From a virus: a stretch of DNA of 64,000 nucleotides. The DNA lies in IMG/VR virus record IMGVR_UViG_3300033273_000658, positions 77,006 through 141,005 of that record. The stretch is one strand, 5' to 3'. This document shows, in pieces, positions 1 through 64,000 of this stretch (its first letter is position 1; each line of letters begins with the position of its first letter). The notes under the pieces were generated by a model. The model did not search any database and had not been told where the DNA came from. It saw only the letters and a program-made list of their open reading frames with translations. The translations under genes were made by a program, and so were the position numbers.

Positions 1-513
1 TGGGATGTCTGTCTTAATTCAAAAACATGTTTTAAGGTTCTGAACAAGACAAGCCGTCAAGCTTCAATACACTTTGCTATTGATAATGACGGAACTATCT
101 ATCAGTTCCTTGACATGAATCATATTGCTTGGCATGCTTCCAAGCGTATGGTAAACAAGAAGTCTGTTGGTGTGGAGATCTCCAATGCTTATTATCCCAA
201 GTATCAAAACTGGTATAAGAAGAATGGTTTTGGAGAGAGACCAATGATAACAGACGCAACTGTTCATGGAAAGAAGATGGAACCATTTATGGATTTCTAT
301 CCTGTGCAGAAAGAAGCATTGAAAGCACTCATGGAAGCTGTGCACAATGCCCTTGGTATTCCTTTGGAAGCACCCGAAGGAGACACCGTTGTTAAAGATG
401 TTGCATCAGCAAAGTATAAAGGTTTTGTACACCACTACAATGTGGTTAAGAACAAGATTGATTGTGCTGGTCTAAACTTAAATAAATTAATAAAAGAAAT
501 AAAAAACACTTGA
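1..513 (+). CDS. N-acetylmuramoyl-L-alanine amidase (Amidase_2, endolysin-like), 5'-truncated by window edge
   Basis: Frame 1 is open from base 1: SIHFAIDNDGTIYQFLD-IAWHA-NKKSVGVEI-HH-KIDC, the typical Amidase_2 zinc motifs. Confidence 0.85.
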   Translation, partial: WDVCLNSKTCFKVLNKTSRQASIHFAIDNDGTIYQFLDMNHIAWHASKRMVNKKSVGVEISNAYYPKYQNWYKKNGFGERPMITDATVHGKKMEPFMDFYPVQKEALKALMEAVHNALGIPLEAPEGDTVVKDVASAKYKGFVHHYNVVKNKIDCAGLNLNKLIKEIKNT

Positions 514-537
514 CAACTACCAAAACCGTGTTATATT
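510..537 (+). promoter_or_regulatory. sigma70-type promoter for groEL
   Basis: TTGACA-N16-TATATT with TG extension. Confidence 0.6.
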
Positions 538-559
538 ATTGTATAAGCTTGGAGGCTAA

Positions 560-2134
560 ATGTCAAAACAATATAGTAACGGGTCTTCTCTTAACGAGAA
601 GATCCTTAAAGGTATGAACGTTCTTGCAGACAATGTGGGAACAACCCTTGGTCCAAAAGGACGCAATGTTATTCTTTATGATAAGAAACAAAACATCCCT
701 GTGATCACAAAAGATGGTGTAACCATCGCAAAGTTTGTGGAACTTGAAGACCCATTTGAAAACGTCGGTGTTCAAATCCTAAAACAAGCAGCAGAACAAT
801 CTGCAAACAAAGCTGGTGATGGAACCACAACCACCACCGTCTTGACTAGAGGAATCATCAACAAGGCTCAGAAGTATCTGACCTCTGGTGTTTCTCCTAT
901 TGAACTCAAACGTGGTATGGACAAAGCATGTGAAGTTATCTGTGAGAAACTTGCAGAACATGCGAGACCTATCCAAACAGAAGAAGACATCTTTCACATC
1001 GCAACTATTTCTGCTAACAACGACAAGTCTATTGGAACATTAATCTCCAAGGCTATCGATGCAGCAGGTAAAGATGGGACAGTTCTTGTTGAAGAAGCTC
1101 GCTCTGTTAATACATCACTTGATCTCATCGAAGGATTTCGTTTCGATAGTGGCTACATTTCGCCCACATTTATCACGAACGAACGCGCTGGTACGGTAGA
1201 CTACGATAGTCCTCTTCTGCTCGTTACAGATGAAAAAGTTGAGACAATAGAACAAATTTTACCTACTCTAGAACTGGCTGCGAGAGAGTCTCGTCCTCTC
1301 ATTATTGTTGCTGGTGAAATGGAAGGTCAAGCGTTGGCTGCTGTGATTGCAAATGCTGTCCGTGGCACAATGAAAGTTGCTGCTGTCAAGGCTCCGAGAT
1401 ACGGAGAAGAAAGACGTAACATCCTCAAAGACCTTTGTGCCTCTGTTGGTGCGACTTTCGTTACAAGAGAAAACGGATTGACCCTGAAAGAAGTTAAACT
1501 AACACACTTCGGTCAATCAAAAAGAATTACAGTATCAAAAGCTTGGACAACAATCGTAGGAGGTAAAGGTGATGAAGAAGAAATTGAAAAGCGTATTGAG
1601 GCTGTTAAGGCCCTCATTGCTGAAGAAGAGGATCTCCGAGTCTGTGAGCGTCATCAAGAGCGAATCACTAGATTGGCATCCGGAGTGGCCGTTATAAAGG
1701 TTGGTGCTGCAACTGAGGTTGAAATGATTGAGAAGAAGCATCGTATTGATGATGCTTTGGAAGCTGTTCGTTCGGCACAAGAAGAAGGTATCGTTCCTGG
1801 TGGCGGTGTTTCATTGCTTAAGTCTGTATCTGATATCCAGATTCAAGCAGATAATGATGAGCAAGCCTTGGGTGCCAAGATTGTTGTTGAAGCAGTTGAA
1901 GAACCTATCCGTCAAATGGCAAAGAATGCTGGTCTGTCACCTGACCTTGTTGTTCAGCAAGTTCGTGAGACAACTAGTTTCAATCATGGTATGAATTTCT
2001 TGACCGGAGACATAGTTAACCTACTAGATTCAGGTGTTATTGACCCAGTTAAAGTTACAAAGTGCGCGTTGCAAAATGCAGTCTCTGTATCATCAACTAT
2101 TATCACAACTAGCCACGCGATTGTGAACTCCTGA
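560..2134 (+). CDS. groEL: Chaperonin GroEL (Cpn60), lacking the GGM tail
   Basis: TLGPKGRNV, ITKDGVTIAK, AGDGTTT, AVKAP, GVAVIKVGAATEVE, GIVPGGG, GVIDPVKV. Confidence 0.98.
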   Translation: MSKQYSNGSSLNEKILKGMNVLADNVGTTLGPKGRNVILYDKKQNIPVITKDGVTIAKFVELEDPFENVGVQILKQAAEQSANKAGDGTTTTTVLTRGIINKAQKYLTSGVSPIELKRGMDKACEVICEKLAEHARPIQTEEDIFHIATISANNDKSIGTLISKAIDAAGKDGTVLVEEARSVNTSLDLIEGFRFDSGYISPTFITNERAGTVDYDSPLLLVTDEKVETIEQILPTLELAARESRPLIIVAGEMEGQALAAVIANAVRGTMKVAAVKAPRYGEERRNILKDLCASVGATFVTRENGLTLKEVKLTHFGQSKRITVSKAWTTIVGGKGDEEEIEKRIEAVKALIAEEEDLRVCERHQERITRLASGVAVIKVGAATEVEMIEKKHRIDDALEAVRSAQEEGIVPGGGVSLLKSVSDIQIQADNDEQALGAKIVVEAVEEPIRQMAKNAGLSPDLVVQQVRETTSFNHGMNFLTGDIVNLLDSGVIDPVKVTKCALQNAVSVSSTIITTSHAIVNS

Positions 2135-2161
2135 AACTAGTTACTAGTGGAGGAATTTACT

Positions 2162-2428
2162 ATGACAAACAGTGACATAACACACTTGACCCAAGCTATT
2201 ATGGAGCTGAAAGGTCAGATCGAAAGAATGTCTGAGCGCCAAGAAGAAATGGTTGAAGACGTTAAGAAAATTAAAGAGGCGGTATACAACCCAGATGAAG
2301 GTTTGTATGCTCGCCTTAGAGCATTAGAACAGTGGCAAGAGAATCAATCAAAGATACAATGGTTTGTGTTGACGAGTATTTTTGGTCTTATCATGACAAC
2401 TGTATATAAAATGATAATTGTTACTTGA
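2162..2428 (+). CDS. Small coiled-coil protein with C-terminal membrane helix (holin/XhlA-like architecture)
   Basis: GGAGG then ATG 2162; heptad region followed by hydrophobic IQWFVLTSIFGLIMTTVY. Confidence 0.55.
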   Translation: MTNSDITHLTQAIMELKGQIERMSERQEEMVEDVKKIKEAVYNPDEGLYARLRALEQWQENQSKIQWFVLTSIFGLIMTTVYKMIIVT

Positions 2429-2453
2429 CAAATGCTCTGAAACATGTTATAAT
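2425..2453 (+). promoter_or_regulatory. Consensus sigma70 promoter
   Basis: TTGACA-N17-TATAAT with TG extension. Confidence 0.85.
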
Positions 2454-2473
2454 TAAATATACTTGGAGGTATT

Positions 2474-2761
2474 ATGAGAGTAAGAATAAGTTATTCGGTA
2501 GAACTAGAAGATGTACCGGGTGAATGTGCACGTATGCTTCATGATTCTTTGGAGCACGTTGAAGAAGTACGCGAAGAAATTGTTGAGCTGGTCAAACAAC
2601 TTGATGATGATAAAGGGCAGGCATGGCTTGTCAAAGATAAAATTGATAGAACTAGACAAAAACTAGCAAAGCTTGATGCTGTCCTATCAGATAATGACAT
2701 GATCTTGGAAGGTTATTTCAAAGCCAAAGAGCCGGAGGTTGAAGATGCTAGCGAAGGGTGA
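2474..2761 (+). CDS. Hypothetical coiled-coil protein
   Basis: ORF with GGAGG RBS. Confidence 0.7.
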   Translation: MRVRISYSVELEDVPGECARMLHDSLEHVEEVREEIVELVKQLDDDKGQAWLVKDKIDRTRQKLAKLDAVLSDNDMILEGYFKAKEPEVEDASEG

Positions 2762-2957
2762 TCTCGTACGGGTTCCGGCTAACAGTTGTTTGACACAAAC
2801 TCAGTCGGAGCTTCACTTGATTGATAGATACACGTATCTTGAAAAACCAACACTTGGTATTTTTATTAAGTATGTTGGTAGACAGGCACTGTTGTTTATT
2901 AATGAGAACTACTGGAGAGTAGATACAAAAGATGTTAGATATGTAGGAGCAGCATAA
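2745..2957 (+). CDS. Small KOW/SH3-like protein (KGDLV family)
   Basis: Starts MLAKGDLVRV. Confidence 0.6.
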   Translation: MLAKGDLVRVPANSCLTQTQSELHLIDRYTYLEKPTLGIFIKYVGRQALLFINENYWRVDTKDVRYVGAA

Positions 2958-3250
2958 TGAGCACATTAGTAGAATTAATTGAGATTAAAAAAGATACAAA
3001 AGGAAATTACATGTTGAACACCATCTATGTAAATCCGAATCAAATTGTATTCATGCAAGAGAATCGACAAATCAAACAACAACTACAAGAAGGAAAGATA
3101 AGTCTTGGACTAAATCAGAACTTCACACAGTTTACAGACATTAGAATGAACTTCTCTTCTTATGTTTCTAATGTCACAGTGGTTGGAGATCCCGGTTTGA
3201 TTGAGACAAAGATACACAAACAAAGTTTTAAACAGTTGCTGAGAGACTAG
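2957..3250 (+). CDS. Hypothetical protein
   Basis: ORF coupled to upstream stop; GGAG RBS. Confidence 0.7.
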   Translation: MSTLVELIEIKKDTKGNYMLNTIYVNPNQIVFMQENRQIKQQLQEGKISLGLNQNFTQFTDIRMNFSSYVSNVTVVGDPGLIETKIHKQSFKQLLRD

Positions 3251-3303
3251 TTCTGTCTAAAACAATTATTTTTCAACTAAAATAATTATAAAACGGAGGT
3301 AAA

Positions 3304-3567
3304 ATGAAAAAATACATAGTTTATGGAAGATCAAGCTGTCCTTATTGTATTAAGGTAGTGAACAAGTTATTGAGAGGTGGTAAGACATTTTATGTTGAAC
3401 TGCACGATAGCACACCAGAAAAATTAGAAGAGGTTAAGAAAAGATTTAACCACCCAACAATTCCTGTTGTTACTTTTATAGACGACACAGAGATTCTTAT
3501 CGGTGGTTGCGACGATACGATTGACCATCTTAAAAAAGAGAAGTCGAATGACGCTAGTGAGACATAA
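3304..3567 (+). CDS. Glutaredoxin
   Basis: CPYC active site, TIP, IGGCDD. Confidence 0.92.
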   Translation: MKKYIVYGRSSCPYCIKVVNKLLRGGKTFYVELHDSTPEKLEEVKKRFNHPTIPVVTFIDDTEILIGGCDDTIDHLKKEKSNDASET

Positions 3568-3760
3568 GCAACAAAAGTTCTTTGAGATTCTAGGTTTTGG
3601 AATTGTATTAGAAGACCACGGATACAAAGTCTTAGTAAGGTGGATTAATCCAAAGTCTCATAAACATACTCAACACATAATGACAAAGAACGCACTACTC
3701 TTTCTTGACCCAAACGAGAAAGATTGTATTAAAGAACCGGAGATAATATGGAAAAATTAG
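3548..3760 (+). CDS. Hypothetical protein, paralog of 9258-9446
   Basis: LVRHKQQKFFEILGFGIVLED vs LARHRDKEVFNKIGFGIVTED. Confidence 0.6.
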   Translation: MTLVRHKQQKFFEILGFGIVLEDHGYKVLVRWINPKSHKHTQHIMTKNALLFLDPNEKDCIKEPEIIWKN

Positions 3761-4113
3761 ATGATTTTACAACAATGAAGCCGTGGGGACACGAGATTCG
3801 TTTTGCACAGAATGATAAATACCTTGGAAAGATCCTTTATATCAAAAAAGGCCACAGGCTTTCAAGACAGTATCATGAGCTAAAAGACGAGACAATTTTC
3901 GTTCAACATGGCACCCTTATACTAGAGCTAGGTTCACCTGACGTAGGCAGTTTTGAGCGCAAAATTCTTGGATACGGGGAAAGATTTCGTATACTTCCGG
4001 GAGTGATCCATCGTTTTTGTGCCCCTGATGATGCGCCGGTTACACTTATTGAAGTTTCAACACCTGAGATTAATGATGTTGTAAGGCTTGAAGACGATTA
4101 TAAAAGAGCATAG
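3748..4113 (+). CDS. Cupin protein (type II mannose-6-phosphate isomerase C-terminal-like)
   Basis: KPWG, LSRQYHELKDET, PGVIHRF, EVSTPEINDVVRLEDDY. Confidence 0.85.
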   Translation: MEKLDDFTTMKPWGHEIRFAQNDKYLGKILYIKKGHRLSRQYHELKDETIFVQHGTLILELGSPDVGSFERKILGYGERFRILPGVIHRFCAPDDAPVTLIEVSTPEINDVVRLEDDYKRA

Positions 4114-4130
4114 TTAGTCTCCGTTTGCTC

Positions 4131-4169
4131 ACCCTTCTCTCTATTTACTGTAGGGGGGAGGGTTTTTTT
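4131..4169 (+). terminator. 13-bp hairpin plus T6 that also hides the next RBS and overlaps the CTATTTA motif
   Basis: ACCCTTCTCTCTA / TAGGGGGGAGGGT pair fully (with G-U), then TTTTTT and ATG. Confidence 0.65.
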
Positions 4170-4877
4170 ATGTTATTGAGTTTAATTTTGGCTTGTACTT
4201 TAGGGTACAATTATGACAATGAAGGGGTGTCGTTATCGTTTGAACAGACAGCAGCAACTCATTATTTTTATTATGATAAGGCAGTAGAATCTTCCGTTAG
4301 AATTTTATCTTATTCCGGAGAAGAAGAGACTGGACATGCATCTGGCAACTACTTTAAATTGGGACAACACAGATTTATTATTACAGCAGCTCATGTTGTC
4401 ACGGATGGAGACGATCTTTATGTTGAAGACTACAAAGATAAAGTGGAACTTGAGATTGTTGGTATTGATGTAGGAAACGATATTGCATTTGCTATACCAA
4501 AAAAGAATTTAAAAAGCGCAAAGCCCGTAAACTATAGAACAAATAAAAAACTAAACATTATAGGAGATACGATGGTATACGCAGGGTACCCTGCTGACTT
4601 AAATAAATCTGTATTTCATGGAACAGTTTCTACAGAAGCTAGATATTCTTTTATAATGCAATCTTTTGCTTTACCAGGAGCTTCTGGTTCTGTTGTTTTT
4701 GATAACAAAGGTTTGGCTGTTGGAGTGCTAAGTGCAATCAAGGTGGGGTACTCCGGAATCAGCCCATGGCCTCAGCTACATGGTTCCCTTGTTTATGTTA
4801 ATCGATTGAATTTTTATGACAAATACATGCTAGAGGAGTTGTTGGTGAAGTGGAAAAAATTAAAGTCGGAACTCTGA
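4170..4877 (+). CDS. Trypsin-like serine protease with short signal/lipobox-like N-terminus
   Basis: ITAAHVV (His), NDIA (Asp), PGASGS (Ser); N-terminus MLLSLILAC. Confidence 0.88.
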   Translation: MLLSLILACTLGYNYDNEGVSLSFEQTAATHYFYYDKAVESSVRILSYSGEEETGHASGNYFKLGQHRFIITAAHVVTDGDDLYVEDYKDKVELEIVGIDVGNDIAFAIPKKNLKSAKPVNYRTNKKLNIIGDTMVYAGYPADLNKSVFHGTVSTEARYSFIMQSFALPGASGSVVFDNKGLAVGVLSAIKVGYSGISPWPQLHGSLVYVNRLNFYDKYMLEELLVKWKKLKSEL

Positions 4878-5062
4878 TAGAAGACATGGGAAAGATGGGA
4901 ATCATTACTAAAGTCATTACTAGTGGAACACTTAAAACAGATAACGAATTGATTAAGTGGAGAAACAATTATGAAATCTTTTATTCTGATGGAACGATAG
5001 CAATACTTGGTGAAGCTACACTTCACAGACTTATAGAAAAGGGAGATGTTAAGATCTTATGA
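4850..5062 (+). CDS. Small KOW/SH3-like protein
   Basis: IKVGTLI...MGIITKV. Confidence 0.55.
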   Translation: MEKIKVGTLIEDMGKMGIITKVITSGTLKTDNELIKWRNNYEIFYSDGTIAILGEATLHRLIEKGDVKIL

Positions 5063-5100
5063 CCTACTACTACCCTACTACCCCCCTACCCCCCTCCCCT
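5063..5100. repeat. C-rich CCTACTACCC tract (G-quadruplex-capable on the - strand)
   Basis: Four runs of 3 or more C; similar tracts at 19603, 22978, 24813, 26737. Confidence 0.7.
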
Positions 5101-5136
5101 ACGGGGATGGTACGGGTGTATCCGGGGGTATCATGA

Positions 5137-5400
5137 ATGGATTCAATGGATGTAAAATTGCCAACTGAAAAACAAGACTTAATTAGATTATACATTTATG
5201 TTAACCAAAGAATAAATGAGATCTGGAAAGAGTATGTTGTACACACCAATCTTAAATACGTTTCTGCAACAACAAAGATCTTTGCAATTATTTTTTGTGA
5301 AATGGATTTCTATGAATCTGTTCTAGCTAGAATAAGAGTTCATCTTTCCGAAGATGACATGCAAGAAATGAGAAAGCACGATGCAATTTGGGACTGGTGA
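5137..5400 (+). CDS. Hypothetical protein
   Basis: ORF track. Confidence 0.6.
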   Translation: MDSMDVKLPTEKQDLIRLYIYVNQRINEIWKEYVVHTNLKYVSATTKIFAIIFCEMDFYESVLARIRVHLSEDDMQEMRKHDAIWDW

Positions 5401-5575
5401 GCTTGTGTATTTTGAAGACCTTGATGGTCAAATTTACCTGTCTGTTATTCTTGCTGATGGGGTTTCTGGATACGGTGGAGATACGAGAATAATTTATGTT
5501 ATCTACTCAATCGCAAATCGATCCACTTGGTTGGCTTATGAGTCTGAGCTGACTCTAGCCAAAAACTTTACATAA
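5381..5575 (+). CDS. Small KOW/SH3-like protein
   Basis: MQFGTGELVYF...YESELTL. Confidence 0.55.
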   Translation: MQFGTGELVYFEDLDGQIYLSVILADGVSGYGGDTRIIYVIYSIANRSTWLAYESELTLAKNFT

Positions 5576-5659
5576 CTTTTTTTATCTAAGTTACATAAAA
5601 TTTTAACAAACTTCATAAAACATGTCAAACTTTTTATGTAACTTTCTTAAAATTGTCTC

Positions 5660-5677
5660 TTGCAAGAATCATGCCAA
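5660..5677 (-). promoter_or_regulatory. sigma54 -24/-12 site
   Basis: Reverse complement TTGGCATGATTCTTGCAA (GG-N10-GC). Confidence 0.8.
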
Positions 5678-5744
5678 AAATGTTTTACATAACTCAGACA
5701 CTGAAATCGTGGCTGCAACTACCTTTAAGGTTGTTTTTGGATCA

Positions 5745-5762
5745 TTGCAAGAACCATGCCAA
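5745..5762 (-). promoter_or_regulatory. sigma54 -24/-12 site
   Basis: Reverse complement TTGGCATGGTTCTTGCAA. Confidence 0.8.
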
Positions 5763-5832
5763 ACTTTTTTTACATAACTTTGAACCATTTTAAGCAAGTT
5801 ACATAAAATTTTAACAAACTTCATAAAATGAC

Positions 5833-5850
5833 TTGCAAGAATCGTGCCAA
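5833..5850 (-). promoter_or_regulatory. sigma54 -24/-12 site
   Basis: Reverse complement TTGGCACGATTCTTGCAA, perfect TGGCACG-N4-TTGCA. Confidence 0.85.
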
Positions 5851-5993
5851 TTTTTATTTACATAACTCAGGCATCGAAAACAGCTCTACGAGCTTCCAAA
5901 GGCCAGATCGCTTAACTTTACTATGAAGTTACATAAAATTTTAACAAACTTCATAAACTTTAACAAACTTCATAAAAAAAGTGAAGAAAAAGT

Positions 5994-6024
5994 TTGACAA
6001 GGTTATTTTGCTGGGTTAATGAAT
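5994..6024 (+). promoter_or_regulatory. First early promoter (imperfect -10)
   Basis: A-rich UP-like tract, TTGACA-N17-TAATGA. Confidence 0.5.
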
Positions 6025-6052
6025 ATTCTGCAACACAAAACATGGAGACAAC

Positions 6053-6211
6053 ATGAAAGTTGGTGACTTGGTAAAGAATAAATACAACAACAAAGTTGGG
6101 ATAATAATCTCACATAGTGGACGGCCACACCGTATACTTGGTGTAATGTACAGTGTGTGGATAGATGGACTTGATGTGCTATTACACGAATCAGACTTGG
6201 AGGTATTATGA
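6053..6211 (+). CDS. KOW/SH3-like micro-protein (not in ORF track)
   Basis: MKVGDLVKNK...DLEVL, GGAG RBS. Confidence 0.75.
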   Translation: MKVGDLVKNKYNNKVGIIISHSGRPHRILGVMYSVWIDGLDVLLHESDLEVL

Positions 6212-6363
6212 TAGGTAGACTTGTGCGTTGCAAATATACAAATGAAATAGGAATAGTGTTGCGTAGGGAAATAACACGCAGAGGAAACTTTCGCTACCAT
6301 GTGTTTATTGGTGGCCATACAGAAAGTTTTCTTCCACATTTCTTGGAGGTGATAGATGAATAA
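6208..6363 (+). CDS. KOW/SH3-like micro-protein
   Basis: MIGRLVRC...FLEVIDE; ATGA overlap. Confidence 0.7.
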   Translation: MIGRLVRCKYTNEIGIVLRREITRRGNFRYHVFIGGHTESFLPHFLEVIDE

Positions 6364-6526
6364 AGGTGACTTGGTACGGATAAGACATAACGAACATCAA
6401 GGGCTATTCATCCTCATGGAAAAATGTTCGGCTGGTAGCCAGTTCGTGAGACTATATTCTTTGAAATACAACCGCGTATGTTTTGATATGATACGCTCAT
6501 TAGAGGTGATAAATGCAGAAAGGTGA
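6356..6526 (+). CDS. KOW/SH3-like micro-protein
   Basis: MNKGDLVRI...LEVINAER. Confidence 0.7.
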   Translation: MNKGDLVRIRHNEHQGLFILMEKCSAGSQFVRLYSLKYNRVCFDMIRSLEVINAER

Positions 6527-6662
6527 TTTAGTTAGATGTATATACACTGATGAACTATTGGTCATAACTTCGGAAGAAGTTGACGGCTATTTTGATGTGT
6601 ATGCAGTTGGAAATGGAAACATGTGGCTTATGCCCAAAGAACATTTAGAGGTGATAAAATGA
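6513..6662 (+). CDS. KOW/SH3-like micro-protein
   Basis: MQKGDLVRC...HLEVIK. Confidence 0.7.
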   Translation: MQKGDLVRCIYTDELLVITSEEVDGYFDVYAVGNGNMWLMPKEHLEVIK

Positions 6663-6844
6663 AAGTAGGTGATTTAAGAGTATTTAAGCCTTGTAGTTTC
6701 TATGCAAACAACATGTTTGTTGTCACACAAGTAGACGATATGGACTGCTCAATAACAATAAGAATAATAAAGACAGGAGAAGTGGAATGTTGGGATCGAA
6801 TAATACTTCTTCACGACAGTAAATCCGTATCGGTCAAAAAATAA
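6659..6844 (+). CDS. KOW/SH3-like micro-protein
   Basis: MKVGDLRVF; GAGGTG RBS. Confidence 0.7.
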   Translation: MKVGDLRVFKPCSFYANNMFVVTQVDDMDCSITIRIIKTGEVECWDRIILLHDSKSVSVKK

Positions 6845-6853
6845 ACTTTTTTC

Positions 6854-6882
6854 TTGACAAAATAATTGCAACACATTAAGCT
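6854..6882 (+). promoter_or_regulatory. Early promoter (repeated family)
   Basis: TTTTTTCTTGACA-N17-TAAGCT. Confidence 0.8.
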
Positions 6883-6911
6883 ATAATTGCCAATCAAAAC
6901 ATGGAGACAAA

Positions 6912-7655
6912 ATGAACATAGAAAAAACAAAAGAGATTCTGCTAGGAAGAATAAACAAACTGACAGAAGAAGAAAGAGAGTGGATGTACGAAAACAATAG
7001 AGCATGGTATAACAAATACCTTTTTGATAGTCCGTACCAAAAAGAAGAATACTCCAACTTACAATGGGAAGCTATGTGGCTATGGTCATCCTTTGGCCAA
7101 GACTACCTTCGCAATAAGTCTTTGGCAAAGAAATTTCTATCTTCGGAGAAGAAGATGAATCAAGTCATGGATATGATGCAAGACCGCAAGAAGTGGTATA
7201 ATACTCGTGTCGATGAAATAAAGCAGCTACATGCGACTGGTAAGCTCACACAAGAGATTATGGCTTTCTTCATAAGCATGTTTCGCAAAGAAAACTTCAA
7301 TGTCTTTGAGAGCTATGTTAAAGACCCAATCTTTGACACTGGTGCAATTGTGCAGTTTCGCTCCAACATTGGTGTAGACGCAGTTCTTCAAGAACATAAG
7401 TATAGTGGTGGCACACAGTATTACGGAGCGAATCATAGTACAATGCGAGAACTTAAGCAAAAGACCATGATGGTGCTGGGTGAAAGTCCACCGTTGGGCG
7501 GCAAGATTTATGCTAGTGCCTATTCTCATAAAGAGAAACAAGGTGGTTCACGCTTGTATCGTGTTCTTCCTATCGGAGACACAAAAGTGTATATTGTTGT
7601 GGAGAAGTTCCTTAAGAAGTGTAGAACAAAGGCAGTGAAAGATGCAAAGAAGTGA
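6912..7655 (+). CDS. Hypothetical protein
   Basis: 247-aa ORF, GGAG RBS. Confidence 0.8.
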   Translation: MNIEKTKEILLGRINKLTEEEREWMYENNRAWYNKYLFDSPYQKEEYSNLQWEAMWLWSSFGQDYLRNKSLAKKFLSSEKKMNQVMDMMQDRKKWYNTRVDEIKQLHATGKLTQEIMAFFISMFRKENFNVFESYVKDPIFDTGAIVQFRSNIGVDAVLQEHKYSGGTQYYGANHSTMRELKQKTMMVLGESPPLGGKIYASAYSHKEKQGGSRLYRVLPIGDTKVYIVVEKFLKKCRTKAVKDAKK

Positions 7656-7836
7656 TTTCAAGAAAGGCGATCTGTTCAGATACAATAAAGGTATGTCTAT
7701 CCATGATGACGTTCATGGGCTTATAGGCATTGTGCTTGCTCCAATCAATCAGTTTGGACAATACAAAGTGCAAGTAGCGCACAAAACATTGTGGGTTCCT
7801 TTTTGTTCCTTGGAGGTGTTAGATGAAGAAAGGTGA
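7642..7836 (+). CDS. KOW/SH3-like micro-protein
   Basis: FKKGDLFRY...GIVL...SLEVL. Confidence 0.7.
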   Translation: MQRSDFKKGDLFRYNKGMSIHDDVHGLIGIVLAPINQFGQYKVQVAHKTLWVPFCSLEVLDEER

Positions 7837-7987
7837 TGTGGTAATACCAGTCAGTAAAGATTTAGATAAGACACCTATGATCTACATGGGAATAGGTTTG
7901 TGGACTGGGTGGATACGCGTGTATTGTCCAGCAGATGGACAGATAATACAGGTTAGAAAAACATTCGTACAAAAGGTGGAAGTATGA
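7823..7987 (+). CDS. KOW/SH3-like micro-protein
   Basis: MKKGDVVIP. Confidence 0.65.
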   Translation: MKKGDVVIPVSKDLDKTPMIYMGIGLWTGWIRVYCPADGQIIQVRKTFVQKVEV

Positions 7988-8151
7988 AAGTAGGTGATCT
8001 GGTACAGATGAAAGACACACGCTACCACAAAGAGATAGGTGTGGTCATAAAAACTTTTTTCCATGGCGATTGGCGAATAGAGGTTCATTGGGCTGATGGT
8101 CGTGTGTTGTGGGAATCAAAGCTGGACTTAATACCTGTTGAAAAAACTTAG
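7984..8151 (+). CDS. KOW/SH3-like micro-protein
   Basis: MKVGDLVQM...IGVVI...VHWADG. Confidence 0.7.
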   Translation: MKVGDLVQMKDTRYHKEIGVVIKTFFHGDWRIEVHWADGRVLWESKLDLIPVEKT

Positions 8152-8160
8152 AATTTTTTC

Positions 8161-8189
8161 TTGACAAGATTTGCTCAATCAGATAAGGT
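8161..8189 (+). promoter_or_regulatory. Early promoter
   Basis: TTGACA-N17-TAAGGT. Confidence 0.8.
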
Positions 8190-8219
8190 ATAAATATAAC
8201 ATCAAAACATGGAGGCAAC

Positions 8220-8573
8220 ATGGCTTACATCAAACCAAAAATGAATGTGTTCTTCGCCAATGGTGGCAAGGCAATAACGGCAGTCATAGACAAGATTGCA
8301 TTTCGCAAGTACATGACAAAACCATACAAAGATCCAAAGACAGGTGAAACCAAACGTAGACAGAAGTCTATGCCGTTCGCAGTGTGTCGTGTGATTCTAT
8401 CTCTTGATCCATCGGTGAATGTGAATGAGACATTCCTTATCGCTGGTTATCAGCTTGAAAATGTAGTTATCAAGAATGAGAAGATGCTCACATTCAAAAG
8501 CGACTACGTTGCAGAGTATGCAAAAGACTATGGTAACGAATGGGTTAGGAGAATAATCAATGAAGATAGGTGA
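8220..8573 (+). CDS. Hypothetical protein
   Basis: ORF with GGAGG RBS. Confidence 0.8.
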   Translation: MAYIKPKMNVFFANGGKAITAVIDKIAFRKYMTKPYKDPKTGETKRRQKSMPFAVCRVILSLDPSVNVNETFLIAGYQLENVVIKNEKMLTFKSDYVAEYAKDYGNEWVRRIINEDR

Positions 8574-8736
8574 TTTAGTAAAATGTATAGAAACAGACTA
8601 CGGAATAGGTATAATCACAATGAAAAGACCTTTTGGTGGTTTTATAGTGTGTTTTCCAAACTCAAAGTTAAAACATAGCGACAAGTGTATTGGTTTATCA
8701 AGAGGAAACTTGGAGGTGATCAATGAAAAAAGGTAG
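8560..8736 (+). CDS. KOW/SH3-like micro-protein
   Basis: MKIGDLVKC...NLEVINEKR. Confidence 0.7.
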   Translation: MKIGDLVKCIETDYGIGIITMKRPFGGFIVCFPNSKLKHSDKCIGLSRGNLEVINEKR

Positions 8737-8890
8737 TTTAGTGAGAATAAAACATTCAGCAGATATGAAACTCATAGGCACATTCGGTATTGTTTTGGGA
8801 GATTTGCAACATGGTCATATCATGATAAAGCGTTTTGTGGATGGTCGTAGAGATACCTATCATCAATCTAGATTGGAGCTGATAGCATGA
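8723..8890 (+). CDS. KOW/SH3-like micro-protein
   Basis: MKKGSLVRI...FGIVL...RLELIA. Confidence 0.7.
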   Translation: MKKGSLVRIKHSADMKLIGTFGIVLGDLQHGHIMIKRFVDGRRDTYHQSRLELIA

Positions 8891-9072
8891 AGATAGGTGA
8901 TTTAGTTAGGGTAAACAGTGTTTTCTCTTGGGAACATCAAAAATACTTAGGCAAGATAGGTGTATTGAGGCGCAAAGCAGTAGGTACGGATAGTGTTTGG
9001 CTTGTGTACATAGATGGAAAAACATTATTATTAAGAGATGATAGATTAGAGGTGATAAATGAAAGTAGGTGA
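8887..9072 (+). CDS. KOW/SH3-like micro-protein
   Basis: MKIGDLVRV...RLEVINESR. Confidence 0.75.
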   Translation: MKIGDLVRVNSVFSWEHQKYLGKIGVLRRKAVGTDSVWLVYIDGKTLLLRDDRLEVINESR

Positions 9073-9283
9073 TTTAGTAAAGGTGTCCAACAAAGGGTTC
9101 ACAGCGATAGGGTTCATCAAAAATATTATGAAAAGCCAGATGGGTGAATTTTTCATGGTACATTACCTTACCACCAATGGAGTCCCAAACTTTCGTGGAT
9201 ACACCAATGGTGGGCTGTGGTCAAAGAAGTATCTGCAATTATTAAAGGAGGTGGAAGATGAAAAAGATATTAGCAAGACATAG
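9059..9283 (+). CDS. KOW/SH3-like micro-protein
   Basis: MKVGDLVKV; resembles 12452-12646. Confidence 0.75.
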   Translation: MKVGDLVKVSNKGFTAIGFIKNIMKSQMGEFFMVHYLTTNGVPNFRGYTNGGLWSKKYLQLLKEVEDEKDISKT

Positions 9284-9446
9284 AGACAAGGAAGTTTTCA
9301 ATAAGATCGGCTTTGGAATAGTCACTGAGGATCTTGACGAGACAAAGTGCAAAGTGAAATGGCTGAAAAGCCAGTATGAAACTCTACAACTGAAAAATTA
9401 CATCTTTTTGCTTGACGAACAGGCAGAGAACGGCTATATTGAATAG
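9258..9446 (+). CDS. Hypothetical protein, paralog of 3548-3760
   Basis: Shared RH...GFGIV.ED...V.W pattern. Confidence 0.65.
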   Translation: MKKILARHRDKEVFNKIGFGIVTEDLDETKCKVKWLKSQYETLQLKNYIFLLDEQAENGYIE

Positions 9447-9463
9447 ACACAACAGGAGACAAC

Positions 9464-9619
9464 ATGTTAGATACAATAGAGAAATGTTATTATGTGAGCA
9501 GTGATAGACTGCATGAGAGTAAACCAATGACTATGTTTCAAGCTTTACGGTTTGCAGATAGTTTAGAGAGACAAGGACACAAGAACGTGTTCTTTTACAA
9601 GGGGCAGTTAGCGATATGA
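9464..9619 (+). CDS. Small hypothetical protein
   Basis: AGGAG RBS; TTGACG-N17-TATATT promoter at 9412. Confidence 0.6.
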   Translation: MLDTIEKCYYVSSDRLHESKPMTMFQALRFADSLERQGHKNVFFYKGQLAI

Positions 9620-9795
9620 AGATAGGTGACTTGGTAAAACTGGAATACAAAGGCGTAGATCTTGATGAGAAAGATAGATTGAAGATTGGTATTGTGGTCA
9701 ACAATACCATCACAACTTTACAACTGGCCAAGGTTCTTTGGAGTAATGGCGATCAAACATGGTGTTTATGCGAGCAGTTAGAGGTGATAGCATGA
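9616..9795 (+). CDS. KOW/SH3-like micro-protein
   Basis: MKIGDLVKL...QLEVIA. Confidence 0.7.
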   Translation: MKIGDLVKLEYKGVDLDEKDRLKIGIVVNNTITTLQLAKVLWSNGDQTWCLCEQLEVIA

Positions 9796-9971
9796 AAATA
9801 AAAGTAGGAAGTTTAGTACAGATACAAAACTTTGCAAAGTACAGTGGAATGATTGGGATTGTCATATACGTTTGTAGACGAGCAGGTTTTGTCGATAGTT
9901 ACGCAGTAAAGATCCCGAACACCACATACGAGTTAGGTGTGGCGAGAGAACAACTCAAGGCGTTAGCATGA
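9792..9971 (+). CDS. KOW/SH3-like micro-protein
   Basis: MKIKVGSLVQI. Confidence 0.7.
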   Translation: MKIKVGSLVQIQNFAKYSGMIGIVIYVCRRAGFVDSYAVKIPNTTYELGVAREQLKALA

Positions 9972-10123
9972 AAGTAGGTGATTTGGTTAAACACATGGGG
10001 CATGGTCGCATTGGTGTTATTCTTAGAGATCTAGTTCCCAATGCTAGGGTTAAAAGGTATCTTGTTCATTGGGGTGACTATCAGTCATCACAAGTAGTAT
10101 GGGCTTTGGAGGTGATAGCATGA
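9968..10123 (+). CDS. KOW/SH3-like micro-protein
   Basis: MKVGDLVKH...ALEVIA. Confidence 0.7.
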   Translation: MKVGDLVKHMGHGRIGVILRDLVPNARVKRYLVHWGDYQSSQVVWALEVIA

Positions 10124-10299
10124 AGAAAGGTGATTTAGTAACGGAGAAGTGGCGCATGTGGCGAAACATAGGTATCGTCAAGAGAGTAGGCAAAGACGGA
10201 TATACAAAGGTTAAATGGATCTTGAAAGCAGATCCAGTAGCTGACGATCAGTTTACCAGTGTGTTCGTTGTAATAGGAGAGATCAATGAAAGTAGGTGA
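10120..10299 (+). CDS. KOW/SH3-like micro-protein
   Basis: MKKGDLVTE. Confidence 0.7.
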   Translation: MKKGDLVTEKWRMWRNIGIVKRVGKDGYTKVKWILKADPVADDQFTSVFVVIGEINESR

Positions 10300-10441
10300 T
10301 TTGGCAGAATATTATTTACGTCCAAAAAGCTGGGGCATTATTGTAGGGATAGATACCTTTGAGTATGAGATGTTTTGGATGGATGGAAGCCGTGGATGGA
10401 TCTCAAAACGATCAATGGTCAAGAAAAGAGGTGATCAATGA
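10286..10441 (+). CDS. KOW/SH3-like micro-protein (duplicate pair, copy A)
   Basis: MKVGDLAEY...WGIIVGIDTFEYEMFWMDG. Confidence 0.75.
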   Translation: MKVGDLAEYYLRPKSWGIIVGIDTFEYEMFWMDGSRGWISKRSMVKKRGDQ

Positions 10442-10584
10442 AAGTAGGTGATTTAGCAGAACACCACATCAACTCTTGGTGTTGGGGTATTATTGTGGCG
10501 ATGGATACCTTTGAGTATGAGGTGTTTTGGATGGACGGAGAACGCTCTTGGGTAAGAAAAGAAATCATGGTCAAAAAATTATAG
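10438..10584 (+). CDS. KOW/SH3-like micro-protein (duplicate pair, copy B)
   Basis: MKVGDLAEH...WGIIVAMDTFEYEVFWMDG. Confidence 0.75.
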   Translation: MKVGDLAEHHINSWCWGIIVAMDTFEYEVFWMDGERSWVRKEIMVKKL

Positions 10585-10592
10585 CTTTTTTC

Positions 10593-10621
10593 TTGACAAA
10601 ATAATTCCAATCCTATAAGGT
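10593..10621 (+). promoter_or_regulatory. Early promoter
   Basis: TTGACA-N17-TAAGGT. Confidence 0.8.
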
Positions 10622-10650
10622 ATAAACATAACATCAAAACAGGAGACGAC

Positions 10651-11571
10651 ATGAAACTAGGTTACGCATGTATCAACAAAGGACTATCTGAACAGTCCAT
10701 CAAAAACCGTATCACAACCAACCGTACATTTCGCAAGGCTACCTTTGAAGAGAAAGGTTTACCTCATGCGTCTGCTATCTTCTTACAGAACAGTAAAGAC
10801 TTGCTTAAGATCCTCCAATGGAACGAGCAACACAACATCAAGTTCTTTCGCTTGTCCTCGCAGATTGTATCGTGGGCTACGGAGTATCAGCTCACTGACT
10901 TGCCAGACTACGATCAGATTGAAGAAGTTCTTTTTGAGTGTGGTCTATTCATCGAAGAGCATGGTATGCGTGTCACATCACATCCCGATCACTTTGTCAA
11001 ACTTGCGTCACCCAATGAGGATGTTGTTCGCAATTCTATTCGTGACTTGGAGATTCATGGTGAGATCTTTGATCTATTGTGCCTACCTCGTACCCACTAT
11101 GCCAAACTGAACATTCATGTTGGCGCGTCCTATGGTGACAAACCCAAGGCTATTGACAACTTTTGTCGTAACGTAGATAGACTATCCGATGCAGTACGCT
11201 CTCGTTTGACCGTAGAGAATGATGATCGTGCCTCCTTGTACTCTACCCTAGACCTCATGGAAGTTTACAAGCGTGTCGGTACTCCCATCGTACATGACCT
11301 ACACCACCATGGGTTCTGCACTGGTGGTCTATCCAACCCCGATGCTCTTACACTTGCAGTGTCTACATGGGGCGATACTACCCCCGTGGTACACTACTCC
11401 CAATCCCGTGCCATAGAACACAATGACACGTCCATCAAGGCACATGCACACTCAGACTCATACTGGACACCAGTGGATACATACGGACATGATGTGGATG
11501 TGATGCTTGAATGCAAGCACAAAGAGCTAGGTTTATTCAAGATGCGAGAACTATTAGGAAAAACTATTTAA
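10651..11571 (+). CDS. uvsE: UV damage endonuclease UvsE/UvdE
   Basis: LGYACIN, FFRLSS, HPDHFVKL, NIHVG, RLTVENDD, DLHHH, VHYS, HSD, DVMLECKHKE. Confidence 0.95.
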   Translation: MKLGYACINKGLSEQSIKNRITTNRTFRKATFEEKGLPHASAIFLQNSKDLLKILQWNEQHNIKFFRLSSQIVSWATEYQLTDLPDYDQIEEVLFECGLFIEEHGMRVTSHPDHFVKLASPNEDVVRNSIRDLEIHGEIFDLLCLPRTHYAKLNIHVGASYGDKPKAIDNFCRNVDRLSDAVRSRLTVENDDRASLYSTLDLMEVYKRVGTPIVHDLHHHGFCTGGLSNPDALTLAVSTWGDTTPVVHYSQSRAIEHNDTSIKAHAHSDSYWTPVDTYGHDVDVMLECKHKELGLFKMRELLGKTI

Positions 11572-11585
11572 CAAAGGAGACAACC

Positions 11586-11834
11586 ATGAAAACAGAAAGA
11601 GAACAAGCAATACAAAACCTTATGAAAATAATGCCTGACCATACTGACAGTGCGTTTATAGTTAAACAAGAGGGTGATGATAGTGGCTCGTACCTATGTG
11701 TGTATGTAGAGCGCACAGAGACAGGTGCAGAGGTATGCAAGACCATCCCAACACCGTTTGAGGGATGGAGAGTGGTGCATGTGTGGTGTCCAGATGGGTT
11801 CATCAAGCACATACTGGAGAGAACGAGAGAATGA
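11586..11834 (+). CDS. Hypothetical protein
   Basis: AGGAG RBS. Confidence 0.7.
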   Translation: MKTEREQAIQNLMKIMPDHTDSAFIVKQEGDDSGSYLCVYVERTETGAEVCKTIPTPFEGWRVVHVWCPDGFIKHILERTRE

Positions 11835-12040
11835 AAATAGGCGATCTTGTTGTGTTATCGGCCAAAGGTGCGAAGTTAAAGCACAACCACAATTATTATC
11901 GTGGCTTTGGAATTATTTTAGAGGTTTACCCAGCGAAAGGATACTATGACTTCGGTATACAGTGGTTTTGCGAGGGTAGATCCACACACAACAAGAGAGT
12001 TTGGTTTAAGAGATACGAGATAAAGAAATTAAAACCTTGA
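11831..12040 (+). CDS. KOW/SH3-like micro-protein
   Basis: MKIGDLVVL...FGIIL. Confidence 0.75.
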   Translation: MKIGDLVVLSAKGAKLKHNHNYYRGFGIILEVYPAKGYYDFGIQWFCEGRSTHNKRVWFKRYEIKKLKP

Positions 12041-12065
12041 TTATGAAAAAACTTCAATTTTTTTC

Positions 12066-12094
12066 TTGACAAAATAATTGTAACCCTATAAGCT
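12066..12094 (+). promoter_or_regulatory. Early promoter
   Basis: TTGACA-N17-TAAGCT. Confidence 0.8.
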
Positions 12095-12124
12095 ATAAAC
12101 ACCACACCGAACAACGGAGAAAAA

Positions 12125-12322
12125 ATGATTGGAAAACTAGTAAAACGAAAAGAAAAAAAACACCACAAGTTTTGGGGAGTAGGTATAGTTTTAGATTACA
12201 GATCCACAGGAAGATTTTACCCCAGTACAGAACTGAAAGTGCATTGGGTTTCCTGTGAAATCGGTTCACAGATTTCTAGCATTGACATTGGGCTTGTGGA
12301 GTTTTTAGATGAAAGCAGGTAG
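12125..12322 (+). CDS. KOW/SH3-like micro-protein
   Basis: MIGKLVKR...VGIVL...KVHW. Confidence 0.7.
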   Translation: MIGKLVKRKEKKHHKFWGVGIVLDYRSTGRFYPSTELKVHWVSCEIGSQISSIDIGLVEFLDESR

Positions 12323-12455
12323 TGTAGTAGAAAATACTTTTGGAGACATTGGTATCGTCATTCGACAGATAGGTGTCGCAGATAGGTGGCTCATTCAATG
12401 GGCTAGTGGAGAAGTTTACGGTATCAATGGATACCAACTAGAGGTGATAGCATGA
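12309..12455 (+). CDS. KOW/SH3-like micro-protein
   Basis: MKAGSVVEN...QLEVIA. Confidence 0.7.
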   Translation: MKAGSVVENTFGDIGIVIRQIGVADRWLIQWASGEVYGINGYQLEVIA

Positions 12456-12646
12456 AGATAGGTGATTTAGTAAAAGTGACACACAAAGGTAATCGTACGA
12501 TTGGATACATCAAAAAGTTTGGACGTTATGGGAAGAGTTATGTTATGGTCGTGTACTTGACTGGCTCTCATGTAGGCAAAGAGCGGTTCTTCTCAGAAAA
12601 AGAAGTCCTACCAATCAATCAACTCATTGGAGAGGAAAGAGCATGA
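12452..12646 (+). CDS. KOW/SH3-like micro-protein
   Basis: MKIGDLVKV. Confidence 0.75.
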   Translation: MKIGDLVKVTHKGNRTIGYIKKFGRYGKSYVMVVYLTGSHVGKERFFSEKEVLPINQLIGEERA

Positions 12647-12822
12647 AGATAGGTGATTTAGTTATAGTAAAAGATGTTTTGGGCTACAACACGTACATGC
12701 AGAACCTTGCCGGTCACATTGGTGTAATTGTCAAGGAAAGGTACAATGAGCATTGGGTGAAAGTCCACATACTAGGAAAAACAAAAAGGATCAGCATATA
12801 TGATTTGAAGGTGATAAAGTGA
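12643..12822 (+). CDS. KOW/SH3-like micro-protein
   Basis: MKIGDLVIV...DLKVIK. Confidence 0.7.
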   Translation: MKIGDLVIVKDVLGYNTYMQNLAGHIGVIVKERYNEHWVKVHILGKTKRISIYDLKVIK

Positions 12823-12995
12823 AGATAGGAACACTATGCGAAGTGGTTGCAATAGCAAGTCATTTTCCATCACAGTTTGGTGATTTAGTGGTCATAACAG
12901 GATACACACATGGTGTATACATCACTGGAACAAACTTGAAAACAGGCAAAACACATCATTACAACCCAACAGAACTCAAAGAGGTGAAACAATGA
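12819..12995 (+). CDS. KOW/SH3-like micro-protein (GTG start)
   Basis: VKIGTLCEV; GTGA overlap. Confidence 0.6.
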   Translation: MKIGTLCEVVAIASHFPSQFGDLVVITGYTHGVYITGTNLKTGKTHHYNPTELKEVKQ

Positions 12996-13291
12996 ACGTA
13001 TACGAAGTTACAAAAACAAGACCATGGGATGGTAGAGAAACAATAAGTATTCACATGACACGAAAAGGTGCTTTGCAAGTGGCTTGCATAGAGGGTTTGG
13101 ATGCACTTTTGGGCTGTTTTCATGAAGATGATGAGGATTTAGCATGGGCAGAAAAGAGTCTTGAAACACTTGAAAACCCAGATCATACGCTCAAAATAAA
13201 AGAACTGGAAACTATGTTCGATAAATGCGAAGAACTTCTTTGGAGCATAGAAATGGAGGTAGAGGTGCATGAATACGCACTCAAACCATAA
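12992..13291 (+). CDS. Hypothetical acidic protein
   Basis: GAGGTG RBS. Confidence 0.75.
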   Translation: MNVYEVTKTRPWDGRETISIHMTRKGALQVACIEGLDALLGCFHEDDEDLAWAEKSLETLENPDHTLKIKELETMFDKCEELLWSIEMEVEVHEYALKP

Positions 13292-13314
13292 AAAAATTAT
13301 TTTCAACTTTTTTC

Positions 13315-13343
13315 TTGACAAAACAATTCCAACCCTATAAGGT
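13315..13343 (+). promoter_or_regulatory. Early promoter
   Basis: TTGACA-N17-TAAGGT. Confidence 0.8.
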
Positions 13344-13374
13344 ATAAAGACCAACCCAAACAAACGGAGACAAC

Positions 13375-14304
13375 ATGAACATTCATGAAAACAAGAACAG
13401 CTCAAACAGAAGTAAAGCAACATGTGGCTACTGCCGAGAAGAGGGGCACAACCAATACCAATGTCCACACGTCAAAGGTGATTGGGAGAACTTCCTATCA
13501 AGACTGGAAATTCCCAAAGACAAAGATGGTAACATCATCAGACGTGGCTATAATTACGCTGTATGGAGTTATAGTGGCAACTTCGATCCTCTCACTATGG
13601 ACATAGCCAATAATGCTCTTGCCTCATGGTTTCGTAACTGCAAGAAAGCATACCTCGTCCAGAAAGAACGTGGGTTCAATCTTGAACACAAAACCAAGCG
13701 CAAAGCAGTAAATAGAACATGTGGCTTTTGTGGTGGCAAAGATCATACAAGGCGCAACTGTACCAAGATGGAACAGTTTCTCAAAGACTGCTACAAAGCC
13801 AATGAGAACTGGCGAATGGCTGCCTACAAAGATCTTGTGTTGGATGGTGGCTTATCTGTTGGGGCTTGTATCAAGGTCTCTTATGAAACAGGCAACTGGA
13901 GTAATAGAGAGACTAAAATGAGCACCGGTATCATCACCAAGATAAATTGGAACACTGTAAATGTGTTCTCCGGTATGAACAAACGTCACAACGATGCTCA
14001 TTCTCCGATAGAGGTTTCTGTACTGGTAGATGGTGAAACAAGACGACTTGATAATCTTGCTGACAAGTTCAACACTGTCGGAGAGAATGGTAGAATACAT
14101 TCCTTTTGGAATGGTGCCCCAGCATGTTCACTGCATACAGTTATCACCAACTCCCCTACTCCCCTACCCCAAGAGTGGATTACTTCCTACAAGGAATCCT
14201 TTGGAACTCTTGTCAAGAAGAGAACTTATGAGCAACTACAAAACGGCTTGAAGTCCGATTGGCGACCTGCTAACCTTGTAGCTCACATTGACGCATGGAA
14301 ATAA
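13375..14304 (+). CDS. Protein with two CCHC zinc knuckles
   Basis: CGYCREEGHNQYQC and CGFCGGKDHTRRNC (Cx2Cx4Hx4C). Confidence 0.85.
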   Translation: MNIHENKNSSNRSKATCGYCREEGHNQYQCPHVKGDWENFLSRLEIPKDKDGNIIRRGYNYAVWSYSGNFDPLTMDIANNALASWFRNCKKAYLVQKERGFNLEHKTKRKAVNRTCGFCGGKDHTRRNCTKMEQFLKDCYKANENWRMAAYKDLVLDGGLSVGACIKVSYETGNWSNRETKMSTGIITKINWNTVNVFSGMNKRHNDAHSPIEVSVLVDGETRRLDNLADKFNTVGENGRIHSFWNGAPACSLHTVITNSPTPLPQEWITSYKESFGTLVKKRTYEQLQNGLKSDWRPANLVAHIDAWK

Positions 14305-14305
14305 C

Positions 14306-14488
14306 ATGCGTTATTCTCCCCTACATACAGGTGATCTCATACACATGTATGGATTGGAGAGCATGATAGGTGTGGTTGTGCGTGAAAGGCGCGAGGGTGT
14401 GTATGATATACACATCTTCCAAGACAATCGCACATTCACATTCCCTAGGGGTATGCTAGAAAAACTTAAAACAACGGAGATAACATGA
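14306..14488 (+). CDS. KOW/SH3-like micro-protein
   Basis: LHTGDLIHM...IGVVV. Confidence 0.6.
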   Translation: MRYSPLHTGDLIHMYGLESMIGVVVRERREGVYDIHIFQDNRTFTFPRGMLEKLKTTEIT

Positions 14489-14739
14489 AATATTATTTAC
14501 TAACCATAACAATCTATGATGGAGATCATGAGTATTGGGATAAAGCCATCGTCTTTATGAAAGATACATCAGATGAACACAAAGTGTTAAAAGCTTGGTC
14601 TGGTCATGATGATCTTGTTTATGATGAAGATCTCAGGGTGTACATGTCACCATATACCTATCGTGGCTATCGACTATATCATGCACAAGAGATAGAAGAA
14701 AACGACCTCCCAATACTACGCAAGTACCATATTGGGTAA
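14485..14739 (+). CDS. Hypothetical protein
   Basis: GGAG RBS. Confidence 0.7.
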   Translation: MKYYLLTITIYDGDHEYWDKAIVFMKDTSDEHKVLKAWSGHDDLVYDEDLRVYMSPYTYRGYRLYHAQEIEENDLPILRKYHIG

Positions 14740-14765
14740 ACGGACAAAAAATTTCAACTTTTTTC

Positions 14766-14794
14766 TTGACAAAATAATTCCAATCCTATAAGCT
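14766..14794 (+). promoter_or_regulatory. Early promoter
   Basis: TTGACA-N17-TAAGCT. Confidence 0.8.
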
Positions 14795-14825
14795 ATAAAC
14801 ACTAACCCAAACAAACGGAGTGACC

Positions 14826-15329
14826 ATGAACGCACTAACCAAAAGACAAAACGAAGTCTACAACGACATAATAGATTTTATCATTCACAATCATAGATCC
14901 CCTAGTTATCGTGAGCTAGGTGATAGACTTGGAATTAAAAGCACAAATGGTGTCTTTGACCATGTAAAGGTTCTTAAACAGAAAGGCCTTTTAAGAAATG
15001 AAACAAAGATAACACCTGTTTCTATGCCTAAAAAACAAACAACTAGTGTTTCTCCGTCATGTATTGGGTTAAACAAGACTCAAAAACTACTATTATTCAC
15101 AAGATTATTGACAAAGATAGGTTCAATGCCAAAAGATGAAATCTTATCTAAGTATGGAATCTGCGAAAGAACTTGGAGACGTTGGAAAAAAGATATGCAT
15201 GGAGCCGGTATTGCTGTTTATACATGGCGATGTAAAAAAACAAAGACCTCCTTGGTGGGTACACCCCATGCCTATGTCCAAGCTATGATTGATGAAATGA
15301 ATGAAAAATTAAACAAAAGGAGTAAATAA
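14826..15329 (+). CDS. LexA-type DNA-binding domain fused to a second HTH-like domain; no S24 peptidase domain
   Basis: LTKRQNEVY..I..F....RSPSYRELGDRLGIKSTNGVFDHVKVLKQKG; C-terminal ILSKYGICERTWRRW. Confidence 0.8.
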   Translation: MNALTKRQNEVYNDIIDFIIHNHRSPSYRELGDRLGIKSTNGVFDHVKVLKQKGLLRNETKITPVSMPKKQTTSVSPSCIGLNKTQKLLLFTRLLTKIGSMPKDEILSKYGICERTWRRWKKDMHGAGIAVYTWRCKKTKTSLVGTPHAYVQAMIDEMNEKLNKRSK

Positions 15330-15459
15330 TGATTCACCACAACGCATTTTATATGTTCCTCATAAATACAGGAATAGTGCTATTGTCAGCTTATTTCTTG
15401 GATAGATGGGCAACCTACACCCAAAGAAAGCCAATTTCCAAAAAAAATAAAAAAAATAC

Positions 15460-15525
15460 TTGACAAAATAATTTCAACCCTATAAGGTATAAACATCTTC
15501 ACAACGAAGAACTTTCAACAACAAC
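15460..15525 (+). promoter_or_regulatory. Early promoter plus hairpin leader (duplicated at 15836-15902)
   Basis: TTGACA-N17-TAAGGT; AAACATCTTCACAACGAAGAACTTTCAACAACAAC. Confidence 0.8.
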
Positions 15526-15534
15526 GGAGACAAC

Positions 15535-15816
15535 ATGTCATTTACCGACCAACAACTAAAACAACTAGGCACGTATGAGATACAAAATCTATCAGATGAA
15601 GAACTCAAAGAACTTACTGTTTCACAATTGGAAATCATCAAAGATACTTTACAAGATGAACGAGACGAACTTGCAAACGAATACAATACTGGCGACCCTC
15701 TTTGCTATCCCCCTGACTGGTATGATTACCACGTATATCCTCTTGATAGTGCAATCTCAAAGATCGAAGATCTCATGAAAGACGATGAAAATTCCGATGA
15801 AGATTCATGGTATTAA
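15535..15816 (+). CDS. Small highly acidic protein
   Basis: GGAG RBS; D/E-rich. Confidence 0.75.
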   Translation: MSFTDQQLKQLGTYEIQNLSDEELKELTVSQLEIIKDTLQDERDELANEYNTGDPLCYPPDWYDYHVYPLDSAISKIEDLMKDDENSDEDSWY

Positions 15817-15835
15817 AAAAACTTTAACTTTTTTC

Positions 15836-15902
15836 TTGACAAAGCTTTTCAACCTAATTATTATATAAACATCTTCACAGCGAAGAACTTTCAACAACAA
15901 CA
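15836..15902 (+). promoter_or_regulatory. Early promoter plus hairpin leader
   Basis: TTGACA-N17-TATTAT; leader differs from the 15491 copy at one loop base. Confidence 0.75.
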
Positions 15903-15921
15903 AAACTAACGGAGGCCTCCC

Positions 15922-16983
15922 ATGGCTATTGACTTCAAAACATTCTCTAACGTAATCAACCCTATCCTTAACGCAAAGTTCCCTGTCCTCGTTCGTGGTC
16001 GGCACGGTATCGGTAAATCTACCATCGTTTACCAAAAAGCCAAAGAACTCGGTCTGCCTGTCGTAGAGCGTAGAGCATCCCAAATGACTGAGGGGGACTT
16101 GCTTGGCTTGCCAAAGCAATCAGACAATGATGTAACTGAGTGGTGTCCACCAAAGTGGTTCAAGACTGCTTGTGATACCCCTGTTGTCCTCTTCCTTGAT
16201 GAAGTAGACCGTGCAACACTTGAAGTCCGTCAAGGTATCTTTGAACTATGCGATAGCCGTAAGATTGCCGGTCGCAGTCTTCATCCCGACACCCTTATCT
16301 TTGCTTGTGTCAATGGCGGAGAACATGGTTCTCAATACCAAGTAGGTGAGATGGATCCCGCAGAACTTGACCGCTACACTGTCTTTGACGTAGAACCTAC
16401 GGTAGAAGATTGGCTTAACTGGGCAAAGGGTAATGTTGCCCAAGAAATCTGGGATTTCATCAATCAGAACCACAATCATCTTGAACACAATGATGACTAC
16501 GAGCCTAACAAGGTTTACCCATCAAGACGTTCTTGGGAACGACTATCCACGACTTTGTCTGGAATGGGCGATCAGATTGAGGGTTCATCTGTAACCTACC
16601 ATATCGCTTGCTCTTTCATTGGCTTTGAGGGTGCAGTGGCATTCAAAGACTTCCTTGACAAATACGATCGTCAAGTCACCATCGAAGATCTTCTAGATGA
16701 TGGTAAGTTTGACAAGATCAAAGGTTGGAAAATCAACGATCACAATGCCATGGTCGAAAAGATGAAAGCAAAGAACATCTTTGCAGACCGTCTATCCGAC
16801 ACACGTCTTGATAACCTTGCAAAGTACTTCTTGCAACTTCCATCCGAGATTGTCATGGTTCTATGGCAGTCCATGGCTCAGACCGATGAGTCTACCTACA
16901 ACATCGCTAAACTTTGGGCAATCGAAGTGGATGGTACATCTATTCAAGACTATGTTGTCGGTATCCTCAACGCAGGAAACTAA
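15922..16983 (+). CDS. MoxR-like AAA+ ATPase
   Basis: Walker A GRHGIGKS, Walker B LFLDEVDRA, MDPAELDRY, PSRRSWE. Confidence 0.92.
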   Translation: MAIDFKTFSNVINPILNAKFPVLVRGRHGIGKSTIVYQKAKELGLPVVERRASQMTEGDLLGLPKQSDNDVTEWCPPKWFKTACDTPVVLFLDEVDRATLEVRQGIFELCDSRKIAGRSLHPDTLIFACVNGGEHGSQYQVGEMDPAELDRYTVFDVEPTVEDWLNWAKGNVAQEIWDFINQNHNHLEHNDDYEPNKVYPSRRSWERLSTTLSGMGDQIEGSSVTYHIACSFIGFEGAVAFKDFLDKYDRQVTIEDLLDDGKFDKIKGWKINDHNAMVEKMKAKNIFADRLSDTRLDNLAKYFLQLPSEIVMVLWQSMAQTDESTYNIAKLWAIEVDGTSIQDYVVGILNAGN

Positions 16984-17039
16984 GCCACAAAGGCTTTGGC
17001 TCCTTGTGCCTTGAAACAAGGAGACTATAATCCCTTTCT

Positions 17040-17390
17040 ATGGAGATACCCATGAGAATACACAAAGGTACATTCAAGATACGAGAACATGATGATGGTG
17101 AACGAAAGTGGTCTTATTACGATGGATCGTATGGCAACGACTTCCCTTTCTATGTTCATCGTAAAGAGAACGAAAAGTGGTGGACTTTATCTCACATGTC
17201 TACTGGCTACATGATAAAGAAGAACCTATCACTGAAAGAGGCAAGGCGATTGTGCAAGGCTCTCAAAGAGTGGCCTTTGTTCCTAATGCCTACTGCTGAG
17301 ACTTTGAACCATCAAAAGTCTTTACTACCAACCTACAAACAACAACTACTTAACAACATTGTACACAATGCAGGAGAAACCAATGAGTAA
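17040..17390 (+). CDS. Hypothetical protein
   Basis: ORF track. Confidence 0.7.
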   Translation: MEIPMRIHKGTFKIREHDDGERKWSYYDGSYGNDFPFYVHRKENEKWWTLSHMSTGYMIKKNLSLKEARRLCKALKEWPLFLMPTAETLNHQKSLLPTYKQQLLNNIVHNAGETNE

Positions 17391-17589
17391 TAACGAGATC
17401 AACATTACACTGAACATATCAGACGAACTACTATCCAAGCTAATCATGGCTATGCAACCACAAAGCAACTCCATGGGAATACCCTTGCAAGCTCTCATGG
17501 GTATGGCTATGCCACCACAAGCACTTCCCAAGGCAGAAAAGCCCAAGAAGAAAGCACCTATGGGTTTCAAAACAGGGAGCGCAGAATGA
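17383..17589 (+). CDS. Hypothetical protein
   Basis: AGGAG RBS; ends KKAPMGFK. Confidence 0.65.
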   Translation: MSNNEINITLNISDELLSKLIMAMQPQSNSMGIPLQALMGMAMPPQALPKAEKPKKKAPMGFKTGSAE

Positions 17590-17828
17590 GCAGACCAAAA
17601 TTGCAGTATAGCAACATAACGTACTACGCAATACAAAGGCAAAAGCTGGAGTTTCCACCAGAACTTGAAGAGTTATCTGAACCTTTGGAAGTCAAGTCAT
17701 TGGCTCAAAAGATAGAGGAAGCGCACACAAACCTAGATAGAATAGAATTTTCAAAAAAAAACTTGACAATTCCTATCGAACAGAATAATAGTAAATTATC
17801 ACCCCAACAAGGAGATTCCAATGAGTGA
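17586..17828 (+). CDS. Hypothetical protein
   Basis: Coupled ORF. Confidence 0.5.
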   Translation: MSRPKLQYSNITYYAIQRQKLEFPPELEELSEPLEVKSLAQKIEEAHTNLDRIEFSKKNLTIPIEQNNSKLSPQQGDSNE

Positions 17829-19059
17829 TAACGAAACAACAGAAAAGTTTGACTTGAACATGCACACTTTCCGTTTGCTACAACAAGAACCGTTCTTCGC
17901 AAGTCTTTCAAGACGTATTCACAAAGCACCATCCAAGCACATTCCAACTGCTGGTGTCCGTATCAATCCACAGTCAGCACAGTTTGAGATGCTTTACAAT
18001 CCAGAGTTCATGGCAAGTCTTACAGACAAGCAAAAGCTTGGTGTTCTAATGCACGAGTTTTACCACATCATCTTTGAGCACGTCACCACACGACTTCCAG
18101 CAGAGGGTATGTCTATGAAGTGGAACGTTGCAACAGACCTTGCAATCAACAGTCACATCATGGACATGTTGCCGGAGGGTGGATGTATCCCATCAAAGGT
18201 TGGCACTCCGTTTGAGAACTATCCTGTCGGTCTATCTGCTGAGGCTTATCTAAAGATAATCGAAGAAGATGAGCAGTTCAAGAAAGACGATGGTCAAGGC
18301 CAAGGTGACGGTCAAGGTGGTCAAGGTGACGGAGATCCATCACAAGGGCAAGGCCAAGGTTCATCGCTGGGCGATCATGTTCTTGACGATCATAGTGGCT
18401 GGGGCGATGTAGATGAAGAGACAAAGGCTATGGCCAAAGAGCGTTTGAAAGACGCTATGGAGAAAGCCGCAAAGGATGCGTCAAGCGGTCAAGGCTGGGG
18501 TTCTGTATCGGCAGACGTTCGTAAGCAGATCATGGACGCTATCACACCGAAGATTGACTGGCGCAAGGTTCTTCGATACTTCATCAAGACCTCACAGCGT
18601 AGCAACAAGCGATCAACCGTTCGCAGATTGAACCGTAGGTTCCCTTACATTCATGCTGGCCGAAAGGTTACACGTCAAGCCAAGATTGCTATCAGCATTG
18701 ACCAATCGGGTTCTGTTTCAGACACCATGCTTGCCTCATTCTTCGCAGAACTCAATAGCCTATCAAGCCTTGCCGAGTTTACCGTTGTGCCTTTCGATAC
18801 CGAAGTAGATGAGAGCCTTGTCTACACATGGAAGAAAGGTGAGCGCAAGACATGGGAGCGTGTCAAGTGTGGTGGCACATGCTTTGACGCTCCGACACGA
18901 TACGTCAATGAGAACGGTTTCGATGGTCACATCATCTTGACTGACATGGAGGCTCCAAAGCCGATAGCCAGCAAGTGCCAACGCATGTGGATGACTGACC
19001 AACGAGGCAAGGAGAACCCTTACTTCACAACCAATGAACGTGTCATAGCGATAGACTAG
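17821..19059 (+). CDS. DUF2201-type protein: HExxH metallopeptidase-like domain plus vWA-like domain
   Basis: HEFYH, WNVATDLAIN, GQ-rich linker, IDQSGS MIDAS, GGT, ILTD. Confidence 0.9.
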   Translation: MSDNETTEKFDLNMHTFRLLQQEPFFASLSRRIHKAPSKHIPTAGVRINPQSAQFEMLYNPEFMASLTDKQKLGVLMHEFYHIIFEHVTTRLPAEGMSMKWNVATDLAINSHIMDMLPEGGCIPSKVGTPFENYPVGLSAEAYLKIIEEDEQFKKDDGQGQGDGQGGQGDGDPSQGQGQGSSLGDHVLDDHSGWGDVDEETKAMAKERLKDAMEKAAKDASSGQGWGSVSADVRKQIMDAITPKIDWRKVLRYFIKTSQRSNKRSTVRRLNRRFPYIHAGRKVTRQAKIAISIDQSGSVSDTMLASFFAELNSLSSLAEFTVVPFDTEVDESLVYTWKKGERKTWERVKCGGTCFDAPTRYVNENGFDGHIILTDMEAPKPIASKCQRMWMTDQRGKENPYFTTNERVIAID

Positions 19060-19067
19060 GTGATAAC

Positions 19068-19250
19068 ATGATAGGGATGTTGTATAGAACGAAACACAGC
19101 AAACACATATATGCTTGCATAAGCATAGACTATGCACACATCCCCTACTTCACCATGGTCTGTATAACAGACGGAGACACATGGGTAGTCAAGGGATTGA
19201 GAGAGCTAGATAGATACTTTGAACCCCTAACAACACCGGAGGAAGAATGA
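19068..19250 (+). CDS. Small protein, MIGxL(Y/W) family
   Basis: MIGMLYRT. Confidence 0.65.
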   Translation: MIGMLYRTKHSKHIYACISIDYAHIPYFTMVCITDGDTWVVKGLRELDRYFEPLTTPEEE

Positions 19251-19441
19251 TTGGTACACTATGGAGATTCAACGAAACCGGCAAGGTATACATTCTCAAA
19301 GAGAAGTATACCACAAGACAAGGGAATGAATACTGCGTATTCATACAGCCATGTGGCAACCATGTAACACTTCGTGACTACTTTATCAAGAAAACTATGA
19401 CTAAGATAACCTACTCTACCCCTACCAAGGAGAAACCATGA
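19247..19441 (+). CDS. Small protein, MIGTLW family
   Basis: MIGTLWRF...GKVYILKEKY...LRDYF. Confidence 0.7.
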   Translation: MIGTLWRFNETGKVYILKEKYTTRQGNEYCVFIQPCGNHVTLRDYFIKKTMTKITYSTPTKEKP

Positions 19442-19602
19442 TCGGTACACTATGGAAATGTCGAAAAGGCAAGGTTTACATTCTCAAAGACAAATACTAT
19501 ACAACAGGTGGGGCACTATACTATGTGTTCACGACACCCAGCCTAGGCCATGTGAGACTTCGTGATTTCTTTGTAGAGAGATCTATGACCAAGATAGCCT
19601 AA
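19438..19602 (+). CDS. Small protein, tandem paralog of 19247-19441
   Basis: MIGTLWKC...GKVYILKDKY...LRDFF. Confidence 0.7.
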   Translation: MIGTLWKCRKGKVYILKDKYYTTGGALYYVFTTPSLGHVRLRDFFVERSMTKIA

Positions 19603-19643
19603 CCTACTACCCTACTACCCCACCCCCAACCAAAGGAGAAACT

Positions 19644-19814
19644 ATGGTCGGAACACTATGGAAGAGCGAGAGTGGTATAGCAGTATGCACTGCATGCAAA
19701 GATGGGTTCTACACACTGAGATACCTTGACGCTCCCGATTGCTTTGCTCACATAAGCGAGAGCAGTCTACACTTCTACTACACACAACTCACACAACCAC
19801 AGGAGGAAACATGA
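19644..19814 (+). CDS. Small protein, MVGTLW family
   Basis: AGGAG RBS, MVGTLWKS. Confidence 0.6.
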   Translation: MVGTLWKSESGIAVCTACKDGFYTLRYLDAPDCFAHISESSLHFYYTQLTQPQEET

Positions 19815-19957
19815 GTAAACCTAAGCACACGATGGACAAAGTAACCATCACAACACGTACCAACACAGGAACACAAGTGCGTGTCCTGTCTCCAAAGGAG
19901 ATCAAGCGCACAACCAAGTACAACACCTTTCACTACGGAGGCAAGGATGGAGGATAA
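19811..19957 (+). CDS. Small basic protein
   Basis: AGGAGG RBS. Confidence 0.6.
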   Translation: MSKPKHTMDKVTITTRTNTGTQVRVLSPKEIKRTTKYNTFHYGGKDGG

Positions 19958-20195
19958 AACTGCAATCACTATCAAAGCAGTCAAAGAGGCTCTAGACTTC
20001 ATAGAGAATCTATGGGGCAATTGGGATGGAGATCTTCATGACTTCGTTGCGAACGTCATAAGTGAAGATACTGTTACACAGTATGACGTGCAACACCTTT
20101 TGGATGCTCTCTCCAAAGGAGAGCATGTGGATGGGATTGAGACTCTCTATGTCAATAAACGAGGTTCAAAGTACCAAATCAAAATCAAACGGTGA
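19947..20195 (+). CDS. Hypothetical protein
   Basis: GGAGG RBS. Confidence 0.65.
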   Translation: MEDKTAITIKAVKEALDFIENLWGNWDGDLHDFVANVISEDTVTQYDVQHLLDALSKGEHVDGIETLYVNKRGSKYQIKIKR

Positions 20196-20236
20196 ATGAG
20201 GTAATGTAAGGGGCAGTTTCAGAGTAGAGGCACCTC

Positions 20237-20272
20237 TTGCAATTTCCATGCCAAAAAAATTTTACGTAACTC
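20237..20272 (-). promoter_or_regulatory. sigma54 site plus TTACGTAACTC composite element (array 2, single copy)
   Basis: TTGCAATTTCCATGCCAA-N7-TTACGTAACTC. Confidence 0.8.
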
Positions 20273-20317
20273 AGACCAGCTCACAACCATCCCCTAAGGG
20301 GATGAAAAAAACTTTCA

Positions 20318-20385
20318 CTTTTTTCTTGACAACCTTTTCTGAACCCTATAAGAGTATTGTACCAACCCAAACCGATGGAAACAAA
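20318..20385 (+). repeat. Promoter-leader-RBS cassette repeated near 21210, 21830 and 22290
   Basis: CTTTTTTCTTGACAACCTTTTCTGAACCCTATAAGAGTATTRTACCAACCCAAACCGATGGARACA. Confidence 0.85.
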
Positions 20386-20610
20386 ATGAACAAGATCATT
20401 TACTTCTACACAATCTACTGGAAATCATTTCCAACTCAGTACAGACCATCCGAGATAGAATCACTGAGTATAGCTTATTCCGAGAACAACGTACCAAAGG
20501 ATAGATTCGATCATCATGATGCTGTTTTGGATTATCTTATAGATACCAATCCAAACCCCTTTGAGTCAGTGCCAGAATTTATCATCATCAAGACCACAAC
20601 AGAACAATAG
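20386..20610 (+). CDS. Hypothetical protein
   Basis: Start follows the cassette RBS. Confidence 0.65.
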   Translation: MNKIIYFYTIYWKSFPTQYRPSEIESLSIAYSENNVPKDRFDHHDAVLDYLIDTNPNPFESVPEFIIIKTTTEQ

Positions 20611-20618
20611 GAGACACC

Positions 20619-20843
20619 ATGAAGTTCCAACCAACAATCCTTATAGACAACGACCTCTACATCAAGATCGAAAAAGGGGAAGTAAAACTTCAATGTGGCC
20701 AATGGATACAACTTGAATGGTGTGATAAACCATCACGATGGGTTGGACTTACCAAAGCCAGAACTTTATGGGCAGTTCACTATCCAGTCAAGATGAACCA
20801 GTTCAAAACATTGTGCAAGAACATAAACCGATTCCAATCATAA
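20619..20843 (+). CDS. Hypothetical protein
   Basis: AGGAG RBS. Confidence 0.7.
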   Translation: MKFQPTILIDNDLYIKIEKGEVKLQCGQWIQLEWCDKPSRWVGLTKARTLWAVHYPVKMNQFKTLCKNINRFQS

Positions 20844-21011
20844 TAGGAGACAACCATGAACAAAACTGAAATGTATAGACAACAACTTCGTCAACTTCGT
20901 AGCAACTTCTATGCTAAAGACAAGCCCACTTTTCAAGAAATGATGGAGTTTGCACAAGAAGAAATCTACCTTGTAAAGAAGATGAACGGAAAGTTTTAAT
21001 AGGAGACAACC

Positions 21012-21194
21012 ATGAACAACAAAATGCCTTTATCCTCCATCTTTGATGGGAAAGACCACGAAACCTTTGTATCCATCAATCTTGCCTTGCAAGCTCTAAA
21101 CATGGACGGAGTACCATCTGAATTACGAGAGATTACCGAACAAGCTCTTGTGGAATTGCTAAAAGCCAGTTTTGACATGAACAATTGCAACTGA
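21012..21194 (+). CDS. Hypothetical protein
   Basis: AGGAG RBS. Confidence 0.65.
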   Translation: MNNKMPLSSIFDGKDHETFVSINLALQALNMDGVPSELREITEQALVELLKASFDMNNCN

Positions 21195-21277
21195 GAAATT
21201 TATTTTCAACTTTTTTCTTGACAACCTTTTCTGAACCCTATAAGAGTATTATACCAACCCAAACCGATGGAGACATC

Positions 21278-21532
21278 ATGTCAAAAATGATACAACTTGA
21301 ACCACCCTTTGATAAAGAAATGCCTACCTTTGATGCAATCATGATTGCCGAGGGTGTTGTGCAAGCCGAGAGCAGAGAACAATACATCCAAGCATGGCAA
21401 GTACTCATCGACACTGGCATGGCCTATCAGCTACAAGGATGGTTCCATAGAACGGCAGATGCTCTTATAGAGAACGGTCACTGCACACCACGAAAGACAC
21501 AACAAGCCAACAACCAAACATACTCATGCTAA
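21278..21532 (+). CDS. Hypothetical phage protein
   Basis: AWQVLIDTGMAYQLQGWFHRTADALIENG. Confidence 0.7.
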   Translation: MSKMIQLEPPFDKEMPTFDAIMIAEGVVQAESREQYIQAWQVLIDTGMAYQLQGWFHRTADALIENGHCTPRKTQQANNQTYSC

Positions 21533-21708
21533 TAATGGAGAACATCATGATTTATTTCGTAGACTACACATACAACACAACAGGCGCAAACTTTGGAGCG
21601 CAGTACGGTTTCATGCGAATCAAAGCAACATCCAAAGCAGACGCAATCACCAAAGCTAAAAAGCAAGCCCCACGCAACGCAAAAGGCTTCAAGGCTACAC
21701 CTGTATAA
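21526..21708 (+). CDS. Hypothetical protein
   Basis: ORF track; true start may be slightly downstream. Confidence 0.55.
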   Translation: MLIMENIMIYFVDYTYNTTGANFGAQYGFMRIKATSKADAITKAKKQAPRNAKGFKATPV

Positions 21709-21896
21709 CGGAGACACACATGAATGAAACAGAAGTATTCCTTGCACTCCTTTTCTTATGGGCAACCTTTCTTCTCTTCTCATTGGGCATTGTACCTACA
21801 TAATCAAAGCCTTATAAAAAAATTCAACTTTTTTTCTTGACAACCTTTTCTGAACCCCTTATATAATAAACACCAACCCAAACTGATGGAGACAAC

Positions 21897-22280
21897 ATGT
21901 CACTCATTCTACAACAAAACAAACAAGAAATCAAAGACTTCTGCCTTGACCGACTTCGTGAGCTATCAATCTACATGGGCAATCAAGACTTCCGAGATGC
22001 TTATGTTTCTGACCTGCATGACGACATCTTTAACCGAGACTATTACATCATTGGTCACTACCAAGCTAAACAATGGATGGGGGATTCTGCTTTCGATATG
22101 ATCGGAGACGTTGTAGAGTATGAGCGAGACAACTTCGGAGAAGTCCATACAGACCTTTCTTCTCCCGAAAGCGTTGTGAACATGTGGGTTTATGTGGAGG
22201 GATGGAACATCATTCATAAGTGTTATGAAGCTGTTGTGATGGAGTTGGGTGATGAGCAATGCCAATTGGATGTGACATAA
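21897..22280 (+). CDS. Acidic early protein, possible Ocr-like DNA mimic
   Basis: DLHDDIFNRDYYIIGHYQAKQWM...EYERDNFGE; has its own early promoter; function is inference. Confidence 0.5.
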   Translation: MSLILQQNKQEIKDFCLDRLRELSIYMGNQDFRDAYVSDLHDDIFNRDYYIIGHYQAKQWMGDSAFDMIGDVVEYERDNFGEVHTDLSSPESVVNMWVYVEGWNIIHKCYEAVVMELGDEQCQLDVT

Positions 22281-22356
22281 AATCTCATCTTTTTTCTTGA
22301 CAAAGTAAACCGAACCCTATAAGAGTATTATACCAACCCAAACCGATGGAGACATC

Positions 22357-22644
22357 ATGAACAACTATCTTGACCTTGCACTACAAGCCTACCGTAACGG
22401 AACCATGGACACCCGATACGAATACTTCGCAGAAGTAGCTACCCTTGCGAAATTGTATAAAGACTTGCATACGCTTTACTTTGAGATTGATGAACTGCAA
22501 GAAGAGAAGAATCCCGATGGTTCCTATGTGGACAACACCGAAGAGCTGGAGCGCATGAGACAAGCGTATCGCAACACCCAAGAAATGCTCCATGCCTATG
22601 AAGAATACGCAATCCCCCTCATCTGCAAGCAGGTGTTGAAATGA
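22357..22644 (+). CDS. Hypothetical acidic protein
   Basis: Follows promoter cassette at 22297. Confidence 0.75.
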   Translation: MNNYLDLALQAYRNGTMDTRYEYFAEVATLAKLYKDLHTLYFEIDELQEEKNPDGSYVDNTEELERMRQAYRNTQEMLHAYEEYAIPLICKQVLK

Positions 22645-22787
22645 GCGACAAAGACTTGAACGCCCTTGCAATAATGATCCTTGTCCTTGCCCTACCTTTT
22701 ATCCTATGCTAACATTCATCATCATCCAACTAACCGTATCAATCACCTACTCATACTTGACCATCTACCTGAACAATCGGAGACCAC

Positions 22788-22976
22788 ATGAAAAATAAAT
22801 CTTTTAATACTCTTGAATCTGCCTATAAGTACTACGATGTTGTATCTCAGAACTATGTAGCTTTCCTTATACTCAATAGAGAAGAAGACAAGTACGAAGT
22901 AATCAATCAAGACTTGTATGACCACTACGCTTTTGAGTTTGATCTTGACATGGTTATCATGGACTTTGTCTGCTAG
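22788..22976 (+). CDS. Hypothetical protein
   Basis: GGAG RBS. Confidence 0.6.
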   Translation: MKNKSFNTLESAYKYYDVVSQNYVAFLILNREEDKYEVINQDLYDHYAFEFDLDMVIMDFVC

Positions 22977-23040
22977 GCTACTCCCCTCTACCGTACTACC
23001 CCCCTACCCTACCCCCCTACCTAACCGACCGGAGATTTAC

Positions 23041-23283
23041 ATGAACACTCAATCCACCCTCACACAAATTATCGATAGAACCCTTGCACTCATTGACAAC
23101 GGACTTGAACGCTCCGTAGGAGACATGCGCCTTATGGACGCTCTTGAGCTTGTGGGTGTCCTCATGGACATACGTGAACGTCAGCTCGTATACGATAATG
23201 AGCGCAGTGTTTCCGAGCCTATTCCATCATGCAGAAAGGCATGTATGAAAAAGCCCAAATGCAAAGGTACAGATGGGCTATAA
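23041..23283 (+). CDS. Hypothetical protein
   Basis: GGAG RBS after a C-rich tract. Confidence 0.6.
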   Translation: MNTQSTLTQIIDRTLALIDNGLERSVGDMRLMDALELVGVLMDIRERQLVYDNERSVSEPIPSCRKACMKKPKCKGTDGL

Positions 23284-23487
23284 AACGGAGGAAATAAACT
23301 TTATGAAAGTATTGTTTTGTGGCGTGTTATGGATGTATTGAAATTTTCCTTTATTGTCGGGAGTATCTGAGCTAAAACAGCTCCTAAGCACACCACCCAC
23401 TACTAAGTAGTACCCCCAAAACTAAAACGCCTTTTTTCCCCGAAACTTTTGAAATAGGGGAATCTTTTTTTTGCCCAAAATCTAATT

Positions 23488-23506
23488 GAAAATGAGAATC
23501 ATTATC
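23488..23506. promoter_or_regulatory. Fur box
   Basis: GAAAATGAGAATCATTATC, 17/19 match to GATAATGATAATCATTATC. Confidence 0.75.
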
Positions 23507-23514
23507 AAAATGCG

Positions 23515-23660
23515 CCTTGCAATTTCCGTGCCAAAACTTCTTTACATAACTCCGAGCCGATTGTCCTTGCAATTTCCGTGCCAAAACTTCTTTACATAAC
23601 TCCGAGATCACCCGAAAATACCCCTTGCAAAAAGCGTGCCAAAAAAATTTCACATAACTC
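23515..23660 (-). repeat. Operator array 3: three sigma54 composite elements
   Basis: Sites at 23517, 23567, 23625; exact 42-bp direct repeat 23515-23556 / 23565-23606. Confidence 0.9.
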
Positions 23661-23729
23661 AAAACAGCTTTCCAGATAGCTGGGATTAAGGTGGCTCCCG
23701 TAGGGAGATAAAAAAAATGAAAAAAAAGT

Positions 23730-23759
23730 TTGACACCAGAAACACCATCGGATAGAAGT
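23730..23759 (+). promoter_or_regulatory. Promoter downstream of array 3
   Basis: A-tract UP element, TTGACA-N17-TAGAAG. Confidence 0.55.
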
Positions 23760-23811
23760 AAGTATCGGCTTTTTTCGATGGTCGAATTTTCACATCCCTT
23801 TCGGAGCTATC

Positions 23812-24111
23812 ATGCCCTACTACGCTTTCTTCCACTGTTCCCACTGCAATTGCCTCCTCCCAGAACATGATCAATCCTTTGGATTCTACCGAGACGATAA
23901 CGACAAAGCAGTTTGTTTACGTTGCTTCAGCTCTCTTGATGGAGAACTACCTGTCGATGTACAACAAGCATTTGAGGCTATCATAGAGCGTATGGATGAG
24001 TATCACGAGACCTTTCGTGGAGCTATGGTTCATGTGTCCTATGAGTATGGTACAAATGAGACGCACCACCAACAGCTTTGGGCTATGTACCGAGATCTAT
24101 ACAAGTCCTAA
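23812..24111 (+). CDS. Small zinc-finger-like protein
   Basis: CSHC...CLRC. Confidence 0.65.
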   Translation: MPYYAFFHCSHCNCLLPEHDQSFGFYRDDNDKAVCLRCFSSLDGELPVDVQQAFEAIIERMDEYHETFRGAMVHVSYEYGTNETHHQQLWAMYRDLYKS

Positions 24112-24340
24112 AAACCGGCCTTTGAAGGCCCTTCCTTTAACATCCAACCCCTAGCGAGATAAACTCATGATGTACAATAATCACTTCAATCCGTTCCCCT
24201 ATCTAATCATTGCAATCTATACCTCCCTAATCTTCATTGGCCTTGCAGGGTTCTATCAGAACATAGCACACCCAAAACCCTTGCCAAAGGTAGAGATTCC
24301 CCACAATGAAGTCGAAATCACATTTATTTCAAAATAATTC

Positions 24341-24369
24341 TTGACACCACCAAAATAACCCAGTATACT
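24341..24369 (+). promoter_or_regulatory. sigma70 promoter
   Basis: TTGACA-N17-TATACT. Confidence 0.8.
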
Positions 24370-24395
24370 GTATAGAGACGATAACGATTGAGATA

Positions 24396-24803
24396 ATGAG
24401 TTTCAAGACTGCTGAATCGATCCGAAGTCTCTCCAACCCCTCCCAAATAGGAAACCCCATGCCACGTTACTTTTCTTGCTCTTGCCACCTCAACACCGAA
24501 ACCACTTGCCGACACGATAGAGATCCTTTCAATGCTCTCCGTATGAGAACCGACTGGACTGTAGCTGACTTCGATGGTCTCAGCTCAAAAGAAGTCCAAG
24601 CTATCAATGAGTCCAATGCACGATACAACCAGCTTGCAGAAGAGATTGAGGAGATGAACATCTCCATAGCTATGCGCCAGATGGACGATGGAACCTACAA
24701 CAAAAAACCACGTAGAACCAAGCGTATCAAACGCGTCTCTCTCTCAGAAGAACAACAAGCCGAGATTATCGCAGATCTCAAAGAGGACGGCTACGAAGTG
24801 TAG
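24396..24803 (+). CDS. Hypothetical protein
   Basis: ORF downstream of promoter; start uncertain. Confidence 0.7.
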   Translation: MSFKTAESIRSLSNPSQIGNPMPRYFSCSCHLNTETTCRHDRDPFNALRMRTDWTVADFDGLSSKEVQAINESNARYNQLAEEIEEMNISIAMRQMDDGTYNKKPRRTKRIKRVSLSEEQQAEIIADLKEDGYEV

Positions 24804-24868
24804 CCAACTCTTCTACCCTACTACATACCACCCTACTACCCTACTACCCCACCCCCAAGGACATACCC

Positions 24869-25258
24869 ATGAGCACATCTAACGCTAACAACGAGACCAC
24901 TATTAACCCCTCTTCTCTTCCAACTGCTGAATACCTCTATGCTCGCAACCCTGCTCTCCGAGACTCCAAAAACACCATCTCATACACGCAGTTCGATAAA
25001 ATCGTGCGCTCAATAGAGCCAAGCGCATACCAGCAATTACGCCTCATAGAGCTATGTGAGATGTACAACGCTCTCACACGTGAGCAACAGGTAGCACAGG
25101 ATGAGCCACACTTAAGCGCAGAAGATGACTTTGCAATCTTTACAGATCAAAACGGGTTTACTATCATTCAGCATGAACCAACCTTTATCAAGTTTAAGCT
25201 TATGGGCTATGAGAGTGTCGAAATGAAACGGCCGAGAAGACTCTCAATCATACTCTAA
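24869..25258 (+). CDS. Hypothetical protein
   Basis: AAGGA RBS after a C-rich tract. Confidence 0.7.
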   Translation: MSTSNANNETTINPSSLPTAEYLYARNPALRDSKNTISYTQFDKIVRSIEPSAYQQLRLIELCEMYNALTREQQVAQDEPHLSAEDDFAIFTDQNGFTIIQHEPTFIKFKLMGYESVEMKRPRRLSIIL

Positions 25259-25289
25259 GTTTTTGGAGTTTGCCAGAAGAACCATTTCA

Positions 25290-25495
25290 TTTTGAGAATG
25301 GTTCTCATTTTTTTAGCTCGGTCATTTTGAGAATCATTCTCAATTTCAGTTTTTGGCATGAGCTTTGCAATATTGCAAGAAGTGTGCCAAACTTTTTTGA
25401 CATAACTCAGACCGTTTTTCTCTTGCAAAAACCGTGCCAAAAAAAATTGTCATAACTCAAATGGCCTAGCTGGCCATTTGAGAATCATTCTCATT
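25290..25495. repeat. Operator array 4: three Fur-type 7-1-7 boxes and three sigma54 sites (one +, two -)
   Basis: TGAGAAT-N-RTTCTCA at 25293, 25328, 25479; sigma54 at 25353(+), 25373(-), 25423(-). Confidence 0.9.
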
Positions 25496-25527
25496 TAGAA
25501 AAAAATGAAAAAAAGTGAAAAAAAAGT

Positions 25528-25556
25528 TTGACATAGCAAAATGAGTCGGGTATTAT
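25528..25556 (+). promoter_or_regulatory. sigma70 promoter downstream of array 4
   Basis: A-tract UP element, TTGACA-N17-TATTAT. Confidence 0.8.
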
Positions 25557-25663
25557 AGAGTATGCCTTTTTTGAGGCTGTCGCTCTTTTACATCCCCAAT
25601 AACAAATCTTCCTCTCCGTGGCTGTTCATGGAGAGAGACAAACTTCTTTATATGGAGCCAACC

Positions 25664-26089
25664 ATGGCAACAATCATTCTCAATTCTCTTAATCTCCTCA
25701 CAAAAATCATCAATCAAGGTGCTTTTGCAACTGACGCTATCGCAGAAGTCCAGAACACCTATGGTCTTGATCAAGAGCAGGTCGATACCGTACTCATGGA
25801 GTACAACATCAATCAGATGCGTTCCCAGCGTTCTCAGCTCACACTGACTGTCTGCTTAAAGAACGCATCCAGCGTAGAGATTCCTCTTACTCAGGCCCAG
25901 TTCGATCTGCTCATGGCGCAGTTCAATACTGGGGATGCAAAGGATCCCTATGGGAATCTCATTGTGAGAAGTGTAGAGATCACTGACAACAAGCGTATCC
26001 GTCAGCATGGTTATGCACCCGATGGAAACACAGGTTACAACTGGGGTTATGCATCCACAGGACGCTTGTCACATCCCAGTGATGAATAA
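25664..26089 (+). CDS. Hypothetical protein
   Basis: GGAG RBS before ATG 25664. Confidence 0.75.
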   Translation: MATIILNSLNLLTKIINQGAFATDAIAEVQNTYGLDQEQVDTVLMEYNINQMRSQRSQLTLTVCLKNASSVEIPLTQAQFDLLMAQFNTGDAKDPYGNLIVRSVEITDNKRIRQHGYAPDGNTGYNWGYASTGRLSHPSDE

Positions 26090-26113
26090 ACATCCACCCA
26101 ATCACCCAAAACA

Positions 26114-26129
26114 GGGGGCGCAAGCCCCC
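26114..26129. other. GC-rich hairpin with GCAA tetraloop
   Basis: GGGGGC-GCAA-GCCCCC; no U-tract on the + strand. Confidence 0.55.
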
Positions 26130-26325
26130 AAGGAGCTTGTATGAGCCGTTTAATGAATCTTGCACACCTTGGAAATCCACTTGTAAAATGCACAAAATGT
26201 GGATTCCAATACCCCAAACTTGGAAAGTGGTCAATTGCCACCCATCAATGTACAGGAAAGAAAAAATGAGACTAGATCACTTCGTCATCAAACCACCCAC
26301 AACCAACCTTTATAGAGGAGCCACC

Positions 26326-26703
26326 ATGGCCATTTCAAACACACCCAAAACCAACACCCAAACCATCACAACAGGAGCCACCATGGCACACTATCCACAA
26401 AACACCCCATCTGTAACCCAGTCACGAGGCTTTGAGTCGTCACACATGACTTGGGTTCGCACACAACAAACTGGATCGGATCTTGTATACGGTCGTATTC
26501 GTGACACCGGAGCCAACTACATTGTAGAGGGTTATCGATCTGGTGTATGGGTTGCGATCCCTTGCAAGAATCTCCCAAGTGCACAGCTTCTTCTTGGTGG
26601 TGTCATGCCAAAGGCAACACACAAACGAGAAAAGGCGCACTATGACTTTCAGAAAGCCCATGTAGAGCTATACGCATGGTGGAAAGACCACAGCATTGTA
26701 TAA
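26326..26703 (+). CDS. Hypothetical protein with two in-frame starts (26326, 26383)
   Basis: AGGAGCCACCATGGC is present before both starts. Confidence 0.65.
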   Translation: MAISNTPKTNTQTITTGATMAHYPQNTPSVTQSRGFESSHMTWVRTQQTGSDLVYGRIRDTGANYIVEGYRSGVWVAIPCKNLPSAQLLLGGVMPKATHKREKAHYDFQKAHVELYAWWKDHSIV

Positions 26704-26778
26704 CTCTTCCAGTGCTCTAGCCGTGGCATAAAACGGCCTACTACCCCACCCCCGTACCCCCACAAACAGGAGACATCC

Positions 26779-27138
26779 ATGTCACACGAGACACCCGAAA
26801 CCAACCCCACAACCCCACAAAACACTACCACCAAGAAAGTTCTTTACATTGCTCATTTATGCCCATACGACATGGCTCAGTATGGATATGGAACCACACA
26901 TCGCTTTTCAGATCGGGAGGAGTTTGAGGCTTTCCGAGCCTCCAAAGGCTCTCGTTGTGATGACTACAGTCGTTGGATCTACCATGTGCGCACCATCTTT
27001 AATCGAATCGAAGAAGGATACGATGTAGACTCGTGGTATTTCGACTATGGTGTCAATAATGACGGTTCAGTTTCAAAAACCCCATACGGACATTGGAACC
27101 AGTACCATGCAGATTTCAAGAGCTTTCCCGAAATCTAG
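26779..27138 (+). CDS. Hypothetical protein
   Basis: AGGAG RBS after a C-rich tract. Confidence 0.7.
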   Translation: MSHETPETNPTTPQNTTTKKVLYIAHLCPYDMAQYGYGTTHRFSDREEFEAFRASKGSRCDDYSRWIYHVRTIFNRIEEGYDVDSWYFDYGVNNDGSVSKTPYGHWNQYHADFKSFPEI

Positions 27139-27139
27139 T

Positions 27140-27460
27140 CACGTCAAGTCTTGACGTAACAACATGAGCCGAAATTTTCGGCTCTTTTTTTTGAGCTTGA
27201 TCATTTTGAGAATCATTCTCAATTTCTGTTTTAACAAATTTCATAAAATTTTATGCAAGTTAGATAAAAATCCTCTTGCAATAACCGTGCCAAACTTTCT
27301 TTACGTAACTCCAAAAATCTTGCATGCAAGAAGTGTGCCAAAAAAACTTTACGTAACTCAAACCGGATAGCTGAAAATCCTCTTGCAAGAAGTGTGCCAA
27401 ACTTTCTTTACGTAACTCAAAACACATAGCTGAGCATTTTTGAAAATCTTCTCATTTAGA
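27140..27460. repeat. Operator array 5: palindrome, Fur-type box, TTTAACAAA-TTCATAAAA motif and three sigma54 composite elements
   Basis: ACGTCAAG-T-CTTGACGT 27141; TGAGAATCATTCTCA 27207; motif 27230; sigma54 (-) at 27276, 27324, 27383. Confidence 0.9.
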
Positions 27461-27499
27461 GCCGGTCAAAAAATGTCCTCAAAAAAAAGAAAAAAAATG

Positions 27500-27527
27500 T
27501 TTGCACATCGAAAAAACATGTTATATT
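27500..27527 (+). promoter_or_regulatory. Extended -10 promoter downstream of array 5
   Basis: A-tract, TTGCAC-like -35, TGTTATATT. Confidence 0.55.
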
Positions 27528-27830
27528 AATTTTGTGGCGAGGTCATAACCTCAAAACTTTTTTCGCTCTTTGTCAGTTCCAATAATAATCCTGTTCTTTT
27601 CGTGGGTGCTAGTGCCACGAATCAAACCATCACAACAGGAGCCACCCATGGCCTTATTAATCTTTCTACTCGTATTCGGTTATGTCGTTTGCGACATTGC
27701 CAAGAACATCAAAAACAATCGCAAATAGGAGATAAACCATGCTTATTATCGCATCTGCATACATTTCACTGATCGGGGGCTTTGGCCTCTACCACTTCCT
27801 CAAACTCATTTTCAATCAATAGGAGACACC

Positions 27831-28073
27831 ATGTCAGAAACTCACGTCCTTTTCAGTTTATTCCTCACCATCTCAGTTATGCTTTCCGGCTTTGTCTGGA
27901 TTGTATGCGAAGAGTCTACACCATCTGAAACAGACGATTGGGAACTTATTCCAATCGCTCAAAAGATGGTCACAATCGGCCAGAAGCTTTCCGGCTTATA
28001 CCTTTCTCTATCGATCCCCATCATGTTTTTTAACATGGTGTACATCATTACATTCTGCACCCACCAACCTTAG
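27831..28073 (+). CDS. Small membrane protein
   Basis: Two hydrophobic segments; AGGAG RBS. Confidence 0.6.
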   Translation: MSETHVLFSLFLTISVMLSGFVWIVCEESTPSETDDWELIPIAQKMVTIGQKLSGLYLSLSIPIMFFNMVYIITFCTHQP

Positions 28074-28082
28074 GAGACAACC

Positions 28083-28442
28083 ATGAACACATTCACAACC
28101 AACCAGCCCACAACAGGAAACAACACCATGAACCAAGACAACACAACCCACGTAGAACACAGCGCCACCAACACTATCCCATCCGTATATGATGATACAA
28201 ACCACAAGTATGACACACTTGAAACCACGCACCTCCCAAACCCCTCGGAATACCGTTCTGAGGTGGCAGTGATGTACGACTTCTTATGTGCTATCTCGGA
28301 TTCGTGGGTACACTGCGCGAATACTCAGTACATCATTGACCATGCTCGTAACGAGCTTGTGCGTGGTGGTCGTACTCCATTCTACCATGAGTGCATTAAG
28401 GAGCTTGTGAAGCTCTACAATGCACCACAAGGGGGTGAGTAA
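28083..28442 (+). CDS. Hypothetical protein
   Basis: AGGAG RBS. Confidence 0.65.
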   Translation: MNTFTTNQPTTGNNTMNQDNTTHVEHSATNTIPSVYDDTNHKYDTLETTHLPNPSEYRSEVAVMYDFLCAISDSWVHCANTQYIIDHARNELVRGGRTPFYHECIKELVKLYNAPQGGE

Positions 28443-28606
28443 TGACGAGTATCATCACCACCACAGGGCTTGCATTGCTTGCCCTTGTGGGCTTTGTGGG
28501 TGAGGTATTCGCCCCATGGAATGACATCCCCCGAAGCCTATCGGCTCGGCTCCTCTTGACGGCTGGCCTGTTTGGGCTGGCCTTGCGCCTGATGGGGTGG
28601 TTCTGA
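28442..28606 (+). CDS. Small two-helix membrane protein
   Basis: MTSIITTTGLALLALVGFVGEVF...; coupled to both neighbours. Confidence 0.5.
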   Translation: MTSIITTTGLALLALVGFVGEVFAPWNDIPRSLSARLLLTAGLFGLALRLMGWF

Positions 28607-28893
28607 TGTTTCTGAGAGTCACCCAAACCCACACCAATCGCCCAAGCACGTGCAACGCACGTGCATGCGATTGCAAGCCCATCCCCTCCGGTACCCCGGT
28701 GGTGTGGACGGTGTCTACCTATCGGGGGCGTACCCTCAGCCGTGTGTGGCACCCTGAGTGCTTTGAGAGAGCCACGGCATACGCTCCCTACTATCATAGA
28801 CTCAAAGCGATTAGGGAGGGTAAAGACATCCTCCCGTTACCATTGTCGGCCTATTGTCCTGAGACGGGAAAGGTAATAGGCTACGAGCGATAG
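28606..28893 (+). CDS. Small zinc-binding protein (PARP-zinc-finger-like pattern)
   Basis: C...C.C..I..G...WHPEC. Confidence 0.5.
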   Translation: MFLRVTQTHTNRPSTCNARACDCKPIPSGTPVVWTVSTYRGRTLSRVWHPECFERATAYAPYYHRLKAIREGKDILPLPLSAYCPETGKVIGYER

Positions 28894-28936
28894 ACCACCA
28901 GCCGATCGAATGATCGGCATTCTCTTTCCCCCACAC

Positions 28937-28961
28937 CATAATGATAATGAGAATCATTATC
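28937..28961. promoter_or_regulatory. Extended Fur box
   Basis: CATAAT followed by GATAATGAGAATCATTATC (18/19 consensus). Confidence 0.85.
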
Positions 28962-28997
28962 AATACCAGCCCGATTGGATGGGGCAAGACTTTCAAG

Positions 28998-29074
28998 TAA
29001 TTGATTTCAATTATGGTATAGCGCAAACCGAAATCAATTATGGTTTTGAAATCGAAATCAATTATGGTTTGCGC
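28998..29074. repeat. Array of TCAATTATGGT repeats with flanking inverted repeat
   Basis: Copies at 29007, 29034, 29058; exact 18-mer CGAAATCAATTATGGTTT at 29029 and 29053; GCGCAAACC...GGTTTGCGC. Confidence 0.8.
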
Positions 29075-29213
29075 AACCCCCTCCTCCTACTTCCCCTTGG
29101 TTGGAGCGTTGCGAAATAAGTACTTGAAAGTCTTGACACGTCAAATCGGCGCAGATACATCCTCGCTACACACAGAAATTTCCCAGATTTGAAAAAAATT
29201 AAAAAACATAAAA

Positions 29214-29220
29214 CTATTTA
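29214..29220 (+). promoter_or_regulatory. Candidate late promoter motif CTA(T/A/G)TTA
   Basis: Recurs upstream of genes at 2137, 4141, 30489, 31445, 37147, 39495, 45211, 61031. Confidence 0.55.
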
Positions 29221-29269
29221 AGGTGTAAAAAAATATAGAAAAAAAATTTCTAGATTTAAGGAGCATAAA

Positions 29270-29593
29270 ATGAAATTAACAACAACACAAATAAGAAAGC
29301 TTATAAAAGAAGAGCTGCGTAAAATTCTAAAAGAAATGGATTATTCAGAAAGCATGAGTCTTGATTTGGGGTATTTGCAAAACTTAGCCAATCAAGTTAG
29401 AGAAAAAACTATTTCAAACAATGACATGCAAGAATTAATCAAAGCTGTTCAATTGATTGGAAATGAGCTTTTCGCTCAAAAATTAAATCCCAATGGGGAA
29501 CACGCGATGTTTTATTATAAAACAGTTGGATTGGTAGATCCTGATGTTGACATGTATGAATTTAGCCCGGAAGAAGAGCCAGAATTTTATTAA
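29270..29593 (+). CDS. Hypothetical protein with N-terminal IRKLIKEEL motif
   Basis: MKLTTTQIRKLIKEELRKIL. Confidence 0.8.
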   Translation: MKLTTTQIRKLIKEELRKILKEMDYSESMSLDLGYLQNLANQVREKTISNNDMQELIKAVQLIGNELFAQKLNPNGEHAMFYYKTVGLVDPDVDMYEFSPEEEPEFY

Positions 29594-29604
29594 AGAAACA
29601 TAAA

Positions 29605-29943
29605 ATGAAATTTTATATCATAGAAAATAGTCGCATACCCCAAGCGCTTTCGCTTTTTATAAACATCTGGGCGATTACCCTATACCCGTTTATTATTTGC
29701 AAAGGAGAACTTGACCAACGCACAAAAACTCATGAGATAATCCACCTTCATCAACAACGAGAGCTTTGGCTCATCGGCTTCTATTTATTGTATGTTTGGT
29801 ATTGGCTTGTGGGTGTCTATAAACTTAGGTCATTTCATGGCGCATATCTCAATATTCCGTTCGAAAAAGAGGCTTACGCTAATGATCAGGACCCAACATA
29901 CCCCGTTCGCCGCAAAGCGTTTTCTTGGAGGAAATATCGATGA
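29605..29943 (+). CDS. Small HExxH (zincin-motif) membrane-associated protein
   Basis: HEIIHLHQQRE...PFEKEAY. Confidence 0.75.
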   Translation: MKFYIIENSRIPQALSLFINIWAITLYPFIICKGELDQRTKTHEIIHLHQQRELWLIGFYLLYVWYWLVGVYKLRSFHGAYLNIPFEKEAYANDQDPTYPVRRKAFSWRKYR

Positions 29944-30437
29944 ATATAAGCAGAAATTTACTAAAACAAATTATAAACGAAGAGCTTCGCAAAGTCCTTA
30001 ACGAAGTTGATAGAGAATCTTGCGCTATTCACTCTCTCGGTTTTATTGATTTGGATGGAAACTTTATAGATTTAGAATCTTTTGCGACCGAATACCAAAA
30101 AAGAATAAATGTTGCTTATACGCATGGAGATTATTTAAAAAGTGTAGGTTTAGATTGGACACCTGATGGCTGGATTAAAGTATCAAATGCTTATTCAATG
30201 ACTATAGAAGCTTCTGACTGGTCTGCTATAAAACCGCAACAAGTCGATGGTTTAATTGACATGTGGATGTCTTGCACCAAATATTCCCCATGGATTAGAA
30301 AAAAAGCAAATTCAAAGCATTTAGAATTTTGGGCTGGTGGTGAAGTCTTACCTAAGATGACTTTGGAAGAATTTCTATTAACATACGGCACTAAAGAGCA
30401 ATTTGAAAGATTTTTTAATTTTTTAATTAATTACTAG
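29940..30437 (+). CDS. Hypothetical protein with LKQIINEEL motif
   Basis: MNISRNLLKQIINEELRKVL. Confidence 0.75.
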   Translation: MNISRNLLKQIINEELRKVLNEVDRESCAIHSLGFIDLDGNFIDLESFATEYQKRINVAYTHGDYLKSVGLDWTPDGWIKVSNAYSMTIEASDWSAIKPQQVDGLIDMWMSCTKYSPWIRKKANSKHLEFWAGGEVLPKMTLEEFLLTYGTKEQFERFFNFLINY

Positions 30438-30515
30438 ATAAAAGTGGAAAAATTTAGGGCGCGATGCTCCGCTTGGAAAAAACCCTTCCTAGTTACAATA
30501 GGGGGGTTTTATGTT

Positions 30516-31448
30516 ATGTGGTTATTATCATTATTATGGGGGTGCGGCTCAGACCATTTCTTGAGCCATGGAAAAATTCAGAATGAAATTGAATATGTTT
30601 ATGTCCAAGACAATTACATTGAGGGCTCTGAGGATACAGGATCAAATGAACCAATATGGGTAGACTCATTCACACAACCATCTATATCAAATGGAGTTGA
30701 TATAATCTGGGTTATTGATGGCTCAGGATCAATGACAGATGATCACGCACTTGTTCTCCAAGGAATTTCAGATATGATGCATAGCCTCCCGCTTATTAGT
30801 TGGAGGCTTATTATTATTTCAATGACACCTCATGAGGCCGTTGCTGTTGAGACATTTCCATTGCTGCCGGGAGACAGCGATTTGGATGCTTTTGTGATGT
30901 TTTCGCAAAATGTTAATAATGGATATGAACAAGGGTTTGAATCTGTTTATCAGTTTATTGAAAACAATGAGTTTGCTCGTCAATGGTTGAGGGATGATGC
31001 TGCTTTATTAACGGTATTTGTCTCGGATGAAGATGATCAATCAAGTTCTAGGTTTCCAACGGTTGAAATATTTAAAAATTGGCTTGATAGTATAAGAGAT
31101 CATGTCTATGTCTCCTCAATTACCAATCTTATGCCAGATGATTCGCTTTGCAACAACTACTCTCACAACGTTGGATTTAGATATCAAGAATTAACCAATT
31201 TATATTCTGGTCAATTGCTTGATATTTGCTCCGAAAACTGGTCGCAAGGTGTTGCTGATGCCTCTAACCAGCTGCAGCTCAGAGAATGGCTTGATCTTTC
31301 AAAAATTCCCGCAAATGACCAAGAAATTTATGTGTTTGTTGATGGTCTAGAGTATTTTGATTGGCATTATAATCCGGATGAAAATAGAGTTTATTTTGAT
31401 GTTGTTCCGGATGAAGAAACTTTAGTTGAAATTGCATACTATTACTAA
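30516..31448 (+). CDS. vWA-domain lipoprotein-like protein
   Basis: MWLLSLLWGC; VDIIWVIDGSGSM; LRDDAALLTVFVSDEDD. Confidence 0.8.
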   Translation: MWLLSLLWGCGSDHFLSHGKIQNEIEYVYVQDNYIEGSEDTGSNEPIWVDSFTQPSISNGVDIIWVIDGSGSMTDDHALVLQGISDMMHSLPLISWRLIIISMTPHEAVAVETFPLLPGDSDLDAFVMFSQNVNNGYEQGFESVYQFIENNEFARQWLRDDAALLTVFVSDEDDQSSSRFPTVEIFKNWLDSIRDHVYVSSITNLMPDDSLCNNYSHNVGFRYQELTNLYSGQLLDICSENWSQGVADASNQLQLREWLDLSKIPANDQEIYVFVDGLEYFDWHYNPDENRVYFDVVPDEETLVEIAYYY

Positions 31449-31456
31449 TTATTAAC

Positions 31457-32410
31457 ATGAAAATACGAATAACAAAGAAAAAAAACATTGAAGAAATTTC
31501 ATCTAGTGGATCCGGGTCAGGATTTGCTGGAAATGCATTTCAAAATAAAAACAAAACAGAAGTAAATGAAGCAACTGAGATCAAAAGTGAAGTAGATCCT
31601 GAACAAAAACTTGAAGATGGATACATTTCTCTTATTACAGTGCACAACACCGATTTAAATTATAAAATTATTCAAAATTTAGTTATTGAAAAAGAGTCAC
31701 TATATATTGAATCTAGCTCTTATCATAAGCTTGCAGATGAAGTTGAAAAATGTATTCCTAGTGCGATAGTTTGGAGCTATGGTAGCAAGATGATAGAATA
31801 CAGTCAAATTTCTTTTGACATTAGTAAAATAGAAATTAATGGAAAACCAATAACAAATCTTCACGGACTAGAAGAAAATATTTTTTTAAATAAAATGGAT
31901 GCCGTTAGATTTTTTAATCAAGTTATGAAAGAAATAGGTCAATATGTTTCCAAGCATTTAGATAAAGTTTATCGTTTTATTGGAATACCATCAGAAGAAG
32001 AAGAAAAATTATTTTCTGATGATAAGGCTACCAAGCGAACCCAGATTTATAAAATGGGACTAAAAAGGCTTTTTAGAAGTTTACCAGGAAATTGGAAGAC
32101 ACAAGAGGTAGGAGATCCAAATGATTTGTTTTTTTGGAGATGTCCTGATGGAGAACAGAGCACTCTGGTCTTTGAAAATAAAGAAATTGAGTTCACAAAT
32201 GAAGAAATCGATTTAATTCATGAAATGTATTCAACTTCTGGTGCTATGATGGGATCTGGTAGTGGTCATATTCCTAGAGAACGCAACCCAAAAGCTCACA
32301 AACGCTATGTTCGTATACGATTTACGCGTCAAAGGCTTCAAAACTTCAAACCAAGTAGATATTTTCCCAATAGGATGCAGCAGTTAGGTGAAAAGTGGTC
32401 ACGGAAATAA
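31457..32410 (+). CDS. Hypothetical protein; frame continues 34 codons past the TAA to 32515
   Basis: ORF track plus manual translation of 32411-32515. Confidence 0.75.
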   Translation: MKIRITKKKNIEEISSSGSGSGFAGNAFQNKNKTEVNEATEIKSEVDPEQKLEDGYISLITVHNTDLNYKIIQNLVIEKESLYIESSSYHKLADEVEKCIPSAIVWSYGSKMIEYSQISFDISKIEINGKPITNLHGLEENIFLNKMDAVRFFNQVMKEIGQYVSKHLDKVYRFIGIPSEEEEKLFSDDKATKRTQIYKMGLKRLFRSLPGNWKTQEVGDPNDLFFWRCPDGEQSTLVFENKEIEFTNEEIDLIHEMYSTSGAMMGSGSGHIPRERNPKAHKRYVRIRFTRQRLQNFKPSRYFPNRMQQLGEKWSRK

Positions 32411-32521
32411 AGAAAAAAGCGAAAAAGCAAATGTTCTAATCCAAAAGGCTTCACAATGAAGCAATTTTGTAAAAACCAGCGCACAAGATCCAAAAAAGGA
32501 CAAAAAAAGAATTAATTTTCA

Positions 32522-32550
32522 TTGACAAACCCCTTATTTAATGTTATATT
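32522..32550 (+). promoter_or_regulatory. sigma70 promoter
   Basis: TTGACA-N17-TATATT, TG-extended. Confidence 0.75.
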
Positions 32551-32595
32551 AAGTTTACACAACAAAAAAAACTATATAACATGTCTTATGTTTAT

Positions 32596-32624
32596 AATAT
32601 AACATACAATTACAAAGGTGTCAA
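32596..32624 (-). promoter_or_regulatory. Antisense sigma70 promoter convergent with 32522
   Basis: Reverse complement TTGACA-CCTTTGTAATTGTATGT-TATATT. Confidence 0.65.
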
Positions 32625-32631
32625 CAAAAAA

Positions 32632-33672
32632 ATGAAAAAAATTAGCTTTGATTTCGATAATACTATCGCAATGTCCTTTATGACATACATAAATGAAGAA
32701 CCAATACCGGTTTTTCAATCCTATAATGACAAAATTATAAAAAAAATTAAGAAACATATCAAAAATGATGATGATATTTACATCGTAACTGCTAGAACCG
32801 AGGAATTGGAGCAGTATTTTCCCGATCAAACAGTAGAAAAACATCTTGAGAAGCTTGGTCTTAAAGATTATTTTTGGCCAGACAGAGTAATCTTTACTGC
32901 TGCACAGCCAAAATCAGATATTTTGCATAATTTAGGTGTTGAAAAGCACTATGATGACTCAATTGAAGAACATTTTGACGGTCTTGATGCAAAATACGAG
33001 GTAATTCAGCCCTTGGATGACTTCAAAGACAGTGAAACAGTCGGAAAAGTATGTATTTTTGATGATAATGAGAAGATGTTGATACTACAAAGATCAGATG
33101 AAGGGCATTTATGGGACTTACCAGGTGGTCATCTTAAGAATGTTGAGATAGCTAGGGGTGAACAGGGCTACGAAGACGGCACAGAACGCGAAGTTTTCGA
33201 AGAAACAGGTATAATGGTGCCATTTATCAAGGAATTTATGGATTATGACTTCAATCATAAGGGTCTCGTACACAAAATTCACTTATATTTAAGCAAAATT
33301 GAAGGAAATGAGCCGCCTGTACGACTTGATTTGCAAGATCATATCGAAAACATCGACTATAAATGGGTTACAATCGAAGAATTAGAAGATTATATGGGGA
33401 AAACAACGACAAATTTACGTAAAGCTTACGATATGATCTCAATTCAGGACGAAATCTTTGAACATACAGAGCCATATCAGCTAAAAATGAAGAAAAAACA
33501 CCGAAACATGAAGAGAAAACTAGTTGGGTTTGGCAAAAATAAGCATTTTGGTGGTGGAAAAGGTCATTCTAGACCAAAAATGAGTCGTTCCAAGTCTGCT
33601 CCGCCGCCTTTTGGGGCAATGGGAGAGGGAAAAGAACCTAAAAAGATACTAAAAATAAGGAAAAAACGATGA
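32632..33672 (+). CDS. HAD-like plus NUDIX hydrolase fusion
   Basis: ISFDFDNT, IVTAR, HYDD; WDLPGG...EREVFEETG; basic tail. Confidence 0.85.
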   Translation: MKKISFDFDNTIAMSFMTYINEEPIPVFQSYNDKIIKKIKKHIKNDDDIYIVTARTEELEQYFPDQTVEKHLEKLGLKDYFWPDRVIFTAAQPKSDILHNLGVEKHYDDSIEEHFDGLDAKYEVIQPLDDFKDSETVGKVCIFDDNEKMLILQRSDEGHLWDLPGGHLKNVEIARGEQGYEDGTEREVFEETGIMVPFIKEFMDYDFNHKGLVHKIHLYLSKIEGNEPPVRLDLQDHIENIDYKWVTIEELEDYMGKTTTNLRKAYDMISIQDEIFEHTEPYQLKMKKKHRNMKRKLVGFGKNKHFGGGKGHSRPKMSRSKSAPPPFGAMGEGKEPKKILKIRKKR

Positions 33673-33980
33673 ATTTTGATGATTTTGAGCGTCCTTTGGA
33701 CCCCGATGCAGAGCAATTAGCCCTTAAAATGCAGGCTTTTTTAAAATCAAAAAACGGTAATTTATTGCAACCTGTACGATTAAAAGGCAAAAAAGAGACT
33801 TACTATTGGTCTTTCATGAACAAAAAACATGAATTATTACATCCAAACTCGGAAATGTACTTACTGCCGTGGAAAGAAACAGAAAAAGGTGAATACTATG
33901 TGTATTCTCCGTATACTTTTCAAAGCGGCAATGTATTTCTAGTTCCAAAAAATGAAATTATAGATTTGGGGTTTAATTAA
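33669..33980 (+). CDS. Hypothetical protein
   Basis: Coupled ORF. Confidence 0.7.
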   Translation: MNFDDFERPLDPDAEQLALKMQAFLKSKNGNLLQPVRLKGKKETYYWSFMNKKHELLHPNSEMYLLPWKETEKGEYYVYSPYTFQSGNVFLVPKNEIIDLGFN

Positions 33981-34115
33981 TGTATTCTTTTATCTATTTA
34001 TGTATAGCATTAATGATTTTTCTAATCATTTATGTATTAATTGGGTTTGAATTGATGGTAGCGACTTTGTTGTTCTTGATTTTCTTATCTTTGATAACAA
34101 TAATAGGAATGTTAA

Positions 34116-34475
34116 ATGAAAATAAATGAATCTAAGTTAAAACAAATTATCAATGAAGAAATGATGATGCTTGACGATAAACATCATGACCATGAAATCG
34201 ATGAAGAAGGCGGAATGGCCAAGTCTCAGCTCTATAACATAGCAAAATATGCTATTATGCTTCACGATGCGTTAGAAGACGAAGATCAACTAGAAGCATG
34301 GGTTCAAAGTAAAATTACAATTGCAAAAGAATACATTGGAAAAGTTAAGCATTATCTAGAATACGAAATGGGGCTTGAGTTGGAAGATCCTGAATTAATG
34401 ACCGATGAATATTCCGAAGATGAAAGCGAATATTATGAATTTGAAGATGATGACGAAGATCCAATGTATACATGA
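34116..34475 (+). CDS. Hypothetical phage protein with LKQIINEE motif
   Basis: MKINESKLKQIINEE; MAKSQL...LEAWVQSKIT. Confidence 0.8.
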   Translation: MKINESKLKQIINEEMMMLDDKHHDHEIDEEGGMAKSQLYNIAKYAIMLHDALEDEDQLEAWVQSKITIAKEYIGKVKHYLEYEMGLELEDPELMTDEYSEDESEYYEFEDDDEDPMYT

Positions 34476-34502
34476 CCAGATTGGCAGGATTAGGGTAATC
34501 GC

Positions 34503-36572
34503 ATGAAAATAAAAATTATCTCCACTCGTATGACAACTATGTCTGAGGGAAAAGACGAAAAAAATTGGATTAAAAAACAACCAGAACAGTTACAGCCTAT
34601 TTGGAAAATGGCTAGTCAAAATAAGTTAAAAGTTTCAGACTTTAAATGGATTTTAAACAACAAACAAGAGCATCCATTGGAAGATGTTGTTGACGATGTC
34701 ATAAAATTCAAAAATCAAAAGATACAACAGATTTTGAAAAGTAATGATTTACCTTATAATTTAAAACAATACAAAAACGCCAATGATTTAAAACTAATTC
34801 TTTCTCAAATCGAACAAGTAGAAGAGGGAGAGATAAAATATGATGAAGTCTTAAAGGACCCTTCTCAAGTTAAATTTTTAAAAAAAGTTGGCAATAGAGA
34901 AATTTTGTTAGCCTTAACTCAAAAAGGTTCTATCTCTTGTGACATCTCCGGGAAAGACACTACATGGTGTACGACAAAAAGGAAAGGTCAAAACTTATTT
35001 TACAGTTACATCGCTAAAGACATTATCTTGTTTTACATTATGGACTATTCTAGAACTCCTCAGTTCAAAACAAAAGCAACAAAAGATCAGCCAGAAATAA
35101 CTGAAGACACTGATATGGATTCTAGACTATGTGTTGGATTTGCAAAAGGTAAGCCTATTTTGGATGGAAAAGCTGGTGGTGCTTCTGTTGATGCTGCCAA
35201 TAATGGTTTGACAGAAAGGTCTTTACAAAAGTATTTTGGAGATGATTACAATGAAATAATGAATTTAATGTACAAAGAAGCAGAAAAAATTGGAACAAAT
35301 CATCCAGCCAAAGAAACAATAAAACAAGCTGGTACAAACATTTTAAAATTAAAAAAAATAATTAAAAATTATGGAGAAGAAGAAAAGATAGATCTTTTTT
35401 CTGTGATTGTACCTAAAAACAGACAAAACATAATAATCCCAAGAGAAAAAATAGACCCTAGGGTATTGGATTACATTATTAAGTCTATGGAAGGATTTGA
35501 AACTAAATCGATTGGTATTAATTTTTTCACAAAGGTTACAACTGATTCAATAAAAGAATTAATCTTGATGGACTGCCCTCAACTACATTCTTCTACTATT
35601 GATTTCTTGGTTAAAAAAGTAATCGAAAATCCTTCAGAAAAATTGAGAGGATTAACCCATAACGATACTGAGGTGACATTGTTAGCGAGAACCAATAACA
35701 TTTCTCCCAATAATATTAAAGGTCTTATAAATGTCTTTCAGGGAAAACACCGTTGGAGCGACTATAAGAGATTTTGTAAGGCTCTCGCTGGTAATAAAAA
35801 TGTTTCCTCTGACGTTTTGGAAGATCTTTATAGTGAAGGTTGGCACACAGTTCAACTGCGTTATAACGATGCCAAAGAGATGTATTCTGCCGAAGGGATA
35901 AAATTCTTAAAAAATTTAAGAAGTTTGGTTTTAGCAAACCCCAATGTTTCAGCTGACATTGTTGGTAAATTGAATTTTAGTAATGTTCATCAGGTAATAG
36001 AATATCTAAAAAATACAAATGCCAATCCAGAAGTATTAAAACAGATTTTTAAAAAATCTCTTGACAATACCACAGGTAACCAGCAATTTCTTTTCTTTTA
36101 TGGTCTCGCTAGAAATAAGAATACACCTCATGAAATAATCAATCAAATTATAGAATTACAGCCAACACTAGGCATTCAAGTTTTACAAAATCCTAGTGTG
36201 CCAAAAGAAATTGTAGACTTAGTATATTATAAGATACCAGTAGAACAAAGGTATGAAATTGCTATTGAACGTACAATAAATGTTTATGCTTTATCTCTAT
36301 TTGCCAAAGAAGAAGATGTAGATGACAGGGCTCTTGCTGCGGGTCGAAAAGAATTGCCGATAGAAATTATGAAAGAGCTAGTTAATGACCCAAGCAAAGA
36401 AGTCAGAGAAGAATTGCTATATAATGAAAATGTAACAAATGAAATCTTGAAAATACTATCACAAGATGAAGATGATGATATAAAAACTGTGGCTATGCAA
36501 TACCTTAAACAAAGAGGAATCCAAGAAAGTTTTGGACGGCTAGCAAAAAAATTTAAAAGGCTTTTAAAATGA
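34503..36572 (+). CDS. Large protein with C-terminal leucine-rich-variant/HEAT-like repeats
   Basis: TTWCT motif; repeated A.N.N.P.E.L..L units. Confidence 0.75.
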   Translation: MKIKIISTRMTTMSEGKDEKNWIKKQPEQLQPIWKMASQNKLKVSDFKWILNNKQEHPLEDVVDDVIKFKNQKIQQILKSNDLPYNLKQYKNANDLKLILSQIEQVEEGEIKYDEVLKDPSQVKFLKKVGNREILLALTQKGSISCDISGKDTTWCTTKRKGQNLFYSYIAKDIILFYIMDYSRTPQFKTKATKDQPEITEDTDMDSRLCVGFAKGKPILDGKAGGASVDAANNGLTERSLQKYFGDDYNEIMNLMYKEAEKIGTNHPAKETIKQAGTNILKLKKIIKNYGEEEKIDLFSVIVPKNRQNIIIPREKIDPRVLDYIIKSMEGFETKSIGINFFTKVTTDSIKELILMDCPQLHSSTIDFLVKKVIENPSEKLRGLTHNDTEVTLLARTNNISPNNIKGLINVFQGKHRWSDYKRFCKALAGNKNVSSDVLEDLYSEGWHTVQLRYNDAKEMYSAEGIKFLKNLRSLVLANPNVSADIVGKLNFSNVHQVIEYLKNTNANPEVLKQIFKKSLDNTTGNQQFLFFYGLARNKNTPHEIINQIIELQPTLGIQVLQNPSVPKEIVDLVYYKIPVEQRYEIAIERTINVYALSLFAKEEDVDDRALAAGRKELPIEIMKELVNDPSKEVREELLYNENVTNEILKILSQDEDDDIKTVAMQYLKQRGIQESFGRLAKKFKRLLK

Positions 36573-36910
36573 AGACAGTTGATCATGTAGCGTTACTAGT
36601 AGACGACCTTGATGTTGCTCAAGCTTGGTACGAAGAAAGACTTGAAGCAACTTGCGAGTATTCCACAGATTCTTACCGTAGAATGCGTTTTAATAATACT
36701 ACCCTTGCTCTCATAAGCAAACATCGTTACCCCTATGCTCACGTTGGAATTCTTACCGAATGTAAGGAAGATTTACCCCAAGATGGAGAAAGGGTAGAAC
36801 ACCGAGATGGAACGATTGGAGTTTATCAATTTGATCCGGATGGAAACTGTATTGAATACATTTGGTATAACGAAGAATGCAAGAAGACCGTTAGAAATGA
36901 AAACAAATAA
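36569..36910 (+). CDS. VOC/glyoxalase family protein
   Basis: VDHVALLVDDLDVAQAWY...DPDGNCIE. Confidence 0.85.
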   Translation: MKTVDHVALLVDDLDVAQAWYEERLEATCEYSTDSYRRMRFNNTTLALISKHRYPYAHVGILTECKEDLPQDGERVEHRDGTIGVYQFDPDGNCIEYIWYNEECKKTVRNENK

Positions 36911-37154
36911 CAAGCCATTTATGGAATCTTATAGAGACATGTTTGAAGTTGGAGACATAGTGTGGTGGAGCGAATGGGAAACTTTAGAAAACTATGAATA
37001 CAGATCACAAGTTCAGCATGGTGCTATTATAGAAATAAGAATAAAAAAAAATTTGTACAACGAAAGATCGGTTTATGTGGCAGAGGTTCTTCCTTTTGGC
37101 CAAACAAAAACTCGTGAACTTTCTCTTCATCTTCTAAACAAAAGGACTAATTAA
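36897..37154 (+). CDS. KOW/SH3-like small protein
   Basis: MFEVGDIVWW. Confidence 0.6.
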   Translation: MKTNNKPFMESYRDMFEVGDIVWWSEWETLENYEYRSQVQHGAIIEIRIKKNLYNERSVYVAEVLPFGQTKTRELSLHLLNKRTN

Positions 37155-37157
37155 TAC

Positions 37158-38189
37158 ATGAATAAATTTTTTAATATTAATAATAAATGTGGGATGGATT
37201 TGTCTCAAACAGAAGAATTGTTCCATGATCTCGGACACTTTGCACAAAATCGATTTGGTTTCAAAAAACCACCTTCTCTTAATTTGGTATCAGATGTAGA
37301 GAACGGTCAAAAACCTCTTGGAAAAACAGCATATTACGATCCACATGAAAGATGTGTTACGATCTACACAGACAATAGACACATCAAGGACATTCTAAGA
37401 TCTCTTGCTCATGAACTAGTTCACCATATGCAAAATGAACTTGGCATGCTTGATGATGATGGTTATCACAGCCCTGGATATGCTCAAAAGAACAAGCAAA
37501 TGAGAAACAGAGAAAGTGAAGCTTATGAAAAGGGAAACCTTTGCATGCGAGATTGGGAAGATCGCCTAAAACAATCAAAACCTACTATTTATAACGAATG
37601 GAGAATTAAAACTATGTCTACTAAAAAATGGAAAAATAATGAACTTATGGAAAATGTAACCAGAAAGTTCGGATTCAAAATGGATCTCACTCAACTTAAT
37701 GAGGCTTCTTGTGGAAGCAAGAAAAAGTATGAAGAAGAATTAAAAGAAGAGAAGGAATGCCCTGAGTGTAAAGGCAAGGGTGACGAATGTAAGTGTCCTG
37801 ATAAAAAAGAATTAAAAGAAGTTGATGAAGATGGTGACGGAAAACCTGCTCCACCAAAATGGTCTAAAAAAAGCAAAGATAAACCAAAAGAACCACCAAA
37901 GTGGGCAGATGTAGATGATAATGATCCAAATGTTCAAGAATCCAAACTTCGAAAAGTCATAAGAAAAATTGTTCTCTCAGAGATGGCAAAAAAGAAACCT
38001 TTAGACGCTACAATGATTGACAGAATAAAAGACCCCAAAAAGGCTCAAAGATTAATCGATAAATATGAAGCGATTATCAAGAAAGAAGAAGATAAAACTG
38101 AATTTAAACACGGAGCTGCTGAGGATTATAAGAGAGCAGTTGATAATTTAAGAGTAGTATTAAGAGATCTTGAAAAGAAGGAAAAATAA
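37158..38189 (+). CDS. HExxH metallopeptidase-like protein with charged C-terminal half
   Basis: DILRSLAHELVHHMQ...ESEAY. Confidence 0.8.
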   Translation: MNKFFNINNKCGMDLSQTEELFHDLGHFAQNRFGFKKPPSLNLVSDVENGQKPLGKTAYYDPHERCVTIYTDNRHIKDILRSLAHELVHHMQNELGMLDDDGYHSPGYAQKNKQMRNRESEAYEKGNLCMRDWEDRLKQSKPTIYNEWRIKTMSTKKWKNNELMENVTRKFGFKMDLTQLNEASCGSKKKYEEELKEEKECPECKGKGDECKCPDKKELKEVDEDGDGKPAPPKWSKKSKDKPKEPPKWADVDDNDPNVQESKLRKVIRKIVLSEMAKKKPLDATMIDRIKDPKKAQRLIDKYEAIIKKEEDKTEFKHGAAEDYKRAVDNLRVVLRDLEKKEK

Positions 38190-39001
38190 TGAACAAAAAC
38201 ATTATTGAAATAAACAGTCTCCAAGAATTCTTGGATTTGGCCAAGGAAGAACAAATGACAGAAGAAGAAAAAGTACTAAGAGAATTTATTCGTAGAGAAC
38301 TTATCAAAGAAATAAAAGCCGAAGAACAACAAGAATTTGAATTAAGAAAAATAATTCGTAATCTATTGAAAGAAGGTGACATCTCTGATATTCATCCCCA
38401 CAGATCAACTGCTATTAATGCTCTTGAAGATGTTCTTAAAAAAATGATTCCAACTCTTAGAAAAGATTATAAAAATCTTACTACAGATAAAACCCAAAGA
38501 GAATCCTTTCGTGCACACATTCTTAAGGCGATGTCTGACATTGTTGCACCTGCTATGAATAATGCTAAGTATGCATCTGGTGGTGCATTACTCTCTGAGC
38601 CTTCTAATCTTGGTGACTCAGAAAAGCCAGAAAGCAATGATGACGATGACCTAGATGCTGAACTACAGGCCTTAGAAGAAGTTGAAATTGACATTACTGA
38701 TGATGAAGATCCAATTGAAAAGCCTGAAGAAGATAAGAAGCTCAATGTTGAACCAGATGATGAACCTGATGAAAAAGAAGAGTTTGGAATCCAAGGTATG
38801 GATGAAACAGGAAGAAACATGGCATACACCACATTTAGAAAAGTTTCCCAATACATTCTAGACACATTTGATATGCTAGCTAACCCAAAAGATAAAGAAG
38901 TTTTCATTGACTACCTCCTGACTAATTCAAAACTATACTTCGATAAATTTGAAGATGAACTTCAGAATACAGTTCAAGAACCAGATTCTCCTGAAGCTTA
39001 A
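38189..39001 (+). CDS. Acidic hypothetical protein (scaffold-like)
   Basis: LRKIIRNLLKE motif; D/E-rich. Confidence 0.75.
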   Translation: MNKNIIEINSLQEFLDLAKEEQMTEEEKVLREFIRRELIKEIKAEEQQEFELRKIIRNLLKEGDISDIHPHRSTAINALEDVLKKMIPTLRKDYKNLTTDKTQRESFRAHILKAMSDIVAPAMNNAKYASGGALLSEPSNLGDSEKPESNDDDDLDAELQALEEVEIDITDDEDPIEKPEEDKKLNVEPDDEPDEKEEFGIQGMDETGRNMAYTTFRKVSQYILDTFDMLANPKDKEVFIDYLLTNSKLYFDKFEDELQNTVQEPDSPEA

Positions 39002-39016
39002 TACAACAACAAATAT

Positions 39017-39045
39017 AATATAACATATCTAATCTTTATTGTCAA
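39017..39045 (-). promoter_or_regulatory. Antisense sigma70 promoter in a very AT-rich gap
   Basis: Reverse complement TTGACA-ATAAAGATTAGATATGT-TATATT. Confidence 0.65.
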
Positions 39046-39124
39046 ATAATTTTATTAATATAATTTTAGATATATTAATTTTTTATATATAATAATATTA
39101 TATAATATATAACAATAAAATAAT

Positions 39125-39502
39125 ATGTGGAAAAAGAAATTAAGAGAATATAAAGGTAAGTTTGAAAACTACTCTATTAGAAAAAAACTGAATTATGAAA
39201 AGAAGATTAATTCTAATTTCGAAACAATTCTTAATTCTCTAACACTGGAAGAAATAATAGCACTTAAATTAGAACTTGCTGCATCTCATGTAAACCATAA
39301 ATTGTATGGGTTTCCTATTATCAGGTCTATAAAATTTATTGTAAGAGAAGCAGTTGTTAAATTTGCTCTCTCAGCTACTAGAACTCCAAAAGATGCTGCT
39401 GGTGTATTGGGTATAACAGAAAGACAATTAAAAGAAGAAATACAAAGATTTCAAATAAATCCGAAAGAATGTAATTATGAAGTGTCAGAAGATACTAATT
39501 AA
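39125..39502 (+). CDS. Small protein with Fis-type (HTH_8-like) helix-turn-helix
   Basis: EAVVKFALSATRTPKDAAGVLGITERQLKEEIQRFQI fits E..I..AL......AA..LGI....L..K...Y.I. Confidence 0.6.
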   Translation: MWKKKLREYKGKFENYSIRKKLNYEKKINSNFETILNSLTLEEIIALKLELAASHVNHKLYGFPIIRSIKFIVREAVVKFALSATRTPKDAAGVLGITERQLKEEIQRFQINPKECNYEVSEDTN

Positions 39503-39518
39503 TTTGAGGTATTTTACT

Positions 39519-40715
39519 ATGGAAGAAACTGAAGAAATCTTAGATGAAAAACGTGGCAAAAAAAGACACCACAAAAAGAAGGCTAAGAAAAAGGGTAAAA
39601 CTGATGGAAAAAGTGCAAAGTCCAAAGGATACACTTTAAGAGATTGGTTTGATGAAGGAGGATGGGTACAAGCTGGGGGCAAGTATGATGGAAAACCGTG
39701 TGCTAAACAACCCGGTCAAAAGACAAAACCTTTTTGTAGAGATCCTGACGATAGAGCTAAAATGAGCAAAAAAGAGAGAGAATCTCGTGCTAAGAAAAAA
39801 AGAAAAGAAGATCCAAATCCAAACAGAAAAGGGAAGGCTAAAAACGTGACTGCAAAAAACAAGAAAAAATCCAAGAAGAATGAAGATGTATTCAGACTAT
39901 CTAATGAAGAAATTAGAACAATTATTTCTGAAGAGCTTGAAAAGGTATTGGATGAAAAACGTGGTAAAAAAAGACATCACAAAAAGAAAGCTAAGAAAAA
40001 AGCCAAAAGAGATGCATGTTACCATAAAGTAAAAAGAAGATATAAGATCTGGCCTTCTGCTTATGCATCTGGTGCATTAACAAGATGCAGAAAAGTAGGT
40101 GCAAAGAATTGGGGTAACAAATCGAAAAAGAAGAAAAAATCTAAAAAAAATGAATCAATTTCTGAATCATTACAGTATCATTTAGACCATGGTGTAGGTG
40201 TTGATAAAAATGTCTTCAGACCAGGAAGTTCTGAGTTTTTTAATGTTTTTAGAGAAGCAAGACAGTTGTTTCGCGAAGGAGTGTATAAAATACATTCAGA
40301 AAATGAAAAAGAAATTATTGAATCTGATCTCGGAGAATTTGGAATGTTTGGAGAACAAATGGTACCTCTTGATTTTCCAATGCTAATAGAACAAGATGAA
40401 GATGAATTACTTGACGAAAAGAAACGTAGAAAGAAAAAAAAGAAGAAAGATCCTCCTTTAAATAAACCAACAAAAAACACCGGCGGAGGAAAAAAGTATA
40501 AAGTATATGTTAGATCAAAGTCTGGTGGTGTAAAAAAGATTACCTATGGTGATGCCAAAGGTGGCCTCAAAGGAAACTGGAACAACGCAGAAGCAAGAAC
40601 GAATTTTGCAAAAAGACATAAGTGCGCTGATAAGAAAGATAGAACTAAAGCTGGATACTGGGCGTGTAGAGCTCACAAGCATTTTGGAAAGAATGTTCCC
40701 GGAAGGTTCTGGTAA
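39519..40715 (+). CDS. Lys-rich modular phage protein
   Basis: Repeated LDEKRGKKRHHKKKAKKK; CYHKVK..Y..WPSAYASGAL..CRK; FAKRHKC...AGYWAC. Confidence 0.8.
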   Translation: MEETEEILDEKRGKKRHHKKKAKKKGKTDGKSAKSKGYTLRDWFDEGGWVQAGGKYDGKPCAKQPGQKTKPFCRDPDDRAKMSKKERESRAKKKRKEDPNPNRKGKAKNVTAKNKKKSKKNEDVFRLSNEEIRTIISEELEKVLDEKRGKKRHHKKKAKKKAKRDACYHKVKRRYKIWPSAYASGALTRCRKVGAKNWGNKSKKKKKSKKNESISESLQYHLDHGVGVDKNVFRPGSSEFFNVFREARQLFREGVYKIHSENEKEIIESDLGEFGMFGEQMVPLDFPMLIEQDEDELLDEKKRRKKKKKKDPPLNKPTKNTGGGKKYKVYVRSKSGGVKKITYGDAKGGLKGNWNNAEARTNFAKRHKCADKKDRTKAGYWACRAHKHFGKNVPGRFW

Positions 40716-41269
40716 TGAAGTTTAGAATATTAATGGAAAATTGGAAAAAATTTGTTCTAAAAGAGAACGAAGATTTAGAAATACCTGAAATGGAAGATAA
40801 TTTTCTTTACCATGGTACCAGTATTAAAAATGCAAAAGATATTGAAGAGGGAGGCTTAGAGCCAAGTTTCGGTCCTGTGGTTAAAGGAACAGAGGGATAT
40901 GGTTACTACATGGATGATGATTATTATGATCCGTATTATAGAGTGGAAGGAACCTTGTTTTTTTCTGACGATATTGATACATGGAAATATGGCAGCTTAA
41001 GAGATGGAAAATTGTTAGGTGGCAACAATGTTGATGAAGCAGCACTGGTTATTGTAGAAAATAATGATTCCATTTATAGAATGCTTGAAGACGGCGTAGT
41101 TATTGATTACGAAGGCAATCAAGTTGATTATGTTGGAGATTTACCGGTAGATAAACTTCCTCCATTTATAGAAAGAAACGATTTTTTTTCAATTGAATGG
41201 CAACCGGCTGAAGATGTCTTGTACGGAGAACGATTAAAAGCATTTTTAAAAAAATATGGCAACCTCTAG
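40715..41269 (+). CDS. Putative ADP-ribosyltransferase-fold protein
   Basis: LYHGTS...I...GL.P and LFFS motifs. Confidence 0.5.
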   Translation: MKFRILMENWKKFVLKENEDLEIPEMEDNFLYHGTSIKNAKDIEEGGLEPSFGPVVKGTEGYGYYMDDDYYDPYYRVEGTLFFSDDIDTWKYGSLRDGKLLGGNNVDEAALVIVENNDSIYRMLEDGVVIDYEGNQVDYVGDLPVDKLPPFIERNDFFSIEWQPAEDVLYGERLKAFLKKYGNL

Positions 41270-41277
41270 AGTATAAG

Positions 41278-41547
41278 ATGGACTTCCCATTCACTGAAAA
41301 AAGAATATCAAAAAAAATTTTTTTGCGAGAGTTCAAAAGAGATGTTGTCTCCGATGAACTCATTTGGCACATGGATAGAGAAGATCGTTATGTTAAGGTT
41401 GTTTCCGGTAAAGGTTGGGAACTACAACTTGATAATAAATTGCCTACATTATTAAAAGAAAACACTATTTATTTCATACCAAAGTATACTTATCACCGTA
41501 TAATTAAAGGCGATACTGATTTAGTTGTGGAGATAGAAAAACTATGA
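41278..41547 (+). CDS. Small cupin-like protein
   Basis: LIWHMDREDR...IPKYTYHRIIKG. Confidence 0.75.
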   Translation: MDFPFTEKRISKKIFLREFKRDVVSDELIWHMDREDRYVKVVSGKGWELQLDNKLPTLLKENTIYFIPKYTYHRIIKGDTDLVVEIEKL

Positions 41548-42278
41548 AACATAAACTTATTATGGAAAACTGGAGAAAATTTGTTATAACAGAAGCATGG
41601 GCTGGAGGAAAAGGCTTTGGCTCTCTTATAAAGCCTGTAATGTTCCCTGACATCGGTCAGCCCGGAGATCCTCTCCGTCATGTTGAGTCTGGTGGCGAAC
41701 TTAAAGGTTGGGATAAATACGGACAATTGGTTGCCGAAGCATATCTAGCAGCACCAGACGAAAATTCTGCAGGATTGGAATCTTTTAATGCCCTTATTCC
41801 GCACATTGACAATAACTTTAAAAGAATTGTCGGAAGAGACACAGAAGTTAATTTTGTACCGGAAGATCCGTATTCCTCTGCTGAAGAAATGTTAGATGAT
41901 TACAAGCAGAATAAAAAACTTGACATTACAACACAATTTAATCAAGGTGGTTTTTATGGCCCAGAGCGAAATCTCAAGTTCCGCGCTGTACATGATTACT
42001 TTGCTCACATGAAAGCTGGAAAAAAAGATAAATTTAAGTTGCCTCGTTTTTCTTGGGAAGGAGAAATTAGAGCATACAATGAGCACATGCTTTTGGTTGG
42101 AAAACAAGCCAAGCTCCTGCCTGCTCTTTTCACTGAAATTATAGGACAAGCAGCAGTGTTCGGTTATACCGGAGCATTTCCAGATCAAAAAATTATTGCA
42201 ATACCGGGATTTGACTATGTTAACATCGGTGCTGTTGATGGTTATCAAATTATCGATGGAGATTTGGTGAAGGTATAA
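41544..42278 (+). CDS. Hypothetical phage protein
   Basis: MKHKLIMENWRKFV; NLKFRAVHDYFAH. Confidence 0.75.
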   Translation: MKHKLIMENWRKFVITEAWAGGKGFGSLIKPVMFPDIGQPGDPLRHVESGGELKGWDKYGQLVAEAYLAAPDENSAGLESFNALIPHIDNNFKRIVGRDTEVNFVPEDPYSSAEEMLDDYKQNKKLDITTQFNQGGFYGPERNLKFRAVHDYFAHMKAGKKDKFKLPRFSWEGEIRAYNEHMLLVGKQAKLLPALFTEIIGQAAVFGYTGAFPDQKIIAIPGFDYVNIGAVDGYQIIDGDLVKV

Positions 42279-42279
42279 C

Positions 42280-42861
42280 ATGTTAACTGCTATTGGCGAT
42301 GTAATGAGAGAAGCCTACAAGAGAGGCTGGATAACAACTCGTGATGGAAACTGTTCTGTTCGTATGAGAAACAGACCATTTCTCTACATCACCCCTTCGG
42401 GTGTTAGGAAGACCATTATTCATCCAGAGAGTGTTGTAAAAATAAAAATAAAGGATGATGAGCTTCATTTTAATCCATCTCTCCGCCCATCAGGTGAATT
42501 ATGGATGCATTGGAATCTTTTGAAAGATGCAACAAGTACCACATCAGTCCTTCACCTTCATCCTACGTACTGTGTTGCTGCAATGTACAAAGGTTGGCAG
42601 CTTAACGACATTGTTAAAGATTTTCCAGAGGTATTTCGTTATACCAGAACAGGACCTAATGTTCCAAAACTTGAAGCAACCTCACAAGATCTCGCAGATC
42701 AAACTTACCAGAAATTTTTAGGAAAAGATGGAAAGATAGCTTATGATATTGTAGGGCAAGAGTGTCATGGTGTAACAGCTATTGCAAAAAATCCATGGGA
42801 TGCTTTTGAGCACATAGAGAGATTAGAGCACATCTGTCAAATCGTTTTGGCGGCAAGTTAA
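42280..42861 (+). CDS. Class II aldolase/adducin family (MtnB/FucA-like)
   Basis: DGNCSVR, ITPSG, PSGELWMH, VLHLHP, HGV. Confidence 0.9.
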   Translation: MLTAIGDVMREAYKRGWITTRDGNCSVRMRNRPFLYITPSGVRKTIIHPESVVKIKIKDDELHFNPSLRPSGELWMHWNLLKDATSTTSVLHLHPTYCVAAMYKGWQLNDIVKDFPEVFRYTRTGPNVPKLEATSQDLADQTYQKFLGKDGKIAYDIVGQECHGVTAIAKNPWDAFEHIERLEHICQIVLAAS

Positions 42862-42879
42862 TTTTTTTTAAAAAAATTC

Positions 42880-42908
42880 TTGACACGCACCTTGGGGTAT
42901 GTTATAAT
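42880..42908 (+). promoter_or_regulatory. Consensus sigma70 promoter
   Basis: TTGACA-N17-TATAAT. Confidence 0.85.
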
Positions 42909-42939
42909 ATAAATACACAACAACAACCCCTGGAGCATA

Positions 42940-43734
42940 ATGCGTAAAATAGTTTTATTTGACATGGATGGAACACTAACTCCTCCAAGAGAACGTCTAG
43001 ATCAAAGTCTTGTTGAGACACTTATCAAGCTTAGTAATCATGCTGAGATTGGTATAGTGAGCGGTAGTGACTATGAATACATTATGCAGCAATGTGGTCT
43101 CCTGACACTGAAAGATCAAATTAACCTTAAGCTACATATTCTTCCATGCAATGGAACTATGCATTATGCTCCACCTTTATACCGAGAACAGCGTCATCAA
43201 TTGGTTCATGAGAATAACATGCGTCAAGTATTAGGTGATGCTGATCTCAATAAATTGTTTAAAAAAATTATTAATTATCAAGATCACATTGTATCTCATT
43301 ATGACATTCCTTTAACCGGTCACTTTGTTTCTTACCGTGGTTCAATGATAAATTGGTGTCCAATAGGCAGAAATGCAACTAAACAGGATAGAGAGATTTT
43401 TCAAGAGTTTGATAAGAATTTTGGAATGTCTTCATTCAGAAGAACAGTTCTGGAACAAATAAAAGAAGAGTTTTCTAATACCAAACTTGATGTCACAATC
43501 AAGCTAGGCGGTGAGACATCTTTTGACATTTTCCCTGTTGGGTGGGATAAAACTTATGCACTCAATCATTTTCCAGATTATAAAATCTGGTTCCTCGGTG
43601 ATAGGTGCGGAGATAATGGAAACGATAAAGAAATCTTCGATGCTTTACAACCAGAATGCTCTTTCTGGGTTGATGGCACCAAACATACCAAAGAGATTTT
43701 AGAAGAGCTTTTAATTCCAAAACTTGGTGAATAA
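42940..43734 (+). CDS. Eukaryote-type (HAD-IIB) phosphomannomutase
   Basis: LFDMDGTLT, VSGSD, RGSMINWCPIGRNA, GGETSFDIFPVGWDKTYAL, FLGD...GNDKEI. Confidence 0.9.
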   Translation: MRKIVLFDMDGTLTPPRERLDQSLVETLIKLSNHAEIGIVSGSDYEYIMQQCGLLTLKDQINLKLHILPCNGTMHYAPPLYREQRHQLVHENNMRQVLGDADLNKLFKKIINYQDHIVSHYDIPLTGHFVSYRGSMINWCPIGRNATKQDREIFQEFDKNFGMSSFRRTVLEQIKEEFSNTKLDVTIKLGGETSFDIFPVGWDKTYALNHFPDYKIWFLGDRCGDNGNDKEIFDALQPECSFWVDGTKHTKEILEELLIPKLGE

Positions 43735-44108
43735 TGAAAGAAACAAAAGACATTTTAAAGAGAGCAATGAAACACGGTTTTGATCTTAGCTTCATTGAAA
43801 ATTATAATGAAAAAAGAATACTACAAGGTCTTTATGATTATTTGGTTAGGAATCATTATTATTGTTCCATGGAAGATGGTGTTATCTATGTTGGAATAGA
43901 CATAGTTCAGGACATAGCTGAAGTTACAATTTCCAATAAAACTATGAAAGTTAAGCCGATAACAGATAAAGGATTCTTTGATATTCTTATTTCACTATTT
44001 AAGTACATAAGGTTCGCATCTTCTATAGAACAAAAAGAAATAGAAGAAGACATATCTACTGAAACAGATGAAGATGATGATGAATCAAGTGAGGAAATGT
44101 GGTTATGA
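43734..44108 (+). CDS. Hypothetical protein
   Basis: Coupled ORF. Confidence 0.7.
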   Translation: MKETKDILKRAMKHGFDLSFIENYNEKRILQGLYDYLVRNHYYCSMEDGVIYVGIDIVQDIAEVTISNKTMKVKPITDKGFFDILISLFKYIRFASSIEQKEIEEDISTETDEDDDESSEEMWL

Positions 44109-44428
44109 AAATTTTTTATCTTAATAGAACAGAAGACGAGTCCGGAGTTTCTGGTACTGGTCGGATAGCACAAGGTTTTATTTTTGATAATGGAAAAGTC
44201 TGCTTAACATGGTTATCAGAACATCCAAGTGTTACAGTATATGATAACATTGGAGAAGTTCGTGCAATACATGGTCATGCCGGAAAAACAGAAGTTGTAA
44301 TGGAACCAGATTATAAGAGGGCTTTTGGAGAACTAAAAGCTTTTGTCGATAGTTTTTCATTGTCAGATGTTGTTGCTGAAAAACTTCCTTTAGAATCAGC
44401 AGCAGGAAAACTACTGAGTAAAAACTAA
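44105..44428 (+). CDS. Hypothetical phage protein
   Basis: L.RTEDESGVSGTGRIAQG..FDNG...IHGH.G.T. Confidence 0.75.
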   Translation: MKIFYLNRTEDESGVSGTGRIAQGFIFDNGKVCLTWLSEHPSVTVYDNIGEVRAIHGHAGKTEVVMEPDYKRAFGELKAFVDSFSLSDVVAEKLPLESAAGKLLSKN

Positions 44429-44435
44429 ATACTAT

Positions 44436-44909
44436 GTGGAACGCTATACTCTCAAACTTGATGCATCTTGGAGACCAATCGAAATTATCGATGGGTTCAA
44501 AGGATTCAACATGTGCTTTACAGGGAGAGCTAACGTGGTTTTGAATTATGACGATGGATTTTTCCCTGCTGTAATTGTTTTGAAGTCATACATTAGAAAA
44601 GAATTTATGTCTTATGCATGCAATAGAAAAAATGTTGTATGGAGAGATAAAAGCATTTGTCAATACTGTGGTGGCAGATTTTCTTTTTCTGAATTAACAA
44701 TGGATCATGTTGTCCCAAAATCTCGTGGTGGTGACAAATCATGGACAAACATTGTTGCATGTTGCAAAAGATGTAATAATAAGAAAGGCAATAGAACCCC
44801 TGAAGAAGCAAAGATGCCTTTAATCAAAAAACCTATTGTTCCAAAATGGAACATTCATGTTTTACTGCGAGATAAATTAATACCACAAGAATGGGAAGAC
44901 TACATATAG
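44436..44909 (+). CDS. HNH endonuclease
   Basis: RD...CQYCG, TMDHVVPKSRGG, WTNIVACCKRCNNKKG. Confidence 0.92.
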   Translation: MERYTLKLDASWRPIEIIDGFKGFNMCFTGRANVVLNYDDGFFPAVIVLKSYIRKEFMSYACNRKNVVWRDKSICQYCGGRFSFSELTMDHVVPKSRGGDKSWTNIVACCKRCNNKKGNRTPEEAKMPLIKKPIVPKWNIHVLLRDKLIPQEWEDYI

Positions 44910-44917
44910 GAGAAAAA

Positions 44918-45178
44918 ATGAGTGATACTATTTTTAATAAAGAAACAACAGACATGATTGTAAAAAAAATCAAACAAGATCCAACTGGAAAGATGGCTGA
45001 AGTTATGCATAAAATTTTAGACGTATGTGAAGAAGCAGGAAACAGAGGATTCACAATGCAAGAACTTTCTGTGATAGCAACAACAGGATGGTTTCTATCA
45101 CAAAGTCCAGAGCTAAGAAGTTTGCTGGATGACATGATGGGGCTAACACCACCATCTGATGATGAAATCTGGAATTGA
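44918..45178 (+). CDS. Hypothetical protein
   Basis: AGGAG RBS. Confidence 0.7.
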   Translation: MSDTIFNKETTDMIVKKIKQDPTGKMAEVMHKILDVCEEAGNRGFTMQELSVIATTGWFLSQSPELRSLLDDMMGLTPPSDDEIWN

Positions 45179-45180
45179 TA

Positions 45181-45209
45181 AAAATGGGAGGCAAAAAGCC
45201 TCCCATTTT
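45181..45209. terminator. Bidirectional intrinsic terminator
   Basis: AAAATGGGAGGC-AAAAA-GCCTCCCATTTT. Confidence 0.8.
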
Positions 45210-45237
45210 GCTATTTATGGTATTGGAGAATTTAAAA

Positions 45238-45525
45238 ATGAAACTATCAGAAAAAAGAATTAAGCAAATTATTCTAGAAGAAATAAATAAAATAACAGAA
45301 CAAGAGCAGCCTCCTGAAGATGAAACTAAAACACTTCAACAGTTAAAGAAATTTTTATTAGAGTTATCAAAAAACACAAATCAAATAAAAGGAGCATCTT
45401 CAGCTGAAGTAAAGGCTGTAGCTGATTTATTTTTAATTATTTTAAGATCTTTACCACAAGGAGAAGTGTCAAAGTATATACAGTATACAACAGACATTTT
45501 TAATAAGAAAACAGGAAACAAATAA
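45238..45525 (+). CDS. Hypothetical protein with IKQIILEE motif
   Basis: MKLSEKRIKQIILEEI; CTATTTA at 45211. Confidence 0.75.
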   Translation: MKLSEKRIKQIILEEINKITEQEQPPEDETKTLQQLKKFLLELSKNTNQIKGASSAEVKAVADLFLIILRSLPQGEVSKYIQYTTDIFNKKTGNK

Positions 45526-48500
45526 TGAACAATAGAAATCTTGCAATTAAAATCTCCAAGCATCCCTTGTTGAGAAAACTTTCCGAAGATAAGAAAATCC
45601 CAAAAAGCATTCTTGCACGCCTCATTGTTGAAGAGATGATGTCTGAAATGGCACCACCAATAACCAATCCATCCTTAAAAAGTGCAACTAGAGCAGTTCA
45701 ACAAAGTTTAAAAAATCTAGAATCAAACCCCCAAAGCGTTTTTCAAAAGTATTTTGATACGAATCAAAATAAACCGGTTTATCCATATGGTGCTTTTGAT
45801 CAACTTAGCTCAAATGATCAAAGAAAATACCAAGGAAAAATACATGACACTATTTTAAGATCTTACCAAGCTTGGAAAGGAGATGAGCTGAATTCTGATG
45901 AACTTGAAGCTTTGGAAAATCATTTGAACAGTTTTCTGGTAGACCCTGAACCAGAACAAGCAGAACCTGAAAGTTCTCAGGAATATAAAAGAATTACAGA
46001 TGTGGATCACGATGATGAAAGAATACAACCATTTCTTGAATATGTTAACAGGTACTCATTGGGATTAGAAGGATACAAATTAATTGATTTTACAGTTCTA
46101 TTAATGAATCTATACTACAAAGCAAAACAGCTTAAGTTAAGTGAATCTGAGTTTAGATCCATAAAAAAAGCGCTTGAACAAAATACTCAACTAGCTAATC
46201 AAAAGAGGTTTGAAGAATTAGTAGAGTTTAAGCAAGTCATTCAGTTTCTAGAAAAATACTCAACTGTTGAAGAGCAAGCCTGGAGAAATTTTATTAAAAC
46301 TTTTCAAGAAGAAAATTTTCCTGCCACTTTTCCATCATCTGAAGATGTTCCACCTTCACCAGAGGAACCCACTCAAGATACCACAACTCCCGATGAACCA
46401 GAAGATACTGAAAAAGACAAAGAAGGAACTGAACCTGAAACACCAGAATCTGCAGATTCAAAAGACACTGAAAGAGATGAAGAAGAGATTGAGGGTGAAG
46501 AGAAAAAAACACCAGAAGATTCTGAAACAGAAGAAGAAGAGGCAACCATTGCTCCAGAAACAGAAGAAGGTGGAGAGGAAGAAGAAAAAACCGACCCCTT
46601 ACCTGAAGAAATTGAAGAAAAGAAAAAGCAAGCATACATTGATGCATCAACAAAATTCCAAAATGATTTTTATGATCAAGAATACAGAATCGATCAAGCG
46701 AACCTTATTGGTGCTGTAATCAATGCGATCTCAGACATTTATGATAATCCAAACAAAGTAAGAGCATTTGGCAGAGTACCATCAGAAGAACAAAATCTTC
46801 AAGAAAATGATGAAACAATACAAGCATCAGAAGATGAGATTAGAAATCTAAGAATCGATTTTAGATCATTATTATCCAGAATCAATACAGCAAAGTCAGA
46901 ATTAGATAAATTTGAAAAAGCAAAAACTACCGGTTCTGTTGTCACAGATAATTATAAAAAACAATTCTTGCTTATTTTGAGAAGAATCCAAGCATCGATT
47001 AAAACTATACATAATTCACTTCAAGTTATAATTGGAGATAAATTTTCCATTAATGAACAGGTAACAAAAGAAGACATTATACAACAATGGAAAGAAGTTC
47101 AAGATAAGTATGACAAAGCTGTTCAATCTTCTGCTTCTTTAAGAGAGTTAATGGCTGGAACAGAATCATCAGAAAAACCAGAATTAATAATACAGGATAC
47201 TTATTCATCTCTTTTGGATTTGGCTACACACTTTCCAAGTGTAAATCCTTTCGGAAGTTCCGAAGTAAAGACCAAAGAAGACATGAATAAATATAAAGAA
47301 GCTTTTGAGAATGCTGTTGGAAAAGTCAAAACAGATTTACAAAATGTTCTTTCTTTGATGAAAATTGGAAGATCTGGTAAAGCCACACTTCAATCTGCAT
47401 TGAATGGTCTAGAAGATTTTTCTGGATCTGTTCAAAGTATTTTCGGTGTTCCATCTCAGTTTGTTGAAATTAAAGTAGATAATCAAACACCAGCGGCTGA
47501 AGGAAAACCGACTGAAGTAGAAGTTGAAGGTGATTTGGATTCTGAAACAAAACCTAAAGAAGTTAGTGAATTTGACAAAGCAATTGATAAACTAACATCA
47601 GGGCAGATAGCTGAATTTATAAACCAACAAAATTATAAACTTGGACCCTTAATGTTAAACTATCTAGTGGACAAAGGAGACGTTACCAAAGCAGCAGAAA
47701 CTTTGAGTCTTATAAAAGATCCGGGTTTGAAAGCAAGAATTATTATTGATAGCGGCAAAGGTAAAACTACAATTCATAAAGATTATTACGATGATTTTAA
47801 GAAAGGGTTTATTGAATTCGCAAAAGAACAACCAGAAATGAATGTGCTGGACCCAAATGACTTTGGAAAAATGCTATCACAATTTGAAAAAGAGTCTCCG
47901 AAACAATATAAAGAATTAATGAATGTAATTGAGGATGAAGAAAATCAGCTTTATAAAGACCTTGCGCAACGTCAAAAAGATAGTGAGATAGCAGCAGAAG
48001 ATTTAGAAAAAGAAATCCAAAAAGTTATGGCAACCATTGATACTAAACAAGAATGGGAGCAACTTTTAAAAAGACAAGCAATCGAAGATCAAAATATTAT
48101 AAAAACAGCAGGAATAATAAGAGATCTCTTTGTTGAAGTCTTCAAAAGTCTTTCTGGTGAAGAGGATGAATTAGAAGAATCAGTAATCAATAAATTTATG
48201 GGAAGACTCTCACCAGATTCTGATGTTATAAAAAGAACTTTTATTACAAGATCAACAAATTACATTTCAAATCTTGACGTCGGCGCGGAAAAAGAAGAAA
48301 TAAAAAATACATTGACATCAAAATTTGAAAAGTTATCAGAAGAAGATCAAAAACTTATAATTGATAATTATCGTAAAGTTCTAAAGCCTATGTCTTTAAA
48401 AGACATGTTAACATCTGTTTACCAGAATGAAGGCTTTGGGGAACTTTTTAATACTGGTTTATCAGGCAATCAAATAAAGGGCATAATAAAACAATCTTAT

Positions 48501-49673
48501 AAAGATTCAAAACAAAAAAATTGGAATGACAGCACTGCCGCTGACCTCGACGACGACAACGACGGCATCTTGGATTCCGATGAGGGAACTGGCGACACTG
48601 ATGGCGACGGCATTCCCAACAACCAAGATTTGGATGCCGATGGCGATGGTCAAGAATCTTATGAGGAAGAAGATTCCGAAAACAACCGGGAACGTCAAGA
48701 CTCAGAGCCACCACCTGAAGATGAAGAGATGTCTGAAGAAAATCCTTTTGAACTTGCTGATTGGTATGAAGATTCCGAAAACAACTGGGAACCTCAAGAC
48801 TCAGAAACACCACCTGAAGATTCTGATGAAGCTACAAATGAACTACAACAAGAATACAAAAAACAAACAGGTATAGACTTTGAAAAAGGTGAAATTGAAG
48901 AATTGGAAGCTTTGATTAATTTTAGTCCTCAAATCAATGAGAGTTTGGAAGATGATTTTAAAAGTATCATAGGAAGTGATAATTATTCTAAACACCAAAG
49001 AAAATTTGACAATTACATTCAAAACCTTAATTACAACAGAAAACAAACACTCATTCAAGCTTTTAAGAAAGCAAAAGATTCAGAAAAATTTAAAAGATTT
49101 TTTAAACAACGTTTCATGAAAAATACTGCTAATACTCCGGACCCTATAAAAGACCTGCCACCAACCAAAGCTCTTGGAGCAGTAGTATTCTGTCCTTCTT
49201 GTAGTGCTAAATTTAGTTTTTCTCTTCCAAAAAAATACCAAAATAGACATTCTAAGACGTTACCATTCAAATGTGGGAATTGCGATGATAATTTCAAAGT
49301 AAAAGTTGAAGACCTTTACACTATAGGTGGCACCGAATTGGTTACCTCAAAGATAAGACATATGAATATAAATGGACTGCAACTATGGTCGTCTTGGAAA
49401 CAATTCATTCAATACGTTAAACATTTTGGCGAGCCTCTGGAAGATAGCGACCCGGTAAGTGCCTTCGGAGGAGAATGGAAGACTGCTGTGGAGCACCCGG
49501 AATTAGAACAGTTTTTCTCACCAGAAGAAATTGATTCTCCTCCACAGAAAGATAAAAAAGAAACAGCAGAAGATTTTTATCCTGGTGGTTTTGTCCCAGA
49601 TTCTGTTAAAGAACAGATAATTGCAAACAAACTCAAACCCCTCATTCGTGAGCTGCTAAACAAAGGAAAATAA
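45525..49673 (+). CDS. 1382-aa acidic protein with TSP3-like Ca-binding repeats and a Zn ribbon
   Basis: DLDDDNDGILDSDEGTGDTDGDGIPNNQDLDADGDG; CPSC...CGNC. Confidence 0.85.
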   Translation: MNNRNLAIKISKHPLLRKLSEDKKIPKSILARLIVEEMMSEMAPPITNPSLKSATRAVQQSLKNLESNPQSVFQKYFDTNQNKPVYPYGAFDQLSSNDQRKYQGKIHDTILRSYQAWKGDELNSDELEALENHLNSFLVDPEPEQAEPESSQEYKRITDVDHDDERIQPFLEYVNRYSLGLEGYKLIDFTVLLMNLYYKAKQLKLSESEFRSIKKALEQNTQLANQKRFEELVEFKQVIQFLEKYSTVEEQAWRNFIKTFQEENFPATFPSSEDVPPSPEEPTQDTTTPDEPEDTEKDKEGTEPETPESADSKDTERDEEEIEGEEKKTPEDSETEEEEATIAPETEEGGEEEEKTDPLPEEIEEKKKQAYIDASTKFQNDFYDQEYRIDQANLIGAVINAISDIYDNPNKVRAFGRVPSEEQNLQENDETIQASEDEIRNLRIDFRSLLSRINTAKSELDKFEKAKTTGSVVTDNYKKQFLLILRRIQASIKTIHNSLQVIIGDKFSINEQVTKEDIIQQWKEVQDKYDKAVQSSASLRELMAGTESSEKPELIIQDTYSSLLDLATHFPSVNPFGSSEVKTKEDMNKYKEAFENAVGKVKTDLQNVLSLMKIGRSGKATLQSALNGLEDFSGSVQSIFGVPSQFVEIKVDNQTPAAEGKPTEVEVEGDLDSETKPKEVSEFDKAIDKLTSGQIAEFINQQNYKLGPLMLNYLVDKGDVTKAAETLSLIKDPGLKARIIIDSGKGKTTIHKDYYDDFKKGFIEFAKEQPEMNVLDPNDFGKMLSQFEKESPKQYKELMNVIEDEENQLYKDLAQRQKDSEIAAEDLEKEIQKVMATIDTKQEWEQLLKRQAIEDQNIIKTAGIIRDLFVEVFKSLSGEEDELEESVINKFMGRLSPDSDVIKRTFITRSTNYISNLDVGAEKEEIKNTLTSKFEKLSEEDQKLIIDNYRKVLKPMSLKDMLTSVYQNEGFGELFNTGLSGNQIKGIIKQSYKDSKQKNWNDSTAADLDDDNDGILDSDEGTGDTDGDGIPNNQDLDADGDGQESYEEEDSENNRERQDSEPPPEDEEMSEENPFELADWYEDSENNWEPQDSETPPEDSDEATNELQQEYKKQTGIDFEKGEIEELEALINFSPQINESLEDDFKSIIGSDNYSKHQRKFDNYIQNLNYNRKQTLIQAFKKAKDSEKFKRFFKQRFMKNTANTPDPIKDLPPTKALGAVVFCPSCSAKFSFSLPKKYQNRHSKTLPFKCGNCDDNFKVKVEDLYTIGGTELVTSKIRHMNINGLQLWSSWKQFIQYVKHFGEPLEDSDPVSAFGGEWKTAVEHPELEQFFSPEEIDSPPQKDKKETAEDFYPGGFVPDSVKEQIIANKLKPLIRELLNKGK

Positions 49674-50993
49674 ATGGCAAAAAAAACATATGTTATTGAT
49701 ACAAGCGTCTTTCTTAGTGATGCAAATGCACTGTACCGTTTTAAGAATAACGACATTGTTATTCCAATCAAAGTATTGGAAGAAATCGACAAACACAAGA
49801 AGCGACAAGACTCTGTTGGCTTTAATGCTCGTCTCATCATAAAGCACCTTGACGAGTTGAGAGTCAAAGGATCTCTTCATAAAGGATTACGTATTGGAAA
49901 GGGCATGGGAATTCTAAGAGTTGCAAAGGCTTCTTCCGATCTTCCCAAAGACCTTGATTTCAATGTCCCCGATCACCAGATCCTCTCTGTTGCCGTTCAT
50001 GAAAGCAAAGAGAATGAAAGACGTAAAGTCATTGTTGTGTCTCGCGACATCAACATGCGAGTCATTGCCGATTCCCTTGGTCTTATCTCAGAAGACTATG
50101 AGACCAATTCAATTGTTGAAGACAAAGACAAAGTATACGAAGGTTTTGCTGAGGTTCTCGTTGATGATGAATTCATTGAGCGTTTCTACGATGGCGAAGA
50201 GATGATACTTGAAGAATCCATGGTAAAAGAAAAGTTATACCCAAATCAATTCCTTCTTCTAATTTCATCAAGCAACCCAAAAAAGTCCGCTATTTGCCGA
50301 TTTTTCGATCATAAAAAGCCTTTAAAACCAATCAACGTCAAGGACTACTCAAAGTCTTGGGGAGTCGTTCCTCGTAATAAAGAGCAGACATTTGCGTATG
50401 ATTTGCTGTTTGATGATGATGTTCCACTTGTCTCTCTTATTGGTCGTGCTGGTTCTGGTAAAACCCTTATGGCAATTGCTGCTGGTCTTGAACAAACTGT
50501 TGGATTTGCCGAGAGAAAATACAAAAAGATCGTTGTGTCTCGTCCTGTTCAACCTATGGGAAAAGACATTGGTTTCCTTCCCGGAACCATGGAGGAGAAG
50601 ATGCTTCCGTGGTTGATGCCTATTCATGACAACCTTGAATTCATCCTAGGAAATAAGAATCAAATAAAGTCTTATTTTGAGAAAGGGCAAATTGAAGTTG
50701 AGGCGATAACATACATTCGTGGCCGCTCAATCTCAAACGCCTTCATTATCATTGACGAAGCCCAGAACCTCACAGCTCACGAAGTTAAGACAATTATTAC
50801 GCGTGTTGGAGAGAACACAAAGATTATCTTGACCGGAGACATTGAACAGATTGATAACATTTATACAAATGAAACTTCAAACGGCTTGACATACGCTATT
50901 GAGAAATTCAAACATGCTGAATTAGCCGGCCACATCACCTTCAGAAAAGGTGAGAGATCCAAGATTGCAACTCTGGCATCCAAAGTTCTGTAG
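49674..50993 (+). CDS. phoH: PIN-PhoH protein (PhoH2/YlaK type)
   Basis: YVIDTSVF (PIN); GRAGSGKT, GFLPG, YIRGRS, IIDEAQN, GDIEQID. Confidence 0.95.
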   Translation: MAKKTYVIDTSVFLSDANALYRFKNNDIVIPIKVLEEIDKHKKRQDSVGFNARLIIKHLDELRVKGSLHKGLRIGKGMGILRVAKASSDLPKDLDFNVPDHQILSVAVHESKENERRKVIVVSRDINMRVIADSLGLISEDYETNSIVEDKDKVYEGFAEVLVDDEFIERFYDGEEMILEESMVKEKLYPNQFLLLISSSNPKKSAICRFFDHKKPLKPINVKDYSKSWGVVPRNKEQTFAYDLLFDDDVPLVSLIGRAGSGKTLMAIAAGLEQTVGFAERKYKKIVVSRPVQPMGKDIGFLPGTMEEKMLPWLMPIHDNLEFILGNKNQIKSYFEKGQIEVEAITYIRGRSISNAFIIIDEAQNLTAHEVKTIITRVGENTKIILTGDIEQIDNIYTNETSNGLTYAIEKFKHAELAGHITFRKGERSKIATLASKVL

Positions 50994-51012
50994 ACTATTT
51001 ATTTCTTTTTAT

Positions 51013-51041
51013 TTGACATTTTTATTTTATTAGGTTATAAT
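51013..51041 (+). promoter_or_regulatory. Consensus sigma70 promoter
   Basis: TTGACA-N17-TATAAT. Confidence 0.8.
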
Positions 51042-51050
51042 AATAACATA

Positions 51051-51737
51051 ATGGAGAAAACAATGAAATGGTTAAATGAATCAATGAATAAATCTAAAAA
51101 ACTTAAGGACACGTACAGCTTGCATGACATAGAAATTTTTATAAAAGATCAATTACCAGAACACATTGACATGGACTTTATTTTAAAGTACATTAAGATG
51201 AGAGTTCCCTATACTTTGCTTCGTGGTGTTGACATGATCTATGTTGGAAAATTCAAGCATCTTGAAGAAAGAGATGCAAATGCTTTGTATATGGACGGAG
51301 CAATTTACTTGACAAATGATCAAGATGATGATAAAGACATGATAGACGACATCATCCATGAGATTGCTCATTCTGTTGAAGAACTTTATGGTCATCACAT
51401 TTATGATGATGGAGCAATACAAAGAGAATTTCTAGGAAAGAGAAAGCGTTTGTTCCAAGATCTCAAAAATCATGACTATGAACCACCAGAAGAACTACAA
51501 TTTAAAACCGAGTTTGTCCAGAAGATAGATGACTATCTCTATCAGGATGTAACTTATGATGCGATGTGGCATTTTGTTGGAGGACTATTCCCATCGCCCT
51601 ATGCAGCAACTTCAATGCGAGAATACTTTGCTCGTGGATTTGAAGAATACTGTATGGATAATAAAAAAGAGTTAGCACAACTTTGTCCTGCTCTTTTTAC
51701 AAAGATAAAATCATTACAAAAAATGGAGGACCAATGA
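51051..51737 (+). CDS. HExxH zincin-like protein
   Basis: IIHEIAHSVE...YAATSMREYFA. Confidence 0.75.
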   Translation: MEKTMKWLNESMNKSKKLKDTYSLHDIEIFIKDQLPEHIDMDFILKYIKMRVPYTLLRGVDMIYVGKFKHLEERDANALYMDGAIYLTNDQDDDKDMIDDIIHEIAHSVEELYGHHIYDDGAIQREFLGKRKRLFQDLKNHDYEPPEELQFKTEFVQKIDDYLYQDVTYDAMWHFVGGLFPSPYAATSMREYFARGFEEYCMDNKKELAQLCPALFTKIKSLQKMEDQ

Positions 51738-52492
51738 AACACATATCTTATTCCGAACTTAAAACGTGGGCTGAATGTCCATACAAAAGAAAACTAATGT
51801 ACCAAGACCGTGTAAAGAAATTTATTGGAAATAAATTTACAGCATTTGGAAAAGCCTTACATTTTTTATGTGAGAATCTTGTATACGATAAGGTTGAAGA
51901 TCCTGAAGATTTTTTTAACCTTTCTTTTGAAAAAGAGTTAGAATCTATAGGAATTGAAGAAGATAAGGGAATCTCTGAGATGAGAGAACAAGCACAACTT
52001 ATTGCCCCCCAGATTATGCCTCAGCTTACTAAAATCTTTGGTGATTATGAGGTATTTTCCGTTGAAGAACAGCTTTATCAAGACATAGTGGATAGTGACA
52101 CTGGGTATAAATTTAAAGGCTTTATAGACCTTGTAATTCGCACATCTGATGGAAAATTTCACATCATTGATTGGAAGACGTGTTCTTGGGGTTGGGATGC
52201 CAAAAAACGCTCTGATAAATTCATTGCATATCAATTGACTTTATATAAGAAGTTTTGGTGTGAAAAGTATGAAGTTGATCCTAAACTAGTTGAAACTCAT
52301 TTTGCTCTTCTTAAGAGAACAGCAAAAAAAGATAACGTTGAATTCTTTCGTGTAACGTCTGGTCCTCGCAAAGTTGATAATGCAACAACCTTACTTACAA
52401 ATGCCCTAACGCACATTTCAAAGGAAAATCATGTGAAAGATAGAAGATCTTGTCAAGGTTGTGAATTCTACAAAACAGAGCATTGCAAATAA
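51734..52492 (+). CDS. PD-(D/E)XK nuclease (Cas4/RecB-like, with Cys cluster)
   Basis: ISYS...CPY, KGFIDLV, IIDWKT, QLTLY, CQGCEF....C. Confidence 0.9.
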   Translation: MKHISYSELKTWAECPYKRKLMYQDRVKKFIGNKFTAFGKALHFLCENLVYDKVEDPEDFFNLSFEKELESIGIEEDKGISEMREQAQLIAPQIMPQLTKIFGDYEVFSVEEQLYQDIVDSDTGYKFKGFIDLVIRTSDGKFHIIDWKTCSWGWDAKKRSDKFIAYQLTLYKKFWCEKYEVDPKLVETHFALLKRTAKKDNVEFFRVTSGPRKVDNATTLLTNALTHISKENHVKDRRSCQGCEFYKTEHCK

Positions 52493-52518
52493 AAAATAAA
52501 AAAAGTTTAACTTTTTTC

Positions 52519-52547
52519 TTGACACCATCCGATAAGCATGTTATACT
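52519..52547 (+). promoter_or_regulatory. sigma70 promoter of the glycan cluster
   Basis: TTGACA-N17-TATACT, TG-extended. Confidence 0.8.
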
Positions 52548-52575
52548 AAATACATAACAAATAAAGAGGTAACCC

Positions 52576-53841
52576 TTGACTAAAAAAATTAAAGTATTAA
52601 CATTATCGGACCATCCCCTGTCCCCGTCCGGTGTTGGAACTCAAACAAAATACATGTGCGAAGCTCTCCTTAACACCGGACGGTATCAAATAGTCTCTTT
52701 TGGTGGAGCAATAAAACACCAAGATTATACTCCAAAAGCTGTCGAGCCTTATGGTGAAGATTGGAAAATTATTCCTGTTGATGGCTATGGAACACAAGAA
52801 ATGATCCGCTCGGTATTGAGAACCGAAAAGCCGGACATCCTATGGTTTATGACTGACCCTCGCTTTTGGGGTTGGTTGTGGCAAATTGAAAACGAGATTC
52901 GCCCTCTCGTTCCTATGGTTTACTACCATGTTTGGGACAATTATCCTGTTCCAATGTTTAATAGAAAGTATTATATTTCAAATGATGCAATTGCAACTAT
53001 CTCAAAAGTAACTGATGATATTGTAAAACAAGCAGCGCCTGAAGTAAAAAGAAAATACATTCCTCACGCTGTAAATGGAAAGGTGTTTAAGCCTTTAACT
53101 CCAGAACAGATTGAGAACATACGAAAAGACAGTTTACCTGAGTCTGATCGAGACAAGGTTATTTTCTTCTGGAATAATAGAAATGCCCGAAGAAAGCAAT
53201 CTGGAACTTTGATCTGGTGGTTTAAAGAGTGGCTTGATAAACGTGGACTCCACGATAAAGCGCAACTCATTATGCATACAGACCCCAAAGACCCTCACGG
53301 TCAAGATCTCAATCACATTATCGAACATCTGGGACTTGATGATAGACAAGTACTCCTTTCAACAAATAAGCTCCCCCCAGAACATTTAGCTGCAATGTAT
53401 AACATGGCAGATTGTACAATTAATATTTCAGATGCCGAAGGCTTTGGTCTTGCGACGCTGGAATCCCTCTCTTGCGGAACCCCAATTATTGTTAACATGA
53501 CAGGTGGTCTACAAGAACAAGTTATCTCAGGAGCTGAAATGTTTGGAGTTCCCCTCCTCCCCTCCTCAAAGTCTATCATCGGGTCCCAAGATGTTCCTTA
53601 CATTTATGAGGATCGTCTCAATAAAGACCAATTTTTATCCGCATTGTCAAAGATTTACGACATGGGAGACGTTGAAAGACGTAAGATGGGTATGGCTGGC
53701 CGCAAGCATGTTGAAGAGAATTATAACTTTGAAACTTTCAATAATACGTGGATTTCTTTTATGGACAAAATTCATGAAGAAGAAGGTTCATGGGAGAATA
53801 GAAAAGGTTATAATGGAATTCGATTTGTGGAGGTAGCGTAA
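52576..53841 (+). CDS. GT-B (GT4) glycosyltransferase
   Basis: NRNARRKQ, EGFGLATLESLSCGTP. Confidence 0.92.
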   Translation: MTKKIKVLTLSDHPLSPSGVGTQTKYMCEALLNTGRYQIVSFGGAIKHQDYTPKAVEPYGEDWKIIPVDGYGTQEMIRSVLRTEKPDILWFMTDPRFWGWLWQIENEIRPLVPMVYYHVWDNYPVPMFNRKYYISNDAIATISKVTDDIVKQAAPEVKRKYIPHAVNGKVFKPLTPEQIENIRKDSLPESDRDKVIFFWNNRNARRKQSGTLIWWFKEWLDKRGLHDKAQLIMHTDPKDPHGQDLNHIIEHLGLDDRQVLLSTNKLPPEHLAAMYNMADCTINISDAEGFGLATLESLSCGTPIIVNMTGGLQEQVISGAEMFGVPLLPSSKSIIGSQDVPYIYEDRLNKDQFLSALSKIYDMGDVERRKMGMAGRKHVEENYNFETFNNTWISFMDKIHEEEGSWENRKGYNGIRFVEVA

Positions 53842-55079
53842 TGAAAAAGAAAATTCTAGTAAGAGGTCCTGTTTTGTCACAATCAGGATACGGCGAACAA
53901 GCTCGCTTTGCTTTGAGAGCGTTAAAGTCTCAAGAAGATAAGTTTGACATTTTTATTCTCCCTATTTCATGGGGGAAGACCGGCTGGGTATGGGAAGAGT
54001 CGGAGTTTAGACAATGGATGGATGAGAAGATCACGTTGACGCAAGTTCTCATTCAACGAAAACAACTTCAAGTTGACATGTCTTTACAAATAACAATTCC
54101 AAATGAATTTCAAAAAATGGCTCCAATCAACATTGGTTACACTGCTGGTATTGAGACTCACAAATGCTCTCCTCAGTGGTTACCAAAATGTAACGACATG
54201 GACAAAGTTTTGGTTGTTTCTAACCATGCAAAAAATTCTCTCGTCGATACAGTAGCACAAGCAACAAATCAACAAACAGGAGAAGTTTTTCCTTATAAGA
54301 TTGAGACTCCTGTTGAGGTTGTCTGGGAAAATACTCCAAGACGTGACGCTGAAGAAATCCAAGGTTTGGAGCTTAAGCACGATTTTAATTTCCTTGCTGT
54401 TTCTCAAATTTCCCCTCGTAAGAATTTTGAAAACATGGTGAAGTGGTTTGTTGAAGAATTTATTGATCAAGAAGTTGGTCTTGTTATTAAAACAAACCTT
54501 ATGTCAAATGCAAAAATGGATTTTGAACATACCCAAAAGAGATTAAACCAAATGTTGTCTCCATATAAAGATAGAAAGTGCTCTGTTTATTTACTACATG
54601 GAGATCTTACCGCTGGACAAATGACTGGTCTTTATCAACATGAAAAGATTAAAGGTATGATCAACATTGCTCACGGTGAAGGTTTTGGTCTTCCAATGTT
54701 TGAAGCTGCTCGTGAAGGACTTCCGATTACAACGATTGGTTGGTCTGGTCAACTTGACTTCTTGCGCCATGACAATAAAGATTATTTTCTTAAGATCAAG
54801 CATGAGTTGAAAGAAATTCAACAACAAGCCGTATGGCCTGGTGTGCTAGAGAAAGATGCAATGTGGGCAAATGCTGATCAAGGATCTTATAAGATGGCTT
54901 TGAGAATGATGCATAAGAAAAATGATGAATTGAAGAAACAAGCAGAAGAATTGAAGGTTTTGATTGGCGATAAGTTTTCTGATGAAATTCTGTTTAAATT
55001 ATTCTGTGATTCTTTAAATCTTTCGAAAGATCAGGAAAAAAATTATTTAAAATTTCTGGAGGAAATTGATGAAATGTAG
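53841..55079 (+). CDS. GT-B (GT4) glycosyltransferase
   Basis: SGYG, PRKN, HGEGFGLPMFEAAREGLP. Confidence 0.92.
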   Translation: MKKKILVRGPVLSQSGYGEQARFALRALKSQEDKFDIFILPISWGKTGWVWEESEFRQWMDEKITLTQVLIQRKQLQVDMSLQITIPNEFQKMAPINIGYTAGIETHKCSPQWLPKCNDMDKVLVVSNHAKNSLVDTVAQATNQQTGEVFPYKIETPVEVVWENTPRRDAEEIQGLELKHDFNFLAVSQISPRKNFENMVKWFVEEFIDQEVGLVIKTNLMSNAKMDFEHTQKRLNQMLSPYKDRKCSVYLLHGDLTAGQMTGLYQHEKIKGMINIAHGEGFGLPMFEAAREGLPITTIGWSGQLDFLRHDNKDYFLKIKHELKEIQQQAVWPGVLEKDAMWANADQGSYKMALRMMHKKNDELKKQAEELKVLIGDKFSDEILFKLFCDSLNLSKDQEKNYLKFLEEIDEM

Positions 55080-56052
55080 TATTATTTTAACCGGAAAGAA
55101 TGACAACTATGGTGGCCATTTTGACGAAAGATTGATTTTAACGACTAAGTATAACACTAAAAAACTAAAAAAAGCTGGTGTTGATTGTGAGATTGTTTTT
55201 GTAGAATGGAATCCCATTGAAGGCAAGCCTCTTCTTTCTGAGAAACTAGTTAACACCTTTGAAGAAATTAAATGCTATGTTGTAAAAGAAGAAGTACACA
55301 AGCAGATTAGAGGCGAATATGATCACATGTCTTTCTTGGAGTTCTTTGCAAAGAACTTGGGAATAAGAAAGGCCACTGGGGACATTCTTATTTGCACAAA
55401 TGCTGACGTATTTTATGGACAACCAGTTATTGACTTTTTATCAAAGGGACGGTTTCGCGACGACACGATCTATAGAGCCGAGCGAAGAGATATTAGGTTT
55501 CATAAGCTTCGCGGAATGGGAGATATCAATTTTGACCTAGCGACTTTTAGGAACAACCCTGTTGGCGGAAAACCTTATGTGGATGCTAGTGGCGATTTCA
55601 CAATGGCAACAAAGGAGGCGTTCTTGGATATTGGCGGATATGACGAACAACAAAGGTTTGTTAAGATCCACAAAGACTCTAGGATTCTTTTTACTGCCCT
55701 TAAAAAAGGGTACGATTTTAGATTGATTGGTAAGATCTATCACATTGATCACGAGGGAAGTGCAGTAGGAACGTCCGGAAATCTATCTAACTACAGGTCA
55801 ACAAATGGTCCCTATAATTGGAAATATTTCTTAAACTTACCTTACAAAAATAGTGCATATTGGGGATTTAATGGCAACTCAAAGGAGGAAGAAATATTAA
55901 AAAACATATTTAATGTAACTTTTTCAGAACATTTTGATCTAGACTCTTATGGTTTTAAGGATAGAGAATATATGTTGGAAGGTCTTACTAAAGAAGAGCA
56001 GTTTGAATACTTTAAGCTTGCAAGAAAAGAAATAGATAAACTTGGTTTATAA
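55069..56052 (+). CDS. GT-A-like glycosyltransferase
   Basis: KNDNYGG, KNLGIRKATGD, TNADV, IGGYDE. Confidence 0.75.
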   Translation: MKCSIILTGKNDNYGGHFDERLILTTKYNTKKLKKAGVDCEIVFVEWNPIEGKPLLSEKLVNTFEEIKCYVVKEEVHKQIRGEYDHMSFLEFFAKNLGIRKATGDILICTNADVFYGQPVIDFLSKGRFRDDTIYRAERRDIRFHKLRGMGDINFDLATFRNNPVGGKPYVDASGDFTMATKEAFLDIGGYDEQQRFVKIHKDSRILFTALKKGYDFRLIGKIYHIDHEGSAVGTSGNLSNYRSTNGPYNWKYFLNLPYKNSAYWGFNGNSKEEEILKNIFNVTFSEHFDLDSYGFKDREYMLEGLTKEEQFEYFKLARKEIDKLGL

Positions 56053-57167
56053 TGGAGAATATAATGGAAAAAATATCAGTTATCGGTATTGGAAAATTAG
56101 GGCTTTGCTTTGCCCTAACTTTAGAAAAAGCAGGATTTGAAGTCTTGGGAGCAGATATTAATCAGCAATATGTTGACTTAATTAATTCGAAAGAATTTAA
56201 CTCTATGGAGCCTGGTGTAAATGAAATGTTGACCGTGTCCTCAAATTTTACAGCAACAACTGACCTTAGAGCCACTGTTGAGTTCAGCGACTCATTGTAT
56301 GTTGTAGTTGCAACACCTTCTCTGCCAAATGGAGAGTATAATCACTCACAACTTGAGTCATTGATTGAAAACTTGAATTCTTTTGGAAAGCAACCTTCTC
56401 TTAAGCAGTTGGTGATCTGCTGCACAACGATGCCAGAGTATTGTGATGAAATCCAAGACCGTGTGGCTCACTTAAACTACGAGGTATCTTATAATCCTGA
56501 ATTTATTGCGCAAGGTACAATTCTAAAAGATCAATTAAAGCCCGACATGGTTTTGATTGGCGAGTCAAATAAAGAATCGGGAGACATTATACAGCGACAC
56601 TATGAAGCAATGACAGCGAATGATCCTATTTTTAATAGAATGTCACGAACTCAAGCTGAAATCTGTAAAATTTCTCTTAATTGTTTTTTAACAACAAAAA
56701 TCTCTTTTGCTAACATGATTGGTGACATCTGTAGAAATGCTGGTTGCGATCCTACTTTAGTATTAAAAGCAGTTGGTACTGATAAGCGTGTATCTCCAAA
56801 ATATCTTGGTTATGGCTATGGCTATGGTGGACCTTGTTTTCCACGAGACAATAGAGCTTTAGGTCACTATGCACTTAAAAAAGGTGTTGATCCTTTCATC
56901 TGCAAAGCAACGGATGACATGAATAGTAAGCACCTGATAAATCAGTATAATTTGTTTATTAAAGAGAATGATGTTTCGACACCAGTTCATTTTGATTACG
57001 TTACTTACAAAAAAGAATCAACAATGCTTGAAGAATCTCAACAACTTGAACTAGCTGTGATGTTGGCAAAAACCGGATACGATGTAACAGTTACAGAAAG
57101 ACCAGTTGTAATTGAAGAGTTGAAAAATAGATTCGGAGATTTGTTTAAATACAAGGTAGGCAAGTAA
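56052..57167 (+). CDS. UDP-glucose/GDP-mannose dehydrogenase family
   Basis: GIGKLG, VATP, YNPEF, KISFAN, GYGGPCFPRD. Confidence 0.93.
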   Translation: MENIMEKISVIGIGKLGLCFALTLEKAGFEVLGADINQQYVDLINSKEFNSMEPGVNEMLTVSSNFTATTDLRATVEFSDSLYVVVATPSLPNGEYNHSQLESLIENLNSFGKQPSLKQLVICCTTMPEYCDEIQDRVAHLNYEVSYNPEFIAQGTILKDQLKPDMVLIGESNKESGDIIQRHYEAMTANDPIFNRMSRTQAEICKISLNCFLTTKISFANMIGDICRNAGCDPTLVLKAVGTDKRVSPKYLGYGYGYGGPCFPRDNRALGHYALKKGVDPFICKATDDMNSKHLINQYNLFIKENDVSTPVHFDYVTYKKESTMLEESQQLELAVMLAKTGYDVTVTERPVVIEELKNRFGDLFKYKVGK

Positions 57168-57889
57168 TGAAACATTTTTTAGAGAATAAAAATAAATGGC
57201 TAACAATGCCCGCTGGACGTAGAGCTCAAAATGTAGAACAATTATTAGAATTAAATGACGATCAATTGTACAGTCAATACCTTTCTTATACTAAGTTTTG
57301 GATTGAAGAGAGAGGGTGGGAATATAAGCGTTATAGTAAATTATTCAAAGACAAAGATGTAGTTGAAGTTGGAAGTGGCTTAGGGTTTGATGGTATGATT
57401 TATCAGAACTTTGCAAAATCTTGGACGTATGTTGATATTAGTGAGAAGCAGATTGAGTTTGTAAAAAGAATAAATAAAGTTTTCCTTAAAGAAAAATTCT
57501 CAGAAGATAAATTTGATTACGTTTTATTAAAAGATCCGGAGACTCAGGACATGCCAAAACAGTTTGATGCTCTATATTCTCATGGTGTCCTTCATCATGT
57601 CCCTCTAGATTTTGCAAAAAAAGAATTTGAAAACTTTAATCGATTTTTAAAAAATAATGCTGATGTAGTTTTATTGATGTATCCTAAAGAACGCTGGGAA
57701 GATTGTGGAAAGCCTTCTTTTGAAAGATTTGGAGATTTTACTGATTTCGGTTGCCCATGGGCAGAGTATTATGATTCTGAAAAAATTTATGATCTTGTTG
57801 GAAAAGAATTTGAGATTATTGAAGAAATACCATGGGGAGCAATGAATAGAGAATTTATTAACTTTGAGTTAAAAAAGGAATCAAAATAA
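57167..57889 (+). CDS. Class I SAM-dependent methyltransferase
   Basis: VVEVGSGLG, VDIS, FDALYSHGVLHH. Confidence 0.88.
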   Translation: MKHFLENKNKWLTMPAGRRAQNVEQLLELNDDQLYSQYLSYTKFWIEERGWEYKRYSKLFKDKDVVEVGSGLGFDGMIYQNFAKSWTYVDISEKQIEFVKRINKVFLKEKFSEDKFDYVLLKDPETQDMPKQFDALYSHGVLHHVPLDFAKKEFENFNRFLKNNADVVLLMYPKERWEDCGKPSFERFGDFTDFGCPWAEYYDSEKIYDLVGKEFEIIEEIPWGAMNREFINFELKKESK

Positions 57890-58542
57890 TGATTAATTTA
57901 AATAAAAAAATAATTTTTATAGCAAATCCTAAAAGTGGTAGTGACTCTATAAGGCATTTCTTAAGAAGCCTAGGTTTTATTAGTGAAAGGCAATTTTTAG
58001 ATGACAATAAGTTCAAAAAAATTTGTGATAAATATGTAAAAGATTTAGAAATTAAAAAATGGACAACAAGAGAAGACCAAAAAGAACATTTAAGTTGTTT
58101 TTTATATAAAAAGTATTTATCCGAAAATACAAACCTCAGATGGGAAGAATTCTCGGTTTTTTCAACAATAAGGAATCCATGGACGAGAGTCGTTTCAGCT
58201 TTTCATTATGCTAAGAAAAAAGGAATGATACCAAATCAGTCTTTTGCGGATTACGTAATGAATCCTACTTTTATACACACAAGAAGTTTTGATTTTATGT
58301 TTAAAGAAGAAAACAATTTATTGTGCACAAAATTTTTAAAAACCGAAAATCTAAACAATGAAATTATTGATCATCTGAAATTATTAGGGTTTAACGATTT
58401 AGAATTTCCAAATAAAACAAATGTTGGTAATTATAAAAAAAATTATAAATCATACTATAACGAACATTTAAAAAATTTAGTTTATGAGTCAAACAGAGAA
58501 GTTATAGAATTGTTCGATTATAGCTTTGAAGAATTATCATAG
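57889..58542 (+). CDS. Sulfotransferase family protein
   Basis: FIANPKSGSDSI (5'-PSB), RNPWTRVVSAF (3'-PB). Confidence 0.85.
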   Translation: MINLNKKIIFIANPKSGSDSIRHFLRSLGFISERQFLDDNKFKKICDKYVKDLEIKKWTTREDQKEHLSCFLYKKYLSENTNLRWEEFSVFSTIRNPWTRVVSAFHYAKKKGMIPNQSFADYVMNPTFIHTRSFDFMFKEENNLLCTKFLKTENLNNEIIDHLKLLGFNDLEFPNKTNVGNYKKNYKSYYNEHLKNLVYESNREVIELFDYSFEELS

Positions 58543-58550
58543 GAGTTAAA

Positions 58551-59564
58551 ATGAAAAAAGCATTAGTACTAGGCGCAGGTGGCTTTATTGGCGGTCACCT
58601 GGTCAAATATTTAAAAGCCAAAGGTTATTGGGTGCGTGGTGTAGATCTCAAGTATAACGAATTTCATAAAATAGATGAGATAGCAGATCACTTTGTGATC
58701 GGAGACCTAAGAGATCCCTACGTAGTTGCTGCTGTAGTTGACAAAGGTGTCGATGAAATCTATCAACTCGCTGCGGACATGGGTGGCGCTGGTTTTGTTT
58801 TCACCGGCGAAAATGATGCTGACATTATGCACAACTCAGCTTTGATTAATTTAAATGTTGCGCATGAAGCAGTAAAAAAAGGGGCAAAGCGAGTATTCTA
58901 TTCTTCTTCAGCATGTATGTATCCAGAACATAATCAGTTGGATCCTGATAATCCAAATTGTGTAGAAGACTCTGCTTATCCTGCAAATCCAGATTCAGAG
59001 TATGGTTGGGAAAAATTATTTTCTGAACGGCTGTTTTTGGCTTTTGCAAGAAACAAAGGTTTGACTGTTCGTGTTGCACGTTTTCATAACATTTTTGGTG
59101 AATGTGGTACTTGGACTGGTGGACGCGAGAAAGCTCCGGCTGCGTTTTGCCGTAAAGTTGCCGAAGCGAAAGAAGGCGAATCAATTGAGATTTGGGGACC
59201 TGGTACTCAAACAAGATCTTTCTTACACGTCAGTGAATGTTGTGAAGCGGTATATCGTTTTATGCATTCTGATTTTGAAGGGCCTGTTAACATTGGTTCC
59301 GAAGAAATGATTGCAATTAATGATTTTGCAAAAATGGCTATTGAAATTTCAGGCAAAGATTTGAGTCTCTATAACATTGACGGAGAAGAATTTGTTGCAA
59401 AATATGGTCACAAATGCCCAATCGGAGTCAACGGTAGAAACTCAGATAACAATTTATACAGAGAGAGAGTTGGATGGGAAGTCTCGCAACCCCTTATTGA
59501 GGGAATGAAAAAAACCTATCAGTGGATCAAAAAACAAGTGGAGTTGAAAAATGAAAGATCATAA
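58551..59564 (+). CDS. NAD-dependent epimerase, GDP-mannose 3,5-epimerase-like
   Basis: GAGGFIG, LAADMGGAGF, YSSSACMYP, YGWEKL, GGREKAPAAFCRK. Confidence 0.92.
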   Translation: MKKALVLGAGGFIGGHLVKYLKAKGYWVRGVDLKYNEFHKIDEIADHFVIGDLRDPYVVAAVVDKGVDEIYQLAADMGGAGFVFTGENDADIMHNSALINLNVAHEAVKKGAKRVFYSSSACMYPEHNQLDPDNPNCVEDSAYPANPDSEYGWEKLFSERLFLAFARNKGLTVRVARFHNIFGECGTWTGGREKAPAAFCRKVAEAKEGESIEIWGPGTQTRSFLHVSECCEAVYRFMHSDFEGPVNIGSEEMIAINDFAKMAIEISGKDLSLYNIDGEEFVAKYGHKCPIGVNGRNSDNNLYRERVGWEVSQPLIEGMKKTYQWIKKQVELKNERS

Positions 59565-59763
59565 ATTATCAAATCAAGCTGTTGGAGCAATCATGATGGC
59601 ACTACAAAAGTCTCTTATGGAGCAAACAGACATCGTACCTGTTCTTCGTAGTTTCAATGTTCAAATCGATGATGCAGGAGAATTGGTTGTAATGAATCCA
59701 CCAGTTGTTCAAGCACCAGAACAAAAAACAAAAATTATAACTGACATTGATGGGCCATTATAG
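59551..59763 (+). CDS. Hypothetical protein
   Basis: GGAG RBS. Confidence 0.7.
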   Translation: MKDHKLSNQAVGAIMMALQKSLMEQTDIVPVLRSFNVQIDDAGELVVMNPPVVQAPEQKTKIITDIDGPL

Positions 59764-60017
59764 TGCCTAGATACGTTTATAAATGCTCTTATTGTGAAGG
59801 TGAGATGGAGGTAAGGCACGAGATGTCGGAACGCCTTACAGACTGTAAACTCTGTGAAATGAAGGAAACTTTGACCAGAATTCCACAGTTCACCAACATT
59901 GTGAGAAAGCAAGAACAGGGTGAGAAAAAGACCGGCTCTCTTGTAAAAGAATACATCGAAGAAAACAAGAGAATCTTGAAAGAAGAAAGAAAAGTGAGAG
60001 TAGAATATAATGAGTAG
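59763..60017 (+). CDS. FmdB-like zinc-ribbon protein
   Basis: MPRYVYKCSYC...CKLC. Confidence 0.8.
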   Translation: MPRYVYKCSYCEGEMEVRHEMSERLTDCKLCEMKETLTRIPQFTNIVRKQEQGEKKTGSLVKEYIEENKRILKEERKVRVEYNE

Positions 60018-60402
60018 CACCGTAATTTTAATAACAGTCTTGGTGGGATCGTTGATTTTCAACGGTGTCATGTACTGGTATTTACGCCAATTAACTCAAA
60101 AACTATCATTTATCTATCAAAACATTGGGGATGTGTCCGATATTATTGCTAATTACAGAGTGCATCTTAAGTCAGTATACTCAATGGAAATGTTTTATGG
60201 GGATGAAACATTGCAATACCTCATGGATCATACACGATCTATTTCCACTCTTCTAGAAGATTTCGAAGATCAAGAATTCTTTCTAGAAGAGTTTGAGTCC
60301 GTGGAAGAAGAAGCACCATCACAAGAGGAAGATAATAATGCCCAGACGCAAGTCCAACAAGAGAATGTATTTTACGCAGGTTCACGAAGACGCGATTCTT
60401 AA
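60010..60402 (+). CDS. Membrane-anchored hypothetical protein
   Basis: N-terminal hydrophobic helix. Confidence 0.7.
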   Translation: MSSTVILITVLVGSLIFNGVMYWYLRQLTQKLSFIYQNIGDVSDIIANYRVHLKSVYSMEMFYGDETLQYLMDHTRSISTLLEDFEDQEFFLEEFESVEEEAPSQEEDNNAQTQVQQENVFYAGSRRRDS

Positions 60403-61024
60403 ATACGCCGCTTCAAACTGTCGTAAAGAAAAAACACAACTTTATGTGAACCTTATCCAACCAGCTTTCAGTGAGATGGTTGACAAGATTGTATTCACAT
60501 ACAAATTTACAACTCTACCAAACATCGATGAGTTGAGAGAAGACTGTAAGATTTGGCTTACCACTATACTAGGAAAATACGATGTTTCTAAGAAATCTAA
60601 GGCTTTTTCCTATTTTAGTGTGATTACCAAAAACTGGTTTATTCATAAAGTAAAACAGAGAGCTAAAAGAGCAAAACGTGAAGTTGATTATGATGATGCT
60701 ATTAAGGAATTGACATTTGAACAAATAGTTTATTATGATACGCACGAACAAGAGCGTGAAAAGAGAGAATTTTGGGAACATCTTGAACTTGAAATGGACG
60801 GATGGGGCACCAACGACATGAATGAAAACGAAAGAAAAGTTTACGAAGCAATAAGAATAATTTTAAACTCAGTAGAAGACATTGACATCTTTAACAAAAA
60901 AGCAATCTATTTGTATCTCCGTGAGATTACCGGCATGAATACAAAACAAATTGTAACTCAGCTAAACAAATTTCGCAAAAAGTATCGTTTGTTTAAAGAT
61001 GATTGGGATAATGTAAATATTTAA
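60338..61024 (+). CDS. T4 gp55-like late sigma factor
   Basis: KYDVSKKSKAFSYFSVITKNWFIHKV resembles the sigma region 2 F/YD....NAF.YF..I motif; sits just before structural genes. Confidence 0.65.
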   Translation: MPRRKSNKRMYFTQVHEDAILKYAASNCRKEKTQLYVNLIQPAFSEMVDKIVFTYKFTTLPNIDELREDCKIWLTTILGKYDVSKKSKAFSYFSVITKNWFIHKVKQRAKRAKREVDYDDAIKELTFEQIVYYDTHEQEREKREFWEHLELEMDGWGTNDMNENERKVYEAIRIILNSVEDIDIFNKKAIYLYLREITGMNTKQIVTQLNKFRKKYRLFKDDWDNVNI

Positions 61025-61041
61025 CAAAAACTATTTATAGC

Positions 61042-61329
61042 ATGAGTAAAAAAGTAGATGAACACTTAAAAGAAGCACTTGATAACATCCGAGAGGACCG
61101 CAAGATAACACGCGAACTCCTTGACGATGCTATCAAGTTTGTTGTAAAAGATGAAGCAAGACATCAACAAATTGGTCTTACACTCGCAAAGTATGTTGAG
61201 ACGCTTCAAAGATCAAACGAGCAAATTGTAAAAATTGCTACATTGATGTCAAAGAATGAAAAAACACAAGGATTAACTGAAGATGACATGGAAGACATTT
61301 ATTCCATGATTAAAGAAGAGGATGAATAA
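61042..61329 (+). CDS. Hypothetical helical protein
   Basis: Preceded by CTATTTA at 61031. Confidence 0.75.
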   Translation: MSKKVDEHLKEALDNIREDRKITRELLDDAIKFVVKDEARHQQIGLTLAKYVETLQRSNEQIVKIATLMSKNEKTQGLTEDDMEDIYSMIKEEDE

Positions 61330-62489
61330 TGGCTTCGTACGAATTCTTCACATCTTTTTATGCTGCTCTGTCAGATCCAAGTGCCTATGTTTCATTTCAA
61401 AGAGAAATGAACACCAAAGCTGTTGAGCAGGTGTTTTTCAATTCTTTAGCAGGAAAAACTAATTTTTTGGCAGTTGTTTTGGCCACTACAGCTGGAACTC
61501 TACAGACAAGAGCTGATAACTTAAAAACCTTAAGGGTCCGCCCATTAGAAATTCATGACTTTATTATACCGGAACCTTGTGTTTTTGATTTACCAGAAGA
61601 AAGAAAAAGAGCCGTAGCTTTACACCCTGTTGCTTTTCCTGATTCTACATATAAGTTTTTTGGCGGTAATGAAGAGGGTACAAACCCATTGGCTCTTGGA
61701 CACATAGTTGAGTGTTTCTTTGGAGATGGTCCACAAAATAGTGGTCGAATGAGAGCATTAAATTATAGACCAACTGTTGTTGGAACTTCTAGATTAAATT
61801 TGTCATGCTTAGAGGGGGCTGAAATTTTTGGAGAAGCCCAAAATGCATTTTCAGATGGTGGTTATAATCCTAATAATGAGACTATGGGTGCTCCGTCTAA
61901 AGTAGCAGAGGATTTGAGATCGGATCCAAAATATTCTCTAGAACCAAGAGGTGTTAAAGTTATGGCACCAAAACATATTGTTATACACTACGGAACCAGT
62001 AGAAATGGACTTGGTGATCAGAAGTACGGAGCTAAAAGGGGCGCTGGTTATCACTATGCTGTATCTAGAGAAGGAAAATCTTATTATTTCAACGATGATA
62101 CTAAAGCAGTATACCATGCATCAAATACATATTTTAACAACAATGCAATTGCAATTAATTTTGTAAATGTTGGGTATGAAAGACAAGGATTTCCAGCTGA
62201 ATCTGATTGGATACAAGGAACAAACCAGTACTCTAAACATTCTGCAAAGTGGCAACCTTACACCAACGAACAGTATAATAAAGGAGCAGAACTGATTGCT
62301 GAGATTTGTAAAAAACATGGTCTAGACCCAAAAGGAAAAACCAATGGATATCCAACGATAGTCGGGCATGATTATGTAACAGTAGAAGTATCTCAATATC
62401 ACAAGAAAAATAGATCAAAAGTAAAATCAGATCCCGGCCCAGCATTTGATATTGAAAACTTAAGAAAACTATCAAAATCAAAAATGTAA
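61329..62489 (+). CDS. Virion-associated lysin-like protein: unknown N-terminal domain plus Amidase_2
   Basis: HIVIHY, YHYAVSREG, VYHA, IVGH, KSDPGPAF. Confidence 0.8.
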   Translation: MASYEFFTSFYAALSDPSAYVSFQREMNTKAVEQVFFNSLAGKTNFLAVVLATTAGTLQTRADNLKTLRVRPLEIHDFIIPEPCVFDLPEERKRAVALHPVAFPDSTYKFFGGNEEGTNPLALGHIVECFFGDGPQNSGRMRALNYRPTVVGTSRLNLSCLEGAEIFGEAQNAFSDGGYNPNNETMGAPSKVAEDLRSDPKYSLEPRGVKVMAPKHIVIHYGTSRNGLGDQKYGAKRGAGYHYAVSREGKSYYFNDDTKAVYHASNTYFNNNAIAINFVNVGYERQGFPAESDWIQGTNQYSKHSAKWQPYTNEQYNKGAELIAEICKKHGLDPKGKTNGYPTIVGHDYVTVEVSQYHKKNRSKVKSDPGPAFDIENLRKLSKSKM

Positions 62490-62503
62490 AAATGGAGTAA
62501 ATT

Positions 62504-63439
62504 ATGCGATCTGAGAAATACCTTCGCAACTTATTATTAGAAAGAAATATAACTGCCGACAAAGATAGAAAAGAAGTGCTCATGGGTGCAGGAGCAATGT
62601 ATTGTTCGGATTATCCGGAGAAAATTCCAAGGTTTGACATAGCACCATGTGAAAGTATAAAAGAAGGTAATCATAATTCTTGCATTGTTTTAGGCAGAGA
62701 CAGAAATGCTTCTTGGGCTTCAGGTGCAGGAGGCGATGGAATGCTGCAATCTGGTATGATAGATTTGGTTGCCGGAAGGGGTCAATTAATAATGTCACAA
62801 AATCCAGAAGAAAAACCCTTAAGGTTTATAGACCAAGAGCATGGCATAGGCCCATCGTTTGTCACAGATGCAGCGAGAGTATACATAACACAGAAAGCAA
62901 AAAACATAGATCAATACTTTGGTTTGAACGAAACTGAGGGCAGAACTTCCGCTTTCAAATCAGCTGTTGGTATAAAAGCTGATCATGTTAGGATTTTGGG
63001 AAGAGAAAAAGTTAAAATTTTTTGCGGTGCAGGTAATTGGGAAGGATTTGAAAAAGGCGTAGGAGAAACAAATTGTTTAGGTCAACCACTAGCTAGAGGT
63101 AGAATTGAATTGCAAGTAGGAAATAATTCAAAACTACAACCAACAGTTCTGGGAGAAAATCTTGTAGAACACTTGAAAAAGATAGATGATGAAATGAAAA
63201 AACTACATAAAATGATTCAAGATGCTCACATTAATTTAAGTATCATTAATAGCACAGTTGGCGCTGTCATCCCAGGCGCTGCTGCTGTAACTGTTCCTCT
63301 GACAAAACAAAACATCACCAATACATTTGATGGTATTGTTTCTGTAATAAATCTTTATATAAAACAAATGGAATCACTAGATTCTGATTTGATCCCAGGC
63401 TCCAACCACATTCTAAGCAAAACAGTATTTACAACGTGA
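62504..63439 (+). CDS. Putative baseplate hub/spike-related protein
   Basis: IVLGRDR, DAARVYI, IKADHVRI, QPTVLGENL; follows the lysin gene; inference. Confidence 0.5.
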   Translation: MRSEKYLRNLLLERNITADKDRKEVLMGAGAMYCSDYPEKIPRFDIAPCESIKEGNHNSCIVLGRDRNASWASGAGGDGMLQSGMIDLVAGRGQLIMSQNPEEKPLRFIDQEHGIGPSFVTDAARVYITQKAKNIDQYFGLNETEGRTSAFKSAVGIKADHVRILGREKVKIFCGAGNWEGFEKGVGETNCLGQPLARGRIELQVGNNSKLQPTVLGENLVEHLKKIDDEMKKLHKMIQDAHINLSIINSTVGAVIPGAAAVTVPLTKQNITNTFDGIVSVINLYIKQMESLDSDLIPGSNHILSKTVFTT

Positions 63440-63446
63440 GAGTTAT

Positions 63447-64000
63447 ATGTCAGAATCTAAATTTAAATTAATACAACAAGATGTTTGCTACAAAGAGCCG
63501 GAAGAGGTTTTAAAGGAAGCAACAGAAGATAAGATCTGCCCTACATGCATACCTAATCAAAACTATACTCCACCTGATTGGACAAAAACTACCACACCCT
63601 ATTTAAACGAACTCAAATGTGAGTATCAAGTTAAAGTTATGATAAACATTGATGCCGACATTTATTATGATCGTGAAGAGACTTTGAAAGCATCGACAGC
63701 AGCCGAAGGAGAATTCTTAATCGGAGACAATAAAATAAAGAGAAGTTTCCGAAAACTTAGCAGCTCTCCTTATGAATTAAATGTTTTATTGAAATCCTAT
63801 ATAAGACCTGGTGTTAGAAAAATTTTAAGACACTTTGGTAAACTAGAAACAGATGAGATAGTTTGTGCTTCTCCACCAGAAGAACCAGGGCAGGTTTGCA
63901 AAGGCATTCACGGCTTAGATTATGAACAATACGTTAGTATAACTGAGGTTTTAACAGATGAACCAGTACCACAATCCGTTAAGACATTTGAAGTAAACCA
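63447..64000 (+). CDS. Hypothetical protein, 3'-truncated by window edge
   Basis: ATG 63447 opens MSESKFKLIQQDVC...CPTC; no stop seen. Confidence 0.7.
   Translation, partial: MSESKFKLIQQDVCYKEPEEVLKEATEDKICPTCIPNQNYTPPDWTKTTTPYLNELKCEYQVKVMINIDADIYYDREETLKASTAAEGEFLIGDNKIKRSFRKLSSSPYELNVLLKSYIRPGVRKILRHFGKLETDEIVCASPPEEPGQVCKGIHGLDYEQYVSITEVLTDEPVPQSVKTFEVN

Follow-up and report, generated by a model that had tools for sequence, protein, structure and literature searches.

Backward-facing sigma-54-type sites and Fur-type boxes between the early gene cassettes of a marine phage and its relatives

Six gene-free blocks in the early region of an uncultured marine phage raise the question of why a densely coding genome would carry arrays of sites that resemble those of host regulators. 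The window analysed, a stretch of 64,000 nucleotides from a 141-kb record, was originally predicted to hold in these blocks a decoy panel for host sigma-54 polymerase and Fur, with a sensor of host nutrient status among the other options. Coding is as dense as had been supposed (plus-strand open reading frames make up 95% of the record), and in this phage and many relatives sigma-54 -24/-12 sites stand between early gene cassettes and face backward, often with Fur boxes at a fixed distance. From their sequence, the arrays have the look of regulation with fixed wiring, more than that of an unordered decoy. A unit below is a sigma-54 core together with its partner motif.

5560 to 5999, no strand assigned: block 1, with three sigma-54 units facing backward, partner sites outside units, four 18-mer copies, a leftward sigma-70-like promoter and a forward TTGACA (5994-5999)
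5600 to 5628, minus: leftward sigma-70-like promoter of block 1, 11/12 matches plus TG, kept in relatives
5661 to 5693, minus: sigma-54 unit 1, core 5661-5676, partner motif 5687-5693
5746 to 5778, minus: sigma-54 unit 2, consensus core (from 5746) and partner
5834 to 5866, minus: sigma-54 unit 3, consensus core (from 5834) and partner
20238 to 20271, minus: block 2, a single sigma-54 unit (core 20238), then a conserved hairpin, a forward TTGACA (20326-20331) and a gene start (20387)
23488 to 23506, no strand assigned: Fur box of block 3, 17/19, 11 nt short of the first unit, which puts it at about +3 to +21 relative to the leftward start predicted for sigma-54
23518 to 23661, minus: block 3, three tandem sigma-54 units (cores 23518, 23568, 23626), with a forward TTGACA at 23730-23735
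25278 to 25305, plus: terminator-like hairpin of the upstream cassette, including a doubtful Fur-like site at 25293
25323 to 25343, no strand assigned: palindromic Fur-like box, 14/19, left of the block 4 array
25354 to 25369, plus: the sole forward sigma-54 core, without partner motif
25374 to 25459, minus: block 4, two backward sigma-54 units (cores 25374, 25424)
25479 to 25556, plus: Fur-like palindrome (25479-25493), A-rich tract and forward sigma-70-like promoter (25528-25556, 11/12 matches)
27166 to 27247, no strand assigned: left part of block 5, where a terminator that looks bidirectional (27166-27184) precedes a Fur-like palindrome (27202-27222) and an 18-mer (27230-27247)
27277 to 27418, minus: block 5, three backward sigma-54 units (cores 27277, 27325, 27384), with a forward promoter at 27500-27527
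28943 to 28961, no strand assigned: best Fur box, in block 6, 18/19, overlapping a leftward sigma-70-like match (28963-28935)
29007 to 29068, plus: 11-mer repeat in three copies, two of them within a 9-bp inverted repeat, with a forward TTGACA at 29133-29138

The pattern TGGCAYR-N4-TTGCW has 13 strict matches in the window against 0.07 expected from shuffled sequence, which confirms the number of sites first proposed, and zero matches in the rest of the record. All 13 are confined to five intergenic blocks, block 6 being without a sigma-54 site, and 12 lie on the minus strand; the one plus-strand core (25354) faces the unit at 25374. At 12 of the 13 cores the partner CRTAACT is found exactly 10 nt from TGCCAA as read on the plus strand, placing the longer motif AGTTAYGTAAA at about -44 to -34 of each of the 12 sites that face away from genes, and tandem units are spaced 48-50, 57-59 or 84-89 bp apart. 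Partner motifs without a sigma-54 core occur at 5568, 5589, 5634, 5797 and 5927, so both the linked and the free TTAYRTAACT sites described earlier were recovered, as were the repeats, the 18-mer TTTAACAAAYTTCATAAA in five copies and the second motif TCAATTATGGT in three. Read in reverse, the 18-mer gives TGnTAnnnT, an extended -10 for the leftward promoter of block 1 that is kept in relatives; the three 11-mer copies of block 6 look like an operator or iterons.

The unit is retained in related viral contigs and in at least 120 marine metagenome contigs, and both the window sites and the logo of 48 distinct units have the form TGGCAC-N5-TTGC with GG and GC ten bases apart. Across 9 aligned relatives the invariant columns are those of the core (TTGCAA, TGCCAA) and the partner motif (CATAACT) alone, and the inner spacer and inter-unit DNA diverge, a pattern that the 48 distinct units repeat with their invariant core and partner and variable remainder. 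The sequence match, its conservation and its orientation are direct observations, with units running against genes at 37 of 41 multi-unit metagenome loci and on both strands at none. Judging from the alignment, the sigma-54 sites in the relatives are evidently under purifying selection, and the comparisons support a match of the predicted sites to the host sigma-54 and Fur consensus far beyond chance.

Among the Fur-type boxes, that at 28943 agrees with the classical 19-mer at 18 of 19 positions and that at 23488 at 17 (0.06 matches expected at three or fewer mismatches). The palindromic boxes at 25323 and 27202 each reach 14/19, and the same 15-bp palindrome recurs at 25479, not scored at 14/19 or better. 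These five account for most of the six clear boxes once claimed; the site at 25293 is doubtful and lies inside the terminator-like hairpin, which brings the number nearer five than six. Within 100 nt of an array, boxes of at least 15/19 are located on the sigma-54 downstream side in 18 of 98 cases and never on the opposite side (0 of 98). Eight of the 18 end 11-12 nt before the -12 element, corresponding to about +3 to +21; further boxes lie beyond at intervals of about 30 bp. The boxes of metagenome relatives score 16-18/19 with differing sequences, and the left flanks of arrays are of several unrelated kinds. This phasing is observed directly, and in terms of predicted sites the one-sided, phased placement is operator geometry: the consensus match and the promoter-adjacent position are both found, and at Fur-repressed promoters a box just past the start is likewise the classical operator position. 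No Fur gene is present in the 141 kb of the phage. A host protein would be the reader, and this may be another member of the Fur family (Zur, PerR or Mur).

A plus-strand sigma-70-like promoter follows all six blocks, that of block 2 having a weak -10; the earlier description had the promoters right and gave their number as five. Of 95 arrays, 47 have such a promoter on their right, compared with 3 of 87 in the control flank. Leftward elements of the same class occur in block 1, situated between a GroEL/protease operon and a microgene array, where a conserved sigma-70-like promoter is accompanied by extended -10 matches in the same direction, and both the Fur box at 23488 and that at 28943 share sequence with leftward sigma-70-like matches. 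The blocks are not enriched in PhoB, DnaA, CRP, LexA, NtrC-type or IHF consensus sequences (one IHF match only).

The reading tentatively preferred here, at somewhat less than an even chance, is that the blocks are cis-regulatory boundary modules where the sigma-54 polymerase of the host, under the control of Fur as a gate, either fires in the backward direction or merely sits facing that way. They are described, with the same caution, as boundary modules between early accessory-gene cassettes, similar to the promoter-early stem-loop (PeSL) with host-regulator inputs added. From left to right on the gene strand, a module would begin with the terminator of the previous cassette, continue in a subset of modules with one to three Fur-family boxes, then present one to five backward units, each composed of a consensus sigma-54 -24/-12 site and the clade-specific AGTTAYGTAAA, and end in A-rich DNA with an early sigma-70 promoter that faces forward. 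We infer that the units are bound by the sigma-54 RNA polymerase of the host and that they act as transcription starts. An active host activator ATPase would work without a dedicated enhancer, or aided by whatever binds the partner site, and the polymerase would fire leftward into the 3' end of the previous cassette, producing convergent or antisense transcription that iron-loaded Fur at about +3 to +21 would block. The module would in this way couple cassette expression to the iron status of the host and to its stress or nitrogen status, and would insulate neighbouring cassettes from each other. Host rpoN and fur are assumed to be present; a tmRNA-based search identified no host. Of the earlier ideas, the sensor linking early cassettes to host nutrient status comes closest to this reading.

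Several observations count against the preferred reading. The cores at 25354 and 25374 stand face to face, and tandem units would transcribe through one another. No minus-strand gene lies downstream of the units, where conserved plus-strand ORFs leave only their antisense to be made, and the minus-strand RNA has no conserved or consensus structure and no Rfam match. Genes for a bEBP, a GAFTGA loop, RpoN or Fur are absent from the 141 kb, four relatives and one complete distant genome lack a bEBP, and PF00158 has no match at the curated cut-off in the phage or 5 related records; a host activator acting through an unrecognised site may serve the units. A strong Fur box accompanies just about one-fifth of arrays, and most E. 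coli sigma-54 sites are transcriptionally silent (PMC4591121).

Silence of this kind would suit occupancy without firing, in which stable sigma-54 closed complexes and adjacent Fur form a barrier or insulator at cassette boundaries that may prevent read-through or give the local DNA a shape that serves the forward promoter. It agrees with the missing activator gene and enhancer, with the invisibility of any minus-strand product, with the location of the sites between a terminator and the next promoter and with the inactivity of the holoenzyme at most bound E. coli sites; in E. coli, however, intragenic sigma-54 binding left the expression of overlapping genes unchanged (PMC4591121), and a simple barrier explains neither the downstream-only Fur boxes at a fixed 11-12 nt nor the accompanying leftward sigma-70-like promoters. 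Occupancy alone is fairly unlikely. The unit could instead be read by a phage-encoded protein, its likeness to sigma-54 sites being coincidence or mimicry. Its two hexamers are one helical turn apart, like those in the sites of tandem-binding regulators, the partner motif also exists without sigma-54 cores, and the composite unit is confined to the phage clade: its 19 scattered matches among 185,579 bacterial species genomes are what chance would give, and more distant relatives have no arrays at all. This is nevertheless quite unlikely, as every strongly conserved sigma-54 position is matched at the right spacing, the variable positions are those that vary in bacterial sigma-54 promoters, and a chance origin of such a match is very improbable.

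The decoy, by which the arrays would titrate sigma-54 polymerase and Fur during replication, damping sigma-54 regulons and derepressing iron uptake, draws on the many near-perfect sites per genome (13 sigma-54, about 5 Fur) and on the lack of a visible target gene. Titration of Fur by multicopy Fur boxes is the principle of the FURTA assay. A sponge needs no strict orientation, fixed partner, one-sided phased Fur boxes or coupling to a forward promoter, and it is because this geometry is fixed that the decoy is disfavoured: the sites are many, but constrained in position and orientation. Most arrays in relatives also consist of one to three units with no strong Fur box, and close relatives vary in site number without obvious compensation. 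The main idea of the original prediction is very unlikely. Equally little probability attaches to the repeats being chiefly recombination substrates that shuffle cassettes in PeSL style, with motif content secondary. Cassette shuffling is observed directly: between the window and the relative L007, in which the neighbouring VWA-domain (DUF2201) protein is 98% identical to that of the window and shared parts have 70-88% nucleotide identity, cassettes between blocks are reordered, gained or lost, a single L007 array matches three window arrays, and PeSLs act likewise (PMC2839356). Recombination would need overall identity, not exact sigma-54 contact bases kept amid drifting spacers, and leaves the phased Fur boxes unexplained; it is compatible with, rather than exclusive of, the boundary-module reading. 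Replication origins, with promoter transcripts priming DNA synthesis as at T4/T7 origins, would account for the combination of tandem promoters, iteron-like repeats and AT-rich DNA and for a cumulative GC skew minimum near 29 kb, but are hardly probable at all, given five or six blocks in 24 kb, a DnaA box in none and a skew that follows the GC-rich island at 14-29 kb instead of switching along the genome as a whole.

The boundary-module reading has parallels in known systems. PeSLs of T4-type phages (Arbiol et al. 2010, PMC2839356) are, like the blocks, repeated intergenic units that combine a stem-loop terminator and an AT-rich tract with a strong early promoter of the sigma-70 type, found in a hyperplastic region of small unknown genes with cassettes shuffled between close relatives. 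These repeats and the cassette exchange recur here; the PeSLs described in that paper, in contrast, have no sigma-54 cores, partner motif, Fur boxes or backward elements, and the present carrier is not T4-type, having a DnaE-like polymerase and a large terminase only 33% identical to those of T4-like cyanophages. Among cultured phages, a Flavobacterium phage comes closest, at 45%. With bacterial RpoN promoters of the glnAp2/pspA type the units share the exact -24/-12 consensus, the GG-N10-GC spacing and the variable positions, and they differ in their tandem arrangement and in lacking an enhancer with its activator ATPase, an activator gene, a downstream gene or RNA and more than one IHF match. 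Lambda oop RNA and short antisense RNAs like it, made at the 3' end of a phage gene, also come from a backward promoter just past a gene end. Oop is one sigma-70 transcript that stops at a defined terminator; the blocks show no product defined in this way.

In E. coli and Salmonella, intragenic and antisense sigma-54 sites (PMC4591121, PMC3844500) likewise face away from genes or run against them; many are silent, and antisense RNA or interference has been put forward as their mode of action. Those sites are scattered, of mixed quality and mostly intragenic, whereas the phage sites reach consensus grade, lie between genes and form arrays in phase with other motifs. Activation of sigma-54 promoters by a bEBP domain is possible from solution (PMC3844500). 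In Borrelia, the Fur-family protein BosR acts directly at the sigma-54 rpoS promoter, a placement similar to that in the phage, although BosR is an activator on a non-Fur direct repeat and the phage boxes are of the classical Fur type (PMC3037356). Sites of host regulators are known from marine phages (PMC3037559, PMC9437464). Cyanophages with NtcA and Pho boxes (PMC3037559, PMC10976474) and alphaproteobacterial phages with CtrA sites (PMC9437464) are lytic phages that similarly use many consensus sites to connect their genes with a regulator of host nutrition or cell state; those sites precede the genes they drive, whereas the sigma-54 sites here face backwards.

New here are the one-sided Fur boxes, the forward promoter after the array, the cassette-bordering position of the blocks, a unit at chance level in bacterial genomes and the absence of bEBP, RpoN and Fur genes from the phage, and the literature search found no paper on backward sigma-54 boxes of this sort in phages. 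It is possible, though rather unlikely, that this widespread marine phage clade has a new use for host sigma-54 polymerase, in which enhancer-less backward promoters of consensus strength, a clade-specific -40 factor as switch, a Fur gate at about +3 to +21 and antisense or convergent transcription would control mobile early-gene cassettes. If this is true and the -40 factor substitutes for the usual ATPase activator, it would be a new route to sigma-54 activation.

Unlike the other bacterial sigma factors, sigma-54 binds promoters silently, and firing depends on an ATPase. Its -24/-12 pattern has 13 matches in the window, where 0.07 would be expected, and none in the rest of the record, which bears out the original prediction of 13 such sites. 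Of the 13 copies, 12 lie on the minus strand, and every one of these has a partner motif (AGTTAYGTAAA) at one fixed distance, corresponding to about -44 to -34 relative to the predicted sigma-54 promoter. The resulting composite unit, a backward TGGCAYR-N4-TTGCW core plus the partner motif, occupies blocks 1-5 of the six intergenic blocks between 5560 and 29074. For the unit read on the + strand, sigma-70, sigma-32, sigma-E and sigma-28 promoters were considered and rejected by eye owing to a misfit in spacing or in the -10 element.

The other motifs of the blocks fared less evenly. Of the Fur boxes predicted as six clear examples, two 19-mers match at 18/19 and 17/19 and three palindromic boxes match less well; one claimed box sits within a terminator hairpin. 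The 18-mer and 11-mer repeats (five and three copies) are present as described, and the proposed position of the blocks upstream of a forward sigma-70-like promoter applies to all six, not five. Block 1 additionally holds a conserved leftward sigma-70-like promoter, and the 18-mer, read in reverse, forms an extended -10 element that is kept in relatives. No PhoB, DnaA, CRP, LexA or NtrC-type consensus site was found in the blocks, and the IHF consensus has only one match across them. Three local features are set out below:

Window 25354-25389, both strands: the sole forward sigma-54 core abuts a backward core, so that their -12 elements together make a perfect palindrome of 12 bp, which resembles a LuxO-type TTGCA-N3-TGCAA site with one extra base.
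Window 27466-27482: a palindrome, CGGACA-A5/6-TGTCC, just upstream of a forward early promoter, placed likewise in the compared viral sequences L007 (17500-17540) and L161 (18761-18836, 20929-21004); it is present also in relatives without sigma-54 arrays and is probably an operator in its own right.
Window 28990-29075: an 11-mer repeated three times, with the first copy inside one inverted repeat and a second inverted repeat, of 9 bp, enclosing the remaining two. The group sits at the edge of the GC-rich island, where the cumulative GC skew also has a local minimum, and might serve as an operator or as iterons.

The viral contigs found to carry the composite unit share 77% or higher GroEL identity with the window, and none of the more distant relatives has it; a scan of metagenome contigs placed it in at least 120 marine contigs. 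In an alignment of block 1 from nine relatives, no position outside the -24 and -12 elements and the partner motif is invariant, the inner spacer and inter-unit DNA diverging freely; 48 distinct units give the same picture. Across 185,579 bacterial species genomes the composite pattern gave 19 scattered single matches, approximately the chance expectation, and the reading of the unit as a host element was rejected. Being present in relatives and at chance level in bacteria, the composite belongs to the phage clade, whereas its sigma-54 core is host-like. An extra sigma-54 core lacking the usual partner motif lies inside a conserved element left of block 3 in L280 and in the array-bearing relative L007 (15404-15419), and has no window counterpart at that place.

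Array architecture was compared over 98 distinct arrays, drawn from the window, viral loci and 80 metagenome loci. Arrays consist of 1-5 units spaced by 48-50, 57-59 or 84-89 bp, and no locus has units on both strands; in 37 of 41 multi-unit loci the coding strand is opposite to the sigma-54 direction. In 47 of 95 arrays a sigma-70-like promoter (at least 10/12 matches) follows on the right within 260 nt, compared to 3 of 87 in the left-flank control. Within 100 nt, 18 arrays have Fur boxes scoring at least 15/19 downstream in the sigma-54 direction, and no array has any on the opposite side; eight of the boxes end 11-12 nt before the -12 element, covering approximately +3 to +21, and some loci add further boxes in steps of about 30 bp. 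As the left flanks of the Fur-box arrays are of several unrelated kinds, these arrays do not represent one inherited locus.

The DNA between blocks is mobile. In L007 the neighbouring DUF2201 protein is 98% identical to that of the window and the common DNA 70-88% identical; the inter-block genes are reordered, roughly 3 kb of window sequence is without a counterpart there, and one L007 array matches three window arrays. The promoter-early stem-loop (PeSL) cassettes of T4-type phages show the same shuffling behavior (PMC2839356); PeSL modules as such are already known. The stretch from 14000 to 29000, which includes four of the five sigma-54 blocks, has a G+C content of 0.40-0.52 against 0.31-0.37 further on, with negative GC skew and unchanged gene strand, and may be an accessory island, separately acquired or fast-evolving.

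The source record, of which the window spans bases 77006-141005, is a 141-kb IMG/VR virus judged 78% complete, with a myovirus gene set (terminase, portal, major head, sheath), a DnaE-like polymerase, a GroEL homologue and a tmRNA. Nearly all genes are on the + strand, whose ORFs make up 95% of the record, and a long run of tightly packed small + strand genes at 6053-12995 encodes products starting MKVGDLV, a family repeated in distant relatives too. A GenBank search for near-identical phages returned no close relative; the nearest cultured phages, Flavobacterium phage immuto and a Microcystis phage, are 43-45% identical in the large terminase and likewise in GroEL, and genes of this phage recur in hundreds of contigs from marine viruses, some of them complete genomes of 183-196 kb. 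The tmRNA is of the one-piece type, in this phage (L170:8498-8883, genome 65498-65883) as in its relatives (compared viral sequences L106:13491-13829, L161:14379-14717 and L012:64-402), and its tag, ending ...YFEVAQAA in this phage and ...FFEEVALAA in relatives, may be a clue to the host. Searching 5 genomes and then 300 of one class with the phage tmRNA gave matches of 26-29 nt only. A Shine-Dalgarno-like motif precedes about 75% of ORFs, which weakly disfavors a Bacteroidota host.

An activator ATPase, a GAFTGA loop, an RpoN gene and a Fur gene were all sought in the phage and not found, nor was an activator ATPase found in five related records. The candidate phage-encoded activator, a weak PF00158 match, proved to be a MoxR/CobS-like AAA protein that is also present in array-less relatives; its match to the sigma-54 activator family is below threshold, and the protein lacks the GAFTGA loop. 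At 15922-19059 this ATPase adjoins the DUF2201 VWA-domain protein, which has relatives at 167 viral sites. A LexA-domain protein (14820-15329) was rejected as binder of the partner motif because its gene has no match in L007. On the minus strand downstream of the units there is no gene, the conserved ORFs to the left being on the + strand. Minus-strand ORFs close to the blocks (28396-28797, for example) have no family match and are probably spurious. No known Rfam family occurs in 5-30 kb, and neither the predicted leftward RNA nor its complement yielded a convincing conserved or consensus structure. Left of the block 3 Fur box (23284-23480), a 12-codon mini-ORF with a Shine-Dalgarno site is followed by a noncoding element of about 70 nt, conserved in at least seven other contigs (two alignments) and without convincing RNA structure on either strand; the predicted block 3 leftward transcript would be antisense to it.

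Because every contact base matches and the units drift exactly where bacterial promoters drift, host sigma-54 polymerase is, judging from sequence, probably their ligand; a Fur-family protein is the likely ligand of the Fur-type boxes. The original prediction raised, as one of several options, a decoy panel soaking up these regulators, an idea not borne out as the main one. A cis-regulatory module, not a sponge, is indicated by the fixed orientation and partner spacing, by Fur boxes that are phased and confined to one side, and by the coupling to a forward promoter. That the operator lies immediately beyond the predicted start suggests genuine initiation of transcription at that point. We tentatively favor a model in which backward-firing sigma-54 promoters, gated by Fur, would direct convergent or antisense transcription into the cassette before them, activated by host ATPases without an enhancer or aided by a partner-site factor; enhancer-less activation by such ATPases is possible in principle (PMC3844500). 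The main rival is silent occupancy, with sigma-54 complexes acting as a barrier, and it is weakened by the finding that intragenic sigma-54 binding in E. coli had no effect on overlapping genes (PMC4591121). Readings of the sites as a decoy, as targets of a phage protein, as serving recombination only or as an origin rank lower.

To our knowledge phages do not build on sigma-54, and a literature search found no description of sigma-54 arrays in them. Host-regulator sites are known in marine phages, namely NtcA and Pho boxes (PMC3037559) and CtrA sites (PMC9437464), and in Borrelia a Fur-family protein acts at a sigma-54 promoter (PMC3037356). Here, the edges of mobile early cassettes retain sigma-54 sites of consensus quality, Fur boxes in phase with them and a partner motif private to the clade, which is seen in at least 120 marine metagenome contigs. 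If the sites only bind, they would be a natural setting in which to learn what silent sigma-54 complexes do. If they are working switches, they would constitute a type of module unrecognized so far that would offer compact, portable regulatory parts, and the iron and nitrogen/stress state of the host would tune how abundant ocean phages infect it.

Follow-up and report, generated by a model that had tools for sequence, protein, structure and literature searches.

Mini-genes of a putative SH3/KOW-like family joined by dual-coding junctions in an uncultured marine myovirus

How can two dozen tiny neighboring genes keep constant ends around variable middles, and what might such genes encode? The question is raised by positions 6053-12995 of the window, the whole stretch of 64,000 nt of viral DNA analyzed here. 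It comes from a marine myovirus, uncultured and about 180 kb in size. This phage does not belong to the T4 type (its genes include those for a DnaB-like helicase and a DNA polymerase of 1144 aa, PHROG 405), and no close cultured relative was found. The region is accessory and probably early. The explanation that we consider probable is that the five runs of genes represent one uncatalogued family of stand-alone SH3/KOW-like proteins, whose cassettes are swapped by homologous recombination at a dual-coding joint and whose products are diversified early binders.

An earlier sequence-only reading of this DNA had counted about 24 tandem mini-genes with constant ends and variable middles. We identified 24 plus-strand ORFs of 48-74 aa, grouped in five runs and sharing the consensus MKxGDLV...G(I/V)(I/V)...W/Y...DG...L-x-V/I. 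In a leave-one-out profile comparison with the full set of 2312 six-frame ORFs from the 141 kb genome, 19/24 members were retrieved at E<=1e-3, another two had E 0.002-0.005, and the genes at 6659, 7823, and 12819 were marginal (E 0.5-5.7); shuffled ORFs reached a best E of 0.4. The family signal resides mostly in the termini encoded by the junctions, in line with that reading: when these ends were stripped, the profile recovered just 7/24 middles, and 6356, 6659, 7823, and 12819 had no link at the middle level, orthologue profiles included. Most paralogues within the genome are ~30% identical or pairwise undetectable, and a single-seed phmmer or jackhmmer search with a member retrieves just itself. 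Database relatives comprise 932 cluster representatives at E<=1e-3, mostly of 47-70 aa and all unnamed metagenome proteins; several of those that were read end in LEVINESR. No Pfam family matches the mini-gene proteins (neither the KOW model, at E<=1, nor the YorP model), and no similarity to characterized proteins is detectable. Among the outliers proposed previously, 14306..14488 is retained as a distant member outside the array (profile E 3e-5) and 4850..5062 as a probable one (profile E 0.007; hhalign E 9e-5, probability 60%), both on the plus strand. The sequence gives no support for 2739/2745, 5381, and 36897 as family members.

All features of the array are on the plus strand. Run 1 opens downstream of a leader and ribosome-binding site (RBS) with 6053..6211 (E 1.6e-8), whose tail DLEVL is followed by a 4-nt ATGA overlap with 6208..6363 (tail FLEVIDE, 8-nt overlap; E 3.6e-8). 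The latter is 92% identical to L089_9093 of a related genome, which has the tail LEVINESR. The run continues with 6356..6526 (LEVINAER, 14-nt overlap; E 4e-4; middle-only probability 5%) and 6513..6662 (HLEVIK, ATGA overlap; E 0.005), and closes with 6659..6844 (SVSVKK, lacking LEV; E 0.75). Promoter-like cassettes separate the runs; the first of them, of repeat family D1 (6840..6919), combines an A/T hairpin arm, TTGACA, 17 nt, TAAGCT, a leader, and a GGAGA RBS, and was not flagged by a generic promoter scan. The second run includes 7642..7836 (SLEVLDEER, five extra N-terminal residues; E 9e-5), which shares 14 nt with an upstream gene of 247 aa, 7823..7987 (VQKVEV, with AAGGTGGAAGT as Shine-Dalgarno; E 0.53), and the closing gene 7984..8151 (LDLIPVEKT; E 1e-10), whose stop codon falls within the hairpin arm of the next promoter-like cassette (family D3, 8139..8222). 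Then come 8560..8736 (NLEVINEKR, 14-nt overlap; E 6e-10), 8723..8890 (RLELIA, ATGA overlap; E 3e-8), 8887..9072 (RLEVINESR; E 2e-11), and the longest member, 9059..9283 (74 aa; E 2.5e-6), the middle of which is linked to 12452 at 99.5%. Within its KEVE lies the Shine-Dalgarno of a coupled ORF of another subfamily (9258..9446; paralogue at 3548-3760), for which the fold was modeled with low confidence (pLDDT 57). Further downstream are 9616..9795 (QLEVIA; E 6e-7), 9792..9971 (start MKIKVGSLV, tail QLKALA; E 5.5e-4), 9968..10123 (ALEVIA; E 1e-7), 10120..10299 (IGEINESR, 14-nt overlap; E 1.6e-4), 10286..10441 (E 6e-8), and 10438..10584 (IMVKKL; E 7e-9), which closes run 4 ahead of a promoter-like cassette (10571..10658) upstream of UvdE. 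A lone gene, 11831..12040 (YEIKKLKP; E 2.4e-8), is ATGA-coupled to an upstream 107-aa ORF. After another promoter-like cassette (12044..12131), the array ends with 12125..12322 (start MIGKLV; E 0.002), 12309..12455 (QLEVIA; E 8e-6), 12452..12646 (LIGEERA, with GGAGAGGAAAG as Shine-Dalgarno; E 4e-7), 12643..12822 (DLKVIK; E 1.4e-7), and 12819..12995 (GTG start, tail ELKEVKQ; E 5.7), which overlaps the non-family gene 12992-13291 by ATGA.

Neighboring members are linked by a dual-coding joint of 30-40 nt, in which the Shine-Dalgarno of the downstream gene (GAGGTGAT) also encodes L-E-V-I, the final strand of the upstream protein, and the upstream stop is supplied within the first five downstream codons (ATGA, (A/G)TAGG, or GGTGA). 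As had been claimed, the codons of LEV, (T/A)(T/G)GAGGT, lie 5-6 nt 5' of the following ATG, with GAGGT as the Shine-Dalgarno; this tail occurs in exactly ten members (6053, 6208, 6356, 6513, 7642, 8560, 8887, 9616, 9968, and 12309). In the window, consecutive members overlap at each of their 18 junctions, by 4 nt (11 junctions), 14 nt (6), or 8 nt (1). Among 55 junctions in relatives, the spacings are -4 (21), -14 (20), and -10 (12) with no positive gaps, and the Shine-Dalgarno core was found in 48. LEV is present in 29/65 coupled and 0/18 terminal members (p=1.7e-4); it is seen only upstream of another gene, and therefore serves the ribosome site. Moreover, the tail depends on context: 9616 ends in LEVIA here and in LQMVKKCP in its orthologue from the relative L013, and 9968 in LEVIA here and in LEVINEDR in L013.

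The conserved ends might instead reflect nothing but protein structure (beta-1 and beta-5) and ordinary translational coupling, with a joint that plays no separate part and with incidental junction indels. Indeed, MKxGDLV and L-x-V-I fall on strands 1 and 5 of the fold model, terminal members lacking LEV retain an alternating hydrophobic last strand, and phages and bacteria often have ATGA overlaps in which the upstream gene contains the Shine-Dalgarno (PMC12548453). However, E-V of LEV is missing from 18/18 terminal members, crossovers are located in a 20-nt identical patch (see below), and the codons at the junction are more uniform than the encoded residues would demand. N-terminal synonymous codons are skewed relative to genome usage (GGT 79% versus 43%, GTA 69% versus 27%, TTA 50% versus 22%; p from 6e-4 to 4e-6), and both off-frames are stopped within the first seven codons in 65% of members, versus 34% in controls and an expectation of 40% for identical peptides, these codon and stop statistics including orthologues and hence non-independent sequences. 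We regard the purely structural account as rather unlikely. The junction module gives back-up stops in both alternative frames, yielding the -4, -10, and -14 overlaps, and the runs would be translated through coupling or re-initiation.

The fold was modeled by AF2 for one member, 8887, using the 24-member alignment as input. The model is a five-strand SH3/KOW-like barrel (pLDDT 93.6), which agrees with the barrel suggested in the sequence-only reading. Foldseek gave TM of about 0.7 to Spt5 KOW5, PetP, NusG, and YorP; VIA-align Z scores were 8.1-9.1 for the Mind bomb Mib repeat, DSIF KOW6-7, the NusG KOW domain, PetP, and YorP; and in BFVD, where many uncharacterized small phage proteins resemble the model, the seven matches at E<=1e-3 had TM 0.74-0.83. 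Given the 7/24 recovery of stripped middles and the four unlinked ones, a common fold is not demonstrated for all members: it is predicted by the model for one, and middle-only sequence links support it for about 15-20.

The same reading had named anti-defense proteins or Rho/NusE decoys as possible functions. As decoys, the proteins would mimic the NusG KOW domain and titrate Rho or ribosomal protein S10. The fold is like the KOW domains of NusG, RfaH, and Spt5 (Z 6.7-8.8, rmsd 1.4-2.2 A over 48-56 residues), the annotation of T4 goF says that it overcomes rho mutant effects, and the N-terminal fold of GoF is predicted to be LSm-like, i.e. SH3-like (PMC12152347). Yet Mib repeats, PetP, NdhS, PsaE, YorP, and Tudor domains match the model equally well, the Pfam KOW model does not match, hhalign against T4 GoF, MotB.1, and MotB gave probabilities <1% with no sequence or profile similarity, and 24 highly divergent surfaces are hard to square with one or two conserved targets. 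The decoy function is very unlikely.

Comparison of close relatives demonstrated that whole genes are gained, lost, and moved, with breakpoints inside the shared junction, as expected from the plug-and-play arrangement envisaged earlier. L089 lacks the cassettes 6053, 8560 together with 8723, 9968, 12125, and 12643. In L089, identity passes from the left flank to the right flank inside ATGAAGATAGGTGATTTAGT, a patch of 20 identical nt, and the crossover point differs in position within the homology patch. Deletions seen in L089 also appear as joints in public contigs, from two studies each: 9957>10110 (lacking 9968), 12124>12309 (lacking 12125), and 12643>12820 (lacking 12643). In L013, the orthologues of 9616 and 12125 sit in another run (run 1), and 9968 equals L013_9915 across 36 middle codons (100% in blastp). 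All compared genomes were assembled from metagenomes, where chimeras can result from short repeats; the same cassette variants recur across independent assemblies. The position of the breakpoints could be partly survivorship, because only junction-preserving rearrangements would be viable.

Substitution patterns show purifying selection on the mini-genes, from which we infer that they are translated. Close orthologue pairs have pS 0.29, pN 0.029, and dN/dS 0.08 (about 600 codons, overlapping ends excluded); in diverged pairs dN/dS is higher (0.32) yet below 1, and dS is saturated (0.5-2.0). These data bear on the possibility that the array arose when genes were recently duplicated locally in tandem and their middles then diverged fast under positive selection, the junctions being alike as not yet diverged, with no shuffling between phages. 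The higher dN/dS of diverged pairs would fit, as would the one clear tandem duplicate and only close paralogue pair, 10286/10438 (66% protein identity; 96-nt repeat at 76%, family D12). However, the saturated dS, dN/dS below 1, and the remoteness of most paralogues conflict with this account. Furthermore, dS of adjacent cassettes to the same relative spans 0.06 to 0.83, L013 has orthologous cassettes in different runs, and the orthologue table points to clustering by cassette type across genomes rather than by genome. Such an origin appears unlikely.

Even less credible, indeed extremely improbable, is a dedicated diversification machine (a diversity-generating retroelement, an integron-like site-specific system, or programmed recombination), which the repeat-spacer look and the conserved junction of about 35 nt between variable units might bring to mind. 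No reverse transcriptase and no tyrosine integrase or recombinase was found in the 141 kb examined (78% of the genome). The junction is coding sequence with a Shine-Dalgarno, a start, and a stop, unlike a folded attC-like site; the crossover position varies, and the middles diverged long ago.

The preferred reading is that the shared joint would provide ordinary homologous recombination with a short patch of homology, and therefore cassettes could be inserted, deleted, or exchanged without breaking the translation signals of their neighbors. The phage encodes a RecA-family gene. The products may be small, diversified proteins that are made at an early stage of infection and bind macromolecules of the host or the phage; they would serve host takeover or counter-defense. 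About two thirds of the proteins are basic, which makes nucleic acids as likely a target as proteins.

Several known systems share individual features with the array. The KOW domains of NusG/Spt5/RfaH and L24 (PF00467) are likewise five-strand SH3-like barrels with a G-D-x-V opening strand 1 and a glycine-rich strand 2, whereas the array proteins stand alone, without an NGN domain, ribosomal context, or Pfam KOW match, and unrelated SH3-like families fit their model equally. In T4, GoF, MotB.1, and Frd.2 form an early family of LSm-like fold (Kim et al. 2025, PMC12152347), and MotB has a predicted KOW domain (PMC7827196). These proteins, too, are small and non-essential, come from the early region, and are predicted to form SH3-like/LSm/KOW barrels; a genome has several paralogues, and a role involving nucleic acids or host factors is suspected. 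They are longer, however (119-162 aa), and have extra domains and no common overlapping joint. YorP of the Bacillus subtilis SPbeta prophage (PF09629, PDB 2HEQ) is another stand-alone phage SH3-like protein of about 60-80 aa (Z 8.2), with no known array or junction architecture and with a Pfam model that the array does not match. YorP was also found among the language-model neighbors. Ordinary ATGA coupling (PMC12548453) has the same 4-nt overlap and a Shine-Dalgarno 5-6 nt upstream inside the upstream ORF; in the array, in contrast, these signals are fixed family-wide and also encode conserved protein strands.

The closest described system is the promoter-early stem-loop (PeSL) shuffling of T4-type phages, in which hyperplastic regions are shuffled module by module through PeSL cassettes (Arbiol et al. 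2010, PMC2839356; Comeau et al. 2014, PMC4122927). In both cases, small non-essential genes in an accessory region are separated by a short conserved repeat, insertions, deletions, and replacements among close phages end in the repeat, and recombination between repeats is the proposed driver. Putative PeSL-like promoter cassettes are also present between the runs. The phage is not T4-type, however, and all array cassettes would encode the same fold. Finally, the PeSL repeat is an intergenic promoter/terminator, whereas the repeat within runs is a dual-coding gene-gene overlap, the joint carrying the C-terminal strand, the Shine-Dalgarno, the start, the donated stop, and the N-terminal strand of one family.

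Examination of the ORF list together with a start-by-start reading of the window revealed 24 plus-strand ORFs of 48-74 aa at 6053-12995, which bears out the tandem array of MKxGDLV-type micro-genes proposed in the sequence-only reading. The genes form five runs (6053-6844, 7642-8151, 8560-9446, 9616-10584, and 12125-12995) plus a lone gene at 11831-12040, and each member is named here by its start coordinate. The N-terminus is M-K-x-G-D-L-V or a near variant, and the later shared features are G-I/V-I/V, an aromatic residue (W in 12 members, Y in 7), a D-G turn, and a final L-x-V/I. The paralogues have diverged to approximately 30% identity, and single-seed phmmer and jackhmmer searches of the genome recovered only the seed itself, so that pairwise homology is not demonstrable and profiles are needed. 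When leave-one-out profiles were run against the full set of 2312 six-frame ORFs in the genome, 19 of 24 members were recovered at E<=1e-3 and two more at E 0.002-0.005, with 6659, 7823, and 12819 being marginal; the best E-value among shuffled ORFs was 0.4. The outlying members suggested earlier fared unequally: there is support for 14306 and 4850 being distant members, but comparison with the family does not support 2739/2745, 5381, or 36897. One further profile match (E 2.4e-5) is ORF 64996-65277 of the 141 kb genome record (G000:C1), 12 kb upstream of the window and far from the array. Finally, ORFs 9258-9446 and 3548-3760, which are 39% identical and share FxxxGFGIVxED...V(K/R)W, constitute a separate small family; the former sits inside the array, coupled via KEVE/AAGGAGGTGGAAG, and the AlphaFold2 model of this subfamily is not confident (pLDDT 57).

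All member-member boundaries in the window overlap, by 4 nt (ATGA) in eleven cases, by 14 nt in six, and by 8 nt in one. The junction consensus, TT(A/G)GAGGTGATA(gc/a)ATGAA(A/G)(A/G)TAGGTGATTTAGT, reads in the upstream frame as ...L-E-V-I-A-stop or ...L-E-V-I-N-E-S-R-stop, and in the downstream frame as a Shine-Dalgarno (SD) sequence, a 5-6 nt spacer, and M-K-V/I-G-D-L-V. As follows from this dual-frame reading, the upstream stop is always supplied by the first five codons of the downstream gene, being either the TGA of ATGA or the TGA of GGT-GAT; in relatives, the TAG of (A/G)TA-GGT also serves, which results in a 10-nt overlap. At 30 related loci with at least two members, all 55 of 55 member-member junctions overlap (4 nt in 21, 14 nt in 20, 10 nt in 12, and two others), and the SD core is located at -16 to -4 in 48 of them. 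The architecture is that of a coupled operon, with a stop/start overlap at every member-member junction and the SD inside the upstream ORF, and non-family ORFs of 117, 51, 107, and 99 aa are joined to members in the same manner. The difference between a 4-nt overlap, a 14-nt overlap, and a fusion would be a single base in the SD-ATG spacer. Apparent in-frame two-domain fusions of neighbouring cassettes, i.e. of single member genes, are observed in a few database relatives (such as P0005, P0010, and P0016), being either variants or sequencing errors; in P0005, the orthologues of 6053 and 6208 are joined by ...RLGGLMIGRLV.

The C-terminal LEV, which the sequence-only reading had identified with the SD of the next gene and had counted in at least ten members, is present in exactly ten members of the window. 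Members of the window and three close relatives were sorted by whether or not a gene starts at their end, and LEV was found in 29 of 65 coupled members vs none of 18 terminal ones (p=1.7e-4). The terminal members keep the alternating hydrophobic last strand and end in VKK or VEKT, or in KKCP in relatives; these residues are written by the A-rich left arm of a small hairpin preceding the next promoter-like cassette. The tail of 9616 is QLEVIA in the window and HLQMVKKCP in the related locus L013, where its orthologue is terminal. Similarly, 9968 and its L013 counterpart (L013_9915) are identical over 36 middle codons (100% by blastp), whereas their tails are LEVIA and LEVINEDR, respectively. 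Since LEV is confined to coupled members and the tail of the same cassette switches with its neighbour, it follows that the E-V of LEV is present for the SD.

The repeated promoter-like cassettes of approximately 80 nt are located at 6840-6919, 8139-8222, 10571-10658, 12044-12131, 13301-13380, 14744-14831, 15446-15525, and 15822-15901. Each consists of an A6-loop-T6 hairpin, TTGACA, 17 nt, TAAGGT or TAAGCT, a leader, and GGAGA-ATG. A generic sigma-70/terminator scan was not enriched over shuffled sequences and did not flag these repeats.

The codon usage at the start of members is also skewed. In codons 2-7, GGT accounts for 79% of Gly codons vs 43% in the genome (p=6e-4), GTA for 69% of Val codons vs 27% (p=4e-6), and TTA for 50% of Leu codons vs 22% (p=0.003). 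As a result of these choices, each of the two alternative frames contains stops, namely TGA, TAG, and TAG in +1, and TGA in +2. Stops in both off-frames occur within seven codons in 65% of 151 members from relatives vs 34% of control ORFs and 40% expected from back-translation of the same peptides with genome codon usage, the size of the excess being approximate because orthologues are not independent. Outside the joints, with 7 codons trimmed from the start and 8 from the end, pairs of close orthologues shared by the window and the related locus L089 or L013 have pS 0.29, pN 0.029, and dN/dS 0.08 over approximately 600 codons, which is strong evidence that the members function as proteins; in diverged pairs, dN/dS is 0.32 with dS saturated.

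The AlphaFold2 model of member 8887, built with the 24-member alignment, has a mean pLDDT of 93.6 and comprises five antiparallel strands, with a short helix in the first loop, arranged as in the SH3, Tudor, KOW, and PsaE small beta-barrels. In a Foldseek search of PDB, it matched Spt5 KOW5, PetP, the NusG C-terminal domain, Mind bomb repeats, CPH domains, and YorP at TM ~0.7, and VIA-align gave Z-scores of 9.1 for a Mib repeat, 8.8 for DSIF KOW6-7, 8.5 for NusG, PetP, and the Hpy99I N-domain, 8.2 for YorP, and 8.1 for NdhS; in BFVD, many uncharacterised small phage proteins were matched. No single family stands out among these matches, and the assignment is thus limited to the superfold level: as modelled for 8887, the members are predicted to be SH3-like small barrels with KOW-like sequence habits. 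The suggested KOW/SH3-like barrel is therefore upheld in its five-strand structure and in its likeness to NusG and the DSIF KOW domains, but not as a match to the Pfam KOW model. Indeed, a Pfam scan of ten members at E<=1 detected no family, including KOW (PF00467) and YorP (PF09629); a PHROGs search yielded only weak matches to families of unknown function, and a profile search of PDB sequences only marginal SH3/PsaE/L21e matches (best E 0.005). The modelled member has the five-strand SH3-like barrel in common with KOW domains, which are joined to an NGN domain or reside in a ribosomal protein, whereas the members of 48-74 aa are the barrel alone; the likeness to YorP is structural only.

The members vary in length mostly in the strand 1-2 loop and in the loops flanking strand 3. 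After 8 N-terminal and 9 C-terminal residues had been trimmed, leave-one-out profiles recovered only 7 of 24 middles at E<=0.01, and because of this limited recovery the description of the genes as having constant ends and variable middles is literally true. Orthologue-enriched profiles of the middles linked 15 of 24 to another member at >=80% hhalign probability and approximately 19 at >=50%; 6356, 6659, 7823, and 12819 were linked to nothing, and 8723 weakly. The common fold is thus modelled for one member and supported by profiles for the majority, not for all.

The family is abundant in marine viruses and lacks a Pfam entry. When 1.84 billion cluster representatives (50% identity) were searched with the profile, 932 were retrieved at E<=1e-3; most have 47-70 aa, and LEVINESR is the C-terminus of several of those inspected. 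All 145 of 145 matches in a word-indexed search are unnamed metagenome proteins, marine or other, without a Pfam domain. Complete relatives (184-191 kb) have 7-9 clustered members each vs at least 18 in the close relative L089; the family is therefore lineage-wide and expanded in this sub-lineage. Rare long relatives of 905 (P0023), 727 (P0063), 640 (P0067), and 322 aa (P0110) contain 3-6 profile matches each, and P0023, the only database relative matching Pfam KOW, also matches Mind-bomb SH3 repeat models.

The source record, of which the window covers bases 77006-141005, is a 141 kb IMG/VR viral contig of estimated 78% completeness. It encodes a large terminase, portal, major head, and tail-sheath proteins, as well as a DnaB-like helicase, a 1144-aa DNA polymerase, ribonucleotide reductase, GroEL, PhoH, and an SbcC-like protein; this gene set and the completeness estimate indicate a myovirus with a genome of ~180 kb. 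In searches of 50,697 records of cultured or deposited phages, megablast of the array and tblastn of one member gave no match, and no deposited phage has a GroEL more than 45% identical; by these comparisons, no cultured phage is close. The best cultured-phage GroEL matches are from Flavobacterium and Bacteroides phages. However, Bacteroidota make little use of SD sequences, and strong canonical SDs (GGAGGTGAT) are present at all junctions at 6053-12995, so our guess is that the host is probably not a member of Bacteroidota.

Related loci were gathered with GroEL and a 247-aa gene as anchors. Uncultured marine relatives are numerous: GroEL relatives are encoded on 257 IMG/VR stretches, and 80 loci, 58-98% identical, were kept. 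All genes around the array are on the plus strand. Beside and between the runs are the 247-aa ORF, the 117-aa ORF, a trypsin-like peptidase upstream of the array (4125-4877; Pfam E 4.7e-13), the UV-damage endonuclease UvdE embedded between two runs (10651-11571; E 3.5e-60), and, directly 3' of a promoter-like cassette, a 169-aa protein carrying a LexA DNA-binding domain (14820-15329; E 4e-13), possibly a phage-encoded regulator of this region.

Comparison of the window with L089 (an 89.7 kb contig whose neighbouring genes are 84-90% identical in DNA), L013, and a third related locus, L012, revealed a syntenic backbone broken by cassette-sized differences. Cassettes 6053, 8560+8723, 9968, 12125, and 12643 are missing in L089, giving five presence/absence differences; at each, the left flank is matched up to the joint and the right flank from the joint on, with the switch inside the shared ATGAAGATAGGTGATTTAGT or its equivalent. 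Conversely, L089 and L013 have cassettes not found in the window, and the L013 orthologues of 9616 and 12125 are located in run 1. The dS of neighbouring orthologue pairs ranges from 0.06 to 0.83, as expected for a mosaic. The same joints are present in public marine metagenome contigs (9957>10110, and 12124>12309 and 12643>12820 in two studies each), after leaving out, as ambiguous repeat matches, joints with short sides (22-27 nt) linking distant junctions. An integron gene-cassette array was rejected as an explanation, as the 141 kb record has no match to tyrosine integrase (PF00589) and the junctions are coding overlaps; a diversity-generating retroelement was likewise rejected, as no reverse transcriptase (PF00078) was matched in this 78%-complete record. 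With neither enzyme detected in this record and a RecA-family recombinase gene present outside the window (G000:C1:52149-52967; 126.8 bits to PF00154), homologous recombination at the 20-40 nt joint would be the simplest mechanism.

The array genes belong to an accessory region interspersed with the promoter-like cassettes, and gene content turns over between close relatives while each gene is under purifying selection. Host-takeover and counter-defence genes typically show this pattern, which suggests such a function by analogy. The net charge gives no uniform answer (15 of 24 members are basic and 4 acidic), and SH3, KOW, Tudor, and LSm barrels bind proteins, peptides, or nucleic acids; for individual members, the proposed role of Rho/NusE decoy is a remote possibility. 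The nearest characterised analogues are the T4 early proteins MotB, which has a predicted KOW domain, DNA binding, and interplay with H-NS (PMC7827196), and GoF, MotB.1, and Frd.2, described as proteins of 'LSm-like fold' (PMC12152347). A family relation to GoF, MotB.1, and MotB was rejected, as hhalign detected no profile similarity to any of these three (probability 0.1-0.2% for GoF and MotB.1).

It is conceivable, if on balance rather improbable, that the joint is a selected frame-robust adaptor and that this lineage, with others of the same architecture, keeps a population-level, recombination-shuffled combinatorial library of SH3-like binders tuning host takeover or counter-defence to local hosts. 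In such an adaptor, the sequence encoding the two closing strands of the barrel would also contain an SD, a start codon, and stop codons for each of the alternative frames, and any cassette recombined at the joint would be expressed at once. If the shuffling at joints is read correctly, a phage can build up a large accessory protein repertoire by exchanging entire minimal domains at a joint that would double as a translation signal and a recombination site and be a coding counterpart of intergenic PeSL cassettes. With its confident fold, the family lends itself to screens for binding, anti-defence, or RNA-binding activity. Most member genes are shorter than the length cut-offs commonly applied to ORFs and overlap adjacent genes; for annotation, the consensus of the joint could help in calling them.

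We found no published description of such overlapping-gene arrays in a literature search. Modular shuffling mediated by PeSLs is a known evolutionary behaviour of T4-type phages (PMC2839356, PMC4122927), in which indels and replacements between close phages end in a repeated element, and the same is observed here in the five differences from L089 and the joints of public contigs. The inter-run promoter-like cassettes also resemble PeSLs, but their hairpin lacks G-C pairs. The PeSL itself is a strong sigma-70-like early promoter with a stem-loop terminator, whereas the junction within a run is a coding sequence that combines SD, start, and stop. Finally, the PeSL phages are T4-type, whereas the present phage is not, and its recombining repeat is the dual-coding gene overlap of one protein family.

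Follow-up and report, generated by a model that had tools for sequence, protein, structure and literature searches.

Conserved sigma-54-type sites fused to a second operator oppose the genes of a phage clade and may act as regulated antisense promoters

Why should a phage with almost all of its genes on one strand carry a series of perfect sigma-54 promoter sites on the other? This question is raised by the window considered here, a stretch of 64,000 nucleotides from a 141-kb phage record (G000), in which open reading frames (ORFs) of at least 100 amino acids lie almost entirely on the plus strand. The pattern TTGGCAYR-N4-TTGCA occurs in the window 13 times, 12 times on the minus strand and once on the plus strand (mean of 0.40 and maximum of 3 in the shuffled window), and all 13 sites of the record fall inside the window. 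The 12 minus-strand sites, described earlier in a reading of the sequence without any searches (the sequence-only reading), are all present with their coordinates right within 1 bp, and they match the extended RpoN consensus TTGGCACG-N4-TTGCA at every specified position, against 0.4 sites expected by chance. A second motif, the box (G/A)AGTTAYGT(A/C/G)A, was noticed in the same reading at an exact distance of 7 bp, and it does stand exactly 7 bp upstream of TTGGCA in 12 of 12 minus-strand copies. The complete composite can be written as (G)AGTTAYGTAA-N7-TTGGCAYR-N4-TTGCA(AG), and the box as the oligonucleotide AGTTACGTAACT. The lone plus-strand site has no box. The composites are grouped in five islands (Table 1).

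Table 1. Positions of the composites and of accompanying signals, counted from the first letter of the window.
Feature	Position	Strand	Remarks
Composite 1	5661..5695	-	Island 1; sigma-54 site 5661-5677, box 5685-5695
Composite 2	5746..5780	-	Island 1; box starts AAGTTATGTAA
Composite 3	5834..5868	-	Island 1
Sigma-70-type promoter TTGACA-17-TAAAAT	5600..5628	-	Downstream of composites 1-3, same strand
Box-only copies around the minus-strand sigma-70 promoter	5568..5643	-	Island 1
Box-only AGTTACATAA	5634-5643	-	5 nt upstream of sigma-70 -35
Box-only TTATGTAACT	5589-5598	-	Over start region of sigma-70 promoter
Box-only AGTTATGTAA	5568-5577	-	Joined to decayed sigma-54 site
Composite 4	20238..20272	-	Island 2, sole copy; conserved in G001 and G009
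Composite 5	23518..23552	-	Island 3
Composite 6	23568..23602	-	Island 3; identical to composite 5, recent duplication
Composite 7	23626..23660	-	Island 3; box variant GAGTTATGTGA
Composite 8	25374..25408	-	Island 4; box variant GAGTTATGTCA
Composite 9	25424..25458	-	Island 4; box variant GAGTTATGACA
Boxless sigma-54 site	25353..25369	+	Sole plus-strand copy; faces composite 8, -12 elements 4 bp apart
Composite 10	27277..27311	-	Island 5
Composite 11	27325..27359	-	Island 5
Composite 12	27384..27418	-	Island 5
-35 hexamer TTGACA, early-type sigma-70 promoter	5994..5999	+	A-tract upstream; far side of island 1
Hexamers equivalent to the -35 at 5994..5999	20326, 23730, 25528, 27500	+	
Terminator hairpin, then T-run	23438..23460	+	Just before island 3
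Terminators equivalent to 23438..23460	25278-25305, 27166-27184	+	None with a minus-strand T-run

The invariance of both spacings, claimed earlier for the window, was found to hold in 52 distinct composite copies from 13 related viral contigs. These copies have 25 different box-to-site spacers and 12 different inner spacers; the claim that spacer bases vary freely is borne out by this number of variants, but not by the composition of the N7 spacer, which is A/T-rich, begins with A and ends with T. In a scan of viral contigs permitting gaps of 2–14 bp, the box-to-site gap was always 7 in the clade, and the sole other value, 11 bp in an unrelated contig (L177), looks like a chance match. Among four relatives the composites are 86% identical, versus 62% in the remainder of island 1 and 65–66% in neighbouring genes, and the consensus match is still perfect in divergent relatives. 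Judged by these alignments, purifying selection on the motifs and both spacings, and not recent copying, is supported, in agreement with the earlier suggestion of selection on geometry instead of simple duplication. The sites are absent from the distant cultured relatives Flavobacterium phage immuto, Microcystis phage Mel-JY01 and LR756508. A search of host genomes for the composite, proposed in the sequence-only reading, was carried out with the exact pattern in 185,579 species genomes and gave only two loose matches; these look like chance, neither has a site of the stricter sigma-54 pattern, and a host origin of the composite was rejected.

As in bacterial sigma-54 promoters, GG and GC stand 10 bp apart within TGGCAC-N5-TTGCW (12 of 12 copies here and 52 of 52 in relatives), and a stable closed complex would be expected on such DNA. 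The sigma-54 reading of the motif is supported in this way, and a plus-strand reading as a sigma-70, ECF-sigma or single-subunit polymerase promoter was rejected by inspection because of misfitting spacings, bipartite conservation with variable spacers being unlike those promoters. Sigma-54 promoters need an AAA+ enhancer-binding activator, usually bound 80–150 bp upstream, and are regarded as strictly dependent on this distant enhancer. Unlike their bacterial counterparts, the sites of the phage have no recognised upstream enhancer site, activator gene or downstream gene; they stand in tandem at 48–88 bp on the non-coding strand and have a second site near -38.5. The 141-kb record and its relatives yielded neither an RpoN gene nor an enhancer-binding ATPase or GAFTGA motif. 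A PF00158 search yielded no protein above the cut-off, and its lone weak match was rejected as a sigma-54 activator, being a MoxR-type ATPase paired with a VWA protein. MotA and AsiA of T4 were not found either, and no enhancer palindrome was recognised besides Fur-type boxes. These Fur-type boxes are present in the same islands as the composites. In arrays with steps of 48–59 bp, our own spacing count places the next box roughly between +5 and +15 of the promoter upstream, and its occupation would therefore obstruct upstream copies. Of the face-to-face pair at 25353 and 25374, at most one site can be productive; in the relative G001 the strand equivalent to that of the plus-strand member has no sigma-54 site.

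The box is half of the palindrome AGTTAC/GTAACT, and its dyad lies near -38.5 relative to the predicted sigma-54 start. Copies of the box flank a conserved minus-strand sigma-70 promoter in island 1 (TTGACA-17-TATAAT in two relatives), and another occupies the -35/-10 spacer of the plus-strand clpP promoter, which heads the gene block closed by island 1; the latter arrangement is conserved in G001. Since it is common to these two promoters, the box looks like the operator of a general regulator, set in fixed register with the sigma-54 sites. It had been regarded previously as the site of a sigma-54-specific partner, a view that gives way to that of a half-palindromic operator used at sigma-70 promoters as well. 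The regulator is probably dimeric and may be encoded by the phage. A LexA-domain protein (14820-15329) was rejected as the box binder, its gene being apparently missing (no nucleotide match) from G001, which retains the boxes. The 87-aa protein that always adjoins island 1 is predicted to form a helical hairpin (pLDDT 83) and was rejected too, since the model lacks a helix-turn-helix and resembles no PDB entry significantly. Among about 50 early ORFs scanned with Pfam and PHROG, the LexA-domain protein was the only transcription regulator revealed. Compared informally, consensus sequences of the IHF, Fis, TyrR, NtcA, ArcA and OmpR types do not fit the box well.

The orientation of the sites is nearly uniform. 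They are opposite to the gene strand in 12 of 13 cases in the present record, in 10 of 10 in G001, in 7 of 7 in G009 and in 3 of 3 in other contigs. It was stated earlier that no credible minus-strand gene lies downstream of any copy, and the one-sided distribution of ORFs bears this out. Substitutions relative to related phages concentrate at third codon positions of the plus-strand ORFs beside the islands; a minus-strand coding target was rejected, the codon-phase patterns fitting only plus-strand ORFs. On the minus strand, no tRNA or Rfam match and no terminator was found, and folding of the predicted leaders gave strand-symmetric palindromes (terminators and Fur boxes) with no conserved RNA structure. 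Downstream of the sites, no gene or defined RNA was found on their own strand, and plus-strand genes follow in antisense. The islands themselves lie between plus-strand terminators and the next plus-strand promoter. Conserved in relatives and placed opposite overlapping genes, these promoter-type sites have the layout of candidate cis-antisense promoters.

In our opinion, the sites are best explained as antisense promoters that depend on host sigma-54 and are gated by a factor bound to the box, although we put this at somewhat less than an even chance. In each copy, a -24/-12 promoter for host RpoN would be joined in a fixed register to the regulator's operator. The modules lie at the 3' ends of plus-strand early operons, past the terminators and before the next plus-strand sigma-70 promoter, and are directed back into the operon on their left. 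With a permissive box factor and a host AAA+ activator, acting from solution or from an unrecognised site, the non-coding strand would be transcribed, and the left-hand operon would be turned down by antisense RNA and head-on transcriptional interference. This explanation leads owing to three observations taken together, namely that polarity is strict, that the sigma-70 promoter has the same orientation and that arrays in other phages are biased towards sense. Polarity favours promoters because a pure binding site needs none. The conserved minus-strand sigma-70 promoter with the same box suggests that the minus strand is indeed transcribed, with the same regulator in control. Tandem sigma-54 sites were also found in more than 119 other viral contigs, with arrays directed into same-strand ORFs in 50 cases and opposite-strand ORFs in 8, a bias suggesting that tandem sigma-54 arrays generally behave as promoters.

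In the sequence-only reading, a partner was proposed that contacts the holoenzyme directly. The composite on which that proposal was based is real, but antisense transcription, now the leading explanation, was not considered in it. It is rather unlikely, in our estimate, that a factor bound to the box at -38.5 makes direct contact with the closed complex of sigma-54 and either opens it without a conventional AAA+ protein or locks it. If true, this factor would be a private, promoter-proximal switch of the phage on the host sigma-54 polymerase and a new mode of sigma-54 control.

The main rival of antisense transcription, less probable but deserving serious attention, is that the composites are non-transcribing docking or decoy sites. 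Stable closed complexes, possibly locked by the box factor, would form on them and would either draw off host sigma-54 polymerase, as a sink, or stand between early operons as an insulator or roadblock. The lack of any activator or enhancer site found here, the tight packing of copies with one pair face-to-face, the position of the islands between plus-strand terminators and the next plus-strand promoter and the sharing of islands with Fur-type boxes, sites of another host regulator, agree with docking, and the sigma-54 holoenzyme is known to rest inactive on DNA (PMC4591121). However, a polarity kept strictly throughout the clade would be superfluous for a sink, which would also sequester core polymerase needed by the phage. 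Docking likewise leaves aside the conserved sigma-70 promoter that shares strand and boxes with the composites, and the sense orientation prevailing in the arrays of other phages, and intragenic sigma-54 binding in E. coli left the expression of the overlapping genes unaffected (PMC4591121). Persistence of the composites as parts of recombination cassettes similar to the PeSLs of T4-like phages, with a sigma-54 element of little present function, seems unlikely. The PeSL layout, a stem-loop terminator with an early sigma-70 promoter, is repeated among small variable ORFs (PMC4122927), and it is exactly at the islands that G000 and G001 depart from each other, in gene order (around island 4) and in how many islands they have. 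Recombination homology would, however, keep whole stretches, whereas here spacers and flanks drift around motifs and spacings that are retained, and the perfection of the consensus match persists in divergent relatives. The cassette reading is compatible with antisense promoters as an added role.

Recognition of TTGGCAYR-N4-TTGCA by some other phage or host protein, its resemblance to sigma-54 sites being coincidental, is very unlikely. Such a protein would fit the failure to find an activator and the fact that sigma-54 in the host is presumed only. Mel-JY01, among the closest cultured relatives by terminase, infects the cyanobacterium Microcystis and has no sites at all; cyanobacteria are not known to have sigma-54. 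A coincidence would nevertheless have to cover 13 specified positions (11 fixed, one Y and one R), including the GG-N10-GC spacing, and the same bipartite motif occurs in viral contigs of 33% to 61% GC, a spread that a specificity conserved across bacteria fits better than a lineage-specific phage protein. Least probable of all in our ranking is that the promoters prime or activate DNA replication, as at the origins of T4, where the transcript of a promoter forms an R-loop. The phage is T4-like with several dispersed islands, DNA downstream of the arrays is A/T-rich, and transcripts would have no coding target, all of which would suit origins. Against this, no unwinding element or origin signature was identified, nothing connects the islands with replication, and the extremes of cumulative GC skew (about 13 kb and 30 kb) miss individual islands.

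If the sites are active as antisense promoters, the phage would possess a gene-shutoff device that combines host sigma-54 polymerase with antisense transcription. A clade of large marine-type phages retains about a dozen perfect sigma-54 sites opposed to its genes, and the 36-bp element is small enough to be assayed directly for binding and transcription with E. coli components. We found no paper on tandem sigma-54 sites in viral contigs, and with more than 100 unrelated contigs carrying them, one tractable example would open a wider question. The tandem arrays of other contigs are mostly in sense orientation, whereas here the sites oppose the genes, form five islands and are fused to a clade-specific operator.

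Among known systems, use of sigma-54 by phages has been called rare (PMC5053324). According to two papers, the development of Pseudomonas phage YuA depends on host sigma-54, and a sigma-54-like promoter of this phage was mapped by start-site sequencing (PMC5053324, PMC10914365). YuA is a lytic phage, a siphovirus unrelated to the present T4-like clade. The original work on its use of sigma-54 is that of Ceyssens et al. (2008), as cited in both papers, and the YuA promoter presumably serves phage genes in sense orientation. In phages of the LUZ19/phiKMV type, a conserved antisense promoter opposite all genes was proposed to block sense transcription (PMC10914365). It resembles the present sites in lying opposite to genes and being conserved across relatives, but it is used by a phage single-subunit RNA polymerase, occurs only once and has no second operator beside it.

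PeSL cassettes of T4-like phages are repeated intergenic units of a terminator stem-loop and an early sigma-70 promoter (PMC2839356, PMC4122927). In the window, plus-strand terminators are evident before islands 3–5 and marginal or absent at islands 1–2, A-tract TTGACA promoters follow all five islands (TTTGCA at island 5), and the islands coincide with the points of rearrangement between G000 and G001. The PeSLs described so far have no sigma-54 element, second operator or antisense-directed component. The terminator and the sense promoter do not explain the whole repeat found here, of which the antisense composites are the best conserved part.

In the window, the sigma-54 (RpoN) -24/-12 site TTGGCAYR-N4-TTGCA occurs 13 times (0.4 in shuffled sequences), and 12 of the 13 copies lie on the minus strand; no more copies were found in the other 77 kb of the record. 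The site fits the extended RpoN consensus at all specified positions. Upstream of every minus-strand copy (12/12) a second motif, the box (G/A)AGTTAYGT(A/C/G)A, ends exactly 7 bp before TTGGCA, and the sole plus-strand copy is without it. These composites are gathered in intergenic islands, listed below with their neighbouring features.

Positions of the composites and associated features (window coordinates unless stated)
Feature	Position	Strand	Content
Island 1	5661-5868	minus	3 copies
Island 2	20238-20272	minus	1 copy
Island 3	23518-23660	minus	3 copies
Island 4	25374-25458	minus	2 copies, plus the plus-strand copy
Island 5	27277-27418	minus	3 copies
Site without box	25353	plus	sole plus-strand copy
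Site resembling pspG	5661-5677		TTGGCATGATTCTTGCA
32-bp repeat AAGTTACATAAAATTTTAACAAACTTCATAAA	5588-5619, 5796-5827, 5926-5957	plus	exact copies
Partial copy of the repeat	near 27230
Near-perfect Fur-type boxes	23493, 25293, 25328, 25479, 27207, 28948		7-1-7, TGAGAATnATT(C/A)TCA
87-aa ORFan	5137-5400		adjoins island 1
MoxR-type/VWA gene pair	15922-19059		operon ending at island 2
clpP promoter	genome 75828-75890 (L020:15828-15890)	plus	TTGACA-17-TATACT, just upstream of the window
Odd base composition	~19000-27000		holds nine minus-strand composites

The exact composite is also present in further viral contigs. Over 13 related contigs, 52 distinct copies were counted, with neither the GG-N10-GC spacing nor the gap from box to site differing in any of the 52, and a gap-tolerant scan (2–14 bp) found gap 7 alone within the clade; the fixed spacing reported by the sequence-only reading is thus confirmed both here and among the relatives. 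Its statement that the spacers vary freely holds for their diversity (25 different box-to-site and 12 different inner spacers among the 52 copies) but not for N7, which is constrained, being A/T-rich with A as the first base and T as the last. When island 1 was aligned between four independent relatives, pairwise identity reached 86% in the composites, compared with 62% in the remaining island and 65–66% in the adjoining genes. Since the composites exceed their surroundings and the gaps are invariant while the spacers differ, the alignments indicate selection on both motifs and on their geometry, as had been proposed, and not simple duplication. Outside viruses, 185,579 species genomes from bacteria and archaea were scanned and the composite was absent, two loose matches excepted.

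The record, a 141-kb IMG/VR virus entry (completeness estimate 78%) of which the window forms the final 64 kb, codes for terminase, portal, major head protein, tail sheath, DNA polymerase and ribonucleotide reductase. In terminase and capsid it shares 45–48% protein identity with Flavobacterium phage immuto and Microcystis phage Mel-JY01, and therefore the virus is classified, by protein similarity, as a distant T4-like myovirus. Nearly all ORFs of at least 100 aa in the whole record are on the plus strand. At least 14 plus-strand promoters of the type A-tract, TTGACA, 16–18 bp, TAnnnT, together with Shine-Dalgarno sites at the inspected genes, indicate that the host uses classical sigma-70 promoters.

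The sites run opposite to the gene strand in every related contig, including 10 of 10 in G001 (~75–88% identical to the record over aligned stretches) and 7 of 7 in G009. Substitutions between relatives hit third codon positions of the plus-strand ORFs adjoining islands 1–4; hence these genes are real and it is their antisense strand that follows the sites, in support of the earlier remark that no credible minus-strand gene follows any copy. In the operon ending at island 2, a MoxR-type AAA ATPase is paired with a DUF2201 metallopeptidase/VWA protein, and a homologue of the VWA protein also stands upstream of island 2 in G009. The region of odd composition has a third-codon-position GC of 0.47 (0.22–0.42 elsewhere) and a third-position GC skew of -0.24; it could be of foreign origin or have been shaped by different mutational pressures, such as frequent transcription of the minus strand.

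The box corresponds to one strong half of the palindrome AGTTAC|GTAACT. In island 1, boxes in both orientations flank a minus-strand sigma-70 promoter (TTGACA-17-TAAAAT in the record, TTGACA-17-TATAAT in the relatives G001 and G002), one being 5 nt upstream of -35 and the other over the start region; promoter and boxes are 83% conserved. A 14-nt version, AGTTACATAAAATT, occupies the -35/-10 spacer of the plus-strand clpP promoter 6.8 kb upstream, which heads a clpP-groEL-protease gene block closed by island 1, an arrangement identical in G001. Sigma-54 arrays of other phage lineages are without this box, some apparently with a recurrent upstream sequence of their own. For these reasons the box is not tied to sigma-54, and its assignment as a sigma-54-specific partner site was not borne out; it resembles an operator whose regulator acts on sigma-70 promoters as well, and the box-bound partner contacting the holoenzyme that the sequence-only reading proposed is possible. 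A search of ~50 early ORFs revealed no regulator domain and no candidate box-binding protein. A LexA-domain protein was rejected, its gene being apparently missing from G001, as was the 87-aa neighbour of island 1, whose model, a helical hairpin, gave no match to a known fold. In 9 related contigs this fast-evolving ORFan (28–78% identity) lies beside island 1; its two-helix model is confident (pLDDT 83) and without a PDB match. Besides the box, the 32-bp repeat that interleaves with the island 1 composites includes the -10 element (TAAAAT) of the minus-strand sigma-70 promoter. Within ~15 nt after the clpP promoter come a hairpin and a T-run, then a ribosome-binding site, all conserved in G001; the arrangement looks like a leader or attenuator.

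Read rightwards on the plus strand, a typical island, some parts of which may be missing, begins with a terminator of the preceding operon (evident in islands 3–5, marginal or absent in 1–2) and a Fur-type box (islands 3–5), followed by the minus-strand composites, a short GC-rich hairpin, a second Fur-type box (island 4; degenerate in island 5) and an A-tract with the TTGACA promoter of the next operon (TTTGCA at island 5). This layout is shared with the promoter-early stem-loop (PeSL) cassettes of T4-like phages (PMC4122927), to which the islands add extra parts. Gene order and number of islands differ at the islands between the record and G001. Five of the six near-perfect Fur-type boxes are inside islands 3–5; elsewhere in the 141-kb record all matches are weaker, with 2 mismatches or, in one case, 1. 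In G001, hexamer-repeat versions adjoin the arrays.

In our opinion, the composites are best explained as regulated promoters firing on the non-coding strand from early operon ends, a reading suggested by four features: they keep strictly to one polarity, a sigma-70 promoter under box control points the same way, arrays elsewhere are biased towards sense, and conservation is at the level of the motifs. Such firing would yield antisense RNA and head-on interference. Known kinds of element (sigma-54 promoter, operator, phage antisense promoter) would be combined here: development of phage YuA is described as requiring host sigma-54 (PMC5053324, PMC10914365) and an antisense promoter is conserved among LUZ19-type phages (PMC10914365), giving precedents for these two components, respectively. 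The tight tandem packing, in which every box falls, by our own count, near +5 to +15 of the next promoter upstream, one face-to-face pair of sigma-54 sites and the lack of a defined transcript end count against antisense promoters. In the main rival reading, closed complexes would stay inactive on the sites and serve as a sink or insulator, which agrees with the missing activator and the co-located Fur boxes but leaves both the polarity and the minus-strand sigma-70 promoter unexplained; it is further weakened by intragenic sigma-54 binding in E. coli, which is without effect on the expression of overlapping genes (PMC4591121).

If the composites are antisense promoters, the host would have to provide their activator, working with no recognisable enhancer. 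Sigma-54 activator variants lacking a DNA-binding domain work without one. No RpoN, enhancer-binding ATPase, GAFTGA motif, MotA or AsiA was found in the record, the related contigs G001, G008 and G009 likewise lack the activator domain, and no enhancer site was recognised. One island 1 site, TTGGCATGATTCTTGCA, is one base off the E. coli pspG sigma-54 site TTGGCATGATTCTTGTA (PMC4591121), which may be a coincidence, but a candidate for the trigger is an activator of the PspF type, which membrane stress sets free.

The clade belongs to a wider, apparently undescribed phenomenon, and a literature search found no paper describing arrays of sigma-54 sites in phages. More than 119 viral contigs, ranging in GC content from 33% to 61%, carry tandem consensus sites (~0.02 expected by chance, an estimate). 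These arrays point towards same-strand ORFs in 50 cases and opposite-strand ORFs in 8, with 41 ambiguous; therefore, such arrays generally behave as promoters, and the present clade is an unusual antisense case. Apparent companion motifs were seen in two other lineages, at a fixed distance in the 223-kb contig L098 (GGGCAAAAC-N13-TTGGCA) and directly abutting the site in L118 (ACTTTACATTCG), so that composite sigma-54 sites may be a recurring theme. In an unrelated phage context, three ~11-kb contigs (L054, L106 and L128) carry consensus sites in inverted terminal repeats, facing the interior at either end of what are small linear genomes.
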